In this document: positions 1 to 64,000 of the stretch, one piece after another
How positions within the stretch are numbered: position 1 is the first letter of the stretch
Layout: the number at the start of each line of letters is the position of its first letter
Assembly: GCA_041390905.1 (NCBI GenBank)
Contig: JAWKPA010000012.1
Location: forward strand, 63,216-127,215
Direction: 5' to 3'
DNA from: Chloroflexota bacterium
GTDB lineage: Bacteria; Chloroflexota; Anaerolineae; Promineifilales; Promineifilaceae
DNA length: 64,000 nucleotides
Translations under genes and position numbers: made by a program
The notes under the pieces: generated by a model
Database searches by the model: none
Seen by the model: the letters and a program-made list of their open reading frames with translations, nothing else
What the model was told of the DNA's origin: nothing

Positions 1-124
1 CCTACACCCCACTCTCCACACCAAAAAATCACCGAATGTTTGCGCGGCAGTCCGCTGTTTGTGCTATACTAAATGGGCAAATTTCGGTGAATTTTGGGCA
101 TTTCCCAAGGAGAGTAAATAAGAG

Positions 125-298
125 ATGGCAAAGACAACACATAAACGGCGCGTGGTAAAGAAGAACCCAACGTTGCAAAAAGAACGCCCCGAAGGGCCGG
201 TGGCTCGAAAGCGGAACATTAACTGGGCCAAGTGGGTGGCAATTGCAATTGCTGTGCTGGTTTCGCTCAGCATGATTCTGTCTCTAATCAAGTTTTAG
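125..298 (+). CDS. small hypothetical membrane protein (57 aa); basic N-terminus plus one TM helix
   Basis: ATG at 125 preceded by AAGGAGAG (107-114). Reading MAKTTHKRRVVKKNPTLQKERPEGPVARKRNINWAKWVAIAIAVLVSLSMILSLIKF. Not in the supplied ORF track (below its size cutoff). The antisense 64..291 ORF is less plausible. Confidence 0.4.
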   Translation: MAKTTHKRRVVKKNPTLQKERPEGPVARKRNINWAKWVAIAIAVLVSLSMILSLIKF

Positions 299-344
299 AC
301 CCTGGCAGGCAGATAATAGGTTGGCTTGGCATTATGCCGGGTTT

Positions 345-470
345 TTTGTTACCGCAGACGTCAATCAGGCTTTGTTGGCTTTTCAGAATTTGAACCGCAA
401 AGAGCGCAAAGGGCGCGAAGAAAGAAAAAACAAGCCAAAACTTTGCGTTCTTTGCGCCCTCTGCGGTTAA
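345..470. repeat. imperfect inverted-repeat element (gaaccgcaaagagcgcaaagggcgc ... gcgttctttgcgccctctgcggtt); same family as the outer arms of the 21815-22018 element
   Basis: Arms share the core CCGCAGAGGGCGCAAAG / CTTTGCGCCCTCTGCGG with the copy at 21826-21850 / 21990-22016. Lies downstream of the Nudix gene's 3' end. Confidence 0.5.
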
Positions 471-481
471 TGAGCAAACAT

Positions 482-1447
482 CTAGAAAACGGCCGTTTTC
501 CCCCCTCTCAACCCATCTTCAATCCGATCCCGGTGGCGCGGCGGCAGCGGCGGCAGGTTATCCGGGGCAAAGTAGCGCAGCTCCAGCGACTCCTCGCCGT
601 CGGCGCAAAGTGTACCGCCCACCACGCGGCACAAAAACAGCGTGCTAACATATTTCATCAAGTCGCCGTTGGGGTAAGCCACCGCAAACCGATCATCCGA
701 GTAAACCCCCGCGACCTGTACCGGCTCGATTACCAGCCCCGTTTCCTCAAAAATCTCGTGGATCACCGTCTGGTCAATCCGCTCCCCCAGCTCCATGCCC
801 CCGCCCGGCAATGCCCAACTGCCATCATCGCCACGCCGCTGCAACAGCACATGGCCGTTTTCGTCCAAAACAAGGGCGGCGGCGGCGGGGCAAATAAACC
901 GAGCTTGCCCCACATGGCGGCGCACAAAGCGGAAGTACGGTTCATCGGCGCGGCTGTTGCCCGGCTGCCCACGCTGAAAGCTGGCTTCGGGCCGGTTGGC
1001 AAGGCAATCTTCGGCCATAGCGCGGTACCAAACGGCCGTTTCCCCCAACCTGTCCAACAATTCCCCCGGCTCACACCACACCAGCCCCGTCGTTTCATCC
1101 CCATCCAGCAGTAGTTCCCCCCCCGTGACACGGCATTCAAAGGTGGCGGTAAACTGCTGCACCTGGTCGCCGTTGGGATACGCCACATCAAAATCGGGCG
1201 AACTGTAGAGGCCAATCAGCCGCGTCACGGCCACATCCAGCCCCGTTTCCTCGCGGGCTTCGCGCACGGCGCAAGCGGGCAAACTTTCGCCCAACTCCAG
1301 CACGCCGCCGCTGAACCCCCACCAGCCAAAGTCGCCTCGCTGTTGCAGCAGAAAACGGCCGTTACTGTCCCGAATAACGGCCGTTGCCGTTACCAAAATA
1401 ATTTTTTGTGAACCAACCTGGCTCCGAATCCAATGCAAATACGACAT
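482..1447 (-). CDS. tandem (double) Nudix hydrolase
   Basis: Two Nudix boxes: GGVLELGESLPACAVREAREETGL and GGGMELGERIDQTVIHEIFEETGL. AAAGG lies 7 nt upstream of the ATG. Confidence 0.85.
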   Translation of the reverse strand: MSYLHWIRSQVGSQKIILVTATAVIRDSNGRFLLQQRGDFGWWGFSGGVLELGESLPACAVREAREETGLDVAVTRLIGLYSSPDFDVAYPNGDQVQQFTATFECRVTGGELLLDGDETTGLVWCEPGELLDRLGETAVWYRAMAEDCLANRPEASFQRGQPGNSRADEPYFRFVRRHVGQARFICPAAAALVLDENGHVLLQRRGDDGSWALPGGGMELGERIDQTVIHEIFEETGLVIEPVQVAGVYSDDRFAVAYPNGDLMKYVSTLFLCRVVGGTLCADGEESLELRYFAPDNLPPLPPRHRDRIEDGLRGGKTAVF

Positions 1448-1473
1448 GTGTACCTTTGCGTGAGCTTCTTTCG

Positions 1474-1746
1474 CTATCCACCAAAACGAAACCCAGCCAC
1501 CTCTTCCTGCAACTGCGCCTTTGTTTCTGCCGAGAGGTCATTCCACTTTTGCCCCGTCATTGCCCCGTGCAGCGCATAAAGCAGGTTGAGGCTGGCACGC
1601 TCTCGCTGTGCCTTTACCAAACAGTAGGCCGTCACCGCCCCCATTTCGCGCAAATCAGTGAGGGTCACTACCCCGATTTCGCGCAGCCACGCCGCCGACG
1701 CTGGCCCCAAGTTAAGGGCATTCTCCAACTCATTTGTATTGTTCAT
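1474..1746 (-). CDS. TfoX C-terminal-domain-like (helix-hairpin-helix) small protein
   Basis: 90 aa; NLGPASAAWLREIGVVTLTDLREMGAVTAYCLVKAQ resembles TfoX_C / HhH. Sits between the TetR and Nudix genes on the same strand. Confidence 0.45.
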   Translation of the reverse strand: MNNTNELENALNLGPASAAWLREIGVVTLTDLREMGAVTAYCLVKAQRERASLNLLYALHGAMTGQKWNDLSAETKAQLQEEVAGFRFGG

Positions 1747-1752
1747 TTCTGT

Positions 1753-2394
1753 TCAACCAGTGCGACGCACCGCTGCGGTGTGTTGCGCTTCCATACCGTT
1801 CACCCCCAACTGCTCATCCGCCGCCATCGCCGAATACGTCCCCACTGTGCAAAGCTGGAACAGCGACCGCGCCATAAACTCTGGCGAATACGGCATGTTG
1901 TTTTCCAGCCACCAGCTAATGAGCGCAAACAGCGACCCAGCCACATGCCATGAAATCATTGAAGCTGGCAAAGGCTCCGTTTGCACCTGTGCCAGCACCA
2001 TCTGCCGTTCGTTATAGGCAGCAATGTAGCGAATGACGTTGCTGGTAACATAACCCAGCCCCTGCTGGCTTAGCACCGTGCGAAACAGGGCCTGATTTTC
2101 AGCCACATATTCAAACACCCGCTGCATGTGGAGCGGGTTGCCCCATGGCGGCTCGCCGTTGCTTTCTGCTTCCAAAAGCTGCACCAACTCATCAAAATGT
2201 GTTTCCAGGCTATCTACCAGCAGCTCTTCCTTGCTGCCATAGTGCAAGTAAAATGTAGCGCGGTTCAGATCGGCCCGTTCCGTGATGTCTTGAATGGTGA
2301 TAGATTCATAGGATCGCTCCAAAATAAGTGCCAAAATGGCCTCACTCAGTTGCTTTCGTGTTCGTAGCACCCGCCTATCTGTTTTTTTCTTCAT
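1753..2394 (-). CDS. TetR/AcrR family transcriptional regulator
   Basis: N-terminal TetR HTH (TRKQLSEAILALILERSYESITIQDITERADLNRATFYLHY). Start placed at MKKKTDRR (cat at 2392-2394). Divergent from the P450 gene. Confidence 0.8.
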   Translation of the reverse strand: MKKKTDRRVLRTRKQLSEAILALILERSYESITIQDITERADLNRATFYLHYGSKEELLVDSLETHFDELVQLLEAESNGEPPWGNPLHMQRVFEYVAENQALFRTVLSQQGLGYVTSNVIRYIAAYNERQMVLAQVQTEPLPASMISWHVAGSLFALISWWLENNMPYSPEFMARSLFQLCTVGTYSAMAADEQLGVNGMEAQHTAAVRRTG

Positions 2395-2590
2395 ACCAGC
2401 CAGCCTTTTTATTAACATCTGTCGCTTATTCAACAGGATGACCATGTTGCTTGTTGACAAATTGGGCAACATCTATACTATTTTATTAACAAATTGCTGT
2501 TTAATCAACACAGTGTTGAATAATTGACTGTTTTCAAGTGCGCTGTACACCTGGCGTGCAACGCACTTAGGATAGACGGAGTGGTGTCAC
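2395..2590. promoter_or_regulatory. AT-rich divergent promoter/operator region between the TetR and P450 genes
   Basis: Imperfect palindromes TTGTTGACAAATTGGGCAACA and TTAACAAATTGCTGTTTAATCAACA...TGTTGAATAATTGAC. This is the typical placement for a TetR operator. Confidence 0.4.
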
Positions 2591-3997
2591 ATGAGTGCTT
2601 TATTACCTCCCGGCCCTGAAAGCAAGGGCATTTGGGGCAATCTAAACGAGTTTGCGCCTAATCCACCGGTATATTTGCTCAAACTAGCCAAAACCTACGG
2701 GTCAATTTCCCGCTTTCGCATTCTCAACCGCCATATGTATCTGCTGACTGACCCGGACATGATTCGGGAAGTGCTGGTGAAGCAGCAGGAGATTTTTGCC
2801 AAAACGCCATTTGACAAGGAAGTGCTGGGGCGGTTTTTGGGAAAGGGGCTGCTGACCAGCGATGGGGAATTTCACAAACAGCAGCGAAAATTGGTGCAGC
2901 CTGCCTTCCACATGAAGCGGATTCGGGAATATGCTGAGGTGATGGTTCAGTATACGGAGCGAATGTTGAACGGCTGGCAGGACGGGGAGGTGCGCCGTTT
3001 GGATGAGGAGATGATGGCGCTGACGATGATGATTGTCTCTAAAACGCTGTTTGACGCTGATGTGGAAACGATGGAGACGCAGGTGCAGGCGGTGGAGGAG
3101 GCGATGGATGTGGTGCAGCGCAGCTCGAACGCCGATTATCGGCGTGGCTTCCCGGTGCCAAACTGGCTGCCAACGCGCAACAACCGGGAGCGGAAGCAGG
3201 CGGCGAAGGTGCTGGCGGAGGTGTTGGGGGGGATTATTGCGGAGCGGCGGAGGGAGGAAACGGCCGTTGATCACGGTGATCTTCTTTCCATGCTGCTTCT
3301 GGCGCAGGGAGAAGACGGCAGCCAAATGAGTGACCAGCAAGTGCTGGACGAAGCGGTGACGCTGTTTGCGGCGGGACACGAAACGACATCCAACGCGCTG
3401 ACGTGGGCGTGGTATTTGTTGAGCCAGCATCCGGAGGTGGAGGCGCGGCTGCATGAAGAGGTGGATGGGACGCTAAACGGCCGTTTACCCACCCTCCACG
3501 ACCTGCCTAACTTGCCCTATACGGAAATGGTGATCAAGGAAGCTCTGCGGCTTTACCCACCAGCGTGGATGTTAAACGGCCGTTCGCCCCTTACCGACAC
3601 CGAAGTGGGCGGCTACCCCATCAAAAAGGGGAGCATTGTCTTTATCAGCCCCTATGTCATGCACCGACTGCCACACTATTTTGACGAGCCGGAAGCGTTT
3701 CGGCCGGAACGGTTTACGCCAGAACTGGAAAAAGAGCTGCCGCGCTATGTCTATCTGCCGTTTGGGGCTGGGCCACGGGTGTGCATTGGCAATTCATTTG
3801 CCATGATGGAGGCACAACTGCTGCTGGCAACCATCGCCCAGCGTTTCTGTTTTGAACTGGTGCCGGGGCAGGAAGTTGTGCCAAATCCGCTGATTACCCT
3901 GTCGCCGCGTGACGGGCTGCGTATGCGGCTGGTGGCGCGGGAGGCAGAGCCAGGCCATGTCGCAGCGGGAGAAGCCGTTTATGCAATGGGGGATTGA
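2591..3997 (+). CDS. cytochrome P450 monooxygenase
   Basis: Heme-binding loop FGAGPRVCIGNSFA. I-helix AGHETTS. GGAG lies 10 nt upstream of the ATG. Confidence 0.9.
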   Translation: MSALLPPGPESKGIWGNLNEFAPNPPVYLLKLAKTYGSISRFRILNRHMYLLTDPDMIREVLVKQQEIFAKTPFDKEVLGRFLGKGLLTSDGEFHKQQRKLVQPAFHMKRIREYAEVMVQYTERMLNGWQDGEVRRLDEEMMALTMMIVSKTLFDADVETMETQVQAVEEAMDVVQRSSNADYRRGFPVPNWLPTRNNRERKQAAKVLAEVLGGIIAERRREETAVDHGDLLSMLLLAQGEDGSQMSDQQVLDEAVTLFAAGHETTSNALTWAWYLLSQHPEVEARLHEEVDGTLNGRLPTLHDLPNLPYTEMVIKEALRLYPPAWMLNGRSPLTDTEVGGYPIKKGSIVFISPYVMHRLPHYFDEPEAFRPERFTPELEKELPRYVYLPFGAGPRVCIGNSFAMMEAQLLLATIAQRFCFELVPGQEVVPNPLITLSPRDGLRMRLVAREAEPGHVAAGEAVYAMGD

Positions 3998-4159
3998 TTG
4001 AGCTATTGATCTGCCAGGAAAGAAAATGGATACGCCGATGACGCGGATCGGGGCGGATTCTCGCGGTTAAGAGGTGTCTTCTCAATATTCTTGGGCGAAC
4101 AAAGTGTGAGCGTTTGACTGACCTCACATCGAATGTTTACACTTTTGCCACAACGGATT

Positions 4160-4245
4160 GAAAAGGTTCGTTTATTCGTTTCTAATTCGTTGGCAGTTTT
4201 TGCACAGTGACAACGAATAACAACGAATAAACGAATCATTGGCAT
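4160..4245. repeat. AT-rich imperfect inverted repeat (GGTTCGTTTATTCGTTTCTAATTCGTT ... AACGAATAACAACGAATAAACGAATC)
   Basis: About 24-nt arms with a 20-nt loop, in the non-coding gap between the P450 3' end and the low-GC membrane-protein genes. Could be a terminator or a small structured RNA. Confidence 0.35.
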
Positions 4246-4264
4246 CGGCGTTCTTATTCTAAAT

Positions 4265-4741
4265 TTAGGAATAAATCACACTAAAGAACCAGAGTGTGAG
4301 CAGATGGATGAGGCCAAGCAGAAGGGTGCTGCCACCGTGAATCACAACGGCCGTTTTTCCCACTCCCCATCCTGGTTCCACACCGCGCCACCGCCAAAAA
4401 ACGGCCGTTGTGCCACTGTTCAATAGCCATAGTTCTAGCAACCCCAGCCCCACTCGTGGTAAGGTAGCATGTTTATAAGGGACAGCAACCATCCCAATAT
4501 TTTGCACGAGAAAAGCCACCCAATATACACCTGAAGACTCAAGCAACCCTGCCAGACTAAACAAAAGCCATATGGCAATGAAACAAACGATGAAAAGCAG
4601 GATTGACTCTTGCACGCTTTGTTTTATTGGAAACTGTTTGCAACGATAGAGCAGATAGCATTCGGCGGCTATCTTGCTAATACTCATCACAGGAACCATA
4701 ATCGTTATGATGAAACCAACGACCAGCCATTCACCGACCAT
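4265..4741 (-). CDS. hypothetical polytopic membrane protein (low-GC segment)
   Basis: Start at MVGEWLVVGF (cat 4739-4741) with AAGGAGAG 7 nt upstream. Several hydrophobic helices. No recognisable family. Confidence 0.55.
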   Translation of the reverse strand: MVGEWLVVGFIITIMVPVMSISKIAAECYLLYRCKQFPIKQSVQESILLFIVCFIAIWLLFSLAGLLESSGVYWVAFLVQNIGMVAVPYKHATLPRVGLGLLELWLLNSGTTAVFWRWRGVEPGWGVGKTAVVIHGGSTLLLGLIHLLTLWFFSVIYS

Positions 4742-4888
4742 GATGTGACTCTCCTTAGCGCGATGCCTACGACGAAAACAGGCGCGTGTAGACATATGAC
4801 AGGATGGTTAATCCAACAATGAGGCAAAAGCTGGTGATGTTGGCATAAACGGCCGTTCGCCACACCTTTGAAAGAGGATGCCGTTTTG

Positions 4889-5188
4889 TCAACGAGAGCA
4901 GCCATGCTTCCGCCGGAATAGCAAACAAACCAAAAAGCAACACGGCCACCTCGCCAGATGGAACCTATGCAGAATTCGCCCACTAGCCAATGCAACGATC
5001 CACATCCCTGCCCAGGCAGGAAAGATCCCCAGCAAATTCATGATCAAGGCATCCACTAAACAGCGTTGGCCTGTCCCCCAGCCGAGACACCACATGACAA
5101 ACGCTTCGCTTCCTATCACCAACGGCACCCCCAAATAGGGTGAACGAGGAAAGAAAACCCCCAATGCCATTTCTACGAAATTGGGCAT
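4889..5188 (-). CDS. hypothetical membrane protein; possibly the N-terminal part of a frameshifted gene continuing in ORF 4767..4949
   Basis: Start MPNFVEMALGVFF (cat 5186-5188) with GAGGAGG 5 nt upstream. The overlapping ORF 4767..4949 in another frame continues as hydrophobic sequence. Confidence 0.45.
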   Translation of the reverse strand: MPNFVEMALGVFFPRSPYLGVPLVIGSEAFVMWCLGWGTGQRCLVDALIMNLLGIFPAWAGMWIVALASGRILHRFHLARWPCCFLVCLLFRRKHGCSR

Positions 5189-5311
5189 ATTGACCTCCTC
5201 AACAGCATTTGCCTGCTGTTTACCGCGCCAAATTGTCCAATTCAAGCTGTAAAGTTGTCCGAGTGTTGTCCGTAGGAAAAAGAAAAGATGCGTTTCGGCA
5301 AAATTTGTGGT

Positions 5312-6868
5312 CTAGTGTTTTTGATTTTCGGCTAATTCATCTTGCCAAAGCATGTCGGCCAGCCGCAAACGGCCGTTTTCCAAATAATGGGCATATAGCC
5401 TCCCCCCGGTACGCGCCCCGCTTGCCAACTCCACCCCACAGGCACGCTCCACCTCCCGAATAATTTCCTGCCGCGTCTTGCCCTCCACATACCCCTTCAC
5501 CAGCAGCAAATACGCCACCCACTGATCCGAAGCCGGGTTTGGCGGTTGCACACCCGGCGCGGGGCAAAAGTGATTATGAAGGTATTCCTCGAAAAAGTGA
5601 CGCAGCACCCGTGCCTTTTCCGCTTCCGAAAGGGCGGTTAACGGCAATTTGTTTTGTTGGGCAAAGGTGATTAACGGCCGTTGCAACAACTTCAAAGACA
5701 ACAGCCGACTTTGCCCCATCACCTCATCCTTGGCAAACTGTTTGTGGCGAAAAATGGCCTGCACTTCATCGGCAATCAATTCCCGCAGTTGCGCCACCTG
5801 CGCCGCTTGCGTCAGGGCGATCAACGCCTGCTGCGCCATCGCCAACGCTTCCTGCTGGTCGGGAGCCAGCAAAATCGCCTGCCGCACCTGATCAAACTGA
5901 AATAAAAAGCGCGACTCCCAGTTGGGCAGCAGCAGCCGATTAACCAGCAGCAAAAACCAGGGGCGTGCCGCCGCCGTTCCCAGCAGCAAGACGACGGTTA
6001 GCAACACCGTAAACGGCGGCAAAATAATCCCCATCAGGCCATGCGCCCCATACAAAATGAGCAAAAAGATTGCTACATTCAGCACCGTTCGCCCCAGCGA
6101 GCGACGAAAATCGTGCGCCACCTGCTTTTGCTGTAAAAAAGCATCGTAGTGGGCAATACCGCGCCCCACCAGCGTCAGTCCCACCGCCAGCACCCCATGC
6201 CCAACTTGTTCCGGTAGCCAGCCACTGGCATATCCAGCAATGCTCAGCGATGCGCCCAGGGCAACAATGGTGCCGCCAGCCACCAGCCAACGGAACTCGC
6301 GCTGTTCATGGCTTTGTGGTTGGCTGCTTCGGTATCGCTGCCACAATAGATAAACGGCCGTCCACAACACCACCCCCAAAAAACCACTATAAAACAGCCA
6401 TTGACCAGCCGCCAATGGCACAAAAAACGGCTCAATCCCTGCCAAGCTTGGGGCAATCTCGCCATAACGAAAAATAGATTCGCTAAAACTGCCCCACAGC
6501 GTCAACACCACAGCATAAACCAACACGACTCTTGGCGACCAGCGGGCAAAGCCAGACAGTTTCATGATCGTCGGCTGTGGCAATCGCGCCACCGCCCGAA
6601 ACCAAAGCGCAATTGCCAACGGTACCGTCCACCAGCCACCACGCAGCCAAAAGAGGTAGCTCGCAGGATCTGGAGCGGCTACCCTCATCGCCCCCCCAAA
6701 AAAGAAAAGCGACACCAGGGTTAACCCCAAACCCGCCGACATGGCCGTCGTTCGCAACAAATCGCGCCACGCCAGTTCGCCTACTTCTAGCGGCAAGCCG
6801 CGTGTCAACACATACAGCCCTAGCCAGAGGAAAAAGCCGCCAATGAAGAGTTCAAAATGGAAGAGCAT
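5312..6868 (-). CDS. hypothetical membrane protein (about 8 TM helices) with a C-terminal cytoplasmic domain
   Basis: 518-aa ORF. The hydrophobic N-terminal two-thirds are followed by a soluble about 200-aa tail. Lies 27 nt downstream of the amidase gene on the same strand. Confidence 0.55.
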   Translation of the reverse strand: MLFHFELFIGGFFLWLGLYVLTRGLPLEVGELAWRDLLRTTAMSAGLGLTLVSLFFFGGAMRVAAPDPASYLFWLRGGWWTVPLAIALWFRAVARLPQPTIMKLSGFARWSPRVVLVYAVVLTLWGSFSESIFRYGEIAPSLAGIEPFFVPLAAGQWLFYSGFLGVVLWTAVYLLWQRYRSSQPQSHEQREFRWLVAGGTIVALGASLSIAGYASGWLPEQVGHGVLAVGLTLVGRGIAHYDAFLQQKQVAHDFRRSLGRTVLNVAIFLLILYGAHGLMGIILPPFTVLLTVVLLLGTAAARPWFLLLVNRLLLPNWESRFLFQFDQVRQAILLAPDQQEALAMAQQALIALTQAAQVAQLRELIADEVQAIFRHKQFAKDEVMGQSRLLSLKLLQRPLITFAQQNKLPLTALSEAEKARVLRHFFEEYLHNHFCPAPGVQPPNPASDQWVAYLLLVKGYVEGKTRQEIIREVERACGVELASGARTGGRLYAHYLENGRLRLADMLWQDELAENQKH

Positions 6869-6894
6869 ATGTGTAGTGTCGAGGCATACCTCGA

Positions 6895-8187
6895 CTACGC
6901 CCCGTTCAATGCCGCCTCAATCTGCTTCCCCCAGCCAAACAACAGCTCATCCTGCTGCCAGCCGGCCGCTAACTGCAACCCCAGCGGCAGCCCATGCTCA
7001 TCAAATCCGGCGGGAACGGTGAGGGTGGGGACACCGGCGTGGGTCCAGGGCAGATTCATTACCGGGTCGCCGGTGCTGTCCAGCCCGGCAGGGGCCGCAC
7101 CAAGGGCGGGGGGAGAGAGCCACACATCCACGCCGTGGGCAGCGGCGGCAGCGGCCAGTTCGTGGCGCAGTTGCGCCCGCCCAGCCAGGGCAGTTTGGAG
7201 AGAAACGGCCGTTATTCCCCGTCCCCGCACAATCAAATCAGCCGTTTTGGGATGATACCGTTCCCCATATTCCGCAAACCATTGCCCGTGAACCTGCGCC
7301 GCATCCGCCGCCACAATCACGTTATGGCGGGCGTAGATGTCGTCAAAATCAGCCATCAGCGGCACAGATTGCAGCCCAAACCCGGCCGCCGCCAGCCTGT
7401 CGCAGGTGGCGCGAAAATGCGCCAGCCCCACCGCCGAGGTGCGCTGCAAATACGCCCCTTCGGGAATGCCCAGCGTGGGGCGGCTGGCGGCAACGGGCTG
7501 CCAATCGGCGCACAGCAGGCTGGCGGCCAGTTCGCACCCGGCCACGTCGCTGGCAAACAGGCCAATGTGGTCCACCGAGGGGGACAGCGGGATGACCCCG
7601 GCGCGGGAAATGCGGTCATAGGTGGGTTTGTAGCCGACTGCGCCGCAAAAAGCAGCCGGGCGATTGATGGAGCCAATTGTCTGCGTGCCAAAGGTTAGCG
7701 GAGCCAGCCCCGCGCTCACCGCCGCCGCCGAGCCGCTGCTGGAGCCGCCGGGGGTGTGGGCCAGGTTGTAGGGGTTGCGAGTGGGGCCAGGGGCAAAGTA
7801 GGCAAATTCGGTGGTGACGGTTTTGCCTAAAATGAGTGCCCCGGCCGCTTTGAGCTGGGTCACGCTGGTGGCTTCCTGCCCTTGAATGGCGCTGGCGGGG
7901 ACGCGGCTACCCGCCTGGGTGACAAAGCCATCGGTGTGGAAAATGTCTTTCACGCCGATGGGAATGCCAAACAGCGGTGGGCGGGCGGCGGGGTCGGGGT
8001 ATTGGGAGAGCAGGGCCTGGGCATCGCGGCGCAGGCGGGCAAAGCGGTTTTCTTCGGGGACAAAAGCCAGCACGTCTGGCTCGCGCTGGTTAAAATAGGC
8101 TTCGAGTTGGTCGAGGTGGGTGAGGAGGGATAAACGGCCGTTTCTCAACTCAGCGGCCAGTTGGGTTAATGAATGGTGGGCAAACAT
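6895..8187 (-). CDS. amidase (amidase-signature family)
   Basis: GGSSSGSAAAVSAG signature and a catalytic Ser-cisSer-Lys context. Start at MFAHHSL (cat 8185-8187) with AAGGATGA upstream. The longer ORF N-terminus only reads through the upstream hairpin. Confidence 0.85.
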   Translation of the reverse strand: MFAHHSLTQLAAELRNGRLSLLTHLDQLEAYFNQREPDVLAFVPEENRFARLRRDAQALLSQYPDPAARPPLFGIPIGVKDIFHTDGFVTQAGSRVPASAIQGQEATSVTQLKAAGALILGKTVTTEFAYFAPGPTRNPYNLAHTPGGSSSGSAAAVSAGLAPLTFGTQTIGSINRPAAFCGAVGYKPTYDRISRAGVIPLSPSVDHIGLFASDVAGCELAASLLCADWQPVAASRPTLGIPEGAYLQRTSAVGLAHFRATCDRLAAAGFGLQSVPLMADFDDIYARHNVIVAADAAQVHGQWFAEYGERYHPKTADLIVRGRGITAVSLQTALAGRAQLRHELAAAAAAHGVDVWLSPPALGAAPAGLDSTGDPVMNLPWTHAGVPTLTVPAGFDEHGLPLGLQLAAGWQQDELLFGWGKQIEAALNGA

Positions 8188-8249
8188 CGGGTCATCCTTT
8201 TTGGGTGGCATATGGGCGTATTGTAAACAATGTTTGGCTGGGGACAAAG

Positions 8250-8312
8250 TGGACGACAGATGACGGACGACGGACGACGGACGACGGAAGTTGTCTGTCG
8301 TCGATTGTCCGT
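8250..8312. repeat. heptamer-tandem hairpin element (GACGGAC type)
   Basis: gacgacagatgacggacgacggacgacggacgacgg - loop - gtctgtcgtcgattgtccgtcgtc. Sits between the divergent amidase and GNAT starts. Confidence 0.7.
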
Positions 8313-8330
8313 CGTCAAGGAATATACACA

Positions 8331-8801
8331 ATGGCAGAACTAATGATTCGTGAGGCGACTGTAAATGATTGTGCGGCGTTGGCGTGGCTGAACCAACTGT
8401 TTAACGGCGGGGATGGGGATGTGGAGCAGATGGGGCGGCAGATGGTGGCGGCGAGGGGGGTAGAACGGCCGTTTCTCGCCTTTCTCAACACCCAGCCCGT
8501 TGGTTTTGCCTGCCTGCGCCTCATCCCCATGGTGTGCGACCCGCACCCCTATGCCGAGCTAACCGAACTATTTGTGCTGGAAGAAGCGCAGCGGCAAGGC
8601 GTGGGGCGAGCCTTGCTTGCCCATGTAGAAGCCGTGGCGCAGCAAGCAGGCGCAACCCGTATGGGGCTGATGACAGGACTGGATAACCGCAATGCCCAAG
8701 CCTTTTACCGTCGCCTGGGCTACAGCGACGACGGATTGGAAATGGAAAAAATGCTGCAAAACAGTGCCGGAAATGTTAAATCAGATTTAACATTGTTTTA
8801 A
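8331..8801 (+). CDS. GNAT family N-acetyltransferase
   Basis: MAELMIREATVNDCAAL... Acetyl-CoA motif RQGVGRALL. AAGGA lies 10 nt upstream of the ATG at 8331. Confidence 0.8.
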   Translation: MAELMIREATVNDCAALAWLNQLFNGGDGDVEQMGRQMVAARGVERPFLAFLNTQPVGFACLRLIPMVCDPHPYAELTELFVLEEAQRQGVGRALLAHVEAVAQQAGATRMGLMTGLDNRNAQAFYRRLGYSDDGLEMEKMLQNSAGNVKSDLTLF

Positions 8802-8876
8802 GCCCAACTTTAAGCAAGTATCAACAAAATCGAATACTATGTGAACAAGTGATTTACTGGTTTTGTATCGGAAAAG

Positions 8877-8912
8877 AAACGGTTTCGCTCCATACGGGAG
8901 CGAAATCGTTTT
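8877..8912 (+). terminator. stem-loop plus T-run (GTTTCGCTCC-atac-GGGAGCGAAAtC-GTTTT)
   Basis: Stem of 10-12 bp followed by GTTTT, about 80 nt after the GNAT stop. Confidence 0.4.
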
Positions 8913-8920
8913 AAGGAAAC

Positions 8921-9463
8921 ATGGCACACAACGTAGCAAGAAAATGGGGCATAAGCCCCACAAAGCGTAATCTTATTTGGGATATTGGTATCGGACTGGG
9001 TTTTCTGGTTGTTTTTAACCAGGACATGACTGGCAAAACGCTGCATGAATGGCTGGCAATGGCCTTATTTGCGGGTGTCATCGCCCACATCATTTTTCAT
9101 TGGAAATGGGTGGTCAACATCACCAAACGGTTTTTTACGGCCAAACTGCCGCCACAAACGCGGCTAAACTATGTGCTCAACGGCGGGCTGGCGGGGGCTT
9201 TTGTGCTAATGGGGATAAGCGGCCTCATGATTTCGGAATCAATCATGCCCATTATCGGGCTGGGGGATGCCGGGGGCTTGTGGAAAGATATTCACGAAAT
9301 AGCCAGCAAACTGGCCTTGGCGGCAGTCGGTGCCCATGTGCTGCTGCACTGGAAATGGCTGTGGGTCAACGGCCGTAAATATCTCATTGACGACTTCCTC
9401 AAGCGGCTCCCTGCCCTGGGTGGGCTAAAAACGTCCCCTTCGCGCAGCGATTCATTACCGTAG
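8921..9463 (+). CDS. DUF4405-like membrane protein (cytochrome-b-like, His-rich helices)
   Basis: 180 aa with four TM helices and conserved His residues (HIIFHWKW, HVLLHWKW). AAGGA lies upstream of the ATG at 8921. Confidence 0.55.
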   Translation: MAHNVARKWGISPTKRNLIWDIGIGLGFLVVFNQDMTGKTLHEWLAMALFAGVIAHIIFHWKWVVNITKRFFTAKLPPQTRLNYVLNGGLAGAFVLMGISGLMISESIMPIIGLGDAGGLWKDIHEIASKLALAAVGAHVLLHWKWLWVNGRKYLIDDFLKRLPALGGLKTSPSRSDSLP

Positions 9464-9653
9464 CAAACAGTGGTGCCGTTTGGCAACCACTTTGCGAACA
9501 GTTGCCAATGGTTCGCCGCCAGACGGCTCCACTAGCTGGCGGCGAATCATTGGCAACTGGTTACTTTTGCAGGTTGATTGGCATCTTGGAGCAAGACATA
9601 GGCACAACGCCTGTTTGTGTTTGGCCTCAAGAAAGGGCGTATGCGATACGCCC

Positions 9654-10757
9654 CTACCGTTTGCGTTTGGCCTTGCGAATGGCCTTGACGTGGGCTTGAT
9701 AGGGTTTGGGGATGGATTTCACGGGGTTGCCACTGACCAACGCTTCCACAACATCAAGATAGGCCACAAAATCATAGCGGGCAACGCCAAAGCGGGTGTT
9801 GTCGCCAATCTGGTCACGCAGTTGTTTGGTTTGAGCCAGCAAAATGGATTTATGCTGCTGGCCGCGCTGCACGGCAACGGCCGTTTCCCGCACCTGCTTT
9901 GCCAATTGCGCCATCGTCTCCTTCGCCGCCCCCAACATTGCCATCTGCCGCTCTGCCGGGTTCATGCTCGCCAAATTCTCGTTGGCTCGCTGCACTGATT
10001 CGGCCAGCGACTGCTTTTCAGCATCGCTCATTTGGGCAAGCTGGCTGGCCGTGGCCTGCGCCGCCGCCAGCAATTCGGCACGGGCCTGGGGTGGCATGGC
10101 CGCCAGTTCGCGCAGTTGCTTTAGCGTAGCTTGATCTTCAGCCAGCTCTGGCGCATCAATTTGCTCATCCAGCGCTACCACCCCCTCCATTGCCGCCACG
10201 GCATCGTCGTATCGTTCGGCGTCCTGGTAATAACCGGCCAGATTGTGGAGCAAAATGCCAAGCTGGGTCAGGGCGGGGACAGAATTGCCCAGGGCTTGCG
10301 CCAGCGCCACGGCTTCTTCTTGCAGCGAAACGGCCGTTTCTCCCTCTCCCCTCTGTGCTGCGGCCTGCGCCTCCTCGCCCAATGCCGCAACGGTTGCCTG
10401 TAGCTCCAGCAGCACCACCTGCTCCCGTTCGGCGGGAGAAAGCGCGGCCAGCCGCTGCATACGCACCAGTGCCGCCCGGTCTTGCTCCAGATCGGGGTTG
10501 TGGGTGCGTTCATCAAGGGCAACCACTTGTTCCAGCGCGGCAATGGCCTGGGCAAAACGGCCGTTTGCCTCATACAAATTTGCCAGATTAAACAGCAGCA
10601 CGCTTTGCGCCACCCATAGCTCATCCGACTCGCCCGCCTGCTGTACCAGGGCAATGGCTTCTTGCTGGTGAATAACGGCCGTTTCGTAATCACCTACTGC
10701 CGCCGCTGCCTGCGCCGCCGCCACCAATTCACCCAATGGGTCGTGTGTTTTGCTCAT
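9654..10757 (-). CDS. TPR-like repeat protein (Ala/Glu/Gln-rich helical repeats)
   Basis: 367 aa with repeated YETAVIHQQEAIAL / LYEANGRFAQAIAALEQVVALDE units. GAGGT upstream of the ATG. Several HIP copies in frame. Confidence 0.6.
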   Translation of the reverse strand: MSKTHDPLGELVAAAQAAAAVGDYETAVIHQQEAIALVQQAGESDELWVAQSVLLFNLANLYEANGRFAQAIAALEQVVALDERTHNPDLEQDRAALVRMQRLAALSPAEREQVVLLELQATVAALGEEAQAAAQRGEGETAVSLQEEAVALAQALGNSVPALTQLGILLHNLAGYYQDAERYDDAVAAMEGVVALDEQIDAPELAEDQATLKQLRELAAMPPQARAELLAAAQATASQLAQMSDAEKQSLAESVQRANENLASMNPAERQMAMLGAAKETMAQLAKQVRETAVAVQRGQQHKSILLAQTKQLRDQIGDNTRFGVARYDFVAYLDVVEALVSGNPVKSIPKPYQAHVKAIRKAKRKR

Positions 10758-10913
10758 ACTGTGTTACCTCAACCAAAATGAGGGGGCATGATACCAGCTT
10801 TGGGAACAAGGAGGTAGGGGTGCGGCGGCGGCTCATCGGCCGGGAGCCAGTAGATGAAGTCATAATCGGCCAAATGCCGGTAGCAATAGGCCAACAGAAA
10901 ATTCCAGAGAATT

Positions 10914-12803
10914 TCATTCCCCCTCCGCAATTTCGGTGAGTTCCAGCCAGCGCTCCATGATGGCTTCCAGCGACGTTTCGCACTGCTCAAGCCGGCCGGA
11001 AAGGATTTGCAGCTGCTGATAATCACCGCCAATGGCGTTGATGGCGGCCTGTAGGTCGGCTTTTTCCTGCTCCAACGCTTCAACCTGACCATCCAACTCC
11101 TCCAGCTCCCGCTTTTCTTTCCAGGTGAGCTTGCGCGGTTTGGCAGCAGGTGCGGATTCGGCGGGGCGGGGTTTGGCGGCGGCGGCGGGAGCGGCCGCTT
11201 GCTCGTCTTCCTGACGAAGCTGCTGGTAGGTGCTATAGGGGGCGGGGTAGCGGGGGGAAAAACGGCCGTTTTCAAACACCGCCAAAAAATCCACCGTCCT
11301 GTCCAAAAAATACCGGTCGTGGCTCACCACAATCAAACTGCCCGCAAACTGGTCGAGAAACGCCTCCAGCACCCCCAGCGTCTGCACATCCAAATCATTC
11401 GTCGGCTCATCCAGAATCAGCACGTTGGGTTGCTGCGCCAGCACGCTCAGCAAATACAGCCGCCTCTTCTCCCCTCCACTCAGCGACGAAATCCACGCCT
11501 GCTGCTGCGGCCGGGGAAAAAGAAACCATTCCAGCATTTGCGCCGCCTCAATCCGCTCCCCCTCCTGCGTGCGAATCAGCGGGGCGCGGTCGTTGATAAA
11601 GTCCAGCACCTTTTGGTCCAGCGGCAGCTCCCGGCTGTGCTGGTCGTAATACCCCACCACCACCGTTTCCCCCCACGTCACCGTCCCGGCATCGGGCGGC
11701 AACAGCCCGGTGAGTATGTCGAGCAGCGTGCTTTTGCCCACCCCGTTGGGGCCAATCAGCCCAATGCGATCCCCCTTTTCCAGCGTAAAGTCCAGGTCAC
11801 GGAACAGGTCGTTTGCGCCAAATGATTTGGCTAACCCTTTGGCCGTCAGCACCTTGGTTCCCAGCCGACGGCTTGCCAGCGACATCATCACCCGGTCATC
11901 GGCGCGGTCATAGCGAATATCCTGCAGCTCCTCCACCCGCTGGATCCGCGCCTTTTGCTTTGTCCCCCGCGCAATCGCCCCGCGCTGCAGCCACGCCAAC
12001 TCCCGCCGCAGCATCCCCTGCCGCTTTTCTTCTCCCTGCGCCAGCAGTGCCTCCCGCTCCGCCCGCTGCTCCAAATAGCGGGTGTAGTTGCCGGGGTAGC
12101 TCACCAGTTCGCGCCGATTTAGCTCAATGATGCCATTGGCAACCCGATCCAAAAAGTAGCGGTCGTGCGTCACCATCAGCAGTGCGCCGGGCAGGTTGAG
12201 CAGATGGGTTTCCAGCCAGTCCACAGTGTCGGCATCAATGTGGTTGGTCGGTTCGTCCAGAATGAGCAGGTCGGCGGGGTCAACCAGCCCCTGCGCCAGC
12301 GCCACCCGCTTGCGCTCGCCGCCGCTGAGGGTGCCAACCCTGGCTTCAAACTGGGTAATGCCCAGCCGCGTCAGCACCGCCTTGGCTTCGGCCTCGGCCG
12401 CCCAGCCGTTACGCCTGTCCATCTCGTCGCTGATGGCGGCAAACTGCTCCTGAAGCTGTTTTTGGCGCGGGTTGGCCTGCAGCAGGGCGGCAATGCGCTC
12501 ATAGTCGCGCAACAGCCGAATGTGGGGGGCATCGCTGGTGAACACCTGCTCCAGCACGGTGAAGTTGTCGTTGAGTTCCGGCTCCTGCGGCAGGTAGCGG
12601 ATGCGAACGCCGCCCCAGACGGTGCGCTCGCCGCTGTCGGCGGGTTCCAGCCCGGTGATGATGCGCAACAAGGTGGTTTTGCCGCTGCCGTTGACGCCAA
12701 TCAGCCCCAGCCGGTCGCCGCTGTTGATTCGCAGGCTGACCTGGGTGAGTAACGGCCGTTCGCTAAACTGTTTGCTGATGTTTTCCAGGGTGATTAAATT
12801 CAT
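10914..12803 (-). CDS. ABC-F family ATPase (Uup/EttA-like; two ABC domains plus a C-terminal coiled coil)
   Basis: Walker A GVNGSGKTT and GPNGVGKST. Signatures LSGGERKRVALA and LSGGEKRRLYLL. Basic, coiled-coil C-terminus. Confidence 0.9.
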   Translation of the reverse strand: MNLITLENISKQFSERPLLTQVSLRINSGDRLGLIGVNGSGKTTLLRIITGLEPADSGERTVWGGVRIRYLPQEPELNDNFTVLEQVFTSDAPHIRLLRDYERIAALLQANPRQKQLQEQFAAISDEMDRRNGWAAEAEAKAVLTRLGITQFEARVGTLSGGERKRVALAQGLVDPADLLILDEPTNHIDADTVDWLETHLLNLPGALLMVTHDRYFLDRVANGIIELNRRELVSYPGNYTRYLEQRAEREALLAQGEEKRQGMLRRELAWLQRGAIARGTKQKARIQRVEELQDIRYDRADDRVMMSLASRRLGTKVLTAKGLAKSFGANDLFRDLDFTLEKGDRIGLIGPNGVGKSTLLDILTGLLPPDAGTVTWGETVVVGYYDQHSRELPLDQKVLDFINDRAPLIRTQEGERIEAAQMLEWFLFPRPQQQAWISSLSGGEKRRLYLLSVLAQQPNVLILDEPTNDLDVQTLGVLEAFLDQFAGSLIVVSHDRYFLDRTVDFLAVFENGRFSPRYPAPYSTYQQLRQEDEQAAAPAAAAKPRPAESAPAAKPRKLTWKEKRELEELDGQVEALEQEKADLQAAINAIGGDYQQLQILSGRLEQCETSLEAIMERWLELTEIAEGE

Positions 12804-12804
12804 G

Positions 12805-12892
12805 AGGGGAATAGAGATTGGGGATTGGAGATTGGAGATTGATGAAGGGTTTCAATCTCCAATCTCCAACCACTAATCTCCCTTTGCTTGAT
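12805..12892. repeat. heptamer-tandem hairpin element (GGAGATT / AATCTCC type)
   Basis: gattggggattggagattggagattgatgaagggtttcaatctccaatctccaaccactaatctcc. Sits at the 3' end of the S2P gene. Confidence 0.75.
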
Positions 12893-14039
12893 CCAAAATC
12901 GCCTGTAGCCACGCCGCTTCGGCCAGGTTGGCCCCGGTTTGGGGATGATGACGCAGGATGTCGAGGCCAATTGTGGCTCTGGCGTGGGCGGCGGTGTGGT
13001 CGCCTTCGCGCAGCAGCACGGCGGCTTCGGCGCGGCAGGACAGGGGATGTTTGTGGCTGCGGCGGTGCAGCCGCTCCAGCCATTCCCGCCCTTCGGCCGG
13101 GTTGTTTTGGTACATGGCGAGCAGGTATGCCTTTTCCAGGGTAAAGCGGCCGACGGCACCGGGAAAGCGGCTGGCGCGGAGAGTGAAGGCATCGTCGAGG
13201 AGGAGGTTGGCTTGGGAAAAACGGCCGTTATCCACCATCCACTGATACACCAGCAGCCGCGCCATCATCCCTTCCGACGACGCATCCAGCCCTGCCAGCA
13301 CCTGCTGCACCATCGTTTCATCCCAGTCGCGGGGGCGCTGCCCCTGCACATCGGCACTGTTGAGGGCAACCAAGGCGCACCAGCGTTGGGCTTCGGCTCC
13401 GTTTTGCAGCAGCATGAGGATGCGGCCCCCGTCGGCGGGCATCCCGTTGGGATAGGTACCGGGTTTCATGGAGGTGAGGAAGAAGATGAGGGAGGAAACG
13501 GCCGTTATTGCCGCACCTTCCCCCAGCCAGGCCGGAGCCGTAGACGGCAGCCCGTAGAACAACGCCCCCGCCAGCAGCGCCAGCAGCAAACTTGCCACCG
13601 GCCCACCCAGGGCAAACAGCAGCATCCGGCGGCGCAAATCATAAATCTCTTCCGGGATACAGGCCGCCAGCCCGTTAAATGCCCCGCCCCGGCTCAGGCC
13701 AAGGCGCAGCTTGCCCGTTTCGCGGCTGATTTTCAACGGCCCCACCACCAGCAAATGAAAACGTAATTTTGCCAGCCGACCGCCCAGCAAATGCCCCAGC
13801 TCATGCACGGCCGAGGTGAGTAGCAGCAGAGCCGCCCCCACTAGCAGCAGCCGCAAAAAGCTGCCAAACAAGCTGCTTCCCCCGGCCAGTTGCGCCCGGA
13901 TAGCAATGCGGTTGACGTTGACCACCACAAGCCCCAACAGCCCGTAGAGCGTCAGGTTAAACACCCACGCCCACGCCGTCACCAGCCACGACTGCGGCCG
14001 GCGGCGGTACGGTTGGTCTAGTTCACTGTTAACGCTCAT
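12873..14039 (-). CDS. M50 family (site-2 protease-like) zinc metalloprotease
   Basis: HELGH motif in a TM helix (AVHELGHLLGG). Multi-TM protein. Start at MSVNSELDQ (cat 14037-14039). The upstream ORF extension reads through the hairpin. Confidence 0.7.
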   Translation of the reverse strand: MSVNSELDQPYRRRPQSWLVTAWAWVFNLTLYGLLGLVVVNVNRIAIRAQLAGGSSLFGSFLRLLLVGAALLLLTSAVHELGHLLGGRLAKLRFHLLVVGPLKISRETGKLRLGLSRGGAFNGLAACIPEEIYDLRRRMLLFALGGPVASLLLALLAGALFYGLPSTAPAWLGEGAAITAVSSLIFFLTSMKPGTYPNGMPADGGRILMLLQNGAEAQRWCALVALNSADVQGQRPRDWDETMVQQVLAGLDASSEGMMARLLVYQWMVDNGRFSQANLLLDDAFTLRASRFPGAVGRFTLEKAYLLAMYQNNPAEGREWLERLHRRSHKHPLSCRAEAAVLLREGDHTAAHARATIGLDILRHHPQTGANLAEAAWLQAILDQAKGD

Positions 14040-14112
14040 GGGGATGTGTGGGGAGTAGGGTGTGGGGTGTGGGGTGTAAACACGCTCCACACCCTACACC
14101 CTACTCCCCACG
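14040..14112. repeat. heptamer-tandem hairpin element (GGGTGTG type)
   Basis: ggggagtagggtgtggggtgtggggtg - taaacacgctc - cacaccctacaccctactcccc. Confidence 0.7.
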
Positions 14113-14122
14113 TCCAAACAAA

Positions 14123-15109
14123 TTACGACTGCAACAAATGCGCCACAACGTCGCGCTCTTCACGCAGTTCGTCCAGCGTGGCCTGGATTTTGCTTTGGGC
14201 AAAGTCGTTGAGCGGCACACCCTGCACGATGCTGTAGCCGCCCTGCCCGTCGCTGACCAGCGGGAAGGAGAAGATGAGGCCGGGGTCAATGCCGTAGCTG
14301 CCGTCGGAGGCCACGGCGGCGGAGAACCAGTTGCCTTCCGGGGTTTTGGCTTCAAAGCTGCGAACGTGGTCGAGGGCGGCGGAGGCGGCGGAGGCGGCGG
14401 AGGATTTGCCGCGTGCCTGGATGACGGCAGCACCCCGTTTTTGCACGACGCTGATAAATTCGCCGCGCAGCCAAGCCATGTCGTTGATGACTTCGGGAGC
14501 GGGACGGCCGTTAATTTTGGCATTTTCCCCGTCGGGATACTGGGTAGCACTGTGGTTGCCCCAAATCGTGAGGTTGCTCACCTCGTTAATGGACACCCCC
14601 GCTTTTTGCGCCAGTTGGGCATAGGCGCGGTTCTGGTCGAGCCGGGTGAGAGCGCCAAACCGTTCACGCGGAACGTCGGGGGCGTTGTTCATGGCGATGA
14701 GGCAGTTGGTGTTGGCCGGGTTGCCCACCACCAACACGCGCACATCGGAGGCACCGCGCTGGAGTGCCTGACCTTGCCCGGTAAAGATGGGGCCGTTTGC
14801 CAAAATCAGGTCGCCGCGCTCCATGCCGGCACTGCGCGGGCGTGAACCAACCAGCAGCGCCCAGTTTACGCCGTCAAAGGCGACGTTGGGGTCGTCGGTA
14901 ATGACCATTTTTTCCAGCAGCGGGAAGGCACAGTCGTCCATTTCCATGACCACCCCTTCCAGCGAGGGCAAGGCCGGGGTGATTTCCAGTAGGTGCAGAT
15001 GGACCTTGGTGTCCATGCCAAACACTTCGCCGTTGGCAATGCGCGGTAATAGTGAGTAACCAATCTGCCCAGCCGCGCCTGTAACAGCAACTTTAACAAC
15101 TCGTGACAT
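14123..15109 (-). CDS. mdh: malate dehydrogenase (NAD-dependent, LDH/MDH family)
   Basis: [21 protein letters not shown]... [19 protein letters not shown]... [16 protein letters not shown] lies 9 nt upstream of the ATG (cat 15107-15109). Confidence 0.9.
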
Positions 15110-15242
15110 GATGTTTTTCTCCTTAATCGAATCGGTTGGGGTTGCCAAACTCCGTTCTGGCGCATCTGCCCGTTTGTAACCCCAATCGTGATTTGTAAAG
15201 GTAATCTTTTGGATAATGAAATTATCGCCCATTGGCGAAAAG

Positions 15243-15330
15243 TGGCAAACGGTATTCAGTAATCAGTAATCGGTAATCGGTGTGCTACCGTTTACTGATT
15301 ACTGTTTACCGATTACTGTTTACTGCTCCC
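15243..15330. repeat. heptamer-tandem hairpin element (CAGTAAT/CGGTAAT type)
   Basis: cagtaatcagtaatcggtaatcgg - tgtgctaccg - tttactgattactgtttaccgattactgtttactg. The same heptamer family as 62883-62950. Confidence 0.7.
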
Positions 15331-16118
15331 CGCTGGCGGACGACTTCGTAGAGCAATAACGCGGTAGCGGTGGACAGGTTGAGGCTGTCGGCGATGCCGT
15401 GCATGGGGATGACGACGTGGGTGTCGGTTTGGGCAAGCCAGTCGTGGCCGAGGCCGTGGGCTTCGCTGCCCATGACGATGGCGACGGGGCCGTGCATGGG
15501 GACGCGGGTGTAGCTGGTTTGCCCGGCGGGGGTGGCGGCGATGATTTGGATGTGGCGTTGGTGGAGCCAAACGGCCGTTTCTTCCACCCCACTCACCGCC
15601 ACCGGCACATGAAACAGCGTCCCCAGGCTGGCTCGCACCACGTTGGGGTTGAACAGATCGGTGCTGCTGTCGCCGGTGACAATCACCCCATCCACCCCGG
15701 CAGCGTCGGCGGTGCGGAGAATGGCACCCAGATTGCCCGGCTTTTCGATGTTGTCCACGACGACATAAAACGGGTTGGCTGTTGGCGGCAGGTCGGCCAG
15801 CCGCGTCGGCCAGTAGGGAACGGTTAGCACCACGCCGCCGCTGTCACCACGATAGGCGATTTTTTGAAAAACGGCCGTTGTCACCTCCACCCATTCTGCC
15901 CCCCGCGCCGCCACCTGCTGCAATTGTGCCACCAGTTCGTGGTTGGTGAGCAGTTCCGGGCAGACAAAAACGGCCGTTGGCATCACGCCCGCCGCCAAGG
16001 CTCGCAGCACCTCCCGCTCCCCCTCCACCAGCGTCAGCCGCGCTGCGTCCCGCTGCCGCCGGTTGTTAAGTTTGACAAGCTGTTTAATACGGCCGTTTTG
16101 CAAGCTGGAGATTAGCAT
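15306..16118 (-). CDS. SpoU/TrmH family RNA 2'-O-methyltransferase
   Basis: NPGNLGAILRTADAAGVDGVIV motif. Start placed at MLISSLQNGRIKQ (cat 16116-16118). The ORF N-terminal extension is a translation of the hairpin. Confidence 0.75.
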   Translation of the reverse strand: MLISSLQNGRIKQLVKLNNRRQRDAARLTLVEGEREVLRALAAGVMPTAVFVCPELLTNHELVAQLQQVAARGAEWVEVTTAVFQKIAYRGDSGGVVLTVPYWPTRLADLPPTANPFYVVVDNIEKPGNLGAILRTADAAGVDGVIVTGDSSTDLFNPNVVRASLGTLFHVPVAVSGVEETAVWLHQRHIQIIAATPAGQTSYTRVPMHGPVAIVMGSEAHGLGHDWLAQTDTHVVIPMHGIADSLNLSTATALLLYEVVRQRGAVNSNR

Positions 16119-16136
16119 GAGGGGCGGATATTTGTC

Positions 16137-16202
16137 GAGATTGGAGGTTGGAGATTGGAGATTGATGAAGGTTGACAATCCCTAATCTCCAATCTCCAAT
16201 CC
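16137..16202. repeat. heptamer-tandem hairpin element (GGAGATT type)
   Basis: gattggaggttggagattggagattgatgaaggttgacaatccctaatctccaatctccaatcc. Confidence 0.75.
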
Positions 16203-16206
16203 CCTT

Positions 16207-16710
16207 TCAAAGCAAGGTAATAAACCCAAACTCCCGTTCGGAATCCGTCAACGCCTTGACGTAATCCTTAGCAAAAAAGTTTTTGATTTGGAGGAACACT
16301 GCCTCATAAAACGGGTCAAGCTGCCCCCTCGCCCCTTCAGGAATGCGGATTTCGCGGCCATTTTTGCCCAGTTTTACAATGAAATGCTCGCCGACTTTCT
16401 TGATAAAGAAGCTGAGGACAAAGGATCGCAGGTGAGAACGGCCTTGATCATGCACCGCCAGCTCGACGCCAAAATGCCAAAACGACTCATCCCCCATCCG
16501 CATGGCTCCAGCAAGGGCGTAGAAGCGGTTTGACGGGTCAAACTCTTCGCCCAGCGGAATGTAGGTGATCTCTTGGTCTTGCGGCCATTCAAGATAATCC
16601 ACCATGCCAAAAACCAGCTCCCGCGCAAAGTCGCGGCATGTCTCTTCGTATTCATTAAATGTGCGTCGAGCTTGGCTATACGCCTGACAAATTTCTTCAA
16701 ATTTACTCAT
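16207..16710 (-). CDS. hypothetical protein (167 aa, lower GC)
   Basis: ORF with no recognisable motif. AT-richer codon usage than its neighbours. Confidence 0.45.
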   Translation of the reverse strand: MSKFEEICQAYSQARRTFNEYEETCRDFARELVFGMVDYLEWPQDQEITYIPLGEEFDPSNRFYALAGAMRMGDESFWHFGVELAVHDQGRSHLRSFVLSFFIKKVGEHFIVKLGKNGREIRIPEGARGQLDPFYEAVFLQIKNFFAKDYVKALTDSEREFGFITLL

Positions 16711-16767
16711 GTCAACATCTTCGCCATTCTGATGGCCTCAATCGGCCACATCAGGAAAATCTACGCC

Positions 16768-17604
16768 CTACTGGTTTCGCCGGAGACCGGGCGCGGCCAA
16801 TGCTTCATCGCTTGACCAGGTAGCAATGGGGAGTGCCGGCTTGTCTTCTTCCGTTTTCAGCCAGCCGCGCATTAGCAGGATGGTAGTCGTGCTGAAAACG
16901 ATGCCACCCAGCACCCAAATAAGCATGGAACCCACATTATAGTCGTTGATGTCCAGCCCGGAAAAGCGGAAGGTTTGGGGGTACAAAAAAACAGTTTGGG
17001 GGTTGATAAGCAGAATTAACCCCACAATTTTAATAGGTGTGGCTCCGATGATGGTATAGGCGGCGCGTGCCAGAGGCGGCAGCGGCGCGTGCCAGTATGG
17101 ATAGGCCTGGGTAATGTGCCACCAGTAGAGCAGGGCAGCACCCAGAAGCGTGGGAATTTCTACCCAACGCAGCAATGGATACAGGAGGGTGGCTTGATGA
17201 ATGGCGGGATCGTACCAAAGCCAAAAGGTGGAGATGAAGAGCAGCCAGGCGATGCCACGATTGGTAAACGGCCGTATTTTTGCCACAAACGGCCGTTTTT
17301 CCTCCAGCCAACCCCGCCACTCGGCCGGCAGCCCGGCCAAAAGCTGCGGCAGCGGATTGGCCGCCATCAGCAGTGCCGGAATCCAGGCGATGAGCAGCAG
17401 GTGCTGCGCCACGCGCAAGGAAAAATATTGGCTGGCAAGCTGGTGCAGTGGGGTAGCCAGGGCAAGCAGCAAAATACCGATTCCGGCCGTAAAAGATGCA
17501 GCCCGCATTTGGCTGCTAGGCACAAGCCGCCGCCCCCGCCCATAACAAACGGTGGTGGTGAGTAAAACGGCCGTTATGCCCAAGCGCCAAATCCAGATAC
17601 CCAT
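16768..17604 (-). CDS. polytopic membrane protein, possibly a caa3-type cytochrome oxidase assembly factor CtaG-like
   Basis: 7 predicted TM helices. Segment LRVAQHLLLIAWIPALLMAANP resembles the CtaG family motif. Contains HIP copies, so it is native. Start MGIWIWRLG (cat 17602-17604). Confidence 0.45.
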   Translation of the reverse strand: MGIWIWRLGITAVLLTTTVCYGRGRRLVPSSQMRAASFTAGIGILLLALATPLHQLASQYFSLRVAQHLLLIAWIPALLMAANPLPQLLAGLPAEWRGWLEEKRPFVAKIRPFTNRGIAWLLFISTFWLWYDPAIHQATLLYPLLRWVEIPTLLGAALLYWWHITQAYPYWHAPLPPLARAAYTIIGATPIKIVGLILLINPQTVFLYPQTFRFSGLDINDYNVGSMLIWVLGGIVFSTTTILLMRGWLKTEEDKPALPIATWSSDEALAAPGLRRNQ

Positions 17605-17682
17605 TAGAACATTGTAGCAACGGTAACGGCCGTTTGACAATCTCGCTTCAAATACGTTCAGGAAAAACAGCAAAGGAGGGCA

Positions 17683-18348
17683 TCAGACCCACCCCAACTC
17701 AGCTAGATAAACCTGGAACATAAGCGAAAAGGCGTGAGCTGGTTGCCCAAAACTGAGGACAAACTCTCGTTCCAGCTTTGTTATTCCTGGCCTGCCTTCA
17801 CGTAATTGGCGTTCCCGAATTGCCCGTAACAAACGATCAAACTCGCGTAGCTGTTTAACACGCAAGTAATTTAGCTGCTCACGATCCAAATGGTATTTCC
17901 GAATCGTTTGGCTCCCTTTGAATGAGCCATACCGAGAGCGAATATATTCATCCTCAAATGATAAATGATCTTCGGGTAAGTCAATATTGTTGCAAGGATC
18001 AAGACAATCAGCTAAGGGAATTCGTGCATTTGGCTGCTTTTTACGGTTACATTCCCGGCATGCCCAGCATAGATTCTCCCATGCAAAGGCCAAGTCTGGG
18101 CGTTCTGCAACCTCCATAACGTGATCAACTTCCCCCTCGCTCTCAGCCAGCTTGCGTTCACAGTAAAAACATTTGCGGAAACTCATGGCGGCCAGCGTTT
18201 CACGAATCTCTACATGACGATATTGGCTGGAAGGGGGACGACTGGCAGGAGATGCTTGGCGTTTCTTTAAATACGCCTCCGTCCATCTCGCCTTGTTTTT
18301 AGTCAAAATAGCTGGTTCTGGTGGTCTCGACAATGTTCTCAAGCTCAA
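17683..18348 (-). CDS. HNH endonuclease (PtuB-like partner of the upstream ATPase)
   Basis: CFYCERKL ... EVDHVMEV ... NLCWACRECNRKK (HNH ββα-metal motif). Overlaps the ATPase stop by 4 nt. Low GC. Confidence 0.75.
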   Translation of the reverse strand: MSLRTLSRPPEPAILTKNKARWTEAYLKKRQASPASRPPSSQYRHVEIRETLAAMSFRKCFYCERKLAESEGEVDHVMEVAERPDLAFAWENLCWACRECNRKKQPNARIPLADCLDPCNNIDLPEDHLSFEDEYIRSRYGSFKGSQTIRKYHLDREQLNYLRVKQLREFDRLLRAIRERQLREGRPGITKLEREFVLSFGQPAHAFSLMFQVYLAELGWV

Positions 18349-19589
18349 AATCCCCCACGGGCCAACGACTGGATCATTTTGTCAACATCAAAATAGGAAA
18401 AGGCTTCAGGATTTAGCTGCTTCAACTGCGCTTCAATTTCATCTTGCAAGCGATGGTTATTTGACGCAATAGCCTCTTCCCGCTGTTCAAGCAGTTGCGT
18501 AATTTCTTCGTTATACGGTTGCGTTTCTTCAAAAAGTGGCGACATCAAAATTTCATCAACAGGTTTGTTGCTATACTCATCCGTTTCATCTACGACAACG
18601 CAGTGATCCCCGCGTGATTGGCAGACAAACAGACGGGCATTGGGTACCGACGAAATGATGAACGGCGAGTGCGTGGTAGCAATAATTTGCAAATTGGGGA
18701 AAAGCTCCAGAATGGTTCTAATAAACCGCTTCTGCCATTTGGGGTGCAGTTGGTTCTCTGCCTCATCAATTAACAGCAGCCCTGGTGTTTGCCCCAATTC
18801 CGACAAAGGCGTTTTCCGCAAAAAATGAACGGAATACATTTTTCCAAGCAAAGCAACCAGATTTTGAATTAGATATGAGTTGCCACTGCTAAGATTTTCT
18901 AAACCAACCTCTTGTCCATTTTGGATAATGATTGGCTCATAGGTAGCACGGGCAACATGACTTAATTTACCTCCATCGATCAGACTGTTAGCAATTATTT
19001 GCTCTAGCATGCTGTACAACTTCATGCCCATATTGCGTTCAGTGGTATCTCGACTATCTCGAAGATAATCAAAATGGCAAATTAGTTGCGTAATCTCATA
19101 TTTAGCTTTTATTCCATTCAAGGAATCTGTTAAATACTGCTCGTGCTTGGGGCTTATGAGCGAATGCACGTTATACGATCCACTTGCTGTTGTAGAAGGC
19201 CAGTAATCAACGAGCCAATCAGGTGCCGAATTTCCCCGCGCTACCTGGTATGGCATTTCATAAATTTGAATTGAGTCAGTATGAATCACTGTACTCGTCT
19301 CTCGCCGCTCAAACACTTTGGAGCTTAATTGCAGAAAGGAATTTTCTGGCTCCAGGCTTAACTCAATGTTTGCCTTATCGACCTGTCCTCTTCTGGGAAG
19401 GTCTCGTTCTAATTTGCAAAAATGTTCACCAAACATGCCACGAATGGCATCCAGGATGATGCTTTTGCCAGTTCCGTTTTCGCCTGTAATTAGCACAACG
19501 GGTGGTTTTTCATCCGTTTCGTTGAAAAAATCGAGTTCGGCTTCGATGAAAGGGCCAATGTTTTGGAGAGACAACTTTTTAACTCTCAT
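18345..19589 (-). CDS. AAA_21/ABC-type ATPase (PtuA-like; SMC/RecF-like N-terminus)
   Basis: Walker A GENGTGKSIILDAI. Signature LSSGNSYLIQNL. Walker B LLLIDEAENQLHP. H-loop ATTHSP. Low GC (about 43-45% by eye). No HIP copies. Confidence 0.8.
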   Translation of the reverse strand: MRVKKLSLQNIGPFIEAELDFFNETDEKPPVVLITGENGTGKSIILDAIRGMFGEHFCKLERDLPRRGQVDKANIELSLEPENSFLQLSSKVFERRETSTVIHTDSIQIYEMPYQVARGNSAPDWLVDYWPSTTASGSYNVHSLISPKHEQYLTDSLNGIKAKYEITQLICHFDYLRDSRDTTERNMGMKLYSMLEQIIANSLIDGGKLSHVARATYEPIIIQNGQEVGLENLSSGNSYLIQNLVALLGKMYSVHFLRKTPLSELGQTPGLLLIDEAENQLHPKWQKRFIRTILELFPNLQIIATTHSPFIISSVPNARLFVCQSRGDHCVVVDETDEYSNKPVDEILMSPLFEETQPYNEEITQLLEQREEAIASNNHRLQDEIEAQLKQLNPEAFSYFDVDKMIQSLARGGF

Positions 19590-19678
19590 AGGGCATTCTC
19601 ACTAATTGTGTTTTGCTGCATTGTACTGGGTTATAAACAAGAATTCTACCTTTCGCACACGCAGCCAAGCTCCAATCT

Positions 19679-21739
19679 CTAATCCCCAATCTTTCTGACC
19701 TGCCCCATAACAGACACATCATAACCGGGGAGAGCAGAAACGGCCGTTCTTACCTCCCCATCATGAAGCAAATCCAGCAGCGGCTTCAACTGTTCGCTTT
19801 CATAGTAGACGAGCGGGATCACCAGCTCATACTGCTCATGCGCCAGCGGCACAAAACCGAGGTTCAGCGCCCGCGCCGCCGCCTGAATCCCCAGCCCGGC
19901 ATCAGCCACGCCAGATGAAACCGCCGCTGCCACCGCCAAATGGGTATATTCCTCCCGCTCATAGCCACGCACCTGCGCCGGGTCAATCCCCCGCCGCCCC
20001 AGCTCATAATCCAGCAGCACCCGCGTGCCTGCCCCCCGCTGCCGGTTGACAAGCTGTATATCCGGGTTGGCCGCATCTTCCCAGCCCGCCAGCCGCTTGG
20101 GGTTGCCCGGCGGCACCATCCACCCTTGCTCCCGCCCCACCAGCGTCACCACCGCCACGGGCTGCCCCGGCAGATAGCGACGAATATAGCTGTCATTGTA
20201 AATCCCCGTTTCCGGGTCGAGCAGGTGCGAGCCAGCCAGATGTGCTTCGCCGCGCCGCAGGGCCACCAGCCCGCTTAGGCTGCCGACGTTGGCCGACATG
20301 AGACGAAAAACGGCCGTTTTTTCCGCCAAAAACTGAGCCAGCACATCCAGCGTCAAATCATGGCTGCCAATCGCCACAATCGTGCGCTCAATTTCCCTGG
20401 GCGTACGGTACAAATGCACCGTCACCGTCGCCCCGGCGTCTTCTCCTTCGCTAAAGCGGGGAATGCGAACAATCCCATCGGCTCGCACCAGCGAGGTGAT
20501 GACCCCCGCGCCGCGACTGATGGGGGTGGTCATGATGTTGTCGCCCACCTTGCCCACCGCCACCCGCACAAAGTCGTCGTCGCCAGTGTGGGAATTGATT
20601 TTGCGCGTTAGTCTGGCCTGAATCGTCGGCGGCTCATACGCCAGCCGCCCCTGCCACCGTGCCAGCAGCGGCTCGACAAAGATTTCGCCGGTGAGGGCGG
20701 CACTAACGGGGTAGCCGGGTACGCCGATGATGGGGGTGGTGTGGGGTGTGGGGTGTGGGGAGATTGGAGATTGGTTATTGGAGATTGGAGATTGGGAGGT
20801 TTCTAATCTCCAATCTCCAATCTCCAATAACCCAATGATAACGGGGTGGCCGGGGCGGACGGCCACGCCGTGTACCAGCAGTTGGCCGAGTGATTGGACA
20901 ACGTGGGCGGTGTAATCTTCGCTGCCGGCCGATGACCCGGCGTTGAGCAGAATGAGGTCGTGGGTTTGGGCGGCTTCACGAACGGCCGTTTGAATCGCCC
21001 CAAACGCATCCGGCACAATCGGCCAGCGGGTGGGCAACCCGCCCCAGTTGGCAACCTGCGCCGCCAGCACAATGCTGTTGTATTCGATGATTTGGCCGGA
21101 AGCGATGCCCGCAGAAACGGCCGTTTCCGCTGAGATTAGCTCCGACCCCGTGGGAATAATCGCCACTCGCGGCTGCCGGTAAACCGTCACCGTGGCATGA
21201 CCCGACCCCGCCAACGCTCCCAAATCCACTGGCCGCAGCTTGTGGTTGGCAGGCAGCACCAGCTCCGTCGCCACCATGTCCTCGCCCATGGGGCGCACGT
21301 GGTGCCACGGCGGCAGTGCCGCCCGAATCTGGATGCCGGGGGTGCCGTCGGGCAGCGTCACCGGCTCGGTGTGTTCAATCATCACCACGGCGTTGGCCCA
21401 ATCGGGCAGCGGGTGGCCGGTGTTGACGGCCTGAATGGGACGCGTTACGCTGTCGGGCGGGGTGTCTTTGTCAATGAGATTGAGCGTCAGGGGAGTGGTT
21501 TCGCTCGCTCCCACTGTGTCCTGCGCCCGCATGGCGTAGCCGTCCATGGCGCTGGCGTGGTAGTGGGGGGCGGATAGTTTGGCAAAAACGGCCGTTGCGG
21601 TTAAACGGCCGTTGGCCTCCGCCACCGGAATCGTCTCGCTGCCCAATGGCCGCCACAAATCGGCCGCCTCTAACGCCGTCCGCAGCGCCGCCTGCGCCTC
21701 GTCCAGCGGAATGTCCTCAAGGTAGATATGTCTTTTCAT
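19679..21739 (-). CDS. moeA: molybdopterin molybdotransferase MoeA fused to a C-terminal PBP-like (periplasmic-binding-fold) domain; contains an in-frame repeat insertion
   Basis: MoeA N-terminal and MPT-binding domains (…HGVAVRPGHPVIIGLL / IIGVPGYPVSAALTGEIFVEPLL). The C-terminal approximately 260 aa resemble the PBP_like domain commonly fused to MoeA. Confidence 0.8.
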   Translation of the reverse strand: MKRHIYLEDIPLDEAQAALRTALEAADLWRPLGSETIPVAEANGRLTATAVFAKLSAPHYHASAMDGYAMRAQDTVGASETTPLTLNLIDKDTPPDSVTRPIQAVNTGHPLPDWANAVVMIEHTEPVTLPDGTPGIQIRAALPPWHHVRPMGEDMVATELVLPANHKLRPVDLGALAGSGHATVTVYRQPRVAIIPTGSELISAETAVSAGIASGQIIEYNSIVLAAQVANWGGLPTRWPIVPDAFGAIQTAVREAAQTHDLILLNAGSSAGSEDYTAHVVQSLGQLLVHGVAVRPGHPVIIGLLEIGDWRLETSQSPISNNQSPISPHPTPHTTPIIGVPGYPVSAALTGEIFVEPLLARWQGRLAYEPPTIQARLTRKINSHTGDDDFVRVAVGKVGDNIMTTPISRGAGVITSLVRADGIVRIPRFSEGEDAGATVTVHLYRTPREIERTIVAIGSHDLTLDVLAQFLAEKTAVFRLMSANVGSLSGLVALRRGEAHLAGSHLLDPETGIYNDSYIRRYLPGQPVAVVTLVGREQGWMVPPGNPKRLAGWEDAANPDIQLVNRQRGAGTRVLLDYELGRRGIDPAQVRGYEREEYTHLAVAAAVSSGVADAGLGIQAAARALNLGFVPLAHEQYELVIPLVYYESEQLKPLLDLLHDGEVRTAVSALPGYDVSVMGQVRKIGD
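20727..20836. repeat. composite heptamer hairpin element (GGGGTGT x3 plus GGAGATT arrays) inserted in frame inside moeA
   Basis: ggtggtgtggggtgtggggtgtggggagattggagattggttattggagattggagattgggaggtttctaatctccaatctccaatctccaataacc. Translated within MoeA as LEIGDWRLETSQSPISNNQSPISPHPTPHTTP. Confidence 0.8.
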
Positions 21740-21814
21740 GCTGCATGAATATAATGAGTTTTGGTATACTTGCCCATCTCATTCTGGATTTTACCAGATT
21801 GATGTTTAAGATTT

Positions 21815-22018
21815 GAACCGCAGAGTTCGCAGAGGGCGCAAAGACAGAGAAGTTGGATACGGATAAAAACAATGAGCCAGTAAGTGAGATTGTAATAAGT
21901 TACAAGAGATTGGAGATTAGAGATTAGAAACGAGCCAATCTCCAATCTCTAATCTCCATTTTGTATATCTAACCTTCCTTCCTAAACCTCCGCGCTCTTT
22001 GCGCCCTCTGCGGTAAAT
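21815..22018. repeat. nested element: outer IR (CCGCAGAGGGCGCAAAGA ... TCTTTGCGCCCTCTGCGG) enclosing a GGAGATT-type heptamer hairpin (21893-21958)
   Basis: Lies between the divergent moeA and DUF4956 gene starts. The outer arms match the element at 345-470. Confidence 0.6.
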
Positions 22019-22026
22019 TGTAAAGA

Positions 22027-22698
22027 ATGCAAGATTTGCTTAACCTCAACAACCCGGCTCCGCTCCGTCTAGACTATCTGGCAATCAACATGCTGCTGGG
22101 CATTGCCCTTGCCAGCATCCTGGCCTGGTTTTATGCCCGCTACGGCCAATCCCTCTCCAACCGCGCCAAATTTGCCAACATGCTGCCCGTGCTGGCTCTT
22201 GTCACCATCCTCATTATTTCCGTCGTCAAATCATCGCTGGCACTGTCGTTAGGGCTGGTGGGGGCACTCTCTATTGTCCGTTTTCGCACCGCCATCAAGG
22301 AACCCGAAGAGCTGATTTACCTCTTCACCGCCATTGCCATTGGCCTGGGGTTGGGGGCTGACCAGCGCTGGCCGACGGTGGTGGCAATTGCCATCATTCT
22401 GGCCTACCTCTATGTGCGTACCTTGCTTACTCCCCAGGCGCAAAAAAACAACCTCTATCTCAGCCTGTCCACACCCGATGAGGCGACCACCTTTGCCGAC
22501 ATCAACGCTCTGCTGAGGGAACACACTGCCGCTGCCGAACTGCGCCGTTTAGACCATATCAACGGCACGCTCCATGCCACCTATCTGGTTAACTGCCGCG
22601 ACAACAATGCTTTGGCTGCGCTGCTGGACGCGCTGAAAGCGCAGCAACCGGAGGCAGAGTTTAGCTTTGTGGAGCAGGACAACACCCTGGGCGCGTAG
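22027..22698 (+). CDS. DUF4956-like membrane protein
   Basis: 223 aa with 4 TM helices. This family is typically encoded next to CotH-family proteins. Confidence 0.6.
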   Translation: MQDLLNLNNPAPLRLDYLAINMLLGIALASILAWFYARYGQSLSNRAKFANMLPVLALVTILIISVVKSSLALSLGLVGALSIVRFRTAIKEPEELIYLFTAIAIGLGLGADQRWPTVVAIAIILAYLYVRTLLTPQAQKNNLYLSLSTPDEATTFADINALLREHTAAAELRRLDHINGTLHATYLVNCRDNNALAALLDALKAQQPEAEFSFVEQDNTLGA

Positions 22699-22728
22699 TC
22701 GCGTAGTCGCGTAGGTGCATAGCGGGCG

Positions 22729-24348
22729 ATGAACATCCACCCCCCTGACAAATCAACATGGTTGCGCCGCGCCGGGCTGTGGCTTGTTGCCAGCCTGCTG
22801 TTTTTGCTGGGTCTGACGGTGGGCAACCCCAACTGGGTGGGGGATGCGCGTGCCAATTTGCCCAGCGCGGCGATAGTGCAGGGGTGGGTGCAGCCGCCGG
22901 CCGACCTGCCCCTGCTGACCATTGACATGCCATTTGCCAATTACAACCTGCTGCTGGAAAAACGAACGGCCGCTTTTGCCACCGGTGCCGTTCTCGCAAC
23001 CCCCACCGATTTTGTCAACGCCGACATCCGCCTGACGCAAAACGGGCAGACAACCACGGTTCCCGTGCGACTGCGGCTGCGCCAGGGGCCGGCCGACTGG
23101 CTGACCGAAGGGGGCAAATGGGCGTTTGATGGGCAGACGCGGCAGGGTACGACCCTGCTTGGGCAACAGCAGTTTAGCCTGCAAGACCCGGCCACCAACG
23201 GCTGGCTGGATCAATGGCTGTTTACCGAGTCGCTGGCCGAGGCGGGGCTTTTGGCGGCGCGGCAGCAGTTTGTGCAGCTTGTTTTTAATGGCGAAGCCAA
23301 AGGCATTTACGCCCTGCAAACGCAAATGGATCTGCCTGCGCTGGCGGCACAGGGGCGCGCGCCGGGGGCGGTGGTGGGGTTTGACACGGCGCGGCTGTGG
23401 CTGGCACGGGGGCAATTTGAGGGGGATTGGGTGGCGGCGTTGGCTGACCCGGCGGCCAATATGTCGCTGGATGATTACCGACTGCTAGAGGTGGCGGCGA
23501 CGCCTGACTCGGAGCTGGCGCAGGATGACATTTTGACGGCACAGTTTACGACGGCGGTAGGGTGGCTGCGACAAATGCAGCGCGGGGAAATTGCGCCAGC
23601 GGAGGTGGTTGAGGCGGCGCAGTATGGGGCGTTTTTGGCGCATGTGGATTTGTGGGGGGCGATGGGGGCGGTGTCGCTGCTGAACGTGCAGTTTTATGTG
23701 AACCCGACGACGGGGCGGCTGGAGCCAATTGCGGGAAATGGCAGCCCGCTGGCCGACCCGGAAGCGCGAATTCAGCCGGTTCATTTTTTTAATGATCCGC
23801 TGATTGCGGCGGGGTATGTGCAAACGGCCGTTTCCCTCACCGACCCCGCCTATGTTGACCAGCTTGAGGCCAGCTATGGGGCAGCGTGGGCGCAGCTCAA
23901 TAAAGCGGTTGCCGGAGAGGCGACGCTGGAACCGCCCTGGGCCGCTTTGCGGCAGCGGCAAGAACTGCTGCGGCGCACGCTGGAGCCAGTGGAACCGGTG
24001 CTGGCGTATCTGGGGCCACCGTCAGCGACGGCGGAGGGGGTGGTGGAAATTGCGCTGGCGAACCGGCTGGCGGTGCCGCAAGAGCTTTTGGGGGTGCAGT
24101 TTGGTGAGTCGCTGTTTTTGCCGATGGACGGGGCGTGGGTGCAGGAAGGGGAGGTTGTGGGGGAAAACGGCCGTTTTCTCCTTTCGGCCACCCCACCAGA
24201 CAGCTTCCCCCGCTATTACCAGCTTCGCATCCCTCTCACCGCGCTGCAAAACGCCAACCTCGACGACCTGCGCTCGTTTGATGTGCTGGTGGTGACGCGG
24301 TTGGTGGGGATGGAAAACGGCCGTTTGTTTTCCCGCGCCCACCCCTAA
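22729..24348 (+). CDS. CotH kinase-family protein (secreted or membrane-anchored)
   Basis: N-terminal signal/TM segment. CotH core motif region DPATNGWLDQWLFTESLAEAGLLAARQQFVQLVFNGEAKGIYALQTQMD. Confidence 0.6.
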   Translation: MNIHPPDKSTWLRRAGLWLVASLLFLLGLTVGNPNWVGDARANLPSAAIVQGWVQPPADLPLLTIDMPFANYNLLLEKRTAAFATGAVLATPTDFVNADIRLTQNGQTTTVPVRLRLRQGPADWLTEGGKWAFDGQTRQGTTLLGQQQFSLQDPATNGWLDQWLFTESLAEAGLLAARQQFVQLVFNGEAKGIYALQTQMDLPALAAQGRAPGAVVGFDTARLWLARGQFEGDWVAALADPAANMSLDDYRLLEVAATPDSELAQDDILTAQFTTAVGWLRQMQRGEIAPAEVVEAAQYGAFLAHVDLWGAMGAVSLLNVQFYVNPTTGRLEPIAGNGSPLADPEARIQPVHFFNDPLIAAGYVQTAVSLTDPAYVDQLEASYGAAWAQLNKAVAGEATLEPPWAALRQRQELLRRTLEPVEPVLAYLGPPSATAEGVVEIALANRLAVPQELLGVQFGESLFLPMDGAWVQEGEVVGENGRFLLSATPPDSFPRYYQLRIPLTALQNANLDDLRSFDVLVVTRLVGMENGRLFSRAHP

Positions 24349-25460
24349 CCCGTAGGCATGTTGTGTTCAAGCTCATGTTCTTCCAGCTTGAATGTGTCCC
24401 TGACGACTGCATACGGCGAATGGTTGGAAACGGCCGTTAATCCCCCCATTTCCCTCACTGCTTCTTGTTTAGGAGCCATTTGCAGCACACACGATGCCCA
24501 CGTCAACCCGGCACCGAAGCTGACCAGCATCAGCTTGTCTTCCGGCTTAATTTTACCTTCGGCAATGGCATCGCAAATTGCCAGCGGAATAGAAGCTGCC
24601 GACGTATTGCCATAACGCTCCACCACGGTGATAAAACGCGACAGCGGCAAATCCATATCCCGCGCCGCCGCCTGAATGATGCGCAAGTTGGCTTGGTGCG
24701 GCACAATCCAATCAATATCATCCAACGTCATCCCCGCCTTTGCCAACGACCGATAGCAGCTTTGCCCCAGCACACGGGAAGCGAATTTGAACACTTCGCT
24801 GCCATTCATTCGCAAGTAATGACGGCCGGCGGCAAAGGTATCGGCTCCCACCGGCTCCACCGCCCCACCAGCCGGAACGATAATTTTGTCATAGCCGCTG
24901 CCATCGGAGCCAAGGTCAAAGCCAAACAAACCACATGGTTCGTCGCACGCTTCCATCACCATGGCCGCTGCGGCATCGCCAAACAGCACGCAGGTGGAGC
25001 GATCTGTCCAGTCAAGTGCCCGGCTAATAATTTCGGAACCAATAATTAAAATGGTGCGATAGGCTCCCGTGCTAATAAATTGCTGCGCCACGCTCAGAGC
25101 ATACACAAAGCCCGTACAACCCGTGGTCAGCACAAAAGCTGGCACATTATATGCCCCCAGCATGTGCTGCACCTGGCTGGATGTGGGTGGCGTAACATAA
25201 TCCTGGAAGGTCGTGGCGTGTATGATTAAATCAAGGTCGGTGGCGTGTAAATTGGCTTTATCCAGTGCCGCCTGCGCCGCCGCCACAGACATGGTGGCGT
25301 TTGTGTCTTCTGACCCAACCACATGGCGCTGATGAATCCCCGTGCGGCGAACAATCCATTCGTGGCTAGTATCAACGATTTTCTCTAAATCGGCGTTTGT
25401 GATGATGTGTGGCGGCGTGTATGACCCCCAACCCGTGATTCGACCATATTGTTTTTGCAT
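24345..25460 (-). CDS. fabH: 3-oxoacyl-ACP synthase III (FabH/KAS III-like) with a C-terminal extension
   Basis: YGRITGWGSYTPP..., active-site Cys context TTGCTGFVYAL, and His/Asn region VPHQANLRII. GGAGG lies 5 nt upstream of the ATG (cat 25458-25460). Confidence 0.85.
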   Translation of the reverse strand: MQKQYGRITGWGSYTPPHIITNADLEKIVDTSHEWIVRRTGIHQRHVVGSEDTNATMSVAAAQAALDKANLHATDLDLIIHATTFQDYVTPPTSSQVQHMLGAYNVPAFVLTTGCTGFVYALSVAQQFISTGAYRTILIIGSEIISRALDWTDRSTCVLFGDAAAAMVMEACDEPCGLFGFDLGSDGSGYDKIIVPAGGAVEPVGADTFAAGRHYLRMNGSEVFKFASRVLGQSCYRSLAKAGMTLDDIDWIVPHQANLRIIQAAARDMDLPLSRFITVVERYGNTSAASIPLAICDAIAEGKIKPEDKLMLVSFGAGLTWASCVLQMAPKQEAVREMGGLTAVSNHSPYAVVRDTFKLEEHELEHNMPTG

Positions 25461-25552
25461 CGCGTCCTCCAAAATTCTTCATGCTGAAAGAGTTAAACAC
25501 TCTCCTGGCAAAATCGTCACGGGAATTGGGGTATTGATGTGGAAAAAGAAAC

Positions 25553-25612
25553 AAGAAGAGGCTTGGAGATTGATAGAGGTTCACAATCTCCAACCCTCAA
25601 TCGCTAATCTCC
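25553..25612. repeat. heptamer-tandem hairpin element (GGAGATT type)
   Basis: ggcttggagattgatagaggttcacaatctccaaccctcaatcgctaatctcc. Sits at the 3' end of the M20 peptidase gene. Confidence 0.7.
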
Positions 25613-26869
25613 AGGTGCCTCATAGCCACAAAAGCGCAAAATCGTCAGGGCTAACGTGCGGGTAACTGTTTTTAAATCTTCGATGGGGACAAACTCATCG
25701 GGCTGATGAGCGTGGCGCACATCGCCGGGGCCAAACATGACGGTGGGGGTGTAGCCGTCGTTGACCAGCAGCCGCATGTCAGCGCCGTAGGTCATGCCCT
25801 GAATGCGGGCGGGTTGGCTGGTGATGGTGTTGAAGGCGTGGGTAACGGCCGTTAATATCCCCTCATCTTCCGCAATCCGCGCCGGGGCAAACTGCCCACC
25901 CCACCAAACCACCATCGGCGGATGCTCCCGCAGCCACGGATCCGCCTGCGCCGCCGCCGCCACCGTTTCCTCAAACAACCGCCGCGCCGCCGCCACATCC
26001 TGCCCCACGGCAATGCCAAATCGCCCTTCAAACGTCAGGCTCTCCGCCACCGTTGAAGCCCAGCTACCCGCCTGAATCGTCCCCACGCACAGCGGATAGG
26101 GCAAATCATAGGCGGCGTAGTAGGGATCATCAAACGACTCGTTTTGCTGTTTTTCCAGAGCCATCAAGGCCGCATAAATCGGCATAAACTTCTCAATGGC
26201 GCTCACCCCTTCCGTGCGCATGGCACCGTGGGCAGCACGGCCAGGAATGGTAATGCGAAAGTTAAGTGCCCCCGCCTGCGCCGGAGCCACCATCAACTCA
26301 GTTGGCTCCATGATAATCGCCCCATCGGCCTTGTAGCCCCGCGCCACCGCCGCCAGCGTCCCCACGCCACCGTCTTCTTCACCAATGACGCTTTGGATCA
26401 TCAGCTTGCCGCGCAGTGCCACCCCGACATCGAGAATGGCTTTGGCGGCAAAGAGGGCGCAGCACAGCCCACCCTTCATGTCCAGTGCCCCGCGCCCGTA
26501 AACGTTGCCGTTGGCAATGGTTCCTTGCCACGGTGGCACTGTCCAGTTTGCCAGCTCACCGGCCGGCACCACGTCGGTGTGGCCGTTGAGGATGAGCGAT
26601 TTGCCCACGTCGCCGCCCATGATCCCCACCACCCCCAGGCCATGCTCGCGCTCCACTTCCACGCAAAAGGAGGGGTGCTGGCTAAGGGCAGCAAAATCGA
26701 GTTCCCAGGCATCTACCTCTAACCCAATGGCCTGCATTTTGGCGGCAACGTGCTGCTGAACGGCCGTTTCCTCCCCATCCAAACTCCGCACGGCCACCAG
26801 TTCGCACAGGTAAGCCAACATGTCATCAAAATTAATGGCGTCCAGGACGCGCTGTTCTGTTTTGTTCAT
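25604..26869 (-). CDS. M20 family metallopeptidase (ArgE/DapE/CPG2-like)
   Basis: LNGHTDVVP ... GRGALDMKGG ... SVIGEEDGG motifs. Confidence 0.85.
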   Translation of the reverse strand: MNKTEQRVLDAINFDDMLAYLCELVAVRSLDGEETAVQQHVAAKMQAIGLEVDAWELDFAALSQHPSFCVEVEREHGLGVVGIMGGDVGKSLILNGHTDVVPAGELANWTVPPWQGTIANGNVYGRGALDMKGGLCCALFAAKAILDVGVALRGKLMIQSVIGEEDGGVGTLAAVARGYKADGAIIMEPTELMVAPAQAGALNFRITIPGRAAHGAMRTEGVSAIEKFMPIYAALMALEKQQNESFDDPYYAAYDLPYPLCVGTIQAGSWASTVAESLTFEGRFGIAVGQDVAAARRLFEETVAAAAQADPWLREHPPMVVWWGGQFAPARIAEDEGILTAVTHAFNTITSQPARIQGMTYGADMRLLVNDGYTPTVMFGPGDVRHAHQPDEFVPIEDLKTVTRTLALTILRFCGYEAPGD

Positions 26870-26872
26870 CTT

Positions 26873-27238
26873 TTAGACCAGTTCATAAGGTTGAATGAGA
26901 ACGTTTGCCGGAATACCCAGTTCTGCTTGTAGATTGCGAATCATGCGTAAAGATAACGGCCGTTTGCGTCCCAGCACTTCTGACACCCGTGCCCTGCTGC
27001 CTAACAACGGTTCAATATCCTGCCGCGTTAGCCCACGACTCTCCATATAATACTCAATGGCCGCAACCGGATCAGGTGGATAAATCGGATACTCCCGTTG
27101 CTCATAGGCTTCCACCAATGTCGTCAAAACATCTAACATATCGGCTTCTTCACTGCCAATGTTTGCATCAAACAAGCGCTCAATTTGTGCTAATGCAGCC
27201 TGATAGTCACGCTCACTCCGAATTGGTTTAACTTGCAT
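26873..27238 (-). CDS. higA: HigA-like antitoxin (XRE-family HTH)
   Basis: 121 aa. The C-terminal HTH (LTRQDIEPLLGSRARVSEVL) is typical of HigA. Lies 9 nt downstream of the toxin gene. Confidence 0.7.
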   Translation of the reverse strand: MQVKPIRSERDYQAALAQIERLFDANIGSEEADMLDVLTTLVEAYEQREYPIYPPDPVAAIEYYMESRGLTRQDIEPLLGSRARVSEVLGRKRPLSLRMIRNLQAELGIPANVLIQPYELV

Positions 27239-27247
27239 TAAATACCC

Positions 27248-27541
27248 TCAAATGGTTGTTGCATCAACCTCATCATATTCCGCATGTATACCGACAAAGC
27301 GAATAAACACAATACCCAAATCATAGCGAATCATCACAATGAGCCGATAATGATTGCCCTTGATGTTAAACACGACGCGATTGTTTGGTAAGATACTGGC
27401 GTTGCGATACACGGCTTTAATTTCTGTTGGAGACCGCCAATTGGCATTCCTGGTGTCATCATACCAAGCTCGCAGCGGTTGTTCTGCATCAGAATGCTTC
27501 TCCCAAAAATCGCGTAATGTTTTACGGGCTATAATGCTCAT
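27248..27541 (-). CDS. higB: HigB-family toxin (RelE/ParE superfamily mRNA interferase)
   Basis: 97 aa. KGNHYRLIVMIRYDLGIVFIRFVGIHAEYD is typical of HigB 'killer' proteins. A TATAAT lies immediately upstream. Lower GC. Confidence 0.7.
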   Translation of the reverse strand: MSIIARKTLRDFWEKHSDAEQPLRAWYDDTRNANWRSPTEIKAVYRNASILPNNRVVFNIKGNHYRLIVMIRYDLGIVFIRFVGIHAEYDEVDATTI

Positions 27542-27570
27542 TCGTTATTATAAAGGTTCCCGTTTTGGGA

Positions 27571-28446
27571 TCAAGGGGTTTCCCCTCGTAAAATTGGTCG
27601 TGTCAGGCACGTTGCCCCGCCTTCAGCCTTCAGCGAAATCTCGTTGCCCTTGTATGTTTGCACCATACAGCCGGCCGCTTCCAGCCGCTCCCGCGTCACC
27701 GGGTTGCCTTCCAGCATAATACACTGCCCCGGAGCCACCGCCAGCACATTTGGCCCCATCGTCAAAAACTCCTCATCTGGCACCTCCACCAGGCGGAAAC
27801 CACGATCTTTCAGCATTTGCCAAAACGGCACCGGCATCAGCGGCAAATAAACCACCGCCACATCTACATCCACAATGCTGATAAACGACATCAGATGCAA
27901 ACACGCCTCCGGCCCCTGATAGTAGGCCAGTTCCACCGGCACAACCTCCACACCCAGTGGCGTTAACGCCTCGCGCAGTTGGCGTATTCCCTCCTTGTTG
28001 GTACGAAAGCCTAGCCCTGCTGCTAATGTTTTCTCATCCACCCACAGCAAATCACCCCCTTCGGCCAGCGCGTCGCCGTGCAGCGTTGCTAAAATAGGAA
28101 TCCCCAGCGATTCATACACCCTGGCCTGCGCCACTTCCTCGCCACGCCGTAGCGGTTTGCCCATCTGCAAAATGATGGCTCCCTCATCGGTGACGATGGT
28201 GGGATCGTGGGTAAAAATGGCGTCGGCGTGGTTGGGCATTTCGGCCGGATGATAAACCACTTCCGCGCCAAATTGGTTGAGCAGTTGCACAAAAGCATCA
28301 TGTTCGGCCTGCGCTGCCGCCAAATTGGGCTGGCTGGTGTAGTGCCATTTTTGGGGGTCGGCACTGCCAAAGGCGACCGACGGCCGTTTTACCAGTACCG
28401 TCTGTAAAGGAGCCACCATACTCTGGCTACCATATCGTTTTGTCAT
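27571..28446 (-). CDS. dimethylarginine dimethylaminohydrolase (DDAH)-like amidinotransferase-superfamily enzyme
   Basis: Start MTKRYG with GGAG 8 nt upstream (cat 28444-28446). Conserved C-terminal Cys (GGATCLTRP), typical of DDAH/ADI enzymes. Confidence 0.7.
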   Translation of the reverse strand: MTKRYGSQSMVAPLQTVLVKRPSVAFGSADPQKWHYTSQPNLAAAQAEHDAFVQLLNQFGAEVVYHPAEMPNHADAIFTHDPTIVTDEGAIILQMGKPLRRGEEVAQARVYESLGIPILATLHGDALAEGGDLLWVDEKTLAAGLGFRTNKEGIRQLREALTPLGVEVVPVELAYYQGPEACLHLMSFISIVDVDVAVVYLPLMPVPFWQMLKDRGFRLVEVPDEEFLTMGPNVLAVAPGQCIMLEGNPVTRERLEAAGCMVQTYKGNEISLKAEGGATCLTRPILRGETP

Positions 28447-28575
28447 TTCATCCACTCCTTTTTTGTGCGGCATTATAACCCAATCAAGTTACCAGGTATA
28501 ACATGACAAGAGCCTCTTCCGAAGATGATAAAACGATGGCGGCAAGATGACAGGAATGGCAGCAAAGTGGAATAT

Positions 28576-28604
28576 ATTGACATTTTTCTAAAATATCTCT
28601 AATA
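28576..28604 (+). promoter_or_regulatory. near-consensus sigma70 promoter (TTGACA-17 nt-TAATAT)
   Basis: ttgacatttttctaaaatatctctaatat read directly from the sequence. Confidence 0.5.
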
Positions 28605-28730
28605 TACCCACATATGGGTGCTTGAGTGATAAGCTTTTCGGTACCCAAAGCCTGTTTCTCCTATACCGTGCCAACGGTTGGGGGGAGTCAAGTTTTCTTT
28701 AAGAAACGCGGATTAAATACGGGAGAAGTT

Positions 28731-28767
28731 CAACTTCTAAGAAAAAGTTGAACTTCTAACCCTAACG
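28731..28767. promoter_or_regulatory. pair of 15-bp palindromes AGAAGTTCAACTTCT / (a)AAGTTGAACTTCT (copy 1)
   Basis: A nearly identical pair occurs at 30963-31000. Both lie upstream of SPFH-family genes on the + strand. Confidence 0.45.
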
Positions 28768-28800
28768 GCCGTTTACAGGGGCAATAACGGCCGTTTTTTA
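28768..28800 (+). terminator. intrinsic terminator-like hairpin formed by two copies of the AACGGCCGTT palindrome followed by a T6 run
   Basis: taacggccgtttacaggggcaataacggccgtttttt. Confidence 0.45.
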
Positions 28801-29013
28801 ATGAAGCCCCGGTGGAGGTTGGTTTTCATGATTCACAATAGTTCCCCCCCGCATTCATAACCCCATTGATCTGGTTCCATATTGGCTGGTCATAAACGGC
28901 CGTTTTTGCTTGTCACCACATACTTTCTGCAAGTAACAAGTAACAAGTCGCAAGCCCCTTTTGCCCAGCGAGCTTGCCACCTGCCACTTGCCACCTGCTA
29001 TAGAGAAACTATC

Positions 29014-30312
29014 ATGCGTAAGCTCATCACGCTGCTGCTACTCATCGGCTACAGCAGCTTTGTTACACTATATCGTCGCGCCTACAACCCCATTATTCAA
29101 GCCCAGCTTGCTCCCCGGCAGCTTGCCGATAGCAACGAAACCGCTGCCCTTGTGCAAACCTGGTACCAACAGCCCTGGGTTCTCATCGTTGTCACCATCC
29201 TGCTGCTCATCGCCCTCTTTCGCTTATGGCAGCAGCCTATGAAGCAAGCAGCCAAATCCCCGTCGCTCCATCATTACTTACTGCTGCTGCCCCTGCTGGG
29301 GCTGCTCATTGCCTGCAAACCATACGGCGTCACCCAAATCATTGAAATCAAGCCCAACGAAACCGCCTTTGTCGTGCCGCTGCTCGGCGACACTACCAGC
29401 CAGGCACAGTTTCAATCCGTCTCCTATCTGGAACAACGGCAAGTAGCTGCCAAACAAGTGGAAATCCCGGTACGTGAACACAAAATCGGGCGTGGCTTCT
29501 GGAACATCGAATGGATTCCCACCGTGGCCGTGATCATTGTAGACCGTACCCCCGTTACCCGTGAATGGACATCGGCCAACGACACCGGCACATCCGTCAG
29601 CAACCAGGCCTTTGGCGTGGAATCGAGGGAATCCATTGACTTTAAGGTGGGTGCCACCGCCAGTGCTCTGGTAGAAGAAAAGAACGCCGCCAAATTCCTC
29701 TATTATTTCAGCGGCAAAAGCCTGCCCGAAGTGATGGACGAAAACATTCGCGGTTTTGTGCAGGCTGAACTGTTCAACGAATTTGGCGCCCGCACGCTGG
29801 AGCAAGGGCGTGGGGACAAGCGGGAAATTTTTGAATCTGTTTTCCAACGCACCCAGGCACATTTTGAGCCGCTGGGCATTACCATCACCTCACTCGGCGG
29901 TTCCGAGGGGTTAATCTACAGCGACAAGGATGTGCAGGCGGTGATCAATGCAAACTTTGAAGCCCAGCAGCGGCAAATTCAGGCGGAAGCGTTTGCCACG
30001 GCGCAGGCGATTGAAAACAGCACTCTGGTAGATCAGGCCAACGCTGCTGCTACGGCAACAGTGGTGGCAGGGCAAGCCGCAGCGGCCGTTTTACGGGAAC
30101 GCGGGCAGCAGTTGTCCCAATTCCCCGGCCTTACTGATTATGAATATGCCCAGCGTTCGCAGGGGCGCGTGCCGGAAACGCTGGTTGTTTCGGGTGAAGG
30201 CCAGGATCTGCCCTTTGCTTTCTTTTTGAATGCCCATGCCGGGGTTAGCACGCCGGTGGCCGTTGTAGAAGCTGCCCCCACCGCTACGCCAACGTCGTCA
30301 ACGGCTCCGTAA
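29014..30312 (+). CDS. membrane protein with an SPFH/band-7-like region (low-complexity Ala/Gln-rich C-terminus)
   Basis: Start MRKLITLLLLIGY. 3 TM helices. Central region is loosely SPFH-like. …VQAVINANFEAQQRQIQAEAFATAQAIEN is typical of stomatin/flotillin tails. Confidence 0.5.
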   Translation: MRKLITLLLLIGYSSFVTLYRRAYNPIIQAQLAPRQLADSNETAALVQTWYQQPWVLIVVTILLLIALFRLWQQPMKQAAKSPSLHHYLLLLPLLGLLIACKPYGVTQIIEIKPNETAFVVPLLGDTTSQAQFQSVSYLEQRQVAAKQVEIPVREHKIGRGFWNIEWIPTVAVIIVDRTPVTREWTSANDTGTSVSNQAFGVESRESIDFKVGATASALVEEKNAAKFLYYFSGKSLPEVMDENIRGFVQAELFNEFGARTLEQGRGDKREIFESVFQRTQAHFEPLGITITSLGGSEGLIYSDKDVQAVINANFEAQQRQIQAEAFATAQAIENSTLVDQANAAATATVVAGQAAAAVLRERGQQLSQFPGLTDYEYAQRSQGRVPETLVVSGEGQDLPFAFFLNAHAGVSTPVAVVEAAPTATPTSSTAP

Positions 30313-30367
30313 AGGATGATGTGTGTGGGAAAAACGGCCGTTTTTTCCCACATTCAGGAGATACACC

Positions 30368-30940
30368 ATGAACGTGTTAGAAATTCCGGTTCCCCGCTAT
30401 CGCGTCAAGGAAACCGGCACCCTTTTACAAATTACAGTCCCCAGCCGCAAGCATTGGTTTCAAATGGCTTTTATTGGCCTTTGGCTTCTCTTCTGGCTGG
30501 GCGGCGTCCTCGGAGTCGGCGGCGCGATGTTTTCAGAGATCGCACACTCAGGCAATGACACCGATTTCTTTGCTCCCACCTTCTTTATGCTTGTTTGGCT
30601 CACCTTTTGGGCTGTTGGCGGCAGTTTTGCCTTGCTTTGGCTGTTGTGGCAGCTCTTTGGCGAGGAACTGATTGAAGCCAATTTCAGCACGCTCACCATC
30701 AAACGCCACATCTTTGGGCTGGGGCAAACAAAAACCTTTGACAACCGCCACATTACCGAACTGCACGTCACCCCGCTCATCCACAGCCACGCCTGCTGGG
30801 GGCGGCGCAACCAGTGGCAAACGTTGTTTGAAGGGCCGCTCACCTTTGATTACGGTGCCCAAACCTTCCGCTACGCCAATGGCGCCACCGAAGCCGAGGC
30901 GCGGCAAATTATTACGTTGCTAAAGCCTTATTTAAAGTAA
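30368..30940 (+). CDS. hypothetical membrane protein (191 aa)
   Basis: AGGAG upstream of ATG MNVLEIPVPRYRV. Two or three TM helices. No recognisable family. Confidence 0.5.
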   Translation: MNVLEIPVPRYRVKETGTLLQITVPSRKHWFQMAFIGLWLLFWLGGVLGVGGAMFSEIAHSGNDTDFFAPTFFMLVWLTFWAVGGSFALLWLLWQLFGEELIEANFSTLTIKRHIFGLGQTKTFDNRHITELHVTPLIHSHACWGRRNQWQTLFEGPLTFDYGAQTFRYANGATEAEARQIITLLKPYLK

Positions 30941-30962
30941 CAGGATTTCTGGCGGAAAGGCA

Positions 30963-31000
30963 GAAGTTCAACTTCTTCTGAGAAGTTGAACTTCTAAATA
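30963..31000. promoter_or_regulatory. pair of 15-bp palindromes AGAAGTTCAACTTCT-tctg-AGAAGTTGAACTTCT (copy 2)
   Basis: Perfect copy. Lies 115 nt upstream of the flotillin start. Confidence 0.45.
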
Positions 31001-31115
31001 GACTCATGTTTTGCGCTTGTCATTTACGGCCGTTTTCGGCAAGAATGGACAGGTGTGGAAACGATAATGGGGTAACCGTGTGTTCGCCCCACAAAAGATG
31101 TCGAAAGGAAACATC

Positions 31116-32885
31116 ATGTTTACAGGAACAGCATTTGCGATCTTTTTTATGTCCTTAACCGGGCTAGTCATTTTACTGGCCTTTATTCGTCCGCTTACCG
31201 GGCTGGTGATCATTACCGAACGGCAAGTGGGGATTGTCATCAAGCGGTTTGGGCCTCAGCTTCCCCCCGGCAAGCTGTTGGCACTCAAGGGCGAGGCTGG
31301 TTTACAGGCCGATACGCTTGCCCCCGGCTGGCACTTTGGCTACTTTCCCTGGCAATATTCCGTCCACAAAGTGCCAATGACCATTATCCCGCAGGGGGAA
31401 ATTGGGCTGGTGGTGGCGGCCGATGGGCAGGCAATGCCCGCCAACCGCATTTTGGGGCGCGTGGTAGATTGCGACAACTTTCAGGATGGGCGGAAGTTTT
31501 TGACCAATGGCGGCGAAAAAGGGCGGCAGTTGTCGCTGCTCACCGCCGGTACATACCGCATCAACACCGAGTTGTTTACTATTATCACCGCCCGCAATGC
31601 CGAGCAGCATGGCATGGCGGCACGCCATTTGCTGGTCTACCAGGTTGAACCCGACCGCGTGGGCATTGTGACGACGCTAGACGGGCAGCCGATTGACGAA
31701 GGGGAAATTGCTGGCCCTCTCGTTGAAGGCCACAACAATTTTCAGGACGGACAGATGTTTTTGGACAATCACGGTCGGCGCGGCTTGCAGGAGCAGGTGC
31801 TGCTGTCTGGCTCGTGGAACCTGAATCCGTGGTTTGTCTATGTGGAGCAAACGGCGATGGTGGAAATTCCCATCGGCCACGTAGGGATTGTGATTGCCTA
31901 TGTGGGGAAGGCACATCAGGATGTGAGCGGTGAGTCGTTTAAGCATGGCAACCTGGTGGAGCCGGGTCACAAGGGCGTGTGGGTTACGCCGCTCTATCCG
32001 GGCAAGCATCCGATAAACGGCCGTGTTATGCGTGTCGAACTCGTCCCCACTACCAACATCGTCCTCAACTGGGCCAGCCGCACCGAAGCCCACAAATACG
32101 ATGCCTCGCTGTCGCCCATCACCGTGCGCTCCAAAGACGGCTTTGCCTTCAACCTGGACGTATCGCAAATCATCCACATCGGCGCATTGGAAGCACCCAA
32201 GGTGATTTCGCGGGTGGGGTCGGTGCAGAATTTGGTTGACCACGTGCTACAGCCAATTGTGGGCAACTACTTCCGCAACTCGGCGCAGGAATATACGGTG
32301 CTGGACTTCCTGAGTGCCCGCAGTGAGCGGCAGGTGGAAGCGACTGAACACATTCGCCGCGCTGTGAGTGCCTACGATGTGCAGGCGTTGGACACGCTGA
32401 TTGGCGACATTACCCCGCCGGAGACGCTGATGGTGACGCAAACCGACCGCAAGATTGCCGAGGAGCAGCGTAAGACGTATGAAGTGCAGCAGATGGCGCA
32501 GGAACAGCGGCAGGCATTGGTACGGGCAAAGGCAGTGGCCGATATTCAGGAAGAGATGGTGAAGTCGGAAAAGAGCGTGGACATTGCCACGCTGAAGGCG
32601 CAGGCCGATGTGCAGCAGGCGACGGGTGAGGCCAAATCTACCCAGCTTCGGGCTGAAGGTGAGGCCAACGCCATTCGCAGCACGGGGCAGGCGCGGGCGG
32701 AAGTGTACCGGCTGGGTGTGGAAGCACTGGGGGCGCAAGGGTTCACGACGCTGCAAATGATGCAGATTGTGGGCGACAAGGCGGTGCGGATTGTGCCGGA
32801 TGTAGCCGTAACCGGCAGCAACAGCGGCGGCGGCCTGGCGGAGGGGCTGCTGGGGCTGGTGCTGCGGGAGAAGAACAGCGATTAG
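31116..32885 (+). CDS. flotillin-like SPFH/band-7 family protein
   Basis: N-terminal TM. SPFH domain (ITERQVGIVIKRFGPQ…). Long EA-rich coiled coil (AEEQRKTYEVQQMAQEQRQALVRAKAVADIQ…). AAGGA upstream of the ATG at 31116. Confidence 0.85.
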   Translation: MFTGTAFAIFFMSLTGLVILLAFIRPLTGLVIITERQVGIVIKRFGPQLPPGKLLALKGEAGLQADTLAPGWHFGYFPWQYSVHKVPMTIIPQGEIGLVVAADGQAMPANRILGRVVDCDNFQDGRKFLTNGGEKGRQLSLLTAGTYRINTELFTIITARNAEQHGMAARHLLVYQVEPDRVGIVTTLDGQPIDEGEIAGPLVEGHNNFQDGQMFLDNHGRRGLQEQVLLSGSWNLNPWFVYVEQTAMVEIPIGHVGIVIAYVGKAHQDVSGESFKHGNLVEPGHKGVWVTPLYPGKHPINGRVMRVELVPTTNIVLNWASRTEAHKYDASLSPITVRSKDGFAFNLDVSQIIHIGALEAPKVISRVGSVQNLVDHVLQPIVGNYFRNSAQEYTVLDFLSARSERQVEATEHIRRAVSAYDVQALDTLIGDITPPETLMVTQTDRKIAEEQRKTYEVQQMAQEQRQALVRAKAVADIQEEMVKSEKSVDIATLKAQADVQQATGEAKSTQLRAEGEANAIRSTGQARAEVYRLGVEALGAQGFTTLQMMQIVGDKAVRIVPDVAVTGSNSGGGLAEGLLGLVLREKNSD

Positions 32886-32950
32886 CGATTGGTTAATTGG
32901 AGATTGGAGATTGGTTGGCTGCCTATCCCAATCTCCAATCGCTAATCTCC
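32886..32950. repeat. heptamer-tandem hairpin element (GGAGATT type) between convergent genes
   Basis: ggttaattggagattggagattggttggctgcctatcccaatctccaatcgctaatctccaatt. Confidence 0.75.
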
Positions 32951-34069
32951 AATTGCTGATCGGCCAAACCGCTGCATGATTGCTAACACGTCATCTACCG
33001 GTAGGGCGTGGCGGGTGTTGCCGTCACGCCCGATGACGGTGTGGGCCATGAAGAGGCTGTTGAGGATAGCTTCTTCGATGGTTTCGATAACGGCCGTTCC
33101 CAGCAAACTCATGATCGGTTGTTCCAGCAAAACGGCGCGTTGCACAACCAGCTCGGCCGGCCGATCTGGCACAGTGTAGGCCGTGGAAAAGGCAATGACA
33201 AAATCGCCGCTGCCGCCAGCACAGGTGCTGCCGGTACGAGCCAGACCAAAGGCGGCGCGGCGACATAATCGTTCAAGCTGGCGGCTGTCGAGTGGGGCGT
33301 CGGTTGCCAGCACCATCATGATGGAGCCATCGTCCAAACGGAGTTCATCGCTGGGGGGCTGGAGGTGCTGCCCAACGGGAACCCCGGCAATCGTTAGCTC
33401 GTGGGGTTGGCCGAAGTTGGTTTGCACCAATGCGCCAATGGTAAAGCCGCCCGCACTTTCGGGCAGCACGCGGCTGGCGGTGCCAATGCCGCCTTTCCAG
33501 CCAAAGCAGCTTGTGCCAGCCCCTGCCCCCACGGCTCCTTCTGCCACGGGATCGGTGCTGGCGTTGGTGATGGCGCGGAAAACGGCCGTTTCTCCTACCA
33601 CCCTTCCCTGCATATCATTCAAGAAGCCATCGTTTGTTTCCCCCACCACCGGGTTTACGCTGGCGTAGCCACGCCGCCCCGTTGTGGCAAACCCCACGCC
33701 GATGTGGGGGTTTTGTACCAGAGCATGGGAAATCAGGGCATCGGCTACGCGGGGGGCGTTGAGGGTGCTGGTCAGGGCAATGGGGGTTTCCAGGTTGCCC
33801 AATTCACGCACCTGCTCAAAGCCGATGACTTTGCCAAAACCGTTGATGCTGTGAACAGCGGCCGGCGCTTTGTCCTTATAAAGATTACCTTGATGGGGCA
33901 AAATGACGGTGACACCAGTACGAAACGGCCCCTGCCCCGGCTGCCACACCCCATCCCCAGCCACCACTGTTGCATGACCAACCGCCACGCCCGCCACATC
34001 AGTAATGCCATTGTGCTTTCCGACTGCCAATTGGCGTGGCAGCATATTGAATGCACCAATTCGTTTCAT
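32942..34069 (-). CDS. P1/S58 family peptidase (DmpA/OAT-like L-aminopeptidase/D-Ala esterase)
   Basis: NGITDVAGVAVGHAT … and the Gly-Ser autoprocessing site context. GAGGAGG lies 5 nt upstream of the ATG. Confidence 0.7.
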   Translation of the reverse strand: MKRIGAFNMLPRQLAVGKHNGITDVAGVAVGHATVVAGDGVWQPGQGPFRTGVTVILPHQGNLYKDKAPAAVHSINGFGKVIGFEQVRELGNLETPIALTSTLNAPRVADALISHALVQNPHIGVGFATTGRRGYASVNPVVGETNDGFLNDMQGRVVGETAVFRAITNASTDPVAEGAVGAGAGTSCFGWKGGIGTASRVLPESAGGFTIGALVQTNFGQPHELTIAGVPVGQHLQPPSDELRLDDGSIMMVLATDAPLDSRQLERLCRRAAFGLARTGSTCAGGSGDFVIAFSTAYTVPDRPAELVVQRAVLLEQPIMSLLGTAVIETIEEAILNSLFMAHTVIGRDGNTRHALPVDDVLAIMQRFGRSAIGD

Positions 34070-34210
34070 GGTTCCTCCTCGATAGCAGCCACAATGATGC
34101 TCATTGTGACCATTTTCCTATGACCTATTTCTTTGACGGATTCCGGTTTTGCCTCATACTGTATACATCAGTATTGTTTTCCTGGGATTACCCAACAGGG
34201 AGTCGTCTTA

Positions 34211-34981
34211 ATGAAGGCATCGTTGTCGTTTACGAATGAAAGACATCTCCTGCATATGGTGCAGGCAGTTGATCTGCGTGCGCCCTATGCGATGGGACAT
34301 TTTCAAACTGTTTCCCGCTATGCGGTACTCATTGCCCAAGAGATGGGATTGCCTTCACCGATGGTGGAGACCATGCGTAAAGCGGGTCTACTCCACGACA
34401 TCGGCAAATTCTGGATTCCCGACGACATCTTAACCAAACCCGGCCGCTTAACGCCAGAAGAGTTTGCCCTGGTGCAGCAGCACCCCGTCATTGGAGCCAA
34501 TGTGCTGGATGGCTTTCCCACGCTGGCGGAGGTTGTCCCCATGATTCGTCATCATCATGAACGCTTTGATGGCAAAGGGTACCCCAATGGGTTAGCCGGG
34601 ATAGAAATCCCGTTGGGGGCGCGGATTTTGAACGTGGCCGACACGGTGGAGGCAATGGCCTCTGACAGGCCATATAAAAAAGGGTATCCGTTGGAAAAAA
34701 TTCTGTCTATCTTGCAAGAAGAAGCCGGACAGCAGTTTGACCCCGAAATGGTTGAGGCGTTTATGCAGGGGCTTGGCAAGGCCGGTACAGACATCATCAA
34801 TAACCCGGGGGCGGCGTTGGGGGGCAACCCCGTTGATCCAGAATCATTCCAGCTTTTGGCGTCGGCACTAATGAATTGGCTTCAGTTTCGCCTGACACGC
34901 TTCCCGAATGAGGCTGCGAGCCAAAATTCGGGTAGGATCAACAATATGGAGTCCACGCCACTGGCTGCTTTGAACCGCTAG
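34211..34981 (+). CDS. HD-GYP domain protein (cyclic-di-GMP phosphodiesterase-like)
   Basis: LLHDIGK … HHHERFDGKGYP motifs. AGGGAG upstream of the ATG at 34211. The 3' end overlaps the convergent racemase ORF. Confidence 0.75.
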   Translation: MKASLSFTNERHLLHMVQAVDLRAPYAMGHFQTVSRYAVLIAQEMGLPSPMVETMRKAGLLHDIGKFWIPDDILTKPGRLTPEEFALVQQHPVIGANVLDGFPTLAEVVPMIRHHHERFDGKGYPNGLAGIEIPLGARILNVADTVEAMASDRPYKKGYPLEKILSILQEEAGQQFDPEMVEAFMQGLGKAGTDIINNPGAALGGNPVDPESFQLLASALMNWLQFRLTRFPNEAASQNSGRINNMESTPLAALNR

Positions 34982-35626
34982 GGGCATTTCGGTGCAGCCG
35001 AGAACAATGGCTTCAGCTCCTTTTTGTTGTAACGCGACCATTGCCTGTTCCAGATTTGCCACGGCCTGGGGTGTGGCAACGCCGCACGCTTTAATGCCGT
35101 AGCTGGGGTGATAAACGGCCGTATGTACCACCGCCTCCTGCATCTCCCGCTCTGGTACCTGCACTGTAAAACCAAGCGGCTCCAGGACGGCAGGGTAAAT
35201 GCGGGTGAGGTAGGTGCCGGTGGTGGAAAGGATGCCGATGTTGTGGAGAAACGGCCGTTCTTCGCGCAAAAACCGCCCCGTCTCCCCAATCATATGCAGC
35301 AACTGCACCCCACACCGATCCGCCTCCGCCTGCACCAGCCCAAAAATCTCCGGCGAGTGCGCTGTGTTGCAAGGAACTCCAATCACTTCTGCCCCCGCCT
35401 GCGCCAGCCGCCGCAGTTGCCGCGCCAGCGCGTGCCCCGGATTCTCGGCCACCTTTCCCAGTAAATATTCCGTTCTATCCAAAATCTCACTGGGACCAGA
35501 CAAACTCAGCACCGTCAAATGATCCTGATCCTTCGCCGCCACCGTCTCGGCCAGAATTTTGTTAAACAGATCCGCCCCGGCAAACGGCCCCACCCCGGCA
35601 ATTAACCCAATTGTTTTTTCACTCAT
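34868..35626 (-). CDS. aspartate/glutamate racemase family protein
   Basis: IGLIAGVGPFAGADLFNKI … GVPCNTAHS … LGCTEMPL (two catalytic Cys motifs). Start MSEKTIG (cat 35624-35626). Confidence 0.7.
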   Translation of the reverse strand: MSEKTIGLIAGVGPFAGADLFNKILAETVAAKDQDHLTVLSLSGPSEILDRTEYLLGKVAENPGHALARQLRRLAQAGAEVIGVPCNTAHSPEIFGLVQAEADRCGVQLLHMIGETGRFLREERPFLHNIGILSTTGTYLTRIYPAVLEPLGFTVQVPEREMQEAVVHTAVYHPSYGIKACGVATPQAVANLEQAMVALQQKGAEAIVLGCTEMPLAVQSSQWRGLHIVDPTRILARSLIREACQAKLKPIH

Positions 35627-35699
35627 AAGATTTTTTTGACAGGATTGACAAGATTTCAAATGGTTAATCCTGCGCAATCTTGTAAATCCTGTCTAAATT

Positions 35700-35812
35700 C
35701 AGGAGCTTGTCAGAGAAGTCTGAATAGATGCGCGGATGACGCGGATTTGTGGGGATAAACACGGATTTTTCTTTTGATCCGCGAAAATCCGCTCTGATCC
35801 GCGTTATCCGCG
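35700..35812. repeat. long hairpin element (GCGGAT-type repeats; 14-bp perfect outer IR AATAGATGCGCGGA)
   Basis: aatagatgcgcggatgacgcggatttgtgggg…gatccgcgaaaatccgctctgatccgcgttatccgcgcatctatt. Confidence 0.7.
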
Positions 35813-35839
35813 CATCTATTTTCTTTTTCCGACAGGCTG

Positions 35840-37030
35840 TTAGACAACGCCATTAGCCCGCAGTTGGGCGATAGCATCTACATCATACCCCAGCCGAGCC
35901 AGGACTTCATCGGTGTCGGCACCCAGAACGGGGGGGGCGGTGCGGATAGTGGCCGGGGTTTCGGATAGCTTGGCAACGGGGCCAAGTAGCTTGATTGGCC
36001 CGGCGGTCGGGTGTTCGACCTCTTGCACCATCTGCCGTGCCGCAATTTGCGGGTCGTTGAGGATGGTGGGAATGTCGTTGATGGGGCTGACGGGAATTTT
36101 GGCGGCGAGGATGCGGTCGTGCCAAACGGCCGTTTCTTCCTCCCGAAACGTCTTTTGCATCTCCCCAATCAACGCCACCCGCCGCGTCACCCGGTCGGCG
36201 TTGCTGGCATACTGCGGGTCATCGGCCAAATCCGGCCGGCCAATCGCCCGGCACAGCCGCCGATACTGCTCATCCGACCCAATGCCCACGGCAATGTGGC
36301 CGTCGGCCGTGGGAAACGTTTCATACGGCACAATGCTGGCGTGGGCGTTGCCATACCGCTGCGGCGTTTTGCCCGTGGCAAAATAGTTGTGCGCCACATT
36401 GATCAACCACGCCACCTGCGAATCAAGCAGTGCCACGTCAATATATTGCCCGCGCCCCGTTTGCGAACGGTGGTGCAAGGCTACCAAAATGGCGTTACAG
36501 GCAAACAGCCCCGTTGTCACATCCACCACCGCCACCCCCACCTTGTACGGCTCGCCGTCGGCCGGCCCGGTGATGGACATCACCCCGCCCTGCGCCTGGA
36601 TGAGAAAGTCAAAACCCGGCCGTTCGCGGTATGGCCCGTTTTGTCCGTAGCCAGTAATCGAGCAATAAATGAGGCCGGGGTTGATTTGCGACAGCGTTTC
36701 ATAATCCAACCCCATGCGCTGCATGGTGTCAACCTTAAAATTTTCGATGAGAACATCAGCTTCCGCCGCCAGCTTTTTGAGGATAGCCAGCCCTTCCCCG
36801 GTTTTCAGATCAAGCGTCATGCTTTTCTTGTTGCGGTTGGCACTGAGAAAATAGGCGGCCTGGTCGCCCACCCAGGGCGGTCCCCATTGGCGGGTGCCAT
36901 CGCCGCTGCCCGGCTGCTCAATTTTTAGCACGTCGGCACCATAATCGGCCAGCATCATGGTGCAATAGGGGCCAGCCAGGATGCGTGTCAGGTCAAGAAC
37001 ACGGATATTTTGTAGGGCGGGTTGGGTCAA
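35840..37030 (-). CDS. CoA-transferase family III protein (CaiB/BaiF/Frc-like)
   Basis: IRVLDLTRILAGPYCTMMLADYGADVLKIE. TTG start with AAGGAG 6 nt upstream (caa 37028-37030). The ATG of the longer ORF lies inside the hairpin element. Confidence 0.8.
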   Translation of the reverse strand: MTQPALQNIRVLDLTRILAGPYCTMMLADYGADVLKIEQPGSGDGTRQWGPPWVGDQAAYFLSANRNKKSMTLDLKTGEGLAILKKLAAEADVLIENFKVDTMQRMGLDYETLSQINPGLIYCSITGYGQNGPYRERPGFDFLIQAQGGVMSITGPADGEPYKVGVAVVDVTTGLFACNAILVALHHRSQTGRGQYIDVALLDSQVAWLINVAHNYFATGKTPQRYGNAHASIVPYETFPTADGHIAVGIGSDEQYRRLCRAIGRPDLADDPQYASNADRVTRRVALIGEMQKTFREEETAVWHDRILAAKIPVSPINDIPTILNDPQIAARQMVQEVEHPTAGPIKLLGPVAKLSETPATIRTAPPVLGADTDEVLARLGYDVDAIAQLRANGVV

Positions 37031-37059
37031 GGGCAACTCCTTGTCAGACTTGTTTAGTA

Positions 37060-37122
37060 ATTGGGGATTGGAGATTGGAGATTGATGAGGGTTCACAATC
37101 TCCAATCTCCAATCTCCAATCC
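37060..37122. repeat. heptamer-tandem hairpin element (GGAGATT type)
   Basis: gggattggagattggagattgatgagggttcacaatctccaatctccaatctccaatccc. Confidence 0.75.
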
Positions 37123-37128
37123 CTCAGA

Positions 37129-39270
37129 TTAATCATCAACAATGTAGAGGGTGGCGAGCAAACGGCCGTTAACCGCCACCACATCTTCCGTCATGCCACC
37201 GGGCAAGGTTTGCTGAACGGCCGTTAATTCATCAAATCGCTCCGGCAGGAAAATATAAACCACACCCTTGTCAATGAGCAAACTGAGGTCTGCCGGGGGC
37301 AGCTCCGGCGGCTCTCCCACGTCAACGGCTTCAGCGTCTGCCACCAGATAGGGCAAGGTAGCAAAGTTCCAATACATCCAGGGTGCGCCCACAAAAAAGA
37401 AGCGGTGATCCCCCTTCAGCGCATTGAGACGCGGTGCCAGTTCAGTCGCCAACTCAGCGTGTGAGCCGCCATAAAGTCGCTGCGGTACGGCCTCGTTGAA
37501 GTAGGTGTTGAGGCTGGTGGTGGCAAAAACCACAACAGCCAGGGCTAACAATCCATTGACAACCGCGTTCGTCTGCGTCCCAGTTTCAAAAACGGCCGTT
37601 TTCACCATCTCCCCCACCTCCCACAGCCCCAACGCCACAAAAAAGCAGGTCGGCACCGCCAGCGTAATCAGCCGCTGGCTCGACGGTGGGCTTTCGGTCA
37701 GCATTCCTCCCAGCAGCATTCCCCCCCACCACCACGCCACCAGGGGAGCCGTTGGCTGTGCCTGCCGCCACCACAGCAATTTAGCCGTGCCAAACAGCAG
37801 CCCCAGCAAAAACATGGCCCCAAAAAATGGATCCAGCAGCGGCTGGCGCAGCCCGTACCACACGGTGCGGTCGGGATAATAGGTAAACGCCATCGCCGCC
37901 CGCTGGAACTGATCCCACAAAACGGCGGCATGGCTTTGCTGCCGAAGCTCCACCTCCCGCTCCAGCCAGCCGCTTTGGAAGATGCCTACTGTGTTCAGCC
38001 GGGCGTTAAATTCATCGGGGAAGCGGGCGGCGTATTGCAGCATGGGGGCAGCGGCGATGAGGAAGGTAAGGAGCATGATGAGCAGCCCGGTTTGGTGCTG
38101 CCGCCAAAAGTGGCGCGGGGCGCGAATGAATTGGTAAGCAATGACGGCGAGGACGACGACGGGGGTCAGCCGCGCCCCGGCGTAAAAATAAAAGGCAAAG
38201 CCACTCACCAGCCCCACCAAGCCCCAGTCGCGCCGTTTACCTTCGTCCAGGGCGCGAACGAGCAGCCACAGGGCGAGGGAGAGGAAGAGGGGATCGGCGA
38301 TTTGGTTGGAGCCGAGGCGAGAGAAGTGGATGTGGTAATGGTAGGTGGCGAGGAGAACGGCCGTTAACCACCCCATCTTCTCCCCCGCCAGCCGCCGCAC
38401 CAGCAAAAACGTCACCAGCACGTTGGCCGTGCCAACCAACGCCCAGGCAAGCCGCAGCCCAAAGATGGTGCGGCCAAAGAGGGCGATGGTGAGGCTGTTG
38501 AAAAAGAAGCTCATGGTTGGCACGCCCAGCCAGCCCGTGCCAAGCGGGTTCCGCAGCGTGCCTTCCAGCACCCGCACCGCTTCCAGACCCTGCGAAGCTT
38601 CGTCACCGCCCAGGGTAAAGGGGATGGTTTCTAGCCGCCAGACGCGCAACAAAAAGGCTGCCAGAAGGAGCAGAAGGAGGAAAATGGGACGCGGACGAAC
38701 GCGGACAAACGCGGACAAATCTTTGATTTTCCAGTTTTGCCACCTGGTGGAAAAGGAAGTTTGGGACGCAGATTTTCCTGATAGAGCCTGATTTTTACGG
38801 CGTTGGCTGGTTGTAATCTGGCTCAATCCGCGTTCGTCCGCGTTTGTCCGCGTCCTATTGCAACGGGTGGGCAGAACGGCCGTTAACCACAACCCTACCG
38901 CCGCCAGCCACGCCGCCGTCACCAGCAGGTAGCTGTCATTTTGGCCGAGTTGGGGAATGGTGAGCAGGGAATAGGCCAGGCAGATGGCTGCCCCCAGCAG
39001 CAAAAAAAGCCGGGTTGCGGAAAAGCTGTGGAGGAAGTGGCGGAGAGACTGTGGATTACTGGGTGGTTTCTGGGGATAAACGGCCGTTTTATCCACAGGT
39101 TCGCGTAAAAACAGGGCAATGGCGACGATGGCAGCGGCAAAGACGGCCGACCACGGCGGCACCCCTTGCCCGGCTTCGGTGGCAGTGAGTTGGAGGAAAT
39201 AAACGGCCGTTAGCACCCCCGCCACCACCACAATCAGCAGATAAAAAGCGTCACGCGCCTGTTCACGCAT
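37129..39270 (-). CDS. glycosyltransferase family 39 (ArnT/PMT-like) membrane protein; ORF as called includes an upstream 4-TM segment and an in-frame hairpin element
   Basis: The core GT39 region begins …IFLLLLLLAAFLLRVWRLETIPFTLGGDEASQGLEAV…. The start is placed at MREQARDAFYLL (cat 39268-39270). An alternative start is the TTG just after the element, at about 38705. Confidence 0.6.
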   Translation of the reverse strand: MREQARDAFYLLIVVVAGVLTAVYFLQLTATEAGQGVPPWSAVFAAAIVAIALFLREPVDKTAVYPQKPPSNPQSLRHFLHSFSATRLFLLLGAAICLAYSLLTIPQLGQNDSYLLVTAAWLAAVGLWLTAVLPTRCNRTRTNADERGLSQITTSQRRKNQALSGKSASQTSFSTRWQNWKIKDLSAFVRVRPRPIFLLLLLLAAFLLRVWRLETIPFTLGGDEASQGLEAVRVLEGTLRNPLGTGWLGVPTMSFFFNSLTIALFGRTIFGLRLAWALVGTANVLVTFLLVRRLAGEKMGWLTAVLLATYHYHIHFSRLGSNQIADPLFLSLALWLLVRALDEGKRRDWGLVGLVSGFAFYFYAGARLTPVVVLAVIAYQFIRAPRHFWRQHQTGLLIMLLTFLIAAAPMLQYAARFPDEFNARLNTVGIFQSGWLEREVELRQQSHAAVLWDQFQRAAMAFTYYPDRTVWYGLRQPLLDPFFGAMFLLGLLFGTAKLLWWRQAQPTAPLVAWWWGGMLLGGMLTESPPSSQRLITLAVPTCFFVALGLWEVGEMVKTAVFETGTQTNAVVNGLLALAVVVFATTSLNTYFNEAVPQRLYGGSHAELATELAPRLNALKGDHRFFFVGAPWMYWNFATLPYLVADAEAVDVGEPPELPPADLSLLIDKGVVYIFLPERFDELTAVQQTLPGGMTEDVVAVNGRLLATLYIVDD
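38690..38850. repeat. long hairpin element (ACGCGGAC/GCGGACA heptamer arrays; about 30-nt arms and about 100-nt loop) lying in frame inside the GT39 ORF
   Basis: gggacgcggacgaacgcggacaaacgcggacaaatc … gctcaatccgcgttcgtccgcgtttgtccgcgtcc. Confidence 0.7.
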
Positions 39271-39287
39271 GAATTTAAAGCAGAGAG

Positions 39288-39350
39288 ATTGGGGATTAGA
39301 GGTTGGAGATTGTGAAGGTAGTCCCCAATCTCTAATCTCCAATCTCCACT
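39288..39350. repeat. heptamer-tandem hairpin element (GGAGATT/AGAGATT type)
   Basis: ggggattagaggttggagattgtgaaggtagtccccaatctctaatctccaatctcc. Confidence 0.7.
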
Positions 39351-39354
39351 TATC

Positions 39355-41310
39355 CTATCCAACCATCGGCAGCGGAATACTATCCACCGTTGGCACTTTC
39401 GGCTGTAGCGGCTGATGATGCGGCCGCTTCTTCACCGGCGGGCATTCCCACGCCTCCGGCGCCGTTTCCCGCCGCAAATCCGTTAGTTTCGGCAAAATAC
39501 CGCAGGCAAAACATTGGTGGCGGCAATCAATCCGCGTCTCCTGCGCCTGGCTCATCAAATAATCCTGCGTCAAGAACTTGCGCGTAATCGCCACATCAAT
39601 ATGCTCCCAGGGGAAAATTTCGTCAATGGTGCGCTTGCGGTGGGTAAAAAAGTACGGGTCAAGCCCTTCCGCCGCCATCGCCTCCAGCCACACATCCTCC
39701 TTGAAATGCTCCATCCAGGCGTCAAACTTCGCCCCATTGCGCCATGCCCGCTCCACCGCATTGGCAACCCGGCGGTCGCCCCGGCTCAAAAACCCTTCAA
39801 ACACCGATTCACGCGGGTTGTTCCAACGCAACTTCAGCCCATTGCCGCCAATCTCCCGCTTCAACAGCGACAACTTCTCATACACCTTGTCCACCGCATC
39901 CATCGGCTCCCACTGAAACGGCGTATGGGGTTTGGGAATGAAGGTGCTAACCCCCACATTGACGCTGGCCTTGTTGCCGTGGAACTTGCGCCCCTCGTGC
40001 AGCACCTGCCGGGCCAGGTCAATAATCGCCTCCACATCCTCCATCTCCTCCATCGGGTGACCAATCATGAAGTAGAGCTTGATGGTGCGCCAGTTGCGGC
40101 GATAAATCTCCCGCGCCGTTGCCAGCAGCTCCTCATGCGTCACATATTTGTTGATGATATTCCGCATTTTCTCGGTGGCCGCTTCCGGGGCCAGGGTGAA
40201 GCCGCCCCGCTTGCTGTCGCCCAAATTGTCCATGAGCTGGGTGGAAACGGACTCGATCCGCAGTGAGGGCAGGGAAATGTTTAGCCCCATATGCCCAAAC
40301 CGCTTGCCGATTTGCTCGGTTAGCTCCAAAACGTGGGTGTAGTCGCTGGACGAAAGCGACAGGAGGGCGATTTCTTCATAGCCGGTTTTGTCGAGGATTT
40401 CTTCCATAGCGGCCAGGATTTCGGAAACCGGCCGTTCGCGCACCGGGCGCGTCACCATACCTGCGTGGCAAAAGCGGCAGCCACGGGTGCAGCCGCGCAT
40501 AATCTCAATCGGGGCGCGGTTGTGTACCAGTTCCACAAAGGGGATGATGAAGTCGGTGACGGGCGGCGGCATCACCGGGACAATCGTTTTCATCACCTTG
40601 CGCGGTGCTTCGGGCATGTTGGGGGTAATCGCCTTCACCGTGCCGCTGTCGTGGTATTCCACGTCATAAAAGCGCGGCACATAGCACCCCTCAATTTGGG
40701 CAATATAGCGCAGCTGCGTCTCCCGGTCTAAATGGCTGGCGGCACGCATAATGCCAACGATTTTAAGAATCGCCTCTTCCCCTTCGCCAATGACAAACAC
40801 GTCAATAAAGGGAGCCATTGGCTCCGGATTGTAGCAGGCGTGGCCGCCAGCAATGACCAGCGGATAGCTTTCGTCCCGCTCTTCGGCGCGAATAGGCATT
40901 CCGGCCAGATCCAGCAGGTTGAGGGCGTTGGTAAAAAGCTGTTCGTAGGGCAAGCTGATTGCCAGCATGTCAAAGTCGCGGATGGCGTGCTTGGTTTCCA
41001 GCGAAAACAGCGGGATTTCCCGTTCGCGCATCAGCTCTTCCATGTCGGTCCAGGGGCAGTAAACGCGCTCGGCCAGCAGGTTGCGATGCTTGTTGATGAT
41101 GTCGTACATAATCATCAGCCCCAGGTTGGACATGCCCAAGTCGTAGATGTCGGGGAAGGCGAGTGCTACTTTAAAATCAATGTCGTGCCAATCTTTAATA
41201 ATTTGATTGTATTCGCCGCCGGTATAACGTGCCGGTTTTGTTACGCGGGGGAGAATGCGTTCTAACGCGAGTTCAATTTGGGCTGCGGTGCAGCTTGCTG
41301 TTTTTATCAT
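39355..41310 (-). CDS. B12-binding-domain radical SAM protein (TIGR03960-like fused to a DUF2344/TIGR03936-like C-terminal region)
   Basis: CxxxCxxC motif RGCTRGCRFCHAG. N-terminal KPARYTGGEYN. 651 aa. AAGGAA upstream of the ATG (cat 41308-41310). Confidence 0.75.
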   Translation of the reverse strand: MIKTASCTAAQIELALERILPRVTKPARYTGGEYNQIIKDWHDIDFKVALAFPDIYDLGMSNLGLMIMYDIINKHRNLLAERVYCPWTDMEELMREREIPLFSLETKHAIRDFDMLAISLPYEQLFTNALNLLDLAGMPIRAEERDESYPLVIAGGHACYNPEPMAPFIDVFVIGEGEEAILKIVGIMRAASHLDRETQLRYIAQIEGCYVPRFYDVEYHDSGTVKAITPNMPEAPRKVMKTIVPVMPPPVTDFIIPFVELVHNRAPIEIMRGCTRGCRFCHAGMVTRPVRERPVSEILAAMEEILDKTGYEEIALLSLSSSDYTHVLELTEQIGKRFGHMGLNISLPSLRIESVSTQLMDNLGDSKRGGFTLAPEAATEKMRNIINKYVTHEELLATAREIYRRNWRTIKLYFMIGHPMEEMEDVEAIIDLARQVLHEGRKFHGNKASVNVGVSTFIPKPHTPFQWEPMDAVDKVYEKLSLLKREIGGNGLKLRWNNPRESVFEGFLSRGDRRVANAVERAWRNGAKFDAWMEHFKEDVWLEAMAAEGLDPYFFTHRKRTIDEIFPWEHIDVAITRKFLTQDYLMSQAQETRIDCRHQCFACGILPKLTDLRRETAPEAWECPPVKKRPHHQPLQPKVPTVDSIPLPMVG

Positions 41311-41344
41311 GAAGATTCCTTGATTTATCCTTTTTCGAGGCCAA

Positions 41345-41398
41345 CCTGACATGTTGTTGGAGATTAGAGATTGGAGATTGCAGATGGTCAATCTACCC
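41345..41398. repeat. partial heptamer hairpin element (GGAGATT type)
   Basis: gttggagattagagattggagattgcagatggtcaatctaccc. One arm is degraded. Confidence 0.5.
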
Positions 41399-41452
41399 AA
41401 ACAGATGAATTAATCAACAGCGGTTCTTCAGAAATTCATGGAGCCGCCGCCC

Positions 41453-41492
41453 CAAATTGTAGTGGCGAGGCATGCCTCGCCACTACAATTTG
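41453..41492. repeat. perfect 40-bp palindrome CAAATTGTAGTGGCGAGGCATGCCTCGCCACTACAATTTG
   Basis: Read directly from the sequence. No flanking U-run. Sits downstream of the 41514-41951 gene and upstream of the radical SAM gene. Confidence 0.7.
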
Positions 41493-41513
41493 TTCTGTCA
41501 ACCCTATAAGATC

Positions 41514-41951
41514 CTAAAGAACCCCGATAGCATTAAATCCGTTTTCACGCATCTCATCCAGATTGCCTTCCCAGTTGAGTTTGCCGCGAAGCTGACGCAC
41601 CTGCAACTGCTGATCATGCTGAATCATGAGGTAGAGGGCTTCTTCGACAATGGCTTGTTTTGTTGGCAATCCAGAAAGCTGGTGGGCTTGCTCAATGAGT
41701 TCCTCGTTACTGCTTACCCAAAGCGATGAAATTGGAAAAGTTCCCTCATCCAACGCCTCCTGCCATCCTTGGGCAAAGCTTATATCTGCCGGGTTCAACG
41801 ATACACTTTGGCGGTATAGGCGCACAATATTGAGCAGCGCAGGTAAATATTCATCCGGGGTTGCTTCAATTTCGGCAAAAAGTCGATCTTTGTAGGGCGT
41901 AATTTGTTTAATCACGATTGTAGATTCCTCATTAACGGCCGTTTTCCCCAT
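41514..41951 (-). CDS. protein with a C-terminal Rv0623/VapB-like antitoxin domain (orphan; no adjacent toxin)
   Basis: The C-terminus …QLQVRQLRGKLNWEGNLDEMRENG matches the Rv0623-like (PSK_trans_fac) antitoxin ending. The N-terminal 80 aa are unknown. The start is uncertain. Confidence 0.45.
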   Translation of the reverse strand: MGKTAVNEESTIVIKQITPYKDRLFAEIEATPDEYLPALLNIVRLYRQSVSLNPADISFAQGWQEALDEGTFPISSLWVSSNEELIEQAHQLSGLPTKQAIVEEALYLMIQHDQQLQVRQLRGKLNWEGNLDEMRENGFNAIGVL

Positions 41952-41987
41952 CTATCATGCAAAAAGACAGCATCAAAGTCAATAACC

Positions 41988-42749
41988 TCACCGCATCACC
42001 CGTCCCCCATCCACCGTCAGCGTACTGCCCGTCACATAGCTGCTGGCAGGGGAGCAAAGATAAAGCACCGCTTGCGCCACCTCATCGGCCAGGCCAATGC
42101 GCCCCAGCGGGATTTCCTGCCGCCACCGCGCCATCAACGCCTCATCCTGCTGCAGCGGCTCCGTCAGCGGCGTGTCAATGATGCCCGGCAGCACGGTGTT
42201 GACGCGAATGCCATAGGCGGCAAACTCGCGGGCGCATTCGCGGGCAAAACCGACCATGCCGGCCTTGCTGGCGCAATAGGCGGCGCGGTTTGCCAGCGGC
42301 ACCGACACGCCAGCGGTGGAGGCAATGTTGACAATGGCCCCGCCGCGCTCCTTGTTTTCCTCGGCCATGACGCGCCCGCAAAGCTGGCTCATAAAAAATG
42401 TCCCTTTCAGGTTGACGTCAAAACAGCGGCTCCAATCCCATTCATCCATTTTGAGGATGGAAGCGACTGGCTCCACGGCGGCATTGTTGACCAGAATATC
42501 AAGCTGCCCCCATTCGGCGCGGGTGGTTTCGATGAGGTGGACGCACTGAAATTTGTTGGCAACGTCGGCGGCAACGGCAATGGCCTGACCACCTGCCTGC
42601 TGGATGGAAACGGCCGTTTTCTTGGCCCGGTCCGGGTTCAAATCATTCACCGCCACCCGCGCCCCCGCCGCCGCCAGCGTTCGGGCAATCGCCGCCCCAA
42701 TGCCCCGCCCCGCCCCGGTCACAATCGCTACTTTGTTTTCTAGCTGCAT
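41988..42749 (-). CDS. SDR family oxidoreductase (FabG-like)
   Basis: [12 protein letters not shown] … NNAA … YCASKAG (YxxxK catalytic motif). Confidence 0.9.
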
Positions 42750-42762
42750 AACTGTTTGGAAT

Positions 42763-42822
42763 GGGACGCAGATTTACCTGATTTACAGGATTTATCAGGC
42801 AAATCAGGCAAATCTGCGTCCC
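42763..42822. repeat. heptamer-like hairpin element (CCTGATTTA/CAGGCAAAT type)
   Basis: gggacgcagatttacctgatttacaggatttatcaggcaaatcaggcaaatctgcgtccc. Confidence 0.7.
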
Positions 42823-42828
42823 ATTTTT

Positions 42829-43614
42829 TTATTCCCGCAACCGCTCATTAAACAACGCCAGCACCCGATCCAACGCCACCCGCGTGGGGTGTCCGGCTTC
42901 GTCCACCAAATCATTGGTCAACACCGAGTGGGCATTTTGCGAAATGGCAAAGGGGTTGCCGGGTGAGGAATCAATTTCGATGGCCTCAAACCCATCCCCC
43001 AGCTCGCGGCGCAGGGTGGCAAACCGTTCCGGCGGCACGGCCATGTCGTTGGTGAAGCGCAGGCCGAGCAGGGAACAGCCAACGGCCGTTCTTGCCTTCA
43101 CCCGCGCCAAATCCTCATCCGACAATGCCAGCGCCCCCTTGTGACCGGCCGACACGGGAAATGGCAGCGACGGCTGGCTCAACACCGGAGCCATCACCGA
43201 CTCATCCACCATCAGCGCCAGGGCAAAGCCACCCGTCAGGCACATGCCCAACGCTCCCACCCCCGGCCCGCCGCAGGTGGCGTGGACATGGCGGCACAGC
43301 GCCCGCAGCCAATTGGTGACGGGGCTGGCCTGCTTTTTTGCCAGCAGGCTAAATTCGCGGCTAATGCACAGCCGGGCCAATTGCCCCAGCACATAGCCGC
43401 CGGAAAACGGTTTGCCGGGGGTGCCAAAGAGGTGGGGAAGAACGGCCGTAAATCCCGCATCCGCCACCCGCCGCCCAAACTCAGCCACCTGCGGCGTAAT
43501 CCCCGGCACTTCGTGCATAATCACCACCCCCGGCCCGCTGCCGCACCAAAACACCGTCTTCGTCTTGCCATCGTGGGTAAATGTCTGCTCACTAAACCCA
43601 TCCAACGTTGTCAT
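42829..43614 (-). CDS. dienelactone hydrolase family protein
   Basis: α/β-hydrolase with the nucleophile motif GMCLTGG. Start MTTLDGF (cat 43612-43614). Confidence 0.8.
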   Translation of the reverse strand: MTTLDGFSEQTFTHDGKTKTVFWCGSGPGVVIMHEVPGITPQVAEFGRRVADAGFTAVLPHLFGTPGKPFSGGYVLGQLARLCISREFSLLAKKQASPVTNWLRALCRHVHATCGGPGVGALGMCLTGGFALALMVDESVMAPVLSQPSLPFPVSAGHKGALALSDEDLARVKARTAVGCSLLGLRFTNDMAVPPERFATLRRELGDGFEAIEIDSSPGNPFAISQNAHSVLTNDLVDEAGHPTRVALDRVLALFNERLRE

Positions 43615-43634
43615 AATCATCCCCAAGAAAACCT

Positions 43635-43705
43635 AGTGATTAGAGATTGGGGATTAGAGATTGTGAACCTTCATCAATCTCCAATCTCCAATAACCAATA
43701 ACCAA
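43635..43705. repeat. heptamer-tandem hairpin element (GGAGATT type)
   Basis: gattagagattggggattagagattgtgaaccttcatcaatctccaatctccaataaccaataacc. Confidence 0.75.
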
Positions 43706-43713
43706 TTATCCCC

Positions 43714-44625
43714 CTACGGCACCGGCCGGCCCACCGCCGCCTGCCAAATCTGAAACCACTGCTGCCGCGTCAGCCGCAAGCCATCAGCCGCCGCCGCGCT
43801 GCGAAGATGATCCAAATTATTGCTGCCCAGCACCGGCAGCACATTGGCCGGGTGCGTAAACAACCACGCCAGTGCCACCTGATCCAGCGACGCCATCCCC
43901 AATTCCTCGCCAATGTCGCGCAAAGCCTGCCGCACCCGTCGCGCCGCTGGCTCATCGCTGGTAAACAGCCGCCCCCCGGCCAGCGGCGACCACACCATCG
44001 GCGTCATGCCCAGCCGCAGACATTGATCCAGCGTGCCATCATGCAGCACATCCAGAGCCAGTGGCGACAACTCCACCTGGTTTGTAACCAGCGGAAACGG
44101 CAGCCGTGACCCCAGCAAATGTACCTGCCACGAGGCAAAGTTTGACACGCCAAAGTGGCGCACCTTGCCCGCCTGCCGCAGTTCGCCAAAGGCATCGGCC
44201 ACTTCGTCGGGGTCCATCAGCGGGTCGGGGCGATGCAGCAGCAGCAAGTCCAGGTAGTCGGTTTGCAACGCCCGCAGCGTGCCTTCCACCGAGGCCACAA
44301 TGTGGGCTTTGCTGGTGTCATAATGCTTCACCAAATTGTCTGGACGGTTGGGCGAAGCGGGTTTGATGCCACATTTACCCACCAGTTGCAGTTGCTGGCG
44401 CAGCCCCGGCTCCAACGCCAACGCCCGCCCCAGCAGCGTTTCACACGTATGGTCGCCATAAATGTCGGCATGGTCAAGGCTGGTAATGCCAAGCTCCACG
44501 ACAGCGTGGAGCAGCCCCAGCAGTTGGGCATCGGCAAGCCGCCATTCGGCCAGATTGCCCAGCCCCAGCACCAGGCGGGAAAAGGTGGGGCCATCGGCGG
44601 TTAGTGGAATGTGTGAGACAGTCAT
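43714..44625 (-). CDS. aldo/keto reductase
   Basis: LDHADIYG … LLLHRPD … VRHFGVSNF motifs. Confidence 0.85.
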   Translation of the reverse strand: MTVSHIPLTADGPTFSRLVLGLGNLAEWRLADAQLLGLLHAVVELGITSLDHADIYGDHTCETLLGRALALEPGLRQQLQLVGKCGIKPASPNRPDNLVKHYDTSKAHIVASVEGTLRALQTDYLDLLLLHRPDPLMDPDEVADAFGELRQAGKVRHFGVSNFASWQVHLLGSRLPFPLVTNQVELSPLALDVLHDGTLDQCLRLGMTPMVWSPLAGGRLFTSDEPAARRVRQALRDIGEELGMASLDQVALAWLFTHPANVLPVLGSNNLDHLRSAAAADGLRLTRQQWFQIWQAAVGRPVP

Positions 44626-44822
44626 AAGTGCTTCTTCCTGTCAATAAATTATGGCAATCCTTATCTGGATACCACTATCATTCATTATATGCGTTTATGG
44701 GATTGTGGGCGAAACGGCCGTTTCTCGGCCATCTCATCATTTACTCATTTTCACACAACTGGTTTATAATTACGCTCCTTATCAACTTGGCAAGCGGTAC
44801 ACTTTTGTACCAAGGAGGAACT

Positions 44823-45863
44823 ATGTCCAGGATCAAACGCTTTACCCCCATCCTTGCACTCATCGTCACCACGCTACTCGCCCTGTCTGCCTGCCAGCAA
44901 GAAGCAGCCAGCACAGAGCTTAACCTGCTTTGTACCCCCCAGGTGGAATGGTGCGAAGGGATGAAAGCGGAGTTTGAAGCTGCAAATCCCGAAATCACCG
45001 TCAACTTTGTGCGTATGTCCAGCGGCGAATCGCTGACCAGGCTGCGGAATGAAAAAGACAACCCCCAGTTTGACATCTGGTGGGGTGGCCCGATTGACAG
45101 CTTCATTGCTGCCAAAGATGAGGGTTTGCTCGAAGCCTATGACTCACCCAACCTCGACAACATCAAAGACCCCGGCCTGATGCTCGACCCTGACCACACC
45201 TGGGCCGGTGTGTATGTAGGTTCACTCGGTTTTGCCACCAACCAAAACTTCCTCGACGAAAACCCCGGTCTGGAACCACCGCGCAGTTGGGACGATTTGC
45301 TGAAACCAGAGTTTGCGGGGCAACTCATGGTAGCCCATCCGTCCAGCTCCGGCACCTCTTACACCGCCCTCTGCACCGTGCTGCAAATGCGGGGCGAGGA
45401 TGCTGGTTGGGAGTATCTGAATGCCTATGCCGGGCAGGTGAACCAGTTTACCAAGAGCGGTTCGGCTCCGGCACGGTTTGTGGGTCAGGGAGAAGCGGCC
45501 GTTGGCATCGTCTTCTCCCACGACATTGTAGCCCAAATTGAAGCCGGCGCGCCGCTGGTGCTGACCTTCCCCGAAGAGGGAACTGGCTACGAAATTGGTG
45601 GTATGGGGATCATCAAAGGGGCCGCCCATCTGGATGCGGCGCAGAAATGGTTTGATTGGGCGTTGGAACCAGCTACGCAGGAGCTTGGCCCCAAATACGC
45701 TGCCTTCCAGGCACCCACCGTCAATGGAGCCGAAGCCTCCATGCCGGAACTGCTGGATGTCAACCTGATTGACTACGACTTCCAGTACTGTGGCGAAAAC
45801 AAAACCGCCTTTGTAGACCGCTTCACCAACGAAATCGCCAACGCTGATAGTTTGAAAGAGTAA
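44823..45863 (+). CDS. ABC transporter substrate-binding lipoprotein (iron(III)/FbpA-AfuA-like, SBP family 1)
   Basis: AGGAGG upstream of ATG MSRIKRF. Lipobox LALSAC. Followed by a permease and an ATPase. Confidence 0.85.
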   Translation: MSRIKRFTPILALIVTTLLALSACQQEAASTELNLLCTPQVEWCEGMKAEFEAANPEITVNFVRMSSGESLTRLRNEKDNPQFDIWWGGPIDSFIAAKDEGLLEAYDSPNLDNIKDPGLMLDPDHTWAGVYVGSLGFATNQNFLDENPGLEPPRSWDDLLKPEFAGQLMVAHPSSSGTSYTALCTVLQMRGEDAGWEYLNAYAGQVNQFTKSGSAPARFVGQGEAAVGIVFSHDIVAQIEAGAPLVLTFPEEGTGYEIGGMGIIKGAAHLDAAQKWFDWALEPATQELGPKYAAFQAPTVNGAEASMPELLDVNLIDYDFQYCGENKTAFVDRFTNEIANADSLKE

Positions 45864-45935
45864 TTGGGAGATTAGGAGATTAGGAGACTGGGAGACTGTC
45901 TGTAGAGTTTCTCAGTCTCCCAGTCTCTCAGTTTC
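45862..45935. repeat. hairpin element (GGAGATTA / GGGAGACT heptamer-like arrays) between the SBP and permease cistrons
   Basis: ggagattaggagattaggagactgggagactgtctgtagagtttctcagtctcccagtctctcag. Confidence 0.7.
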
Positions 45936-45961
45936 TTAATCCCATCCAGGTAACGCATTTT

Positions 45962-48262
45962 ATGACAAGGACAACCATTGACCCAACCAACAACACGCCA
46001 CGCCGCTGGGCGGGGTGGTGGCGACGGTATCAGGAGATCAAGCTGATTGGCCGTGACCCTGTTTTAGCGATGGGGCTGCTGCTGGTGGGGGTGTTTGTCT
46101 TTCTGTTCATCGCCTTCCCGCTGCTGCGCGTGGTTTGGCAAGGCTTTTTTGATCTGGAAACGGGTGAAGTAAGCCTGGAATATTTTGGCCGCTACATTGA
46201 CCCGGCCTTCCGCACGTACAGTTGGAACGTGCTGTGGGATACGTTGAGCATGGGGGTGGCAACGGCCGCCGGGGGAACGCTGATTGGCTTTGTTTTTGCC
46301 TATACTATGGTACGCTGCAACGTACCGGGGCAGCGTTTCTGGCACATTTTCACGCTACTGCCGACCATTTCGCCGCCGTTTGCCATCGCCATTGCCACCA
46401 TTTTGCTGTTTGGGCGGGCAGGGCTGGTGACACGCCAACTGCTGGGCATTCGCTTCACGCAGGGAATGAACGACATTTACGGGATTGACGGGCTGGTTTT
46501 TGTCCAGATTATCACCTTTTTCCCGGTGGCGTATCTGATTATTCGGGCGATGCTGGAGCGGCTTGACCCTTCGATTGAGGAGGCGGCACTGAGTTTGGGA
46601 GCGAGCAAGCTACATATTTTCCGCACGGTAACGCTGCCGCTGCTCATTCCGGGGCTGGCGGGGTCGTTTTTGCTGCTGTTTGTAGAGTCGCTGGCGGATT
46701 TGGGCAACCCTTTGCTGCTGGGGGGCAACCGCACGGTGCTATCGGTGGAGATTTTTCTGGCGATCAACGGGTTGTTTGACCAGCAGAAAGGGGCGGCACT
46801 GTCGCTGGTGCTGCTGCTACCGACGCTGACCGTCTTTTTGTTGCAACATTATTATGTGAGCCGCCGGTCTTATGTGGCGGTGACGGGGAAGCCGACGGGG
46901 GGGCAGAATTTTGTCAAGGAGCCGGTGATTCGCGGGAGTTTTATGGCAATAACGGCCGTTATTCTCCTCCTCGTCATCGCCCTCTACCTCTCCATTTTGG
47001 TTGGCTCCTTCACCACCCTGTGGGGCATCAACTACGCCCCCGACTTCAGCCATTACGGTGACGCACTGACGCGGGGAATGAACGCCATCTTGTCCACGAC
47101 CTTCCTGTCGGCCGTGGCGACCCCCATTGCCGGGGTTGCCGGGATGGTGATCGCCTTTTTGGTGGTGCGAAAGGTGTTTGTTGGCAAGCAGGCACTTGAT
47201 TTTATCTCCAACCTGGGCGGGGCCGTGCCGGGAACAATTTTGGGCATTGGCTACATCATCGCCTTTGTCCGCGCCCCGCTGCTGGTGGTGGGCATTATTT
47301 ATGCGCTGCTGGCGGGGTATCTGGTGAGCAAGGGGGTGGCGCAGTGGCGGGATCGGCTGCTGCTGTTGGCGGGCGGAACGGCCGTTTCCCTTGCGCTCAA
47401 CTGGGGCATCGGCCAGCTTAACCTGCATGAAGACGTGTGGCGGTTTGTAGTGATGGGGGGATTTTTGCTATTAACGGCCGTTGTCTGGCGCACCACCCCG
47501 CAATCGCAACGCCGCCTCGTCACCTACACCCTGCTCGGCATGGCCGCCCTGCTGCTCATCTACAACCTCAGCCCCCTTGTCACCCGGCCGCTGGGCGTGT
47601 GGGGGCGGTCGCTGGGCGGCGGCACCCTGTCCAAAGTGATCTCCAAACTGAGCAGCATGATAACCGTCTTCACCCAGCCCACCATGGCAATGCTGGGCTT
47701 CACCTATCTGGCAGTTGGGGTTTTTGTGGCCGAGCGGCTGTCGCCTGCGGTGCGCTACTGGGTCACATTTGGCATCCTCACCCTGTCGGCCGCCCTTGTG
47801 TTTCACGGCGAACCGCTGGCACTGATCGGCACCCCCTACATTGTCATTGCCGCCTACGCCGTCCGTAGTCTGCCCGCCTCGGTGCGGGCGGGGGTGGCGG
47901 CGTTGCAGCAAATTGACCCCGCCATCGAGGAAGCGTCGAGCAGTTTGGGTGCCGATGCCCAATACACCTTCCGCAAGGTGACGCTGCCCCTCATTTTACC
48001 CGCCTTTATTGCCGGGCTTATTTTTGCCTTTGCCCGCCACATGACCAGCCTCTCGGCCATCATCTTTCTCACCACCGCCGAATGGCCGATTCTCACCGTC
48101 TGGATTTTGAGCGAGGTGGAGCAAGGGGGGATGAGCACGGCGGCGGCGTACTCGGTGATTTTGATTGCCATTGTGTTGGCCGCCATCGGGCTGACGTATC
48201 TTTGGCTGGGGCGTGCCTTTGCCAGCCAGCAAAATGTGGATTTGACGATGGGGGGCGGATAA
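45962..48262 (+). CDS. ABC transporter permease with two fused permease domains (FbpB/AfuB-like)
   Basis: 766 aa. Two EAA-type permease domains (EAALSLGASKLHIFRTVTLP and EEASSSLGADAQYTFRKVTLP). Confidence 0.9.
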   Translation: MTRTTIDPTNNTPRRWAGWWRRYQEIKLIGRDPVLAMGLLLVGVFVFLFIAFPLLRVVWQGFFDLETGEVSLEYFGRYIDPAFRTYSWNVLWDTLSMGVATAAGGTLIGFVFAYTMVRCNVPGQRFWHIFTLLPTISPPFAIAIATILLFGRAGLVTRQLLGIRFTQGMNDIYGIDGLVFVQIITFFPVAYLIIRAMLERLDPSIEEAALSLGASKLHIFRTVTLPLLIPGLAGSFLLLFVESLADLGNPLLLGGNRTVLSVEIFLAINGLFDQQKGAALSLVLLLPTLTVFLLQHYYVSRRSYVAVTGKPTGGQNFVKEPVIRGSFMAITAVILLLVIALYLSILVGSFTTLWGINYAPDFSHYGDALTRGMNAILSTTFLSAVATPIAGVAGMVIAFLVVRKVFVGKQALDFISNLGGAVPGTILGIGYIIAFVRAPLLVVGIIYALLAGYLVSKGVAQWRDRLLLLAGGTAVSLALNWGIGQLNLHEDVWRFVVMGGFLLLTAVVWRTTPQSQRRLVTYTLLGMAALLLIYNLSPLVTRPLGVWGRSLGGGTLSKVISKLSSMITVFTQPTMAMLGFTYLAVGVFVAERLSPAVRYWVTFGILTLSAALVFHGEPLALIGTPYIVIAAYAVRSLPASVRAGVAALQQIDPAIEEASSSLGADAQYTFRKVTLPLILPAFIAGLIFAFARHMTSLSAIIFLTTAEWPILTVWILSEVEQGGMSTAAAYSVILIAIVLAAIGLTYLWLGRAFASQQNVDLTMGGG

Positions 48263-48344
48263 TGGAGCGAGTAACAGGTGGCATGTTGCAAGTACAAAGA
48301 CTTGCCACCTGCCACTTGTTACTTGTTACCCTTCTGGAGCGCAT

Positions 48345-49436
48345 GTGTTTTTACAGCTAGACAATTTGAGCAAACAGTTTCCTGGACGTGGCGGCAGTGC
48401 GCCGGTAACGGCCGTTAATCAGGTCAACCTCAACATTGAGCGGGGCGAATTTGTCACCCTGCTGGGGCCATCGGGCTGCGGCAAGACAACGACGCTGCGG
48501 CTCATCGCCGGGTTTGAATTCCCCACAAACGGCCGTATTGTCCTCGACGGCGAAGAGATCAACGAACAGCCGCCCAACAAGCGCGACATGGCGATGGTGT
48601 TCCAAAGTTATGCCATCTTTCCCCACCTCAACGTCTTTGAAAACATCGCCTACGGCCTTCGCATCAAGCGCATGGGCAAAAGCGACATGCAGCGCAAGGT
48701 GGCGCAGGTGCTGGAAATGACAGAGCTGACCGGGCTGGAAAACCGCGCTCCCAACGAGCTAAGCGGCGGGCAGCAGCAGCGGGTGGCACTGGCGCGGGCA
48801 CTGGTGATGGAGCCTAAAGTGCTGCTGTTTGATGAGCCGTTGAGCAATCTGGATGCCAAGCTGCGGGTGCAGATGCGGACAGAGATTCGGCGGATTCAGC
48901 AGAGTTTGGGGATTACCAGCGTCTATGTGACCCACGACCAGGATGAGGCGATGGCGCTGTCGGATCGGATTGTGGTGATGTTAAACGGCCGTTTGCAGCA
49001 AGCCGCCACCGCCATAGACATCTACCGCCGCCCCATCAACCAATTTGTGGCCGACTTCATCGGCCGCGCCAACTTTTTGCCGGTGCAGGTGGTGGGGCAA
49101 ACGGGCGAACTGTCGCAAGTAAAGCTCTACGACACCCTGTTGGCCGTGCCGCCCAACCACAACCACCCGTTTGCCGTCGGCGACAACGCCCTGCTGCTGC
49201 TGCGCCCCGAATCGCTGCGGCTGCACCTGGCCCCCCCCGCCGACAAACCCGCCATCCGCAGCCGCGTGCGCCACATGACCTACCTCGGCTCGCTGGCCGA
49301 GTATGAGCTGGAAGTGGGTGACCAACTGCTGGCCGCCGTGCAGTACGACCCGCGCCCGCAGGATTTGTATCCGGCCAGCAGTGCCGTCTACCTGGAACTG
49401 CTGGCGGATAATCTGTATCTGCTGCCATCTGCGTGA
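48345..49436 (+). CDS. ABC transporter ATP-binding protein (FbpC/PotA-like, with a C-terminal TOBE-like domain)
   Basis: GPSGCGKTT; LSGGQQQRVALARAL; LLFDEPLSNLD. GTG start with GGAG 6 nt upstream. Confidence 0.9.
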   Translation: MFLQLDNLSKQFPGRGGSAPVTAVNQVNLNIERGEFVTLLGPSGCGKTTTLRLIAGFEFPTNGRIVLDGEEINEQPPNKRDMAMVFQSYAIFPHLNVFENIAYGLRIKRMGKSDMQRKVAQVLEMTELTGLENRAPNELSGGQQQRVALARALVMEPKVLLFDEPLSNLDAKLRVQMRTEIRRIQQSLGITSVYVTHDQDEAMALSDRIVVMLNGRLQQAATAIDIYRRPINQFVADFIGRANFLPVQVVGQTGELSQVKLYDTLLAVPPNHNHPFAVGDNALLLLRPESLRLHLAPPADKPAIRSRVRHMTYLGSLAEYELEVGDQLLAAVQYDPRPQDLYPASSAVYLELLADNLYLLPSA

Positions 49437-49545
49437 TGGGTCATTCTGCTATACACAAAATTCCTCAAGGCAACTCGACTAGTGCGAGCCAAACGATAGA
49501 CAAGGGCAGTAACTTGTGAAAGATGGCACTTGCATCATAGATTCC

Positions 49546-52500
49546 TCAGTTGCCTGTGGCATAAAGCCACATCGTATCGATTAAATCATTTTGATTAGGG
49601 CTATTACCACCAAACATGACAATACCATTTAAGGGGGCGTAGTAAACGGCTTCGCTGGCCCATGTTGCTGGTGGATTGGTTGTCGGGGTAGCTGCAACCC
49701 ATTGCTGCCCATCAAATTCCCATGTGTCAGCATAGGCACCCGTGTGATACAAAACGTCATAGCCACCAAACAAAACAAGTCGTTGTTGAACAGGATTATA
49801 GGCCATTTGATAATTATAACGTCTGGGAATAGTTGGTGTCCCAATTTCAGACCAGCCATCCCCATTATAAGCCCAGGTTTGGTTGTAGAGTTGTGTTCCA
49901 TTGCGAACTGATAAGATGACTTTGCTCCAATCTGAGACGTAAGACATCCATGAACCGGTATTAGCTGGAGGTGAATTGGTCGTGCTAATTTGTGTCCAAT
50001 TCGTTCCATCATATTCCCAAGTATCATTGAGGATATCGTTGCCTATTTGTGTTCCGCGCCAGCCACCAAACATGATGACTTTGCCCCGAACAGGGTCATA
50101 GGTCATTGCATGATTACTGCGTCCCAAGGGTGTATTGCTTGTATTAATCTGGCTCCAACTGTTGCCATCGAATTCCCAAGTATCGTTGAGATGGATTCCA
50201 GCCCAGACATGCCCACCAAACAACACAATGCGCTGCCGTGAACTGTCATAGACCATTCGGGCATTCTCTCTAGGGCTGGGCCCACTGATATTGAGTTCTT
50301 GCCAACTAGTGCCATTAAAGACCCATGTGTCGTCACAAGCAAATCCTGCACACGTGCCACCAAACAGCACCAACTCATTGCTGCTGGTGTCAACCGCTAA
50401 TGCCACACCCGCTCTAGCTGATGGTTTTGTTGACGACTGATTGACCAAAGACCAATTATAGGTTGGGTTAGGTGGTTCTCCGGGTGAAATGGGAAAGTTG
50501 AAAATCCCAACTTCGTTGGAAACGACTTCTCCAGTTGCGTTAAGTGACTTCACTTTATAGAAACCGCCAGCATTTACAATAAATTCAGATGTTGGTGCGT
50601 TTAGCGTTGCGAGCTTGGTACTGCCGCTGTCACCCGGCGTAAAGTAGGGATTAGGGCTATGCCAAACTTCATAGGTTGTATTTTGTGACTGATGTGTCCA
50701 AGTGAGCGTTACTTGGCTACCATTTTGCTCAGTACCAACATTGATTTGGGTAGGTCCTGTAGAAACATAGGTGGTCGTGGCAAAGGTTATGTGTCCTTGA
50801 TAATCACCCACACCATCAAAGGCATTGGTTCCCCCAAGACCATCAGCCACTGTACCGGGCAACCCAAAATTCCAGCCACCGTTGCTTACAGTAATGATGC
50901 CGTTCCAATGCAAAACATGCTCACCCGTTGGGCCATAGACATCATAAGATACGTCGATATCGGCATCTGCACCCGTCGTGTTCACGATAGTCAGCACCCA
51001 TTGAATGGGATCACCGGGATCGAAGGTGTTTTTGGCACCCCAATTGCCATCACCTGTCCAGGCATCTGTTATTTCTACAGTGGGGCAAACGGCCGTTTCG
51101 CCTTGAACCCAGCCTGCTTGCCCTGATTCGCTGCCGTTATTGACGGCACTCACAGTGTAGTAGTGCGTTTCCCCACAAGTCAGTCCTGTATCTGTGTATG
51201 AGGTGACATTGGCCGCCACCGAATCAAGATAAAGGAAGTCCCACGCTGTGCCATTCCAGCCCCAGCGATAAATTTTGAAACTGGTCTCGTTGCTGGAATT
51301 ATCTTGCCAAGCCAAAGAAATACTGTTGTCAGTCGTGCCACTTACAGATAAATTCGAGGGCGATGTAGGTGCTGGCGGGGTGCAAGTGGTATTGTGGAAT
51401 ATCTCAACTGAGGAAACAGTGTTGTTTAAGCTTCCAAGGCTGGAAACATCGCCAGTTAAGCAGCCACTTGCTTGCCCACCTCGATCATTGTGTTCATAGA
51501 GGCGAATAGACCAGCCATTCGGAATGCGAACAGATTCGCCGCGATCGTTAAAGTAGAGATCATCTGGCCCCCCAATTTGATTGAGGTTATGGAGACCTTC
51601 ATTGTAGCCAATCCCCCAATGGTGGCTACCGTAGTTTTGATTGTCATACATGACAACGCTATAGAGTTGCGAGGTGGGGCAGTTGCTCTGGTTGAAGGTT
51701 TGTACGCCGGTGACTTGGCCTCTTAAGTCCCAAGGGTCGCCGCTGGGCAGGGGAATGCGGTTGCCGCTATAACATTCGGCCGTTCCGCGCAGACCGCCTT
51801 CTCTGAACAGAAAGACAGATTTTCCAGCAGGTACAATGGTTGACCGCATCCTGTCATTAAGACCAAAACTTGATAAATCACTATAAACCCCAATGGGAAA
51901 TATCCAACAATCAGAACTAGCATCATCTGTGCCACACAATATTACCTCATCAGACTGGTGAGAGGTGTCTATGTGGAATTGTCTTGTTACCCATGCGCTG
52001 GCCTCACCAGCTTCATTCCACGTCCGCATATGCCAATAAAATGTCCTATCTGCGGAAAAGGTATAGTCATGGCTTGTGTAGCCGTTGCCAAGACCCGTAT
52101 CTACAATCCAAGGTTGCGTATCTGGATTTGAACTTGTATTCAGTCGGAATGTATACCCCGTTTGATTCGGAGAGTTAGGGCTTTGCCAAACAAAATGAAC
52201 AGATCTGTTATCTAGTATTTCGCCATTGTTTGGGGAAACAAGTAGCGGGGGCGTGAGAGTCCCTCCACCTCCACAAAGGCTGCTGGTATTGCTCTGAGAA
52301 ATAAATCGGTTTTGTCCTGGGCAATGAGGACTGTTGTTTGATTGAAACCAAGTTTTGTGTGACTCAAACGCAAAAACCGTCTTTGCTGTATTGGCTTCAT
52401 TGGTATGAGGAAAGCCATTTTCTACACCTGCATCTACCCAACCACAGTTTGTGCTAATATTTTTTGAGGTTGTAGAAATAGCAGATCTGACAGCCGAGCC

Positions 52501-54519
52501 ATTGTATCCTTCTGCAAAACCTTGTGCATTGACTTCTGGGTAGATCCTCCAACTATCGATCTCTATGCCTGTCCAAGGAACGGCAGAGCCTTTCCCTGCC
52601 CAAGTGCTGTAATTTGAACCTCCCGTCCGAAGCTCTAAATGAATGTGAGCAGGATCCCCACTTGGTAGACCAGAATTACCTATTTCTCCAAGATATGCTC
52701 CTGATTGAATCGGCTGTCCAACATGAAGATTCGGATTGATAGAGGAAAGGTGCCAATACATTGACACGACATTATTTGAATGCTCAACTGCTACCCAACG
52801 TCCTCCTTGCCAAATAGTTGTGTCTTGTTTAATTCCAACAATTGTACCACCTGCAATAGAGATAACGGCCGTATTGAATGGGTCATTTTGGTCAACGCCA
52901 CCACCAAAATCAATGCCCGAAGTCTCGTTCACTGGTGTGTCATTGCAACCAGGAGGATGACCAACGCCATGTGGCCCACCCGAATATGTACGCCTGTCAA
53001 CAAAGGGCATCAAAAAAGTAACCGTGTTGAGGTTTTTGAATACGAGCTCCATATACGGAGCAGTCGTTTTTGGATCGCCAAAGTACGCAGAGTAAATATC
53101 GTAAAATTGTTTTTCAACATCATAGGGAGATTTGTGGTAAGCTGCAGCGTTAATTGCTACTCCCGTGGCAATCCCAAAGCTTGAATTATTTACAGCTCTA
53201 TTTAAACGAGAATATGTATACCAAGTCTCAATTGCTTGGTCATCTATATGTTTGGATCTGAATGTGGCAGTGGCTTTCATCATTTCTATTGCCACATCAA
53301 GCAATTCCTTTTCGTATCCTTGCAATACCCCACAATTTAAGTTTGGGTCGGAAATAATCCCATGAGTAATTTCTGACATTACGAGCAGAACTCTTGGATT
53401 TATGCCAGTTTCTTCTGATATTTTGTTGACTAGACTCGAATAATTTACGATGTCATTATCTATCTCAAAATAACAATTGCTAACAGAGGAATTAACGTTA
53501 TCAAGCCATTGCCGAATATCAAATGCGTCAATACTTGGAGCATATACAAATCGAGATTCAGCTATCCAGTTTGCAGATTTTTCTTGAGGGTACTCTTTTG
53601 GTTTGCTGATAAGCTCAACGCTAGACAGCATTTGATAGCCAATATACAAATCAGATACGTCGTTAAGCGTCTGCACAAAGCGAAAATGATAGAGATATCC
53701 CTCGATATAAAAGATTTTTTCCGTATTGTAATTTCCATCATGATCCAAGAGCGCGATCTGCCTACCTTCTCCTTCACTTAATTGTAATATCTGCTTATCT
53801 AGAATCTCGTTGTTTGCCGCTCGATAGTCTTCATAATAATCCCACTCATCAGGGGTCATCGGCGCAACAAAGGCTGAGAAAAAGCCACCTTGGATTGGAT
53901 GCCCTAATTTATCAACTTCCAGATTAGGGCTGCCGATACGAAATCCGAAATCTTTGTAAGGGATATTTTGTAGATTCCAATTTGAGGGGTACGAAACGGT
54001 GAATGCCCAATAGGGATCGGTATAAGTTTCCCAGCCAAGGGTGCTTTGTAACAATGAGTTGTCAAAATTTGGGGCAGGTAATTCTAATCTGGATCGTAAT
54101 GTTTCCTTTTCGGCAAGGGGAATTAGGGTGTCTGGCAAAACGGTTAACCATTGAGGATAGAGCATGTTATCTGGTAAGACGACTTGCCAAATGCCATTTG
54201 GAAGCGCATGAGCTAGGGCAACATATCTGTGAGCGGGGGAGCGTTCAATGATGCCGTAAGCCCACTGGCCTTCTACGTTGATTTCTATGAGTGTGGCTGT
54301 TGGGTCGTTGGAGAGGGCTGTGGCAAAGGCTTCTTGTATTTGTGTTTCGTCTTGGTTCGTGGTTTGTTGGGTTGAAGGAGGGGATGGGGTTGGTAACGGC
54401 CGTTTTTCAATCATCCCTCCTGAGTCAGACTGTAGCATATCGGGCGATGCCCCAATCTGCAAACTTGAAAGCAGCATAAATGTAACTACCAAAATAATGA
54501 ACGAAAATTTGCGTCTCAT
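49546..54519 (-). CDS. giant secreted multidomain protein (1657 aa): signal peptide, M23 (LytM-type) peptidase domain, fibronectin-III domains, and C-terminal Kelch/β-propeller repeats
   Basis: Signal MRRKFSFIILVVTFMLLSSLQIGA. M23 motif GEIGNSGLPSGDPAHIHLELR. FN3-like PPAPTSPSNLSVSGTTDNSISLAWQD. Kelch-like repeats (LVLFGG…DTWVFNG, IVLFGGH…DTWEFDG). Lower GC. GAGGAAA upstream of the start. Confidence 0.75.
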   Translation of the reverse strand: MRRKFSFIILVVTFMLLSSLQIGASPDMLQSDSGGMIEKRPLPTPSPPSTQQTTNQDETQIQEAFATALSNDPTATLIEINVEGQWAYGIIERSPAHRYVALAHALPNGIWQVVLPDNMLYPQWLTVLPDTLIPLAEKETLRSRLELPAPNFDNSLLQSTLGWETYTDPYWAFTVSYPSNWNLQNIPYKDFGFRIGSPNLEVDKLGHPIQGGFFSAFVAPMTPDEWDYYEDYRAANNEILDKQILQLSEGEGRQIALLDHDGNYNTEKIFYIEGYLYHFRFVQTLNDVSDLYIGYQMLSSVELISKPKEYPQEKSANWIAESRFVYAPSIDAFDIRQWLDNVNSSVSNCYFEIDNDIVNYSSLVNKISEETGINPRVLLVMSEITHGIISDPNLNCGVLQGYEKELLDVAIEMMKATATFRSKHIDDQAIETWYTYSRLNRAVNNSSFGIATGVAINAAAYHKSPYDVEKQFYDIYSAYFGDPKTTAPYMELVFKNLNTVTFLMPFVDRRTYSGGPHGVGHPPGCNDTPVNETSGIDFGGGVDQNDPFNTAVISIAGGTIVGIKQDTTIWQGGRWVAVEHSNNVVSMYWHLSSINPNLHVGQPIQSGAYLGEIGNSGLPSGDPAHIHLELRTGGSNYSTWAGKGSAVPWTGIEIDSWRIYPEVNAQGFAEGYNGSAVRSAISTTSKNISTNCGWVDAGVENGFPHTNEANTAKTVFAFESHKTWFQSNNSPHCPGQNRFISQSNTSSLCGGGGTLTPPLLVSPNNGEILDNRSVHFVWQSPNSPNQTGYTFRLNTSSNPDTQPWIVDTGLGNGYTSHDYTFSADRTFYWHMRTWNEAGEASAWVTRQFHIDTSHQSDEVILCGTDDASSDCWIFPIGVYSDLSSFGLNDRMRSTIVPAGKSVFLFREGGLRGTAECYSGNRIPLPSGDPWDLRGQVTGVQTFNQSNCPTSQLYSVVMYDNQNYGSHHWGIGYNEGLHNLNQIGGPDDLYFNDRGESVRIPNGWSIRLYEHNDRGGQASGCLTGDVSSLGSLNNTVSSVEIFHNTTCTPPAPTSPSNLSVSGTTDNSISLAWQDNSSNETSFKIYRWGWNGTAWDFLYLDSVAANVTSYTDTGLTCGETHYYTVSAVNNGSESGQAGWVQGETAVCPTVEITDAWTGDGNWGAKNTFDPGDPIQWVLTIVNTTGADADIDVSYDVYGPTGEHVLHWNGIITVSNGGWNFGLPGTVADGLGGTNAFDGVGDYQGHITFATTTYVSTGPTQINVGTEQNGSQVTLTWTHQSQNTTYEVWHSPNPYFTPGDSGSTKLATLNAPTSEFIVNAGGFYKVKSLNATGEVVSNEVGIFNFPISPGEPPNPTYNWSLVNQSSTKPSARAGVALAVDTSSNELVLFGGTCAGFACDDTWVFNGTSWQELNISGPSPRENARMVYDSSRQRIVLFGGHVWAGIHLNDTWEFDGNSWSQINTSNTPLGRSNHAMTYDPVRGKVIMFGGWRGTQIGNDILNDTWEYDGTNWTQISTTNSPPANTGSWMSYVSDWSKVILSVRNGTQLYNQTWAYNGDGWSEIGTPTIPRRYNYQMAYNPVQQRLVLFGGYDVLYHTGAYADTWEFDGQQWVAATPTTNPPATWASEAVYYAPLNGIVMFGGNSPNQNDLIDTMWLYATGN

Positions 54520-54635
54520 TGCGATTTCCTCGTCTCCAATGCTGGCTCAGTCTCTTGTGCCTTGCGCCCTGCATGACAAAAGTGCCTTGCACCACAGATG
54601 GAACAAGGCACCTGATTATAGCTTTTTTTCCTGGC

Positions 54636-57074
54636 TTATCGCAAGACAAGGGGAAGATGAGCTTGATAGGACTCACCGAGTAGTGCAAAAGTATCGTTAC
54701 CAGAAAACGAAGTGAGTTGTGCAGTAACTTGTTGAGACCCCGAATTGACCGTGCCTGGAATTGGTTCCCAAATTGAGCTACTAGACTGGTACTTGTACAA
54801 TTGTAGCGTATCTTCGCGTACACTAGATGGTAAATAGTCTAGTGTAATTGAGATGCTTTTCCCCACAGGAAGCGGAGCCAATTCTCCTGTACTTACATCG
54901 TAACTGCTTACGGTAAAGAAGAAACCTCCACTTCTCAAAGACCCTGTATTCATAACCGGTTCTTCTTCGTAACGAACACGTACAGTATTGGCGTAAGTAT
55001 TTGCTGGAATGTTAATCGTCACATTGGCATCGGGCGATGTTAAACTCCCTCCTGAAGTTGGTATGTCGTCTGAAATCCTGTCAAAGCGCTTTAGTTGTAC
55101 GAAACCGCCACTACCAGTAGCAACTGAGACATCATCACCCTCTACCACAACTTGTTGACCAAACGAGGGAAGCCCAGTTGAAGCTACGGGATAGCTGCTG
55201 CCGCTTAAGGGATTATTGACATCATAAAGTGCGATGCTTCTGCACCCGTCGGTAACATAGGCATAACCGTTGGATAAAGCAATGGAACTGCTGGCACCAC
55301 AAGTATTTAGTGTCCTGACAAGGGTAGGCGTACTTGGTGTAAGCACGTCAACAATATGAAATGGTTGGGTATCGTTTGCTATGAGATAGGCATATCTTCC
55401 GCTTACAACGACTCTATCTGTCCATACTCCATATTCGCCCACAAAGTTCAGTGTGGCTGGATTACTAATATCATATATTTTCAGCCCGGCCGTCGTTGCT
55501 GCGTACAGGTAGCCCCCTTCAACGTCTACGCCTTGCACATTAACACCAGAGGCTACAGAAACTGATGAGGTTTCATAAGGGGAGCTGGGGTTCTCAATAT
55601 TAATGGCACTGATACCACTCCAGGAACCAATATAAGCATAGCTATCGGAGAGAGCAATAGAGCTTGCTCCTTGAATTGACAGAGTTGTGGTTCCTAAAGA
55701 TGCAGGGCTATACGGGTTTTTGGCATTCAATATCTCAAGATATCCAGAACCGCCTAAACCGTCGCTTTTGGTAAGGTAGACAAATTCACCTCTTGCAGCC
55801 ATTTCTCCGAGGCGCAGTGGCGTACTCCAAATTAATGTTGCTGCTCCATAGGAGGGCTGGTGTAGTCCAAGATACCATAATTCTTGCTGTGAGGTGGCAA
55901 ACACGTTGCCGTTAGCCCTGGCAGCACTACCTGTATAAATCATTTCTCCCGCTATTGTCTTTATAAGAGACGGCAAGCCAGGGTTTGAGGCATCTACAAT
56001 GACCAAACCATCTTCCTCTGTACCCAAGTAGACTGTAGAGCCAGATAAATAAAGACCGTCTCCCAGTGATGGCAATGATAGAACACTAACCTGGGTTGGC
56101 GCACCTGGGTTGCTAATATCAACAATATGCAATTCAGCCAACTCTCGTAGATACAAAAATTTGCCAGATATGATCATGTTCTCTCGTGGAGAGAAGTTTG
56201 GTGGTTGGTAGACTCCAATCTGAACTGGAGCGTTAGGATTCGACACATCAATTACCAATATTGCATTGGTTAAAGCCAAGTAAACATAGTTTCCTTGCTT
56301 AACTAATCCCTGTGCATAATTCTGCGTGGCTATACTCCCTACTACACTTGGTGAATTTGGGGAAGAAATATCAACAACGATTAAACCGTCTGAACCAGAT
56401 GTAAGATACGCATAACTATCGGATACGGTAACAGACCGTAGCCAACTCGTTGTTGCCGTGATAACGGCCACATCTGTGGGAATCGTTGGGTTTGTTATAT
56501 CTACAACGCGAAACCACTTACCTTGGGGAACAAAAGCGTAATTGCCAGAGGTCTCAATATCGTGAATAGCGGTCGTAGGGCCGAGATAACGAATGGGTAT
56601 ATTTCCCACTTTGGCTGGCTGATTGACATTACTTGCATCAATAATGTCTACTCCGGAAAAACCATGAGGTACATAGAGGAGATTGTTTGCTGCATGTATG
56701 TTGTAAAATTGCGCTTTGTTTGAATCTGACCAGTGAGCAAGCGTTGAAGGAGTAGCTGGGTTATTGCTATTTGCAATGACTAAATCCGCTCCCACATTAT
56801 AATATAAGCGATTCCCATCTCCTGTCACAGCCCATGTTGCGCCACCAATAGAGTGGGTTGCTACCAGCTTCGAGTCTGTAAATATTGTTTTAGCGGCCAC
56901 TTGTTGGAACGTATAGGCATCTCGAATTTCCATGGAACCAAGAGATGTTTGTAGCGGTAAATTTCGTTGCAGTGGCTCACCAGACACTGTAGCCCCAAAT
57001 GTGATTGCTGTTGCCAGGCTAAGCATGAATAAAACTGCTAACATTAAAGTGAGTGTAAGTTTTATAAATCGCAT
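54636..57074 (-). CDS. secreted LVIVD-repeat β-propeller protein
   Basis: Signal peptide MRFIKLTLTLMLAVLFMLSLATA. Repeated …YAYL…GLIVVDISSPNSP / ILVIDVSNPNAP / HIVDISNPGAP / LVIVDASNPGLP motifs. GAGG upstream of the ATG (cat 57072-57074). Confidence 0.75.
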   Translation of the reverse strand: MRFIKLTLTLMLAVLFMLSLATAITFGATVSGEPLQRNLPLQTSLGSMEIRDAYTFQQVAAKTIFTDSKLVATHSIGGATWAVTGDGNRLYYNVGADLVIANSNNPATPSTLAHWSDSNKAQFYNIHAANNLLYVPHGFSGVDIIDASNVNQPAKVGNIPIRYLGPTTAIHDIETSGNYAFVPQGKWFRVVDITNPTIPTDVAVITATTSWLRSVTVSDSYAYLTSGSDGLIVVDISSPNSPSVVGSIATQNYAQGLVKQGNYVYLALTNAILVIDVSNPNAPVQIGVYQPPNFSPRENMIISGKFLYLRELAELHIVDISNPGAPTQVSVLSLPSLGDGLYLSGSTVYLGTEEDGLVIVDASNPGLPSLIKTIAGEMIYTGSAARANGNVFATSQQELWYLGLHQPSYGAATLIWSTPLRLGEMAARGEFVYLTKSDGLGGSGYLEILNAKNPYSPASLGTTTLSIQGASSIALSDSYAYIGSWSGISAINIENPSSPYETSSVSVASGVNVQGVDVEGGYLYAATTAGLKIYDISNPATLNFVGEYGVWTDRVVVSGRYAYLIANDTQPFHIVDVLTPSTPTLVRTLNTCGASSSIALSNGYAYVTDGCRSIALYDVNNPLSGSSYPVASTGLPSFGQQVVVEGDDVSVATGSGGFVQLKRFDRISDDIPTSGGSLTSPDANVTINIPANTYANTVRVRYEEEPVMNTGSLRSGGFFFTVSSYDVSTGELAPLPVGKSISITLDYLPSSVREDTLQLYKYQSSSSIWEPIPGTVNSGSQQVTAQLTSFSGNDTFALLGESYQAHLPLVLR

Positions 57075-57181
57075 ATCGTTGCCTCTTTCCTCTATTCTTG
57101 AAGGTATGACGAATCGAAACGAACTGAAAAACACTAAAGAAATAACCTTTCTATTTGATTATAGTGGTTAGAGTTTGGTGT

Positions 57182-57206
57182 GAATTGAGGGTTTTCCCTC
57201 AATTTG
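57182..57206. promoter_or_regulatory. palindrome GAATTGAGGG-tttt-CCCTCAATT upstream of the response-regulator gene (possible operator), followed by TATAAT at about 57227
   Basis: Read directly from the sequence. Confidence 0.35.
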
Positions 57207-57264
57207 TGCCTCTCTGGGAAGGCTGGCGTATAATTTTGCCTGTATTCAGTCTTGGGAGAATGAT

Positions 57265-58020
57265 ATGTGTGCTATCAAGATTTTGTTGGTTGATGACGAT
57301 GAATTTACGCGCATGGGGCTATGCCTCTATCTGCAAGAACAGGGGTATGCAGTGGTTGAGGCTGGGGATGCGGCGGCGGCACGGGTATTGGTGGCAGCCC
57401 AGAAGCCAAGCGTTGCTATTATCGACATCGAAATTCCGGAGACGGAAATAAGTGCCAACGCTCGCCAAAACAGCGTGGGAGTAGAATTGGCCGTTTGGCT
57501 CAAGCAGCATTATCCAACGCTGGGTATCGTTTTGTTCTCAGCCTATGAAGATCGCGGGCAAGAACTGTTCAAACTGGTGCGTCAAGGCGTGCGTGGCATT
57601 GGTTATCAGCTAAAGGGAAGCCGTCCCGGCAAGCTATTACAGGCAGTACAGGGGGTTATGAAAGGTCATGTGGTGATTGATGCAGAGGTGACACAGTTGC
57701 GCCGTACAGCTATTGAACTACTGGATCGCCTCTCGCCAGCGGAAAGATTTTGGGTCGAACAGGCATTGTCTAGTTTACCACAGTTGTCCCCGCGTGAAAT
57801 GGAGGTGGCGCAGCAGGTGGCACTGGGACATATGGTCAAAGGAATTGCGGAACTGTTGTGCTTGTCGCCAAAAACGGCCGAAAATTATGTTGGCCGTATC
57901 TACCATAAACTTGGTCTGAGCCAAATGCACCTTGAACCTCCTCACTTACGTCAAGTAACCATTCTGGCGCAAGCCTTTCTTGTCTATGATCTGAGTTTGG
58001 CAAGGGAGGCTGAAGTCTAA
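57265..58020 (+). CDS. two-component response regulator, NarL/FixJ (LuxR-HTH) family
   Basis: Receiver domain ILLVDDDEF… and C-terminal LSPREMEVAQQVALGHMVKGIAELLCLSPKTAENYVGRIYHKLG. GGGAG upstream of the ATG. The stop overlaps the kinase start (TAATG). Confidence 0.85.
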   Translation: MCAIKILLVDDDEFTRMGLCLYLQEQGYAVVEAGDAAAARVLVAAQKPSVAIIDIEIPETEISANARQNSVGVELAVWLKQHYPTLGIVLFSAYEDRGQELFKLVRQGVRGIGYQLKGSRPGKLLQAVQGVMKGHVVIDAEVTQLRRTAIELLDRLSPAERFWVEQALSSLPQLSPREMEVAQQVALGHMVKGIAELLCLSPKTAENYVGRIYHKLGLSQMHLEPPHLRQVTILAQAFLVYDLSLAREAEV

Positions 58021-60431
58021 TGTATGGTAACCGTTGGTTTCAGGATTGGCTGGGCTGGCTGATCGTTTTGACGCTGGTGAGTGGGATCGTAACGGCCGTT
58101 AATTTCTACCACAGCATCGGCCAACCATTCGGCGGCTATTTAACCTTCTACAATCCAATCAGCAATCGCTGGCAAATCGACATCATTACCCCCACTTGGT
58201 GGACAGGCATCTCTGAGGCCAACCTGGCAACAAACAGCCGCTTACTGGAAATAGATGGGCGTGTCTATGACTACCAGATTGACGAACCCGCTTTATTTCG
58301 GGAAGTCTACACCCGCAATCCACCCACTGTTACCCTAAAGATAGAGCAAGAGGGGGAACTCATTGAAAAACAACTGCGCGTCCTTCCCTTTAGCTGGGTT
58401 CATTACCTCGACCTCATCGTTCCCCATGTAATCGGTGGCCTCACCTTTTGGCTACTCGCCCTAATTGTTTATCAGATACCGTCACCAGAGTTACTTAATC
58501 AGGTCTTTGTGGTCATGTGTTGCCTAGGAGCCATCAATCGCTGGTTAAGCCGCGTGGGCCTATTTGTCCATACTGATGTCGTGACGCACATCATTGATTT
58601 GGTTGGCTTATGGTCATTTTCATTTCTGGGCAGTTTGTTCATCCACTTTGCACTTTTGTTCCCAACACGCGCTCGATTTCATCACAAATATTTGCTTTAT
58701 TTTGTGTATGGAGTCGGTTTGATTGCCCTGATTGGCTATAGTGGTGGTCGCTTGGTAATCTGGCTAAATTTACCTATCGCTTGGGCAGGACAACTTGACA
58801 ATCTGGGCTTCCGAATCGCTTGGCCGTTGAGCATGATTGGGGTTGGTGCTATTGTTGTTCGCCTACTGGCTACTTCCATTGCCAATCCATCGCGGCGCTT
58901 GCGTCGGCAAGCACTCATCCTGCTCAGTGGCATCTCCTTAATTTTGCCTTATCTCATTGCTGTTTGGGCTATCTTCTTAGCCGGTGGTGAAGATGAGGCG
59001 CATACACTCTATTGGCGCGGGTTGGATTCGCGCTATCTTGTTGCTGCTGGGCCGGCTGCTGCTGCCTTGATCATTTTACGCTACCAAACTTTCCGTCGCG
59101 TGCCGCCTCTCTTTCTAATCGTCCCCGTCTTAGCTGTCAGTGCCATTGTCGCCAATGTTGGCTCTGTGATTTGGGCATGGTCACTGCCATTCTCGCCCAT
59201 TGCCTGGAAACTGCCGCCCTTTATTCCCGCCCTCGGCATGACCCTCATTGTCAGCCTTATTTGGGTTACACAAAGCTCATGGCGCGGCTTCTTTGGCCGC
59301 GTTTTGCATTGGCGACAACAGAACGATGATGCTGCCAAGCGATTTGGGCAGCATGTGACGAGCCAAGCCGATTTGTCGGCCATGCCAAAACGGATTGCGA
59401 CTGCTTTGGTCAGCGAGTTGCAGCTAGAAAGAACGGCCGTTTGGGTTTGGCAAGAAGCCACAGAGAGTTTCCAATTAGTTGGGCAGGCAGGGGAATCGGT
59501 GCCACCATTACCCGAACATTTGCCAGCAGCTGCAGTATCCCTGCAACAAGCGGTGCAATTTGGTGGGCAAGCGGTTACTTTACCCGATTGGTTAAGCCCG
59601 TTTCAGCAGCAGCCGGGACTTGCCATGCTGGTTCCGCTGTGGATAGCTAATCGTATGACGGGTCTATTAGGGTTGGGGAAGCGTTGGGATGAGGAAATTT
59701 TTGATGAGCGCGACCTTGATATCATTGATCTCATTGCCCAGCAATCAGCCCTCTTCCTACTGACAGCACAACAAGTTGAGCAACTGCGTCAGGTTCCCGG
59801 CCATATCGCTCTGGCTCAGGAAAGTGAGCGGCTGAAGTTGGCTCGGGAGCTACATGACACGGTGCAGCAGCTTTTGGGACGTTTGCCATTCTACCTGGAA
59901 GTTAGCCGCCAGACGATGTGGACAACACCAGGTAAAGCAGACCAATTGTTGGACAAAAGCATTCTTGATGTGGAGGAAGCGGCCAGGGCAGTGCGCCAGA
60001 TTCGCAACAACCTGGCTCCAAGCCAATTGGAATATGGATTGATGCAGCCCATGGTGGGCTTGTGTGAACAGTTTGAACGGCGCACAGGTATCCAAATCGT
60101 TTGGTATTTGCATCCATCTGTTGATCATGTTCTCTCGCTGGAAGCGCGTCATGCGCTTTATCGTGTCGTTCAACAGGCATTGGATAATATTGAGGAACAT
60201 GCTCAGGCAACGGCCGTTAATCTTACCTTGAACTACGAAAACAACAGGATAGCATTCTGCATCACAGATAACGGGCAAGGATCGTCTGCAGAACAGCGCA
60301 GCCAGAAACAGGGGCAAGGTGCTTTTGGGTTACGCTCAATGACAGCCCGCATCCAAACTTTGGGCGGACATTTTGAATTTTCTTCTGCGCTGGGGGAAGG
60401 GTCGTGCGTACAAGGCTGGATCCCAATATAA
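58020..60431 (+). CDS. sensor histidine kinase (multi-TM sensor, GAF-like region, HisKA_3 + HATPase_c; NarX-type)
   Basis: About 10 TM helices. H-box LARELHDTVQQLL. C-terminal ATPase (…GQGAFGLRSMTARIQTLGG…). Confidence 0.85.
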   Translation: MYGNRWFQDWLGWLIVLTLVSGIVTAVNFYHSIGQPFGGYLTFYNPISNRWQIDIITPTWWTGISEANLATNSRLLEIDGRVYDYQIDEPALFREVYTRNPPTVTLKIEQEGELIEKQLRVLPFSWVHYLDLIVPHVIGGLTFWLLALIVYQIPSPELLNQVFVVMCCLGAINRWLSRVGLFVHTDVVTHIIDLVGLWSFSFLGSLFIHFALLFPTRARFHHKYLLYFVYGVGLIALIGYSGGRLVIWLNLPIAWAGQLDNLGFRIAWPLSMIGVGAIVVRLLATSIANPSRRLRRQALILLSGISLILPYLIAVWAIFLAGGEDEAHTLYWRGLDSRYLVAAGPAAAALIILRYQTFRRVPPLFLIVPVLAVSAIVANVGSVIWAWSLPFSPIAWKLPPFIPALGMTLIVSLIWVTQSSWRGFFGRVLHWRQQNDDAAKRFGQHVTSQADLSAMPKRIATALVSELQLERTAVWVWQEATESFQLVGQAGESVPPLPEHLPAAAVSLQQAVQFGGQAVTLPDWLSPFQQQPGLAMLVPLWIANRMTGLLGLGKRWDEEIFDERDLDIIDLIAQQSALFLLTAQQVEQLRQVPGHIALAQESERLKLARELHDTVQQLLGRLPFYLEVSRQTMWTTPGKADQLLDKSILDVEEAARAVRQIRNNLAPSQLEYGLMQPMVGLCEQFERRTGIQIVWYLHPSVDHVLSLEARHALYRVVQQALDNIEEHAQATAVNLTLNYENNRIAFCITDNGQGSSAEQRSQKQGQGAFGLRSMTARIQTLGGHFEFSSALGEGSCVQGWIPI

Positions 60432-60477
60432 TCATCGAGAGTAGAAGTAAGATTAGCATGGACAAAACGCCTAAATA

Positions 60478-61629
60478 ATGATTACCCTAATTGCCACAGC
60501 CAAATTTGGGCTGGAAAAAATGGTGCGGCTGGAAGTGGCGGCACTGGGTTTTGACAACATTGCCGTGTCGCCGGGGCGCATTGAGTTTGCGGCGACGCTG
60601 GCCGATATTCCCCGGCTTAACCTGTGGCTGCGCTGTGCCGACCGGCTGCTGCTGAAGGTGGCGGAATTCCCGGCGACGACGTTTGATGATCTGTTTGAGC
60701 AGTGCAAGGCCATTGAATGGGAGCGGTGGATTGGGGAAAACGGCCGTTTTCCCGTCGCCGCCCACAGCGTCAAATCCACCCTCATGAGCGAACGAAGCTG
60801 TCAATCCATTGTCAAAAAGGCGGTCGTGGATCGGTTGAGTGCGGCGTATGGGGTGGCATGGCTGGCGGAAACGGGCGCCGAATACGCCATTCACCTGTCG
60901 CTGCACAAGGACGTGGCTCTGCTGACGCTCGATACCTCCGGCGCGGGGCTGCACAAGCGGGGGTACCGCGAGGAAGCGGGGGAAGCACCGCTGAAGGAGA
61001 CGCTGGCGGCGGCGCTGGTGAAGTTGAGCTATTGGCGACCCGATAGGCTCTTGATTGACCCCATGTGTGGCTCTGGCACCATCCTCATCGAAGCGGCACT
61101 GATGGCGCGGAATATAGCTCCGGGGTTAAAACGGCCGTTTGCTGCCGAGCAGTGGCCCATCATCCCCGCTGCCGCTTGGGCAGGAGCCAGGCACGAAGCC
61201 GAAGCCGCCATTCGCCACGACATGGCACTGCAACTTTATGGCTACGATAGTAACCCCGCTGCCATTGCCATTGCCAAAAGCAATGCTGCCAAGGCAGGGG
61301 TAGGCGACGACATTGTGTTTGCCGTCAAAGACGTGCGGGAACTGTGGATTGACCAGCAGCACGGCATCGTCATCACCAATCCACCCTACGGCATGAGGAT
61401 GGCCGAATATCAGACGCTCAACCAAATCTACATCGCCCTCAACAAAATGTTCCGCAAAAAGCAGGGCTGGTCAGTCTATGTCCTCACTGCCGACCACAAA
61501 TTCCCCGACTACTTCAAACGCGCCCGCCCCGACCGCGTTCGCAAGCTCTACAACGGCACGATTGAGGCCAATTACTATCAATATTATGGGGAAAAGCCGC
61601 CGGGGGGGAAAGAGAATTATGAATTATGA
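60478..61629 (+). CDS. THUMP-domain class I SAM-dependent RNA methyltransferase (RlmL/YpsC-like, COG0116)
   Basis: N-terminal THUMP region. DPMCGSGTILIEAA. ITNPPYG catalytic motif. Confidence 0.8.
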   Translation: MITLIATAKFGLEKMVRLEVAALGFDNIAVSPGRIEFAATLADIPRLNLWLRCADRLLLKVAEFPATTFDDLFEQCKAIEWERWIGENGRFPVAAHSVKSTLMSERSCQSIVKKAVVDRLSAAYGVAWLAETGAEYAIHLSLHKDVALLTLDTSGAGLHKRGYREEAGEAPLKETLAAALVKLSYWRPDRLLIDPMCGSGTILIEAALMARNIAPGLKRPFAAEQWPIIPAAAWAGARHEAEAAIRHDMALQLYGYDSNPAAIAIAKSNAAKAGVGDDIVFAVKDVRELWIDQQHGIVITNPPYGMRMAEYQTLNQIYIALNKMFRKKQGWSVYVLTADHKFPDYFKRARPDRVRKLYNGTIEANYYQYYGEKPPGGKENYEL

Positions 61630-61672
61630 ATTATGAATTATGAATGGTTCATAATTCATAATTCATAATTGC
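61612..61672. repeat. heptamer-tandem hairpin element (GAATTAT / ATAATTC type) between convergent genes
   Basis: gaattatgaattatgaattatgaatggttcataattcataattcataattgc. Confidence 0.8.
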
Positions 61673-61681
61673 TAAGGGAAT

Positions 61682-62164
61682 CTATACCCCCTCCACCAAA
61701 ATCCGCGTAATCTGCTCCAAATGGTCGTTGTCGTGATGCCCCACCTGAATGGCGGCATCGGTCACGTCAAAGCTGTCGCGTTCGGGGTGAACGCCGGTTC
61801 GCGCCCACTGCGCCGCGTCCAGCGATTTGAACAAGGCCACAAACCGCTCCCGCGAGGCGACCAAATCGGCATACGCCCGGTGTAAATCTTGCTCGTTGTA
61901 GCGCAGGTCAATGGCAATTTGCTCGTGGTCGTAGGCGGGTAGCATGGGGTGGTCTTGTTCCAGCATCATCATGACGCGGTGGTAAAAAAAGCCGTCGAAG
62001 TCACGCAAATGGCAAACAACTTCAAGGATTGTCCAGCCGTTGGGGCCATCACGCCGGGAAACGGCCGTTTCTGGCGACACCAACTGCAAAATATGCCCCA
62101 ACGTCTTTACACTGTTCTGCATCAGCCGCACGTGACGCTTCTGCAACATTTCAATCGGTTCCAT
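61682..62164 (-). CDS. DinB/YfiT-like (DinB_2) family protein
   Basis: 160 aa. His-rich motifs (HLRDFDGFFYHRV … HHDNDHLEQI) are typical of the DinB_2 four-helix-bundle metal-binding family. Confidence 0.6.
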   Translation of the reverse strand: MEPIEMLQKRHVRLMQNSVKTLGHILQLVSPETAVSRRDGPNGWTILEVVCHLRDFDGFFYHRVMMMLEQDHPMLPAYDHEQIAIDLRYNEQDLHRAYADLVASRERFVALFKSLDAAQWARTGVHPERDSFDVTDAAIQVGHHDNDHLEQITRILVEGV

Positions 62165-62186
62165 AATGGTTTATTCTCTCCTTTTC

Positions 62187-62876
62187 TCAACCAGCAGCGT
62201 GAGACAGCACCCGCTCCGGGTAATTCGTAAACACCCCATCCACCCCCCAGCCACGCAGCCGGGCAATGTCGTCGGGTTCGTTGACGGTGTAGGGCAGCAC
62301 CAGCAGGCCGTGGGCGTGGGCTTCCCGGACAAACAGCTCCGTTAACCCCTCATACCAGGGATTAACCGACGCGGCTTGTAGCCGCTGCGCCGTTGGAATG
62401 CCCACCTCCATGTTGTCCCACAGCAGCACCCCCAGCGGCACCTCGGTGTGGTGCTGGCGGGCAATGGCAAGCTCGTCGTGGCGGAAGGAGGAGAGGAGAA
62501 TTTGGCGCAGATCCCAGCCGGCCGCGAGATAGGGCTGCAGGAAGTTGAGGGTGGAAACGGCCGTTTCCGGCCCCTTCAACTCCACATTAATCCCCACCCG
62601 CCTGTCCACCAAATCAAACACCTCCCGCAGCAGCGGGATTTTTTCCCCTTTGCCCGCATCCAGCGAACGCAAATAGGCCAGCGATTGCGCCATCACCAGC
62701 CCCGTCCCGTTTGTCGTCCGGTCCAGCTCGTCGTCATGAATGACAACCAGCTCCCCCTCTACCGCATACACATCAATCTCAATCCAATCCACCCCCAATT
62801 CCAACGCCTTCGCCACCGAACGCAGCGTATTCTCCGGCTCATGTCCCATTGCTCCACGATGTCCAATGCACAACAT
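62187..62876 (-). CDS. glycerophosphodiester phosphodiesterase (GlpQ/UgpQ family)
   Basis: MLCIGHRGAMGHEPENTL … EIDVYAVEGELVVIHD (catalytic His/Glu motifs). Confidence 0.85.
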   Translation of the reverse strand: MLCIGHRGAMGHEPENTLRSVAKALELGVDWIEIDVYAVEGELVVIHDDELDRTTNGTGLVMAQSLAYLRSLDAGKGEKIPLLREVFDLVDRRVGINVELKGPETAVSTLNFLQPYLAAGWDLRQILLSSFRHDELAIARQHHTEVPLGVLLWDNMEVGIPTAQRLQAASVNPWYEGLTELFVREAHAHGLLVLPYTVNEPDDIARLRGWGVDGVFTNYPERVLSHAAG

Positions 62877-62882
62877 AATTCT

Positions 62883-62950
62883 TGGAAGTAATCAGTAATC
62901 GGTAATCAGTTGGGGTCACTGATTACCGATTACTGATTACCGATTACCCT
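62883..62950. repeat. heptamer-tandem hairpin element (CGGTAAT type)
   Basis: cagtaatcggtaatcagttggggtcactgattaccgattactgattaccgattacc. Confidence 0.75.
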
Positions 62951-64000
62951 GTATTTTTCAACCCCGACGCAATTCCGTTGATCGTCAGGAAAATGATGCG
63001 GAGCAGCGACTGCCCCTCTTCGCCCTGCCGCGCTTCCGGCGGCAACGACCGCAGCCGCGACAGCAGGCTGACCTGAATAAAGTTCAGCGGGTCAATGTAC
63101 GGGTTCCGCAGCCGCACCGACTGCTGCAGTACCGGGTCATTGTCCAGCAGTTCCTGCTGCACCGTCACCCGCAAAATCCATGCTTCCGTTTCGGCAAACG
63201 CCGCCTTGATGTGGCTGTACACCTGCTCCCGCACCTGCTCGTCCTCTACCAGTTCAGCATAGAGCCGGGCAATCCCCATGTCGGCCTTCACCAGCGACAC
63301 CTGGGCGTTATCAATGACGGTGCGGAAGAAAGGCCATTCGCGGTACATCTCTTGCAGCAGCACCCGCCGCGCCGGGGTGGAGCCAAACGCCGCCAGCGCA
63401 TGACCCACGCCATACCAGCCCGGCAGCACGTGGCGGCTTTGCATCCAGCTGAACCCCCAGGGAATGGCCCGCAGGCTGCCCAAAATATCGCCCCCCAGCC
63501 GCTTGGCCGGCCGTGACCCAATCCGCATCTGGCTGATTTCGTTTAGCGGCGTGGCTTGGCTCCAATATTCCAGCAGTTCCGGCGTTTCGTAAATGAAGCG
63601 ACGGTATGCCTGGTACGATGTGGCCGCCATTTCGGCCATCGCCTCGCGCCACGCCGGTTTGGGCTGGGGAAGCTGGCTTTTGTCGGGCGGCATACTTGCC
63701 AGCAGCACAGCGTGGATCACCTGCTCCAAATGGCGTTGGGCAATGGCTGGATGGCCGTACCGTTCGCCAATCACCTCCCCCTGTTCGGTAATCCGCACGC
63801 GGCCGCCGACGGAGCCGGGGGGCTGGGCCAAAATGGCGCGATTGGCCGGGCCACCCCCCCGCGCAATGGTGCCGCCGCGCCCGTGGAAAAGCATCATCAC
63901 CACGTCGTTGGCGCGGCAGCATTCGGCCAGCCGCTCCTGCGCCTCATACAGCTCCCAGTTGGCGGCCAGATAGCCCGCGTCTTTGTTGCTGTCGGAGTAG
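62944..64000 (-). CDS. ppc: phosphoenolpyruvate carboxylase, C-terminal part (5' end lies beyond the window)
   Basis: …YSDSNKDAGYLAANWELYEAQ…; MLFHGRGGTIARGGGP (conserved PEPC motif); terminal …LKNTG. The reading frame is open to the window edge. Confidence 0.85.
   Translation of the reverse strand, partial: YSDSNKDAGYLAANWELYEAQERLAECCRANDVVMMLFHGRGGTIARGGGPANRAILAQPPGSVGGRVRITEQGEVIGERYGHPAIAQRHLEQVIHAVLLASMPPDKSQLPQPKPAWREAMAEMAATSYQAYRRFIYETPELLEYWSQATPLNEISQMRIGSRPAKRLGGDILGSLRAIPWGFSWMQSRHVLPGWYGVGHALAAFGSTPARRVLLQEMYREWPFFRTVIDNAQVSLVKADMGIARLYAELVEDEQVREQVYSHIKAAFAETEAWILRVTVQQELLDNDPVLQQSVRLRNPYIDPLNFIQVSLLSRLRSLPPEARQGEEGQSLLRIIFLTINGIASGLKNTG

What the first reader, a model, noticed from the sequence alone, without database searches (positions are those of the whole stretch)
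1..64000. Highly iterated 10-bp palindrome AACGGCCGTT (HIP-like) throughout the window
By eye there are roughly 80-90 perfect or one-mismatch copies, against fewer than 1 expected by chance in 64 kb. Examples are at 489, 1031, 1352, 1376, 3262, 3479, 3576, 4349, 5370, 7205, 8139, 9880, 10331, 11266, 13222, 15574, 20310, 21590, 21603, 24167, 28771, 28787, 30340, 33585, 37595, 41937, 44714, 48987, 60744 and 62064. Most copies lie inside CDS in every frame, which is why so many ORF translations, real and spurious, contain NGRF, KRPF or TAV(F/N). Copies are depleted in the low-GC islands (HNH/ATPase pair; giant secreted proteins). This is the same genome-wide behaviour as cyanobacterial HIP1 (GCGATCGC), but with a different sequence. 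Adjacent pairs of copies form ready-made stems, for example at 1352/1376, 17268/17283, 21590/21603 and 28771/28787, the last followed by a T6 run.
Basis: seen in the sequence. Interest (0 to 1): 0.75.

Follow-up and report, generated by a model that had tools for sequence, protein, structure and literature searches.

The report
Highly iterated palindrome in Chloroflexota
A 10-base palindrome (AACGGCCGTT, core ACGGCCGT) is written into this genome about once per kilobase, mostly inside genes. It is kept in place by selection on the DNA itself across a whole clade of uncultured Chloroflexota, making it a second, independent counterpart of the long-unexplained cyanobacterial HIP1 repeat, with an extra strand-polar signature that HIP1 lacks.

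Summary
The window holds 75 exact AACGGCCGTT copies (0.1 expected) and 16 one-mismatch copies.

- **It is a DNA-level signal.** Synonymous-codon shuffling leaves about 2 copies of 72. Of 49 Thr-Ala-Val tripeptides, 48 are spelled ACGGCCGTT.
- **Source and range.** The source is an uncultured Chloroflexota MAG. The 8-mer core ACGGCCGT is the top 8-mer in relatives and occurs at 0.6-3 per kb in about 45 species (Promineifilaceae, Ardenticatenaceae). Outer bases vary by lineage.
- **Sites are conserved.** At orthologous positions 21/22 sites are shared where ordinary 8-mers are 40% identical, and 6/11 where they are 7% identical. Synonymous positions inside the motif are frozen.
- **Distribution.** Foreign islands (Septu system, low-GC giant genes) lack it. 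Phages of the clade carry it.
- **New finding.** Chromosomal copies sit at a two-fold-symmetric GC-skew switch: each strand is G-rich and C-poor 5' of the site. The skew sits at third codon positions, decays over about 100 nt, and scales with motif quality. It is absent at other CGGCCG/GGCC sites, phage-borne copies and HIP1.

No hairpin, mobile element or cognate methyltransferase was found. Best reading: a HIP-like recognition word for a symmetric DNA-processing protein that starts strand-polar transactions. The mechanism is inferred, not shown.

The parts
488..497 (.). exact AACGGCCGTT, in ORF 482-1447(-), TAV phase
1031..1040 (.). exact copy, ORF 482-1447(-), TAV phase
1354..1363 (.). exact copy, NGR phase; left arm of pair 1354/1376 (10-bp stem)
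1376..1385 (.). exact copy, TAV phase; right arm of pair 1354/1376
3259..3268 (.). exact copy, P450 ORF 2591-3997(+), TAV phase
3476..3485 (.). exact copy, P450 ORF, NGR phase
3575..3584 (.). exact copy, P450 ORF, NGR phase
4346..4355 (.). exact copy, ORF 4265-4795(-), TAV phase
4400..4409 (.). exact copy, ORF 4265-4795(-), TAV phase
4848..4857 (.). exact copy, intergenic
5368..5377 (.). exact copy, ORF 5312-6868(-), NGR phase
5673..5682 (.). exact copy, ORF 5312-6868(-), RP phase
6353..6362 (.). one-mismatch copy AACGGCCGTC (8-mer core intact)
7204..7213 (.). exact copy, amidase ORF 6895-8331(-), TAV phase
8133..8142 (.). exact copy, amidase ORF, NGR phase
8464..8473 (.). exact copy, intergenic; conserved in L005
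9368..9377 (.). one-mismatch copy AACGGCCGTA (core intact)
9876..9885 (.). exact copy, TPR ORF 9654-10757(-), TAV phase; conserved in L005
10329..10338 (.). exact copy, TPR ORF, TAV phase; conserved in L005
10556..10565 (.). exact copy, TPR ORF, NGR phase; conserved in L005
10674..10683 (.). exact copy, TPR ORF, TAV phase; absent in L005 (2 core differences)
11261..11270 (.). exact copy, ABC-F ORF 10914-12803(-), NGR phase; conserved in all five relatives compared (L001, L003, L005, L006, L007)
12751..12760 (.). exact copy, ABC-F ORF, RP phase; shared with L001 only
13220..13229 (.). exact copy, ORF 12873-14090(-), NGR phase; shared with L001, L005
13497..13506 (.). exact copy, ORF 12873-14090(-), TAV phase; shared with L001, L003, L005, L007
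14503..14512 (.). one-mismatch copy GACGGCCGTT (core intact), Ldh ORF; shared with L001, L005
15570..15579 (.). exact copy, SpoU methylase ORF 15306-16178(-), TAV phase; shared with L001
15870..15879 (.). exact copy, SpoU ORF, TAV phase; shared with L001; AATGGCCGTT in L003
15969..15978 (.). exact copy, SpoU ORF, TAV phase; shared with L001
16088..16097 (.). one-mismatch copy TACGGCCGTT (core intact); shared with L001
17267..17276 (.). one-mismatch copy AACGGCCGTA (core intact); left arm of pair with 17288
17288..17297 (.). exact copy, CtaG ORF 16768-17673(-), RP phase; right arm of pair; shared with L001
17566..17575 (.). exact copy, CtaG ORF, TAV phase; shared with L001
17625..17634 (.). exact copy, CtaG ORF, NGR phase; shared with L001
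17683..19589 (-). motif-free low-GC island (GC 0.43-0.47): Septu defence pair PtuB (HNH) + PtuA (ATPase); absent from the collinear sister locus L001. It serves as a negative control showing that foreign DNA lacks the palindrome
19739..19748 (.). exact copy, MoeA-PBP ORF 19679-21739(-), TAV phase; shared with L001, L007
20309..20318 (.). exact copy, MoeA ORF, TAV phase; shared with L001
20981..20990 (.). exact copy, MoeA ORF, TAV phase; shared with L001, L007
21116..21125 (.). exact copy, MoeA ORF, TAV phase; shared with L007 but replaced by a divergent patch in L001
21587..21596 (.). exact copy, MoeA ORF, TAV phase; left arm of pair 21587/21604
21604..21613 (.). exact copy, MoeA ORF, NGR phase; right arm of pair; shared with L001, L007
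22965..22974 (.). one-mismatch copy AACGGCCGCT (core broken)
23823..23832 (.). exact copy, ORF 22729-24348(+), TAV phase; shared with L001
24166..24175 (.). exact copy, ORF 22729-24348(+), NGR phase; shared with L001
24316..24325 (.). exact copy, ORF 22729-24348(+), NGR phase; shared with L001
24429..24438 (.). exact copy, FabH-like ORF 24345-25472(-), TAV phase
25844..25853 (.). exact copy, M20 peptidase ORF 25604-26869(-), TAV phase
26759..26768 (.). exact copy, M20 peptidase ORF, TAV phase
26955..26964 (.). exact copy, ORF 26873-27238(-), RP phase
28379..28388 (.). one-mismatch copy GACGGCCGTT (core intact)
28764..28773 (.). exact copy, intergenic; left arm of terminator-like pair
28786..28795 (.). 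exact copy, intergenic; right arm of the pair, followed by T6 on the + strand
28895..28904 (.). exact copy, start of ORF 28882-30312(+), RP phase
30081..30090 (.). one-mismatch copy AGCGGCCGTT (core broken)
30333..30342 (.). exact copy, start of ORF 30323-30940(+), RP phase
31025..31034 (.). one-mismatch copy TACGGCCGTT (core intact), intergenic
32016..32025 (.). one-mismatch copy AACGGCCGTG (core intact)
33089..33098 (.). exact copy, S58 peptidase ORF 32942-34069(-), TAV phase
33581..33590 (.). exact copy, S58 peptidase ORF, TAV phase
35114..35123 (.). one-mismatch copy AACGGCCGTA (core intact)
35250..35259 (.). exact copy, ORF 35108-35464(+), RP phase
36125..36134 (.). exact copy, CoA-transferase ORF 35840-37105(-), TAV phase
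37161..37170 (.). exact copy, PMT_2 glycosyltransferase ORF 37129-39342(-), NGR phase
37216..37225 (.). exact copy, ORF 37129-39342(-), TAV phase
37591..37600 (.). exact copy, ORF 37129-39342(-), TAV phase
38356..38365 (.). exact copy, ORF 37129-39342(-), TAV phase
38875..38884 (.). exact copy, ORF 37129-39342(-), TAV phase
39079..39088 (.). exact copy, ORF 37129-39342(-), TAV phase
39202..39211 (.). exact copy, ORF 37129-39342(-), TAV phase
40427..40436 (.). one-mismatch copy ACCGGCCGTT (core broken)
41934..41943 (.). exact copy at the start of ORF 41514-41951(-); also inside overlapping ORF 41904-42743(+)
42609..42618 (.). exact copy, ORF 41904-42743(+), NGR phase
43081..43090 (.). exact copy, ORF 42829-43626(-), TAV phase
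43441..43450 (.). one-mismatch copy AACGGCCGTA (core intact)
44713..44722 (.). exact copy, SBP ORF 44628-45863(+), RP phase
45494..45503 (.). one-mismatch copy AGCGGCCGTT (core broken)
46951..46960 (.). exact copy, permease ORF 45962-48262(+), TAV phase
47377..47386 (.). exact copy, permease ORF, TAV phase
47473..47482 (.). exact copy, permease ORF, TAV phase
48407..48416 (.). exact copy, ABC ATPase ORF 48345-49436(+), TAV phase
48528..48537 (.). one-mismatch copy AACGGCCGTA (core intact)
48984..48993 (.). exact copy, ABC ATPase ORF, NGR phase
49546..57134 (-). low-GC (0.45-0.46) pair of large genes: a 1657-aa Kelch/M23/fn3 protein and an 832-aa LVIVD-repeat protein. It holds only 2 exact copies in 7.6 kb, so it is a motif-poor region
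51088..51097 (.). exact copy inside the low-GC giant ORF, TAV phase
52864..52873 (.). one-mismatch copy AACGGCCGTA (core intact) inside the giant ORF
54395..54404 (.). exact copy near the start of the giant ORF, RP phase
58091..58100 (.). exact copy, GAF histidine kinase ORF 58020-60431(+), TAV phase
59432..59441 (.). exact copy, kinase ORF, TAV phase
60209..60218 (.). exact copy, kinase ORF, TAV phase
60739..60748 (.). exact copy, RlmL rRNA methyltransferase ORF 60478-61629(+), NGR phase
61130..61139 (.). exact copy, RlmL ORF, RP phase
62060..62069 (.). exact copy, ORF 61682-62164(-), TAV phase
62556..62565 (.). exact copy, ORF 62187-62876(-), TAV phase

Best explanation
SHOWN. AACGGCCGTT is the local dialect of a clade-wide highly iterated palindrome whose invariant core is ACGGCCGT (inner hexamer CGGCCG). 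It is written into existing genes by base substitution, not by insertion, at 1-2 copies per kb. It forces Thr-Ala-Val, Asn-Gly-Arg or Arg-Pro into proteins. Individual sites, including their synonymous positions, are retained between species far beyond the surrounding sequence. Recently acquired islands lack it, while phages of the clade carry it. On chromosomes each copy is the centre of a two-fold-symmetric strand polarity: on each strand the 5' flank is G-rich and C-poor. This polarity is strongest at third codon positions, decays over about 100 nt (200-300 nt in this genome), and scales with motif quality. It is absent at non-motif CGGCCG/GGCC sites, at phage-borne copies and at cyanobacterial HIP1.

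INFERRED. The word is the recognition site of a symmetric (dimeric) sequence-specific DNA-processing protein and serves as a tag of resident DNA, in the way HIP1, uptake sequences and Chi do. The polarity is the long-term mark of a strand-asymmetric transaction that starts at the site and runs outward on both sides. The simplest version is a nick or cut at the site followed by 5'-to-3' resection. The strand that ends 3' at the site (its 5' flank) would then be repeatedly single-stranded or used as the recombination or repair strand. Either a mutational footprint or selection for G-rich 3' tails would give the observed sign. I put about 0.85 on 'selected HIP-like DNA recognition word', about 0.4 on 'entry site for polar recombination/repair processing', and about 0.25 on the specific 3'-tail model.
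For: - Abundance: 75 copies against 0.1 expected.
- DNA-level origin: synonymous shuffle gives 2.0 against 72 observed. TAV occurs 49 times against 7.9 expected, with 48/49 spelled ACGGCCGTT. NGR occurs 24 times against 3.4 expected.
- No insertions: motif sites fall in aligned, conserved parts of ABC-F and other orthologues.
- Clade-wide range: it is the top 8-mer in all ABC-F-anchored relatives. 92 of 110 genome-collection hits are carriers, all but one labelled Chloroflexota, with 0.6-3 extra cores per kb; the 18 non-carrier hits have essentially none (0-0.13 per kb).
- Site conservation, shared sites against identical ordinary 8-mers: 21/22 against 40%, 8/12 against 27%, 6/11 against 7%.
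- Synonymous codons are identical in 43/43 core codons against 73% elsewhere, and 87% against 46% in the distant pair.
- Only the first ~10 nt of flank are extra-conserved.
- Inner one-off variants number 4-43 sites per class against 1,378 perfect cores.
- Islands: 2 copies against 12.7 expected. The Septu island is absent from the sister genome.
- Polarity in the window: +0.31/-0.40 within 30 nt, against -0.025 +/- 0.04 at random positions in the same genes. At third codon positions, G3 is 0.54 and C3 0.09 upstream, C3 0.47 and G3 0.18 downstream.
- Polarity in the clade: 0.27 [0.24, 0.30] at 5-12 nt and 0.16 [0.14, 0.19] at 13-30 nt, with 90-96% of 91 loci positive.
- Dose-response and specificity: 0.35/0.24/0.12 for full decamers, 0.24/0.14/0.07 for partly extended cores, 0.07/0.03/0.01 for outer one-offs, and about 0 for other CGGCCG, GGCC and GCGC sites.
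- Phage copies lie in terminase, portal, capsid and tape-measure genes at about 2 per kb, but their skew is 0.00 [-0.06, 0.06] and 0.04 [0.01, 0.07].
- HIP1 sampled the same way has skew 0.01 [-0.05, 0.09].
Against: - No protein that reads the site was identified. No DNA methyltransferase, Vsr-like or restriction gene linked to the motif appears in the window or in about 1 Mb of related DNA. That sample covers well under 1% of each genome.
- At synonymous sites the flank change is a pure C-to-G swap with no rise in T. This is not the classical single-strand deamination signature, and it favours selection on composition, or an unknown process, over a simple footprint.
- Palindromy fits a dimer on duplex DNA but is atypical for Chi or known uptake signals.
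- Copy spacing in the window is close to random (CV 0.98), so there is no evidence of a spacing requirement.
- Phage copies may lack polarity for reasons other than short residence.
- Positional conservation could in principle be mimicked by a drive that keeps restoring near-sites.
Confidence: 0.55

Rival explanations
1. A neutral molecular drive with no cellular function. A methyltransferase-linked short-patch or mismatch-repair ratchet, as Elhai proposed for HIP1, keeps converting near-matches into perfect sites in any DNA that replicates in these cells. Abundance and apparent conservation would then be by-products.
For: - Perfect cores vastly outnumber inner one-off variants.
- Resident phage DNA carries the motif at host-like or higher density.
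- Foreign islands lack it.
- The inner CGGCCG and central GGCC are classical methyltransferase and restriction sites (established knowledge: EagI, HaeIII). This parallels CGATCG/GATC inside HIP1 (PMC4390886).
Against: - Sites are kept at the same orthologous positions at about 70% DNA identity, 6/11 against 7% for ordinary 8-mers. PMC5861425 uses this kind of evidence to argue selection rather than replenishment.
- Where a site is missing, the orthologous sequence is usually 2-6 core differences away, not a one-off awaiting conversion.
- There is no excess or deficit pattern specific to C-to-T decay products.
- No such enzyme was found, although that search was weak.
Confidence: 0.2
2. A DNA-uptake signal for natural transformation, as with Neisseria DUS or Pasteurellaceae USS and as recently proposed for HIP1. 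A surface receptor would bind the word so that DNA from the same clade is preferentially taken up.
For: - Density is about 1 per kb, with lineage 'dialects' that keep a core and vary the outer bases.
- There is a reading-frame bias, with peptide motifs imposed on proteins.
- It is absent from foreign islands, and inverted pairs form terminator-like stems.
- A ComEC homologue exists in a relative (L006).
- HIP1 has been linked to transformation efficiency (bioRxiv 10.1101/2024.09.10.611283 and 10.64898/2026.06.24.733823).
- Entry of single strands 3'-end first from a site-proximal cut would give the observed polarity sign. This last point is inference.
Against: - Known uptake signals are asymmetric, and none is a perfect palindrome (established knowledge).
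- Competence has not been shown for this uncultured clade, and ComEC alone is not diagnostic.
- No pilin or receptor candidate was examined.
- High density in phage structural genes is not predicted by this model.
Confidence: 0.2
3. A by-product of codon usage or of abundant peptides such as Asn-Gly-Arg and Thr-Ala-Val.
For: 72 of the copies are in ORFs, and the phases are uneven.
Against: Keeping every protein and every gene's codon usage but shuffling synonymous codons leaves 2.0 +/- 1.4 copies against 72. Shuffling codon order leaves 0.07. TAV and NGR are over-represented only in that residue order, and 48/49 and 23/24 of them are spelled with the motif. Copies also occur in intergenic DNA.
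Confidence: 0.01
4. A miniature mobile element or REP-like hairpin repeat that has spread by insertion.
For: It is high-copy and palindromic, and the arms are G-rich and C-rich, which could suggest a stem.
Against: - Flanks share no sequence beyond composition. Complementarity equals the expectation from base composition.
- Folding energy is -8.3 kcal/mol against -7.7 for arm-shuffled and -7.9 for random 70-mers.
- No second motif is present in the flanks.
- Sites lie in aligned conserved coding sequence without length change.
- 95% of copies are in ORFs, whereas REP/BIME elements are intergenic.
Confidence: 0.02
5. An RNA-level element, such as a terminator, an RNA-stability hairpin, or a Rho-utilisation context provided by the C-rich, G-poor RNA downstream of each site.
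For: Adjacent pairs give 10-bp stems, and one is followed by U6. Because of the symmetry, the transcript is C-rich and G-poor downstream of the site whichever strand is transcribed.
Against: Only 4 pairs exist among 75 copies, and single copies cannot form a stable hairpin. The U6 pair lies between divergent genes. Rfam finds nothing. An 8-bp perfect palindrome conserved on both strands points to duplex-DNA recognition.
Confidence: 0.05

Closest known systems
HIP1 (Highly Iterated Palindrome 1, GCGATCGC) of cyanobacteria and its variants (GGGATCCC, TCGATCGA, CAGGCCTG)
   Same: - It is an 8-bp perfect palindrome at about 0.3-2.7 copies per kb, tens- to hundreds-fold over expectation.
- It sits mostly inside genes in all frames, with lineage-specific extensions and variants.
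- Individual sites are conserved between species, and horizontally acquired DNA lacks it (PMC4390886 and PMC5861425, compared).
- The architecture is parallel: N-CG-[4-bp methylase-type palindrome]-CG-N'. HIP1 is G-CG-GATC-CG-C; this element is A-CG-GGCC-CG-T.
   Different: - The sequence and the phylum differ (Chloroflexota, not Cyanobacteriota).
- No cognate methyltransferase has been identified.
- Chromosomal copies have a graded, strand-polar G/C flank signature that HIP1 copies sampled the same way lack.
- The 10-90 kb periodicity reported for HIP1 could not be tested in 64 kb.
DNA uptake sequences (Neisseria DUS, Pasteurellaceae USS)
   Same: Density is about 1 per kb, and family-level 'dialects' share a core. 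There is a reading-frame bias with imposed peptides, under-representation in foreign DNA, and frequent inverted pairs acting as terminator-like stems (established knowledge; PMC1939737 listed).
   Different: DUS and USS are asymmetric words bound by a competence receptor. Here the word is a perfect palindrome, competence is unknown, and the flank signature is G/C polarity rather than AT-rich phased flanks.
Chi recombination hotspots (RecBCD/AddAB)
   Same: Both are short, over-represented 'self' words that are rare in foreign DNA, and phages can benefit from carrying them. Chi marks the 3' end of a preserved single strand and lies in GT-rich DNA favoured by RecA (established knowledge). The polarity here has the same geometry: the G(+T)-rich strand ends 3' at the site.
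   Different: Chi is asymmetric, read on single-stranded DNA, oriented with replication, only a few-fold over-represented, and found about once per 5 kb in E. coli. This word is palindromic and 26- to 750-fold over-represented.
REP/BIME and other intergenic palindromic repeats; Rickettsia palindromic elements
   Same: Both are high-copy palindromic repeats. Rickettsia palindromic elements also sit inside genes.
   Different: Those are 35-150 nt insertions with homologous arms and hairpin potential. Here only 8-12 nt are defined, there is no insertion, and no hairpin.

Membership tests
HIP1 sensu stricto | Sequence GCGATCGC, or a one-step derivative retaining GATC, in a cyanobacterium | tested here: not met
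   The word is ACGGCCGT and the organism is a Chloroflexota MAG. It is not listed among the HIP variants in PMC4390886 Table 2.
HIP-type element (functional class) | Perfect palindromic octamer, tens- to hundreds-fold over-represented, at about 0.3-3 per kb | tested here: met
   75 decamers against 0.1 expected. There are 87 cores in 64 kb, and 1,153 cores in 642 kb of related genomes. O/E is 26 against a third-order Markov model that is inflated by the motif itself.
HIP-type element (functional class) | Over-representation not explained by codon or amino-acid usage | tested here: met
   Synonymous shuffle gives 2.0 +/- 1.4 against 72 observed.
HIP-type element (functional class) | Individual sites conserved between species more than control words | tested here: met
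   Shared sites against identical ordinary 8-mers: 21/22 against 40%, 8/12 against 27%, 6/11 against 7%. Synonymous positions are frozen.
HIP-type element (functional class) | Cognate (orphan) DNA methyltransferases recognising the inner sequence | not testable with these tools
Signature screens of about 1 Mb found only an rRNA methyltransferase and one unrelated MvaI/BcnI-type R-M cassette.
HIP-type element (functional class) | Periodic distribution at the 10-90 kb scale | not testable with these tools
   The window is 64 kb. Local spacing is near-random, CV 0.98.
DNA uptake sequence (DUS/USS) | Preferential uptake by a competence receptor; competence machinery present | not tested
   The only relevant observation is a ComEC homologue in one relative. 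No uptake data exist for this uncultured clade.
DNA uptake sequence (DUS/USS) | Asymmetric 9-12 nt word present in both orientations | tested here: not met
   The word is a perfect palindrome. One lineage (L272) has a one-sided AACGGCCG form.
Chi | Asymmetric word with orientation bias relative to replication | tested here: not met
   It is palindromic, so it has no orientation.
REP/BIME or MITE-like repeats | Intergenic location, homologous arms and a stable hairpin | tested here: not met
   95% of copies are in ORFs. Flank complementarity equals the composition expectation. Folding energy is no better than shuffled controls.

The most novel reading that the evidence does not exclude
The palindrome is the loading or cleavage site of a clade-specific recombination, repair or uptake machine that generates 3'-ended single strands outward from the site in both directions. 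In effect it would be a palindromic, bidirectional 'Chi/uptake-like' self-tag. The graded G/C polarity would then be its evolutionary footprint on chromosomes. Phages copy the tag to pass as self but do not acquire the footprint.
Probability: 0.2. Interest if true: 0.9.

Novelty: new variant of a known kind. Interest (0 to 1): 0.72.

Why it matters
The function of HIP1 has been an open question for about three decades, and it has been studied only within cyanobacteria.

An independent element of the same kind, in another phylum and with another sequence, makes comparison possible. One can ask which gene families co-occur with a HIP in both phyla, and what differs between them. The carrier and non-carrier lineages found here give a natural contrast for phylogenetic profiling.

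The strand-polar flank signature is specific to the full motif, graded with motif quality, present on chromosomes and absent from phage copies. I found no description of such a signature in the HIP papers I read (PMC4390886, PMC5861425, 10.64898/2026.06.24.733823). It gives a concrete, testable handle on mechanism: a two-sided, outward, strand-asymmetric DNA transaction.

Practically, the word is a strong marker for binning contigs from this clade, for spotting foreign DNA, and for assigning phages to hosts. The clade includes abundant filamentous Chloroflexota of activated sludge.

Tried and rejected
1. **Codon or peptide bias.** Rejected by synonymous and codon-order shuffles.
2. **Hairpin or cruciform formed by the G-rich and C-rich arms.** Position-wise complementarity equals the composition expectation. 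The MFE is no better than arm-shuffled or random sequence.
3. **Hidden second motif in the flanks.** Only generic GGC/GGT words and T-runs are enriched.
4. **Artefact of GG|CC-centred words sitting at skew junctions.** Non-motif CGGCCG, GGCC and GCGC sites show no skew.
5. **General 5'-to-3' gradient within genes.** Random positions in the same genes show none.
6. **Flanks as a mutational hot zone or conserved sequence.** Divergence beyond ~10 nt equals background.
7. **5mC deamination footprint.** C-to-T one-off variants are not in excess.
8. **Cognate methyltransferase.**
   - Window ORF 60478-61629 is an RlmL/THUMP rRNA methyltransferase.
   - The only DNA methyltransferase found (L266 9015-9827, N4-cytosine type) sits beside an MvaI/BcnI-family endonuclease and an IS1595 transposase. 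It is an unrelated mobile R-M cassette.
9. **Known RNA families.** None reached the Rfam gathering thresholds.
10. **Literature.** No paper in the library reports this word as a genomic repeat. The hits for the string are a Thermus transcription-factor site and primers.
11. **Exact-protein look-ups.** Two window proteins gave nothing, probably because of start-codon differences or because the source assembly is not indexed.
12. **Hits outside Chloroflexota in the genome scan.** They have essentially no further copies (0-0.13 extra cores per kb), so they are chance pairs.

Full report
**Observation.** The window (64 kb, 55% G+C) contains 75 exact copies of AACGGCCGTT. Dinucleotide-preserving shuffles give a mean of 0.10 and a maximum of 1. 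It is by far the commonest 10-mer, and ACGGCCGT (87 copies) is the commonest 8-mer. Sixteen further copies differ at one position, always one of the four outer positions and never in CGGCCG.

Seventy-one copies lie in ORFs. All three codon phases are used, but unevenly: 45 read xxA-ACG-GCC-GTT (Thr-Ala-Val), 17 read AAC-GGC-CGT (Asn-Gly-Arg) and 10 read xAA-CGG-CCG-TTx (Arg-Pro).

**DNA-level signal, not peptide-level.** I kept every protein sequence and every gene's codon usage but permuted synonymous codons. That leaves 2.0 +/- 1.4 copies against 72. Permuting codon order leaves 0.07. Thr-Ala-Val occurs 49 times against 7.9 expected, while its permutations (VAT, AVT and so on) occur at expectation, and 48 of the 49 are spelled ACGGCCGTT. 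Asn-Gly-Arg occurs 24 times against 3.4 expected, and 23 of them are spelled AACGGCCGT.

**Source and phylogenetic range.** The ABC-F ATPase of the window (10914-12803, minus strand) is 100% identical to a protein of an NCBI 'Chloroflexota bacterium' MAG with a 2.9-Mb contig. Its relatives are labelled Anaerolineales, Promineifilaceae, Ardenticatenaceae and Ca. Leptofilum.

Loci around orthologues at 94, 87, 77, 69, 68, 65 and 62% protein identity all have ACGGCCGT as their top 8-mer, at 0.7-1.8 per kb. The frequency of the A...T extension differs between them. One locus (L272) has mainly a one-sided AACGGCCG form, and one (L274, 60% G+C) essentially lacks the 8-mer.

Ninety-two of them carry 0.6-3.0 additional cores per kb. 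All but one of the 92 are labelled Chloroflexota: Ardenticatenaceae, Ca. Promineifilaceae, Ca. Leptofilum, Ca. Leptovillus, Ca. Hadersleviella and unnamed Anaerolineae MAGs, about 45 species in all, spanning 43-60% G+C. The exception (L037) is labelled Gammaproteobacteria and is probably misbinned. The 18 other hits, from unrelated phyla, have essentially none (0-0.13 per kb) and are chance pairs. NCBI places the named carriers in class Ardenticatenia, orders Promineifilales and Ardenticatenales. Pooled, there are 1,153 cores in 642 kb, with A at -1 and T at +1 in 65% of copies.

**Site conservation.** L001 is collinear with window 10.9-24.3 kb at 83-90% nucleotide identity. The table gives shared core sites in aligned DNA against the fraction of ordinary 8-mers that are identical.

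| Relative | Shared core sites | Ordinary 8-mers identical |
|---|---|---|
| L001 | 21 of 22 | 40% |
| L005 | 8 of 12 | 27% |
| L003 | 2 of 6 | 13% |
| L007 | 6 of 11 | 7% |

Where the amino acid is conserved, the codon is identical in 43/43 core codons against 73% elsewhere (L001), and in 87% against 46% (L007). Where a site is missing, the orthologous sequence usually differs at 2-6 core positions. Sites fall in aligned coding sequence without length change, so they arise by substitution. In the pooled data 1,378 perfect cores compare with 4-43 sites for each inner one-off class, and C-to-T products are not in excess. This is the pattern used to argue selection for HIP1 (PMC5861425).

**Foreign and mobile DNA.** The low-GC stretch 17683-19589 encodes a Septu defence pair (PtuA E = 8e-151, PtuB 3e-38). 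It is absent from the collinear L001 and has no copy. The low-GC genes at 49546-57134 (a Kelch/M23/fn3 protein and an LVIVD-repeat protein) have 2 copies. Together these islands hold 2 copies against 12.7 expected, P = 3e-4.

By contrast, 19 of 32 IMG/VR stretches found with the same pattern carry the core at 0.6-3.6 per kb. These include copies in large-terminase, portal, head and tape-measure genes.

**An unexpected strand polarity.** Around the copies, the 5' flank of each strand is G-rich and C-poor, and by symmetry the 3' flank is C-rich.

In sense orientation the effect is strongest at third codon positions. Within 30 nt, G3 is 0.54 and C3 0.09 upstream, and C3 is 0.47 and G3 0.18 downstream, against a background of 0.34 and 0.30. 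It persists more weakly beyond 150 nt. It also shifts amino-acid usage: Gly, Val, Glu and Trp rise upstream, and Thr, Gln and His (with smaller rises in Ser and Pro) rise downstream. Random positions in the same genes show nothing: -0.025 +/- 0.04, against +0.31 and -0.40 at the motif.

The table gives the flank GC skew by distance from the core, with bootstrap intervals over loci where available.

| Set | 5-12 nt | 13-30 nt | 31-60 nt | 61-120 nt |
|---|---|---|---|---|
| 91 chromosomal carrier loci | 0.27 [0.24, 0.30] | 0.16 [0.14, 0.19] | 0.08 | 0.03 |
| Phage-borne copies (same immediate extension) | 0.00 [-0.06, 0.06] | 0.04 [0.01, 0.07] | -0.002 | -0.004 |

Of the chromosomal carrier loci, 78-96% are individually positive. 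Cyanobacterial HIP1 sampled the same way, from a metagenome scan for HIP1 pairs plus 50 kb of a Nostoc plasmid, gives 0.03 at 5-12 nt and 0.01 at 13-30 nt.

The polarity scales with motif quality and is specific to the full motif.

| Site class | 5-12 nt | 13-30 nt | 31-60 nt |
|---|---|---|---|
| Full decamers | 0.35 | 0.24 | 0.12 |
| Cores extended on one side or neither | 0.24 | 0.14 | 0.07 |
| Outer one-off variants | 0.07 | 0.03 | 0.01 |
| CGGCCG without A/T, other GGCC, GCGC | about 0 | about 0 | about 0 |

It is not base-pairing. Flank complementarity equals the composition expectation, and the folding energy is -8.3 kcal/mol against -7.7 (arms shuffled) and -7.9 (random 70-mers). No discrete second motif is present. 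Flank sequence beyond ~10 nt diverges at the background rate. So it is a maintained compositional polarity, not a conserved sequence or a mutational hot zone.

**Interpretation.** What is shown:
- It is a clade-wide, DNA-level, positionally conserved palindromic word with dialects.
- It is absent from foreign DNA and present in the clade's phages.
- A chromosome-specific, motif-specific, graded, two-fold-symmetric strand polarity is centred on it.

What is inferred is the following. A perfect 8-bp palindrome points to a symmetric dimer reading duplex DNA. The polarity points to a transaction that begins at the site and proceeds outward on both sides, treating the two strands differently. The G-rich strand is the one that ends 3' at the site. 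That is the geometry of 3' tails left by a nick or cut plus 5'-to-3' resection, of Chi-dependent processing, or of 3'-first entry of transforming strands.

At synonymous sites the change is C-to-G without a rise in T. Simple deamination of exposed strands therefore does not fit well, and selection for G-rich, C-poor 3' tails or an unknown repair bias is equally possible. Phage copies lack the polarity, so it is not needed for the word to be acquired or kept. It is either slow to build or relevant only to the chromosome.

I could not identify the reader protein. The window's only methyltransferase-like ORF is an rRNA enzyme, and the single DNA methyltransferase in the related DNA belongs to an unrelated MvaI/BcnI-type cassette.

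**Comparison with known systems.** The closest known system is cyanobacterial HIP1. It shares the length, palindromy, density, intragenic location, dialects, site conservation and absence from foreign DNA. It also shares the nested architecture N-CG-(GATC or GGCC)-CG-N', whose inner words are classical methylase or restriction sites; that last point rests on established knowledge and was not tested here. This element is not a member of HIP1 by sequence or lineage, and it differs in having polar flanks.

Uptake sequences share the density, dialects, frame bias and paired stems, but they are asymmetric. Chi shares the 'self-tag' logic and the 3'-tail geometry, but it is asymmetric and far less enriched. 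REP/MITE-type repeats are excluded. No paper in the searchable library describes this word as a genomic repeat.

**Limits.**
- Only 64 kb of the source genome and about 1 Mb of related DNA were available.
- The species scan was truncated, so the taxonomic range is a lower bound, and absence elsewhere in Chloroflexota is not established.
- ORF calls are longest-ORF heuristics.
- Taxon labels are those of the records.
- The mechanism is inference.

Noticed in passing
window 12806-12841, 20759-20795, 32930-32961, 37096-37121 (GGAGATT/AATCTCC units); also 8251-8288, 14046-14077, 15286-15325, 61614-61645, 62918-62947 (other 7- or 14-nt units): Short tandem arrays of heptamer units sit mostly in the spacers between genes or at gene ends. 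GGAGATT-derived 8-mers are also about 4-fold over-represented across the whole clade's loci. This recalls the heptameric STRR repeats of cyanobacteria, which also co-exist with a HIP.
   Followed up: partly
window 17683-19589 (minus strand): This is a Septu anti-phage system: PtuA ATPase (E = 8e-151) and PtuB HNH nuclease (3e-38). It lies on a 1.9-kb low-GC insertion that is absent from the collinear sister locus L001.
   Followed up: yes
window 49546-57134 (minus strand): Two large low-GC (0.45-0.46) genes: a 1657-aa protein with Peptidase_M23, fn3 and Kelch beta-propeller domains, and an 832-aa LVIVD-repeat protein. The region is motif-poor, so it is probably a relatively recent acquisition.
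   Followed up: partly
window 28474-28881: A 400-nt region lies between divergent genes. It contains a 13-nt inverted repeat (gaagttcaacttc...gaagttgaacttc), then the motif pair 28764/28786 forming a 10-bp stem followed by T6, which looks like a terminator. This could be a small RNA or leader. Rfam finds no match.
   Followed up: partly
L245, L261/L243, L239, L240, L263/L247, L265, L266, L270, L250 (IMG/VR contigs): These predicted viral contigs carry the Chloroflexota palindrome at 1.5-3.6 cores per kb, including inside terminase, portal, capsid and tape-measure genes. The word could therefore serve as a host-assignment marker for phages of this clade.
   Followed up: partly
L266 8314-10738: A mobile cassette: an IS1595-family transposase, an N4-cytosine DNA methyltransferase (PF01555; PDB 8s9n-like, 1e-36) and an MvaI/BcnI-family restriction endonuclease. 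It sits inside a motif-dense contig but is itself nearly motif-free.
   Followed up: yes
L003 9424-10856; L273 13460-14956: Diversity-generating-retroelement-like pairs (reverse transcriptase RVT_1 plus bAvd accessory protein, beside FGE-sulfatase-domain target genes) lie a few kb downstream of the ABC-F gene in two different relatives.
   Followed up: no
L037 (CALKWL010000057.1, labelled 'uncultured Gammaproteobacteria bacterium' MAG): This 10.7-kb contig has 7 decamers and 9 cores in 8 kb, like the Chloroflexota carriers. It is probably a misbinned Chloroflexota contig.
   Followed up: no
L272 and L274 (ABC-F orthologue loci at 65-66% identity): These are dialect extremes. L272 has 27 one-sided AACGGCCG sites, no full decamer and no flank polarity. 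L274 (60% G+C) has only 4 cores but 89 CGGCCG hexamers in mixed contexts. Both are useful as near-non-carrier contrasts.
   Followed up: partly
window 21116-21125 versus L001 3802-3823: This is the only site lost between the window and its closest relative. It is replaced in L001 by a locally very divergent ~20-nt patch, while the sequence downstream stays similar, and the site is present in the more distant L007. That suggests loss by a multi-nucleotide event rather than a point mutation.
   Followed up: no

Follow-up and report, generated by a model that had tools for sequence, protein, structure and literature searches.

The 64-kb stretch of Chloroflexota DNA analyzed here (the window) is scattered with hairpins whose arms are short tandem arrays, raising the question of what these elements are and whether they act on the neighboring genes. 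A sequence-only reading had described a family of about 20 such hairpins, each consisting of an array, a spacer and the complementary array. Using TRF, an inverted-repeat scan and RNA folding, we found about 23 hairpins with tandem-array arms, mostly 7-mers with GGAGATT as the dominant unit. The scan and the folds upheld the proposed architecture: a G-rich tandem array is followed by a short, usually unique loop and a complementary C-rich array. The window contained 26 strong hairpins (score ≥11) versus 0.5 per dinucleotide shuffle, and the best period was 7 in 14 of the 26. Forty-three matches to GGAGATTGGAGATT were found with up to two mismatches (0.38 expected), and there were 21 arrays of period 7, compared with 1-6 for each of the periods 5, 6, 8, 9 and 10. 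The hairpins folded stably, with energies of -26 to -57 kcal/mol and z-scores of -2.8 to -11. The set of units is limited and shared, being mostly 7 nt long; besides GGAGATT, the units CGGTAAT/CAGTAAT, CGTGAAA, GTCCGTT and GGGTGTG recurred. Since independent assemblies (NCBI, ENA and Logan) carry the same elements at the same loci, an assembly artefact was ruled out.

Table 1 Repeat elements of the window
Element	Position	Strand	Context and properties
9-mer-arm hairpin (CGCAAAGAG)	393..468		14 nt 3' of the NUDIX gene stop
GGACGAC heptamer hairpin	8251..8317		Between divergent amidase and GNAT genes; -45.4 kcal/mol, z -7.5
GGAGATT hairpin, loop TGATGAAGGGTTTCA	12806..12881		Between 405-aa gene and ABC-F gene; first unit holds the stop of the upstream 405-aa gene, end 2 nt before ABC-F start
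GGGTGTG/GGGAGTA heptamer hairpin	14042..14115		Mdh / 405-aa gene junction; -57 kcal/mol
CAGTAAT/CGGTAAT heptamer hairpin	15241..15334		Includes the SpoU stop codon
GGAGATT hairpin, shared loop motif	16137..16204		167-aa gene / SpoU junction
Half element, one arm only	19665..19692		MoeA stop; left edge of 2-kb AAA-ATPase + HNH insertion
GGGTGTG direct array (20736-20760) and GGAGATT hairpin (20759-20833)	20736..20833	-	In frame within MoeA-PBP gene; peptide LLEIGDWRLETSQSPISNNQSPISPHPTPHTTP
Composite, outer 9-mer-arm hairpin (CGCAGAGGG/CGCAAAGAG)	21815..22015		Between divergent MoeA and DUF4956 genes; loop encloses GGAGATT hairpin 21905-21958
Short GGAGATT hairpin, shared loop motif	25553..25612		M20 peptidase / FabH junction; weak, 2 units per arm, z -2.8
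CAAGTAA / TGCCACC arrays, imperfect hairpin	28930..28998		Divergent junction DDAH / 476-aa gene; related to 48270-48323
GGAGATT hairpin	32886..32961		Between convergent Band7 and S58 peptidase genes
9-mer-arm hairpin (TTGACAAGA)	35634..35697		At racemase start
GCGGAT-type hairpin, 44-nt arms	35723..35820		3' of CoA-transferase gene; units irregular, 8-11 nt
GGAGATT hairpin, shared loop	37060..37123		PMT_2 gene / CoA-transferase junction
Composite, 10-mer arms (ACGCGGACAA) ~110 nt apart	38689..38853	-	In-frame read-through within DUF998/PMT_2 gene
GGAGATT hairpin	39284..39348		Radical-SAM gene / PMT_2 gene junction
Half element, direct GGAGATT array, 4 units	41357..41386		Upstream of radical-SAM start
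32-nt inverted repeat (GGGACGCAGATTTACCTGATTT...)	42760..42825		DLH / SDR junction; part recurs inside 38689-38853
GGAGATT hairpin and CCAATAA array	43638..43706		AKR / DLH junction; shared loop in opposite orientation
8-mer (GGAGATTA/GGGAGACT) hairpin	45863..45941		Between ABC substrate-binding and permease genes
GTAACAA/GGTGGCA hairpin	48270..48323		Between ABC permease and ATPase genes
GAATTAT heptamer hairpin	61614..61675		Between convergent RlmL and DinB genes; z -9.7
CAGTAAT/CGGTAAT heptamer hairpin	62883..62948		PEP carboxylase / GDPD junction; z -11

The GGAGATT, CGGTAAT, GAATTAT and GGGTGTG elements of the sequence-only reading were recovered at the positions in Table 1, as was the one near 8250, with GGACGAC as its unit. 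Several other entries had to be reclassified. The supposed GGAGATT hairpin at 41345 is a half element, the heptamer arms proposed at 38690 are 10-mers, the GCGGAT tandem array at 35700 has irregular units, the element at 42763 is essentially a plain inverted repeat, and the GGAGACT heptamer at 45862 is an 8-mer. The two proposed half elements fared differently: that at 19672 is a true half, and the one at 22696 consists of 2.9 direct copies of an octamer (CGCGTAGT). The elements starting at 393, 28930, 35634 and 48270 and the outer hairpin at 21815 were missing from that list. The coordinates bear out the placement at gene boundaries, in some cases between divergent starts, and both intragenic copies proved real, with the reading frame maintained.

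The likeness to cyanobacterial STRR repeats that had been pointed out holds, but the cyanobacterial flavor is misleading: HIP1 was looked for in the window and is absent, and the lineage is Chloroflexota. A cyanobacterial host was rejected; the host is an uncultured Anaerolineae-type Chloroflexota. A scan for the exact pattern GGAGATTGGAGATT-N5-25-AATCTCCAATCTCC gave at least 103 loci, and among the 80 matches listed all but one were from Chloroflexota MAGs (Ardenticatenaceae, Caldilineaceae, Ca. Leptofilum/Leptovillus, Anaerolineae, Roseilinea and Brevefilum), the exception being a 2.7-kb contig of a 'Roseobacter sp.' MAG. The same pattern had no match in 2.9 million viral contigs. Pattern-matched loci totaling ~0.86 Mb yielded 317 strong hairpins, of which 180 had period 7; identical unit types recurred from genome to genome, and the loop sequences were unrelated between genomes. 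On balance, we regard the elements as a class of STRR-type heptamer hairpins spread across Anaerolineae-type Chloroflexota, that is, as small non-coding palindromic simple-sequence elements.

Comparison with close relatives (L110, L111, L114 and L115; protein identity 92-97%), junction by junction, showed that the hairpins turn over quickly: the same junction was filled, empty or occupied by another repeat type. The clearest case is the PMT / CoA-transferase junction, where identical flanks enclose a GGAGATT hairpin in the window, nothing in L114 and a GGTGGCT heptamer hairpin in L115. L111 lacks the hairpin of the 405-aa gene / ABC-F junction, and its copies of these two genes overlap (ATGA); the hairpin of the SpoU / Mdh junction is absent in L110, and that at the racemase start is absent in L114 and L115; the hairpin at 39284 is shortened by a deletion in L114. 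Replacement of type by type was seen at five further junctions. L111 has a different hairpin (9/10-mer) between Mdh and the 405-aa gene, and L115 has a GGGCGTA/GGGTGTG hairpin instead of GGAGATT between the convergent Band7 and S58 genes. Both L114 and L115 carry GGAGATT hairpins 3' of the CoA-transferase gene and between the ABC permease and ATPase genes, and an unrelated hairpin between the ABC substrate-binding and permease genes. Elements also nest inside the loops of other elements; in L110 nothing is nested in the loop of the outer hairpin at 21815, and in L111 a different hairpin occupies that loop. Array copy number differs between relatives, and the 2-kb insertion next to the 19665 half element is absent in L110. 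The 41357 half array, the 42760 inverted repeat and the 38689 composite are kept in L114 and L115, and this conservation may indicate function.

Within coding sequence, a permissive loop of MoeA hosts hairpins in many lineages: among 120 orthologues, this loop held in-frame elements of differing types or no element at all, and we verified these hairpins at the DNA level in seven orthologues. GGAGATT/AATCTCC arrays lack stop codons in every reading frame and are therefore translatable within protein loops. Near the in-frame copy at 38689, comparison with L114 and L115 revealed a frame-preserving 3-nt indel.

The orientation of the arms is strongly biased, with the G-rich arm 5' (more G than C in the 5' arm) at ratios of 143:2 for the GGAGATT type, 48:4 for other 7-mers and 14:3 for 8-11-mers; reverse-polarity GGAGATT hairpins exist at 39 metagenome loci. 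One speculative reason is that the opposite orientation would expose C-rich, G-poor RNA to Rho before its partner arm is made and would be selected against.

A mobile, MITE/REP-like origin had been proposed. A mobile or REP-like character is partly borne out by presence/absence, type replacement, nested insertion, and a 17-nt loop (TTGATGAAGGTTCACAA) common to five hairpins (0.18 expected), which indicates that whole elements are copied. The MITE part was not supported, since the window and the fetched relatives yielded no target-site duplications, conserved element ends or transposase, and no copying mechanism was identified there. Non-autonomous elements moved by a transposase that is encoded elsewhere and recognizes the heptamer arms, for example an IS200/IS605-type tyrosine transposase acting on single-stranded hairpins, would account for the clean presence/absence between close relatives, the nesting and the common loop, and terminal inverted repeats would give a fixed polarity. 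In addition, a recently acquired low-GC island (49.5-60.4 kb; missing from L115) is free of elements. REP/BIME sequences (PMC3733652) are likewise short extragenic palindromes, mostly 3' of genes, that vary in abundance between relatives, occur occasionally within genes, even at the same gene site in different species, and have been proposed to act in mRNA stabilization or termination. However, REP stems are 5-13 bp long, lack tandem units, carry GTAG or CGTC tags and are associated with RAYT, whereas our main type has neither tag and no RAYT was seen in the window. Filled and empty sites differ without target-site duplication, and unit variants in one arm have no mirror image in the other. 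Neither the window nor about 100 annotated neighboring genes of relatives include a transposase, and one enzyme with sequence specificity would not account for an architecture common to many unrelated units. Because loop sequences are not shared from one genome to another, a large part of the family could have formed in situ, without transposition. We consider such transposition unlikely.

The sequence-only reading had favored terminator or mRNA-stabilizer function, and bidirectional terminators replacing the canonical hairpin and U-tract in this lineage would fit very stable stem-loops that start 0-12 nt past stop codons and, being symmetric, serve both directions. Canonical terminator-like sites were not found at element-bearing junctions, two copies lie between convergent genes, and some hairpin is usually retained when the type changes. 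However, the stems are 20-30 bp long and most are not followed by a T-run. About 40% of the junctions in the window are occupied, and divergent junctions, where no gene ends, are filled as often (3/7) as tandem ones (15/34; convergent, 2/7). Copies also occur within probable operons (ABC transporter substrate-binding protein, permease and ATPase) and within two coding sequences, the PMT / CoA-transferase junction is empty in L114, and on the sense strand G.U mismatches do not outnumber A.C mismatches (5 and 8, respectively). The lack of T-runs, the divergent occupancy and the copy splitting the pair that overlaps in L111 argue against dedicated terminators; the elements do not look like classical terminators, and we judge this function improbable. 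A role as mRNA stabilizer is possible.

The arrays could also be binding sites for a protein or the ribosome and in this way tune translation or the coupling of neighboring genes, as has been proposed for the TAACTGA repeats of Beggiatoaceae: GGAG forms the core of the Shine-Dalgarno motif, and CUCC is similar to its anti-Shine-Dalgarno counterpart. GGAGATT is conserved class-wide while the loops vary freely, elements adjoin stop and start codons, and some reverse-polarity metagenome copies place the GGAGATT arm just 5' of an ATG ('GGAGATTttacATG', L149 and L157; starts unannotated). Translational coupling has been suggested for STRRs (PMC2670836), and binding of S1, Csp or CsrA for TAACTGA repeats (PMC4679880). 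The latter are tandem heptamers of intergenic regions as well and occur in filamentous members of unrelated phyla (Beggiatoaceae, cyanobacteria and Bacteroidetes), and the TTACTGA/ATTACTG unit of the window is one base off; but they are direct arrays almost always just 5' of start codons (169 direct versus 1 inverted set), whereas ours are paired into hairpins. Regulation by such binding is nevertheless very doubtful: CAGTAAT, GAATTAT, GGGTGTG and GTCCGTT share the architecture without any Shine-Dalgarno likeness, the hairpin sequesters both arms, no binding protein is known, and presence/absence between close relatives shows that a given gene can do without its element.

The explanation we lean towards is that these are DNA-level, largely selfish or near-neutral STRR-type repeats. 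Whole hairpins have been copied to new sites and copies lost or replaced, as the relatives and the shared loop show. Changes in array copy number would arise by slippage, and elements would persist only where tolerated, namely in any kind of intergenic spacer and in a few protein loops that permit them; the MoeA loop and the element-free low-GC island speak for such a filter. When transcribed, they are expected to fold into the stable hairpins computed above, whose likeliest effect on RNA would be REP-like, as a barrier to 3' exonucleases or as operon punctuation, rather than canonical Rho-independent termination. The class-wide conservation of GGAGATT and the strong polarity suggest sequence-specific selection or dedicated machinery, for which a purely neutral or selfish model does not account.

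Hairpin-forming heptamer arrays have already been described in filamentous cyanobacteria and in Xanthomonas, and the Chloroflexota elements are a counterpart of these poorly understood repeats: the kind is known but unexplained. The palindromic pairing had been called unusual, yet hairpin-forming 7-bp STRRs are 'not unusual' in filamentous cyanobacteria, e.g., between hupS and hupL (PMC2670836). Xanthomonas has 70-75 convergent opposite-strand pairs of GGGAATC arrays per genome (Rehm et al. 2015, PMC4692102), that is, G-rich intergenic heptamers with the same hairpin architecture, apparently the same polarity, and conserved position with varying length and sequence between species. That system has one dominant unit, read as G-quadruplex-forming, whereas the window has many unit types, type replacement at the same junction and occupancy of about 40% of junctions; GGAGATT has only GG runs, which makes a canonical G4 impossible. 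Over-representation of heptamer repeats has been ascribed to polymerase slippage in work cited in PMC4692102. STRRs share with our elements several tandem 7-nt unit types dispersed through one genome, mostly intergenic and hairpin-capable, variable but structured intergenic regions in relatives (going by the title of Jackman & Mulligan 1995, in PMC2670836), and proposed roles as stabilizer, coupler and terminator. They differ in phylum and units, GGAGATT being one base from GGGGATT of Nostoc, whose GGGGA(C/T)T arrays include 'only a few paired repeats' (PMC4692102); here, paired hairpins are the rule, the G-rich arm comes first with strong bias, and copies lying in frame within genes have been documented. 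A co-occurring highly iterated palindrome is a further likeness, HIP1 in cyanobacteria and AACGGCCGTT in the window. The latter was counted 75 times across the 64 kb, against an expectation of 0.1.

The hairpins of paired tandem arrays that the sequence-only reading had described are present: Tandem Repeats Finder detected period-7 arrays at all the places it had named, usually as an array of the unit followed, after a few bases, by its reverse complement. In an inverted-repeat scan of the window, the arms were 20-44 nt long and 80-100% complementary, with loops of 2-20 nt. GGAGATTGGAGATT with up to two mismatches occurred 43 times in the window (0.38 expected), and our own scan found 21 period-7 arrays there, compared with 1-6 for periods 5, 6, 8, 9 and 10. 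Hairpins scoring at least 11 numbered 26, against 0.5 per dinucleotide-preserving shuffle, and 7 was the best arm period in 14 of them. RNA folding, which had been proposed as a check, was run on 14 elements and gave -26 to -57 kcal/mol; the z-scores of 13 of them were -4.6 to -11 and were equalled by no shuffle, the weakest fold (25545-25620) having a z-score of -2.8 and being equalled by 2 of 200 shuffles. Since the elements recur at identical loci of independent assemblies (NCBI, ENA, Logan), they are not artefacts. No Rfam family at gathering thresholds and no tRNA was detected in the window.

At least eight unit types are distributed over about 23 loci of the window. Most positions of the initial list stood, but 41345 is a half element, with one arm only; the arms at 38690, listed as a heptamer hairpin, are 10-mers about 110 nt apart, and none of the elements at 35700, 42763 and 45862 is heptameric. 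The supposed half hairpin at 22696 proved to be a direct octamer repeat only. This octamer (CGCGTAGT, 2.9 copies) is situated between DUF4956 and the gene that follows, and includes GTAG, the classical REP tag, without an inverted partner. Five elements were added to the list.

In a gene map of ORFs and Pfam domains with 48 internal junctions, periodic-arm hairpins occupied 20 junctions (15 of 34 tandem, 3 of 7 divergent and 2 of 7 convergent), and only two copies lay within coding sequence. The earlier statement that most copies sit at gene 3' ends is correct insofar as the hairpins at tandem and convergent junctions start 0-12 nt past the upstream stop codon or include it (the stop codons of the 405-aa gene, SpoU, MoeA, M20, S58, RlmL and PEPC are inside elements); its mention of copies between divergent starts also holds. 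As their sequence shows, no frame of a GGAGATT or AATCTCC array has a stop codon; therefore, ORFs run into the elements, and in-frame copies are tolerated. Over-extended N-termini were found at five places, and ORFs are longer here than in relatives (SpoU 290 versus 264 aa, Mdh 369 versus 327 aa), further over-extended calls being PMT_2 (737 versus 720 aa) and the radical SAM protein (681 versus 651 aa). Gene callers are thus misled by stop-free arrays that lengthen ORFs, and short-read assemblies are broken by the hairpins, contigs with these genes being mostly 2-6 kb long.

The most informative evidence is the comparison of junctions in relatives. The window proteins have 100% matches in NCBI records, including a MAG labelled 'Chloroflexota bacterium' that has a 2.9-Mb contig; at 92-97%, they are matched by proteins of 'Ardenticatenaceae bacterium' HK-STAS-CHLO-38 and of ENA metagenome scaffolds. 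The comparison of orthologous loci that the sequence-only reading had called for revealed that relatives differ at the same junctions in the presence, absence and type of the element. At the PMT_2/CoA-transferase junction, the window and L115 have the flanks TAATCTG ... GGAGTTxCCCT in common. At the divergent DUF4956/MoeA junction, an outer 9-mer hairpin is common to the window, L110 and L111, and its loop is empty in L110, filled with a GGAGATT hairpin in the window and with another hairpin in L111; this arrangement is a nesting of elements. Three structures are conserved in the window, L114 and L115: an inverted repeat, the composite in DUF998/PMT_2 and a half array. No target-site duplications were found between filled and empty sites at the 405-aa gene/ABC-F, SpoU/Mdh and PMT/CoA-transferase junctions.

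Features of the window with their positions, and the state of compared junctions in loci of close relatives (L110, L111, L114, L115) and same-strain contigs (L001, L003)
Feature	Positions	Window	Relatives or same strain
Junction 405-aa gene / ABC-F		GGAGATT hairpin	L110 same; L111 none, genes overlap (ATGA)
Junction SpoU / Mdh		CAGTAAT hairpin	L111 same; L110 none
Junction PMT_2 / CoA-transferase		GGAGATT hairpin	L114 only TAA-GGAGGTTTGTTTC-ATG; L115 GGTGGCT heptamer hairpin
Junction Mdh / 405-aa gene		GGGTGTG hairpin	L111 9/10-mer hairpin
Junction ABC permease / ATPase		CAAGTAA/GGTGGCA hairpin	L114 and L115 GGAGATT
Junction CoA-transferase / racemase		GCGGAT-type and 9-mer hairpin	L114 and L115 GGAGATT
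Junction S58 / Band7		GGAGATT hairpin	L114 same; L115 GGGCGTA type
Junction SBP / permease		8-mer hairpin	L114 and L115 non-periodic hairpin
Added elements	393-468, 21815-22015, 28930-28998, 35634-35697, 48270-48323	21815-22015 is an outer hairpin
Copy in MoeA	20736-20833	in frame
Composite in DUF998/PMT_2	38689-38853	in frame	conserved in L114 and L115
Conserved inverted repeat	42760		conserved in L114 and L115
Conserved half array	41357		conserved in L114 and L115
Over-extended N-termini	16101-16178, 15107-15232, 39270-39342, 41311-41400, 14039-14090
GGGTGTG arrays	14042-14077, 20736-20760
AACGGCCGTT, examples	488-497, 1354-1363, 1376-1385
Direct octamer repeat	22692-22714
Second small palindrome family	28724-28757, 30962-30995	AGAAGTTCAACTT(CT)...AAGTTGAACTTCT
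66-nt block	30944-31009		missing in L114 and L115
110-nt insertion	41423-41532		missing in L114 and L115
Loopless palindrome	41453-41492	perfect, 40 bp
AAA+HNH insertion	17683-19692	2 kb	missing in L110 and L111; present in L001 and L003
Low-GC segment	49546-60431

A second small palindrome family is represented by two copies, and a 66-nt block is specific to the window in the comparison with L114 and L115. The same is true of a 110-nt insertion, which contains the loopless palindrome inside 51-nt imperfect arms; L114 and L115 have a different 116-nt insertion a few bases off.

Five GGAGATT hairpins of the window have a common loop, TTGATGAAGGTTCACAA (up to 3 mismatches; 0.18 expected), four copies in one orientation and one in the opposite, and this loop was also found at other junctions in the relatives, which shows that whole elements are copied within this genus. 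Loop sharing was confined to the genus. A classical element family with a loop conserved across genomes was ruled out, as the loops of 135 matches were essentially all different. The proposed MITE/REP-like origin is only partly borne out: the dynamic turnover and the copied loops agree with it, but target-site duplications are missing and the main types carry no REP tag. GTAG/CGTC at the end of a 5-13-bp stem was found in none of the GGAGATT, CAGTAAT and GAATTAT elements, the stems of which are 20-30 bp long, and the only GTAG among the elements was inside GGGAGTA/GGGCGTA units. No RAYT (IS200/IS605-type tyrosine transposase) was detected in the window by Pfam or among the annotated genes of the fetched relatives. 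As for the classes REP, MITE and intrinsic terminator, the elements lack one or more of the tested defining features of each. At least four G-tracts of three or more G, which define the G-quadruplex-forming heptamer repeats of the Xanthomonas/Nostoc type, are present only in the GGGTGTG arrays; GGAGATT has GG only.

Terminator function, which had been suggested on the basis of gene 3' ends, was not supported, because most hairpins lack a T-run and divergent junctions are filled as often as tandem ones. The exceptions were a T-run at 42825, which is confined to the + strand and antisense to the genes on either side, and a short TTTT that follows the inner hairpin at 21958. Between 30 and 50 kb, we found 35 terminator-like sites (25 expected), none of them at an element, and copies were located within probable operons as well as between two genes that have an overlap in one relative. 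Sense-strand mismatches were A.C in 8 cases and G.U in 5, giving no sign of selection on sense RNA in a sample too small to exclude a weak effect, and mirrored (compensatory) variant units between the arms were not seen, for example at 39284-39348. On these grounds, we prefer to see the elements as repeats acting at the DNA level, which spacers and permissive loops tolerate. An effect on RNA, if any, would be REP-like, as a 3'-exonuclease barrier or operon punctuation. The initial interpretation is thus partly supported: it is right on the resemblance to STRRs and on the dynamic, mobile-like behaviour, but weak on termination.

Both intragenic copies noticed earlier were confirmed, and both are in frame. 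The first is inserted in a MoeA-PBP protein between VRPGHPVIIG and IIGVPGYPVS, in a loop that ranges from about 15 to about 65 residues in an alignment of 120 Chloroflexota orthologues. Translated hairpins are often recognizable in this loop: LEIGDWRLE...QSPISNLQS corresponds to GGAGATT/AATCTCC, and others are GDKVTRGQGDKVT...PVTPSPGHPVT and RGAGEQG...SPLHPSPLP. At the DNA level, the loops of seven orthologues comprised four with GGAGATT hairpins, that of Ca. Leptofilum gracile with a GGTGACA-type hairpin (-62.7 kcal/mol), one composite structure and one short repeat-free loop. The second copy, the composite, is read through in DUF998/PMT_2, and a 3-nt indel nearby in relatives preserves the frame. 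A precedent is provided by REPs, which occupy the same recB site in two species of Xanthomonas (PMC3733652). With its orthologues, the MoeA loop serves as a natural insertion trap over more than 100 lineages.

Both strands of a palindromic element read 5'-(GGAGATT)n-loop-(AATCTCC)n-3', and the AATCTCC-first arrangement is a different sequence. The G-arm came first in 9 of 9 GGAGATT hairpins of the window and in 144 versus 2 in matched loci, at least 103 of these having been seeded by the search. G exceeded C in the 5' arm of 48 of 52 other heptamer hairpins and of 14 of 17 with 8-11-mer units, and 79 versus 37 non-periodic hairpins showed the same bias. We conclude that G-arm-first polarity is a strongly biased, general rule. 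Absolute polarity was ruled out by 39 metagenome loci with true AATCTCC-first hairpins, the flanks of which contained seven further copies, all of them forward. In some of these loci (for example L149 and L157: '...GGAGATTttacATG'), the GGAGATT arm is about 7 nt before an ATG; judged from sequence, it could have a Shine-Dalgarno role at these putative start codons. As a speculative explanation of the polarity, Rho could load on an exposed C-rich arm if this arm were transcribed first, whereas one transcribed second would be paired at once.

Scanning one genome per species for the exact pattern GGAGATTGGAGATT-N5-25-AATCTCCAATCTCC yielded at least 103 loci. Among the matches listed, 79 of 80 were Chloroflexota MAGs, the exception being a contig of 2.7 kb from a MAG named 'Roseobacter sp.'; the taxa included Ardenticatenaceae, Caldilineaceae, Ca. 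Leptofilum, Leptovillus, Anaerolineae, Roseilinea, Brevefilum and an 11-Mb 'Chloroflexia' MAG. Period 7 was seen in 180 of 317 strong hairpins across about 0.86 Mb of matched loci. Besides the seeded GGAGATT, the units AATCGGT (= CGGTAAT), AATCAGT, CGTGAAA, GTCCGTT and GGATGGA and the 8-mers GGGTAATT and GGGAGATT recurred across genomes. The GGAGATT hairpin in either polarity was absent from the 2.9 million viral contigs of IMG/VR, which ruled out phage carriage. A cyanobacterial origin was ruled out by zero copies of HIP1 (GCGATCGC), the cyanobacterial iterated palindrome, in the window, and the relatives are Chloroflexota MAGs.

The window has an iterated palindrome of its own: 75 copies of the decamer AACGGCCGTT were counted in 64 kb, where 0.10 would be expected. 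They amount to about one every 850 bp and lie mostly in genes. Its core ACGGCCGT reached 1.1-1.4 per kb in the window, the relatives and about 100 Chloroflexota loci with forward GGAGATT hairpins; the reverse-polarity metagenome loci had almost none (0.018 per kb). AACGGCCGTT is a HIP1-like highly iterated palindrome in Chloroflexota. The word was absent from the best-ranked literature matches, the ranking not being specific to it.

STRR heptamers have been known in cyanobacteria since 1990. Among the long simple-sequence repeats of bacteria, heptamers are over-represented; to our knowledge, neither the origin nor the function of heptamer repeats is understood. The resemblance to STRRs noted earlier is real, as both have 7-nt tandem units of several types, mainly intergenic, with paired arrays able to form hairpins; by the original definition, however, the STRR host is a heterocystous or filamentous cyanobacterium, whereas the host here belongs to the Chloroflexota. 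The palindromic pairing, which had been thought unusual, has precedents (PMC2670836, PMC4692102). In filamentous cyanobacteria, hairpin-forming 7-bp STRRs are 'not unusual', with proposed roles as stabilisers, in coupling or as terminators (PMC2670836). In Xanthomonas, GGGAATC arrays number about 185, among them 70-75 pairs that are inverted, 'in convergent orientation', and their positions are kept between species with variable lengths; the arrays of Nostoc consist of GGGGA(C/T)T and are seldom paired, and the heptamer excess among bacterial simple repeats has been ascribed to polymerase slippage (PMC4692102). TAACTGA direct repeats are common to Beggiatoaceae, cyanobacteria and Bacteroidetes (PMC4679880). 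Here, GGAGATT is interspersed with the Nostoc-type unit GGGGATT, and TTACTGA is one base off TAACTGA. For Chloroflexota, our search, in which subscription journals were poorly covered, returned no description of GGAGATT-type hairpins beyond reports of (GATAGRA)n satellites in Chloroflexus (PMC6749651) and of GTAG REPs in the phylum, with the GTAG-23 family mapped in Thermomicrobium roseum (PMC3733652). The phenomenon is thus not new in kind, and its Chloroflexota members are not described in the literature searched.

The same design is now seen in a second phylum and at very high density, about 40% of gene junctions being filled. With the density, the junction turnover, the MoeA trap, the polarity rule and the iterated palindrome, a long-standing question can now be put to the test; mobile versus in-place origin, selection on DNA versus RNA, and termination can be addressed with existing metagenomes and cultured Chloroflexota. 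Kindred words, GGAGATT/GGGGATT/GGGAATC and TTACTGA/TAACTGA, occur in Chloroflexota, cyanobacteria, Xanthomonas and Beggiatoaceae. There is a slim chance that a dedicated sequence-specific machinery makes and maintains the heptamer hairpins, that G-arm-first polarity is functional (e.g. as Rho-proof, direction-independent operon punctuation), and that the repeats and the iterated palindrome (AACGGCCGTT here, HIP1 in cyanobacteria) are one genome-maintenance or expression system recurring in filamentous bacteria of unrelated phyla.

Two larger segments of the window differ from their surroundings or from relatives. The genes of the low-GC segment (42-51% versus about 58%) code for a Kelch/M23/fn3 protein of 1657 aa, a protein with LVIVD repeats, and a histidine kinase with its LuxR-type response regulator; the segment has no periodic hairpin and only five AACGGCCGTT copies. 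Because the ABC ATPase gene directly precedes RlmL in L115, the segment is an inserted island, and its absence there means that it was probably acquired recently. The AAA+HNH insertion consists of an AAA_15/AAA_21 ATPase gene and an HNH endonuclease gene, and is bordered at the MoeA stop by a half array of GGAGATT type and at the other edge by a single GAGATTG unit; the two genes may form a defence-like island that integrated at a repeat. That the island split the half element at 19665 was not confirmed, as this one GAGATTG unit was all that its other edge showed. Finally, L001 (Logan SRR25565209) differs from the window at 15306-16710: the gene after the 167-aa gene is HpaB-like in L001 and SpoU in the window. 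This rearrangement or strain variant has its breakpoint where the GGAGATT hairpin 16137-16204 lies.

Follow-up and report, generated by a model that had tools for sequence, protein, structure and literature searches.

Within the 64-kb stretch of DNA analysed here (hereafter the window), two co-directional open reading frames, which an earlier note on this DNA had described, lie on the minus strand between moeA and ctaG (Table 1): an ATG-initiated frame of 414 aa (18345..19589) and a downstream frame that reaches 221 aa when read from its first TTG (17683..18348). The note had also given the genes a 4-nt overlap. That overlap depends on the first TTG (18348) being the start codon, a choice that is unsupported; in the closest relative, L014, a TAA stop removes the first TTG, and the start must be the TTG homologous to position 18342 of the window. 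The likely arrangement here, judging from the sequence, is a 219-aa PtuB preceded by a 2-nt spacer, with a GGGGGA Shine-Dalgarno-like run 8 nt upstream. What stands under either start (18342 or 18348) is the tight coupling, since the ptuA stop lies at 18345 and the genes are adjacent, in the same direction, and form a single operon. In relatives, the ptuA-ptuB overlap is GTGA.

Table 1. Positions of the gene pair, the insert that carries it, and the flanking genes in the window
Feature	Position	Strand	Remarks
ptuA	18345..19589	-	414-aa ABC-type (AAA_15/AAA_21) ATPase; from ORF, PADLOC, Pfam, invariant motifs, AF2/Foldseek
ptuB	17683..18342	-	219-aa HNH (beta-beta-alpha-Me) nuclease from TTG 18342; 221 aa if TTG 18348; from ORF, PADLOC, Pfam, invariant residues, AF2/Foldseek, start-codon comparison
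ptuA leader	19590..19626	-	37 nt upstream of ATG; opens with TACAAT (-10-like) hexamer, 19625-19620; conserved in L014
Junction segment	19627..19692	-	missing from empty-site genomes by BLAST; heptamer-repeat arm and probable remnant
3' tail	17642..17682	-	41 nt after the ptuB stop; weak stem-loop overlapping the stop codon
Entire insert	17642..19692	.	relative to related genomes; 2,051 bp by BLAST boundaries, ~1,985 bp under the remnant model
moeA	19679-21739		one flank of insert
ctaG	16768-17604		other flank of insert

The motifs that had been quoted for the two proteins are all present, and every one is invariant in alignments of 32 PtuA and 20 PtuB homologues. In PtuA these are Walker A (G36-ENGTGKS-43), the signature (L233-SSGNSY-239), Walker B (L271-LLIDEAE-278), and the H-loop (A304-TTHSP-309), with K42, D275/E276, H307, and the S-x-G-N of the signature (S234-x-G236-N237) as the invariant residues. 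The HNH motif of PtuB comprises C60-x2-C63, D75-H76-V77, and C97-x2-C100; C60, C63, H76, N92, C97, C100, and N101 are invariant. Thus, the four cysteines, predicted to be zinc ligands, and the predicted catalytic residues H76, N92, and N101 are intact, which answers the concern that the HNH gene might lack its metal or histidine ligands. Relative to the L014 orthologues, dN/dS is 0.10 for ptuA and 0.08 for ptuB, and both genes are therefore under purifying selection.

At NCBI, the two proteins are labelled simply as "AAA family ATPase" and "HNH endonuclease". When they are searched against defence-system profiles, as had been proposed, both score best on Septu models of PADLOC: PtuA matches PDLC00309 over its full length (E 7.6e-151, residues 1-409 on model positions 1-410 of 413), and PtuB matches PDLC00337 (E 2.6e-38, residues 4-185 on model positions 2-182 of 216). 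Other PADLOC models are far weaker (AriA, 2.6e-22; mREase_IV, 4.8e-11; retron I-A ATPase and HNH, 3.6e-31 and 1.3e-14, respectively). In Pfam, PtuA matches AAA_21 (74.6 bits) and AAA_15 (70.7 bits), both over the cut-off, as well as AAA_23, and PtuB matches HNH (31.5 bits against a cut-off of 21.4; 2e-7). Profile searches of PDB sequences give E values of ~1e-21 to 1e-22 for PtuA and 4e-6 for PtuB; phmmer of PtuB against PDB sequences gave no match, but profile and fold searches did find PtuB chains. The Septu-like architecture that had been proposed, an ATPase with a separate HNH nuclease, is thus borne out by the best full-length profile matches and by the folds. In contrast, the suggestion that the ATPase is short and perhaps a divergent variant does not hold, as the best PtuA model itself has 413 positions, matched end to end, and hundreds of homologues are 405-425 aa long. 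This compact ~413-aa PtuA clade comprises about 53 clusters at 50% identity (E<=1e-30); to our knowledge, none of its members has been tested experimentally.

Structure prediction leads to the same family. The AF2 model of PtuA has a pLDDT of 88.7, and its top 50 Foldseek matches in the PDB are all PtuA chains; for PtuB (pLDDT 81.6), the top 11 are all full-length PtuB chains, with TM scores of 0.54-0.61. In these models, PtuA ends in a three-helix extension (aa 361-410) and PtuB in a three-helix domain (aa 157-217). Such an arrangement would fit the bundle of nine helices reported for PtuA2-PtuB in Septu and Ec78 (PMC12819146). In structural alignments, identity to every characterised PtuA or PtuB is 14-20%; at such low identity, the pair in the window may differ from them in how it oligomerises, responds to ATP, and is triggered, and in what it cuts. 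PtuA also carries a hypervariable, beta-rich patch of ~60 residues (aa 61-120), within which identity falls to 30-38% between orthologues that have 97-100% identity in the ATPase core. This patch is a candidate for the surface that meets a phage trigger.

The earlier note had considered the pair to be horizontally acquired, and this can be seen directly from the empty site in related genomes. In L024-L029, moeA is followed by ctaG with 41 nt between the genes, whereas ~2.0 kb is inserted here. On the moeA side, a heptamer-repeat arm, GATTGGG GATTAGA GATTGGA (19691-19670), now supplies the final four codons of moeA together with its stop codon, and AGAATTCTTGTTTATAACCCA (19647-19627) is, from its alignment, probably left over from the original moeA-distal sequence; an equal or better score arose in 12 of 2000 shuffles. 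On the other side, homology to the empty-site genomes picks up at 17641, just upstream of a ctaG promoter-like site (17640-17611). The insert ends were also searched for terminal inverted repeats and for a target-site duplication; apart from chance-level similarity and the ubiquitous AACGGCCGTT palindrome, which flanks the empty site as well, there was none. A sigma-70 promoter scan upstream of ptuA found no consensus site. Collections of phages and plasmids hold no close relative (<=~31% identity, full-length or partial, and one 58-residue fragment at 50%), and consequently no vector can be named. Among ten flanking ORFs within ~13 kb, PADLOC found no other defence match except a HigA-like antitoxin; the locus lies outside any defence island.

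Base composition agrees with a foreign origin. The cassette had been described as AT-richer than its flanks, and indeed GC and GC3 are 0.43 and 0.43 for ptuA and 0.47 and 0.44 for ptuB (window mean GC, 0.55), as against 0.63 and 0.73 for moeA, 0.62 and 0.76 for spoU, 0.59 and 0.71 for mdh, and 0.57 and 0.65 for ctaG. In other hosts, too, cassettes of this clade have a lower GC content than the DNA around them. A further low-GC ORF (167 aa, 16207-16710) was considered as part of the module and rejected, given that it occupies the same place in relatives that lack Septu and has no Pfam or PADLOC match. The distribution of AACGGCCGTT had also been invoked, on the claim that the locus is the longest stretch of the window free of this sequence. 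There is indeed no copy from 17635 to 19738, a gap of 2,104 nt, and no CGGCCG core within either gene. However, this gap ranks only 7th in the window, behind gaps of 3,686, 3,297, 2,746, 2,722, 2,228, and 2,209 nt, and with 75 copies in 64 kb, ~6.4 gaps of such size are expected by chance. As a sign of foreign origin, the AACGGCCGTT-free stretch is statistically empty.

Among related loci, the ATPase and a 218-aa HNH protein are the sole constant across five unrelated genomic contexts, usually with a 4-nt gene overlap; no third conserved gene is found in these contexts, and no reverse transcriptase (RT) in any. An apparent loss of ptuB in L001 and L021 proved to be a gene-calling artefact, the shared DNA being 99.9% identical to the window with no gaps. 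A PtuA-alignment scan of the genome contigs yielded at least 7 loci; most were distant or truncated, and they were not used for the context statistics. At the moeA-ctaG site, the cassette is patchily present among relatives. Its presence does not track the moeA tree, and at synonymous sites it has diverged 2.5-4.5 times as far as the flank; both are hints of allele swapping.

Taken together, these results make a stand-alone (type I) Septu system highly probable. On this reading, an uncultured Anaerolineales/Chloroflexota bacterium gained the ptuA-ptuB operon by horizontal transfer, as a minimal cassette of ~2 kb that now lies between moeA and ctaG. The working of the system is modelled on characterised Septu systems, for which a 6:2 PtuA:PtuB complex, ATP-inhibited DNA nicking, tRNA-Tyr cleavage, and an abortive-infection-like phenotype have been reported (PMC13096335, PMC12819146). 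In this model, the ABC-type ATPase PtuA would oligomerise and bind ATP, and its three-helix C-terminal extension would clamp the three-helix C-terminal domain of PtuB, so that, before infection, the HNH nuclease would be locked in the complex and inactive. A phage cue, a drop in ATP, or both would then license PtuB to cut nucleic acid, so that growth of the infected cell would be arrested, in a manner like abortive infection, and phage production blocked.

Which nucleic acid PtuB would cut is finely balanced. By analogy with assayed systems, we lean slightly toward nicking or cleavage of DNA as the direct activity. Assays in vitro show nicking of supercoiled DNA by the PtuAB of E. coli Septu and of Ec78, and cutting of ssDNA by that of Retron-Eco4. 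However, in vivo both a stand-alone Septu and Retron-Eco7 show infection-dependent cleavage of tRNA-Tyr, and supplying tRNA-Tyr lets phage escape; furthermore, H76 and N92 of PtuB in the window match H75 and N91, which are essential in EcB88 (PMC13096335). [quoted passage not shown] The loss of tRNA may be indirect (PMC12819146), the clade of the window shares only the low identity given above with the proteins assayed on tRNA or DNA, and the window holds no tRNA gene for comparison. A separate doubt is whether the pair really defends its host; it could instead persist mainly as silent cargo or as a selfish addiction cassette similar to a toxin-antitoxin pair, and protect against phages little or not at all. 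PtuAB alone is toxic on over-expression in E. coli according to the literature, and the cassette is minimal, mobile between relatives, outside a defence island, and has no detected promoter. Such a role is nonetheless improbable, given the strong purifying selection on both genes, the retention of the catalytic residues, the hypervariable surface patch, which is typical of arms-race genes, and the fact that all Septu systems tested so far protect against phages (PMC13096335, PMC12819146).

Assignments to other families fare much worse. The only named NCBIfam matches are the retron Ec78 PtuA and PtuB equivalogs, and retron PtuA chains are the top PDB sequence matches, which raises the possibility that the pair supplies the effectors of a type I-A retron (type II Septu) and is under the control of an RT-msDNA complex. 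However, the equivalog scores fall far under their cut-offs (95.2 bits against 500 for PtuA, 44.3 against 150 for PtuB), and PtuA lacks the ~120 extra residues of retron PtuA, which form an N-terminal extension and a helical flap. The neighbours of ptuAB are MoeA and CtaG (Caa3_CtaG), with no RT, as in the related loci, and there is no Rfam match in the window and hence no retron RNA nearby. It is because neither an RT nor a retron RNA is nearby that the system is classed as stand-alone, and a role as retron effector is, in our judgement, effectively refuted. The ranking of the profile matches disposes equally of another ABC-ATPase/nuclease family (OLD, Gabija, or PARIS/AriAB) or of a type IV (McrA-like) restriction HNH with a helper ATPase, both of which would be very surprising. 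To the weak AriA and mREase_IV matches can be added one to OLD (PDB 6p74, 1.6e-5), but all are of partial length and from 10 to more than 100 orders of magnitude weaker than those to PtuA and PtuB, which also rank first in the fold search; Pfam finds no TOPRIM or DUF4435 domain, in line with the earlier exclusion of OLD, Gabija, and PARIS. Least probable of all, and again effectively refuted, is a housekeeping DNA-repair pair, consisting of a RecF/SbcC/Rad50-like ATPase and a nuclease. The N-terminal P-loop of PtuA does resemble that of SbcC, Rad50, RecN, RecF, and SMC, but the similarity to these models ends after the first ~50-100 residues, and its scores of 18-33 bits are 10-50 times lower than the cut-offs (172-1087); moreover, the pair is missing from the same site in close relatives, and its composition is foreign.

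A stand-alone Septu thus remains the preferred reading, and it adds one more such system from an uncultured, poorly studied Chloroflexota lineage whose defence systems have hardly been examined. It leaves knowledge of Septu unchanged, and PADLOC or DefenseFinder would annotate the locus automatically. What the empty-site comparison provides is an unusually clean minimal (~2 kb) defence cassette, with no integrase, terminal repeats, or neighbouring defence genes, that landed in a 41-nt spacer between two housekeeping genes. In addition, the surface by which stand-alone Septu recognises its trigger is still poorly defined, and the hypervariable patch of PtuA is a concrete candidate for it that experiments can test. 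A bolder proposal, which we regard as rather unlikely, is that the compact ~415-aa PtuA clade is a mechanistically distinct Septu, in which the patch at aa 61-120 senses phage, the oligomer or substrate is unlike that of the E. coli 6:2 complex, and related Chloroflexota exchange alleles of the cassette through homologous recombination, with the moeA-ctaG site as a fixed hotspot.

Septu was reportedly first described in Bacillus, by Doron et al. in 2018, as an operon of a PtuA ATPase and a PtuB HNH protein, as in the window; plasmid-borne Bacillus copies, from another phylum, are about 22-25% identical to the proteins of the window. Retron-Eco7 (Ec78) and Retron-Eco4 (Ec83) PtuAB, which are type II Septu, have homologous ATPase and HNH effectors and give the best PDB sequence and fold matches, but they need an RT and an ncRNA/msDNA antitoxin, and their PtuA (550 aa) has the N-terminal extension and helical flap, none of which is found here. 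The Septu PtuAB of E. coli ATCC 25922 (PDB 8EE4, 8EE7, 8EEA, 8SUX; Li et al. 2024, as cited in PMC12819146 and PMC12640716) is also stand-alone and has the same folds (Foldseek E 7e-18 for PtuA; 8eea_G is the top match for PtuB), and the C-terminal helical PtuA-PtuB interface is common to both, as a prediction in our case. Identity is 14-19%, and PtuA of the window is about 50 aa shorter overall, with about 45 residues fewer between Walker A and the signature, in which it has Asn (LSSGN) where E. coli Septu has Leu and retron PtuA has Gln (LSDGQR) (PMC12819146). The 6:2 stoichiometry and ATP inhibition are features of the E. coli ATCC 25922 system that may or may not extend to the pair in the window. 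The E. coli Septu EcB88, again two-gene and stand-alone, has a known target, the tRNA-Tyr variable loop, and a known phage range, and requires each of PtuA K43 and D316 and PtuB H75 and N91 for defence (PMC13096335); these appear to correspond to K42, D275, H76, and N92 of the window. Closest of all are the compact ~413-aa proteins behind PDLC00309 and PDLC00337, which have the same lengths and the same two-gene architecture and match end to end. By sequence, the gene pair shows no structural difference from those models and is an ordinary further member of the Septu family.

The ATPase encoded by ptuA matches the PtuA model PDLC00309 of PADLOC-DB over its full length (E 7.6e-151; residues 1-409 aligned to model positions 1-410 of 413), and the HNH nuclease encoded by ptuB matches the PtuB model PDLC00337 (E 2.6e-38); the runners-up are mostly other PtuA/PtuB models, and well behind these rank AriA (2.6e-22), mREase_IV (4.8e-11), and retron I-A ATPase/HNH models. 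Given a PtuA model of this length, the earlier suggestion that the 414-aa ATPase is short, and perhaps a divergent variant, does not hold. The ATPase passes the Pfam thresholds for AAA_21, AAA_15, and AAA_23 and the nuclease contains a Pfam HNH domain, while a search of both proteins revealed neither TOPRIM nor DUF4435; together with the PADLOC ranking, this favors Septu over OLD, Gabija, or PARIS, as had been proposed. A housekeeping RecF/SbcC-type identity is contradicted by the NCBIfam RecF, SbcC, Rad50, RecN, and SMC models, which align only to the P-loop region of the ATPase. The AlphaFold models are confident (pLDDT 88.7 for PtuA, 81.6 for PtuB). When the PDB was searched with Foldseek, PtuA chains from E. 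coli Septu (8EEA/8EE4/8SUX) or the retron Ec78/Ec83/Eco7 complexes filled all of the top 50 places for PtuA (E down to 6e-18, TM 0.6-0.69), and the first 11 matches to PtuB, the best being 8eea_G, are all full-length PtuB chains, followed only by isolated Cas9 HNH domains; profile searches of PDB sequences agree.

The two genes are co-directional, and all of the motifs quoted in the earlier note were located: Walker A (GENGTGKS, 36-43), signature (LSSGNSY, 233-239), Walker B (LLLIDEAE, 271-278), and H-loop (ATTHSP, 304-309) in PtuA, and C60-x2-C63, D75-H76-V77, and C97-x2-C100 in PtuB. K42 (Walker A), D275/E276 (Walker B), H307, and the S-x-G-N signature do not vary among 32 aligned PtuA homologues, nor do C60, C63, H76, N92, C97, C100, and N101 among 20 PtuB homologues; thus, the nuclease retains its catalytic His and four Cys ligands. 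In E. coli Septu EcB88, the counterparts of such invariant residues, PtuA K43 and D316 and PtuB H75 and N91, are each needed for immunity (PMC13096335). The claimed 4-nt overlap of the genes is less secure, since it depends on the first TTG as the ptuB start. A GTGA overlap is used in relatives. In L014, the public locus with the closest orthologues, a TAA stop removes the first TTG and the start must be the TTG equivalent to 18342. A 219-aa product is likewise found in public gene calls. Consequently, ptuA and ptuB are here likely separated by 2 nt, a GGGGGA run lying 8 nt upstream of ptuB, and coupling is tight even so. In public contigs, ptuB is often called at 166-207 aa or missed (L002, L019, L020, L001, L021) because its GTG or TTG start coincides with or adjoins the ptuA stop; the NCBI product (MEZ4510342.1/MCA9996620.1) has 207 aa.

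Coordinates of the gene pair and of other features of the window
Feature	Position	Strand	Remark
ptuA	18345..19589	-	414 aa, ATG start
ptuB	17683..18348	-	221 aa counted from first TTG
MoeA-PBP fusion	19679-21739		adjoins ptuAB
Caa3_CtaG	16768-17604		adjoins ptuAB
167-aa ORF (orf167)	16207-16710	-	GC 0.50 (lower); no Pfam or PADLOC match
HigB-like toxin	27248-27541	-	97 aa, assigned by eye
HTH antitoxin	26873-27238	-	121 aa, PADLOC match
Largest low-GC block	49546-57134	-	GC 0.39-0.49, GC3 0.36-0.41
LuxR-type response regulator and GAF histidine kinase	57265-60431		adjoin the low-GC block
Heptamer-repeat hairpins	12814-12881, 14046-14110, 15252-15325, 16140-16204, 20763-20832, 21906-21961, 37060-37121, 43675-43706		mostly intergenic

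The proposal of horizontal acquisition is borne out directly by an empty site in related MAGs (Anaerolineales KC423 and Ardenticatenaceae H6668; L024-L029). These share with the window the order DUF4956, moeA, ctaG, orf167, spoU, mdh, but ctaG follows moeA after 41 nt and ptuAB is absent. Their BLAST homology to the window covers 21850-19693 and resumes at 17641, with just 12 nt between the two blocks in L024; the insert is therefore 17642-19692 (2,051 bp). At the left junction lies a heptamer-repeat arm that now codes the MoeA C-terminus (half-arm, 19691-19670), followed by a segment (19647-19627) that aligns to the original post-moeA sequence with a score equaled in 12 of 2,000 shuffles and is probably its remnant. 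If so, the cassette proper may start at 19626, with just 37 nt ahead of the ptuA ATG. The insert lacks terminal inverted repeats and a target-site duplication as well as any integrase or transposase, and phage and plasmid collections yielded no close relative of ptuAB. Identical proteins are present in MAGs that NCBI labels Anaerolineales/Chloroflexota bacterium, where their annotation goes no further than "AAA family ATPase" for one and "HNH endonuclease" for the other. Between ctaG and spoU, every related MAG keeps the 167-aa ORF at 90% identity or more, whether Septu is present or absent. After an ABC-F gene, the Septu-less L024 (13742-16504) and L027 (13722-16504) carry both a PIN_10/DUF433 toxin-antitoxin pair and a large gene of the EAD7-TPR (NACHT/STAND-like) type.

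The pair is indeed AT-richer than its flanks (GC 0.43 for ptuA and 0.47 for ptuB, GC3 0.43-0.44, vs GC3 0.65-0.76 for moeA, ctaG, spoU, and mdh). Of five further hosts of the clade, three or four show the same, and one (L019) has no such difference. The claim that the pair occupies the longest AACGGCCGTT-free stretch is incorrect: the gap (17635-19738, 2,104 nt) ranks seventh, and chance alone would give some 6.4 gaps of this length for 75 copies spread over 64 kb. AACGGCCGTT itself is a 10-nt palindrome (0.1 copies expected from shuffles) found both within and between genes (e.g., 17566, 17625, 19739) and kept at homologous positions in L024, L027, and L014; a full-text literature search for its sequence found no paper that describes it as a genomic repeat. 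The two longest gaps fall in the largest low-GC block, which encodes giant proteins of 1,657 aa (M23 peptidase, fn3, and Kelch beta-propeller domains) and 832 aa (LVIVD repeats). The hairpins are long and built of tandem heptamers, e.g., (GAGATTG)n-loop-(CAATCTC)n, others having GGGGTGT or GTAATCG units, and resemble cyanobacterial STRR repeats; one lies in frame within moeA, coding ...LEIGDWRLE...SNLQSPISNN.... The low-GC module at 26873-27541 (GC3 0.43) probably encodes a toxin-antitoxin pair of the HigBA type and not a PD-Lambda-2 system, although the antitoxin matches the N-terminal third of PADLOC PD-Lambda-2_B (E 1.4e-43).

In L014, the cassette occupies the corresponding junction, whereas the other flank is different. 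Identity to the window is 91-93% for MoeA, 85% for PtuB, and 75-76% for PtuA, and each of the three genes has a dN/dS of about 0.1; thus, ptuA and ptuB are under purifying selection. The moeA identities are star-like (window-L014 0.891, window-L024 0.902, L014-L024 0.883), and so the presence of the cassette does not track flank phylogeny. The dS values of ptuA (1.8) and ptuB (1.0) exceed that of moeA (0.41). Together, these results hint at lateral exchange of the cassette among relatives, or at its loss, but only tentatively, since weaker codon-usage constraint in the AT-rich genes could inflate dS.

It might be supposed that the pair belongs to a retron, since the PtuA fold matches include retron complexes; type II Septu is PADLOC's term for retron-associated PtuAB (PMC12640716). 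However, the NCBIfam retron Ec78 PtuA/PtuB equivalogs score far under cut-off (95 vs 500 bits and 44 vs 150), and retron PtuA has about 120 extra residues (PMC12819146), a difference also seen in our own comparison. In five unrelated contexts, including Desulfobacterales and several metagenomic lineages, only the ~415-aa ATPase gene followed by the ~218-aa HNH gene is constant, and neither a third conserved gene nor an RT was found beside them; the 64-kb window gave no Rfam match and no tRNA genes. With MoeA and CtaG rather than an RT as its neighbors, no Rfam match, and no retron-type extra residues, the locus is assigned to type I Septu, of which, judged by sequence, it displays every testable defining feature. 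Those of retron-Septu, OLD/Gabija/PARIS, or a housekeeping SMC-like ATPase were not found in it. Overall, the earlier Septu interpretation stands.

By analogy with homologues, PtuA would oligomerize, bind ATP, and hold PtuB via a C-terminal bundle; phage infection, through a protein cue and/or a drop in ATP, would license the HNH nuclease, and nucleic-acid cleavage would arrest the infected cell. In the published interface, the PtuB C-terminal domain is sandwiched by two PtuA C-terminal extensions in a nine-helix bundle (PMC12819146), with which the three C-terminal helices predicted in each protein (PtuA 361-410, PtuB 157-217) are compatible. PtuA is a mosaic: between the window and L014, the ATPase core (261-360) is 97-100% identical and residues 61-120 just 30-38%. 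The latter, a beta-rich excursion past the Walker A helix in the AlphaFold model, are also the least conserved patch of the family (column homogeneity 0.16-0.32 vs 0.5-0.8 elsewhere) and are a candidate trigger-sensing surface. Published substrates conflict: ATP-inhibited plasmid nicking is described for E. coli Septu and ssDNA for Retron-Eco4 PtuAB (PMC12819146, PMC12640716), whereas EcB88 cleaves the tRNA-Tyr variable loop in vivo (PMC13096335), as does Retron-Eco7. These homologues are only 14-20% identical to the proteins here, and DNA is no more than slightly favored as the substrate.

Some PtuA-like ATPases form the C-terminal part of far longer proteins (P0204, 932 aa; P0221, 607 aa; P0242, 1114 aa; and others), fused to N-terminal regions of unknown kind. 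The clade itself is compact, with about 53 clusters formed at 50% identity (E<=1e-30) among the 3,297 of its superfamily (E<=1e-10), and is already covered by a dedicated PADLOC model. Relative to Septu as already known, only two points are mildly new: the hypervariable PtuA patch and the minimal cassette, for which the empty sites are clean evidence.
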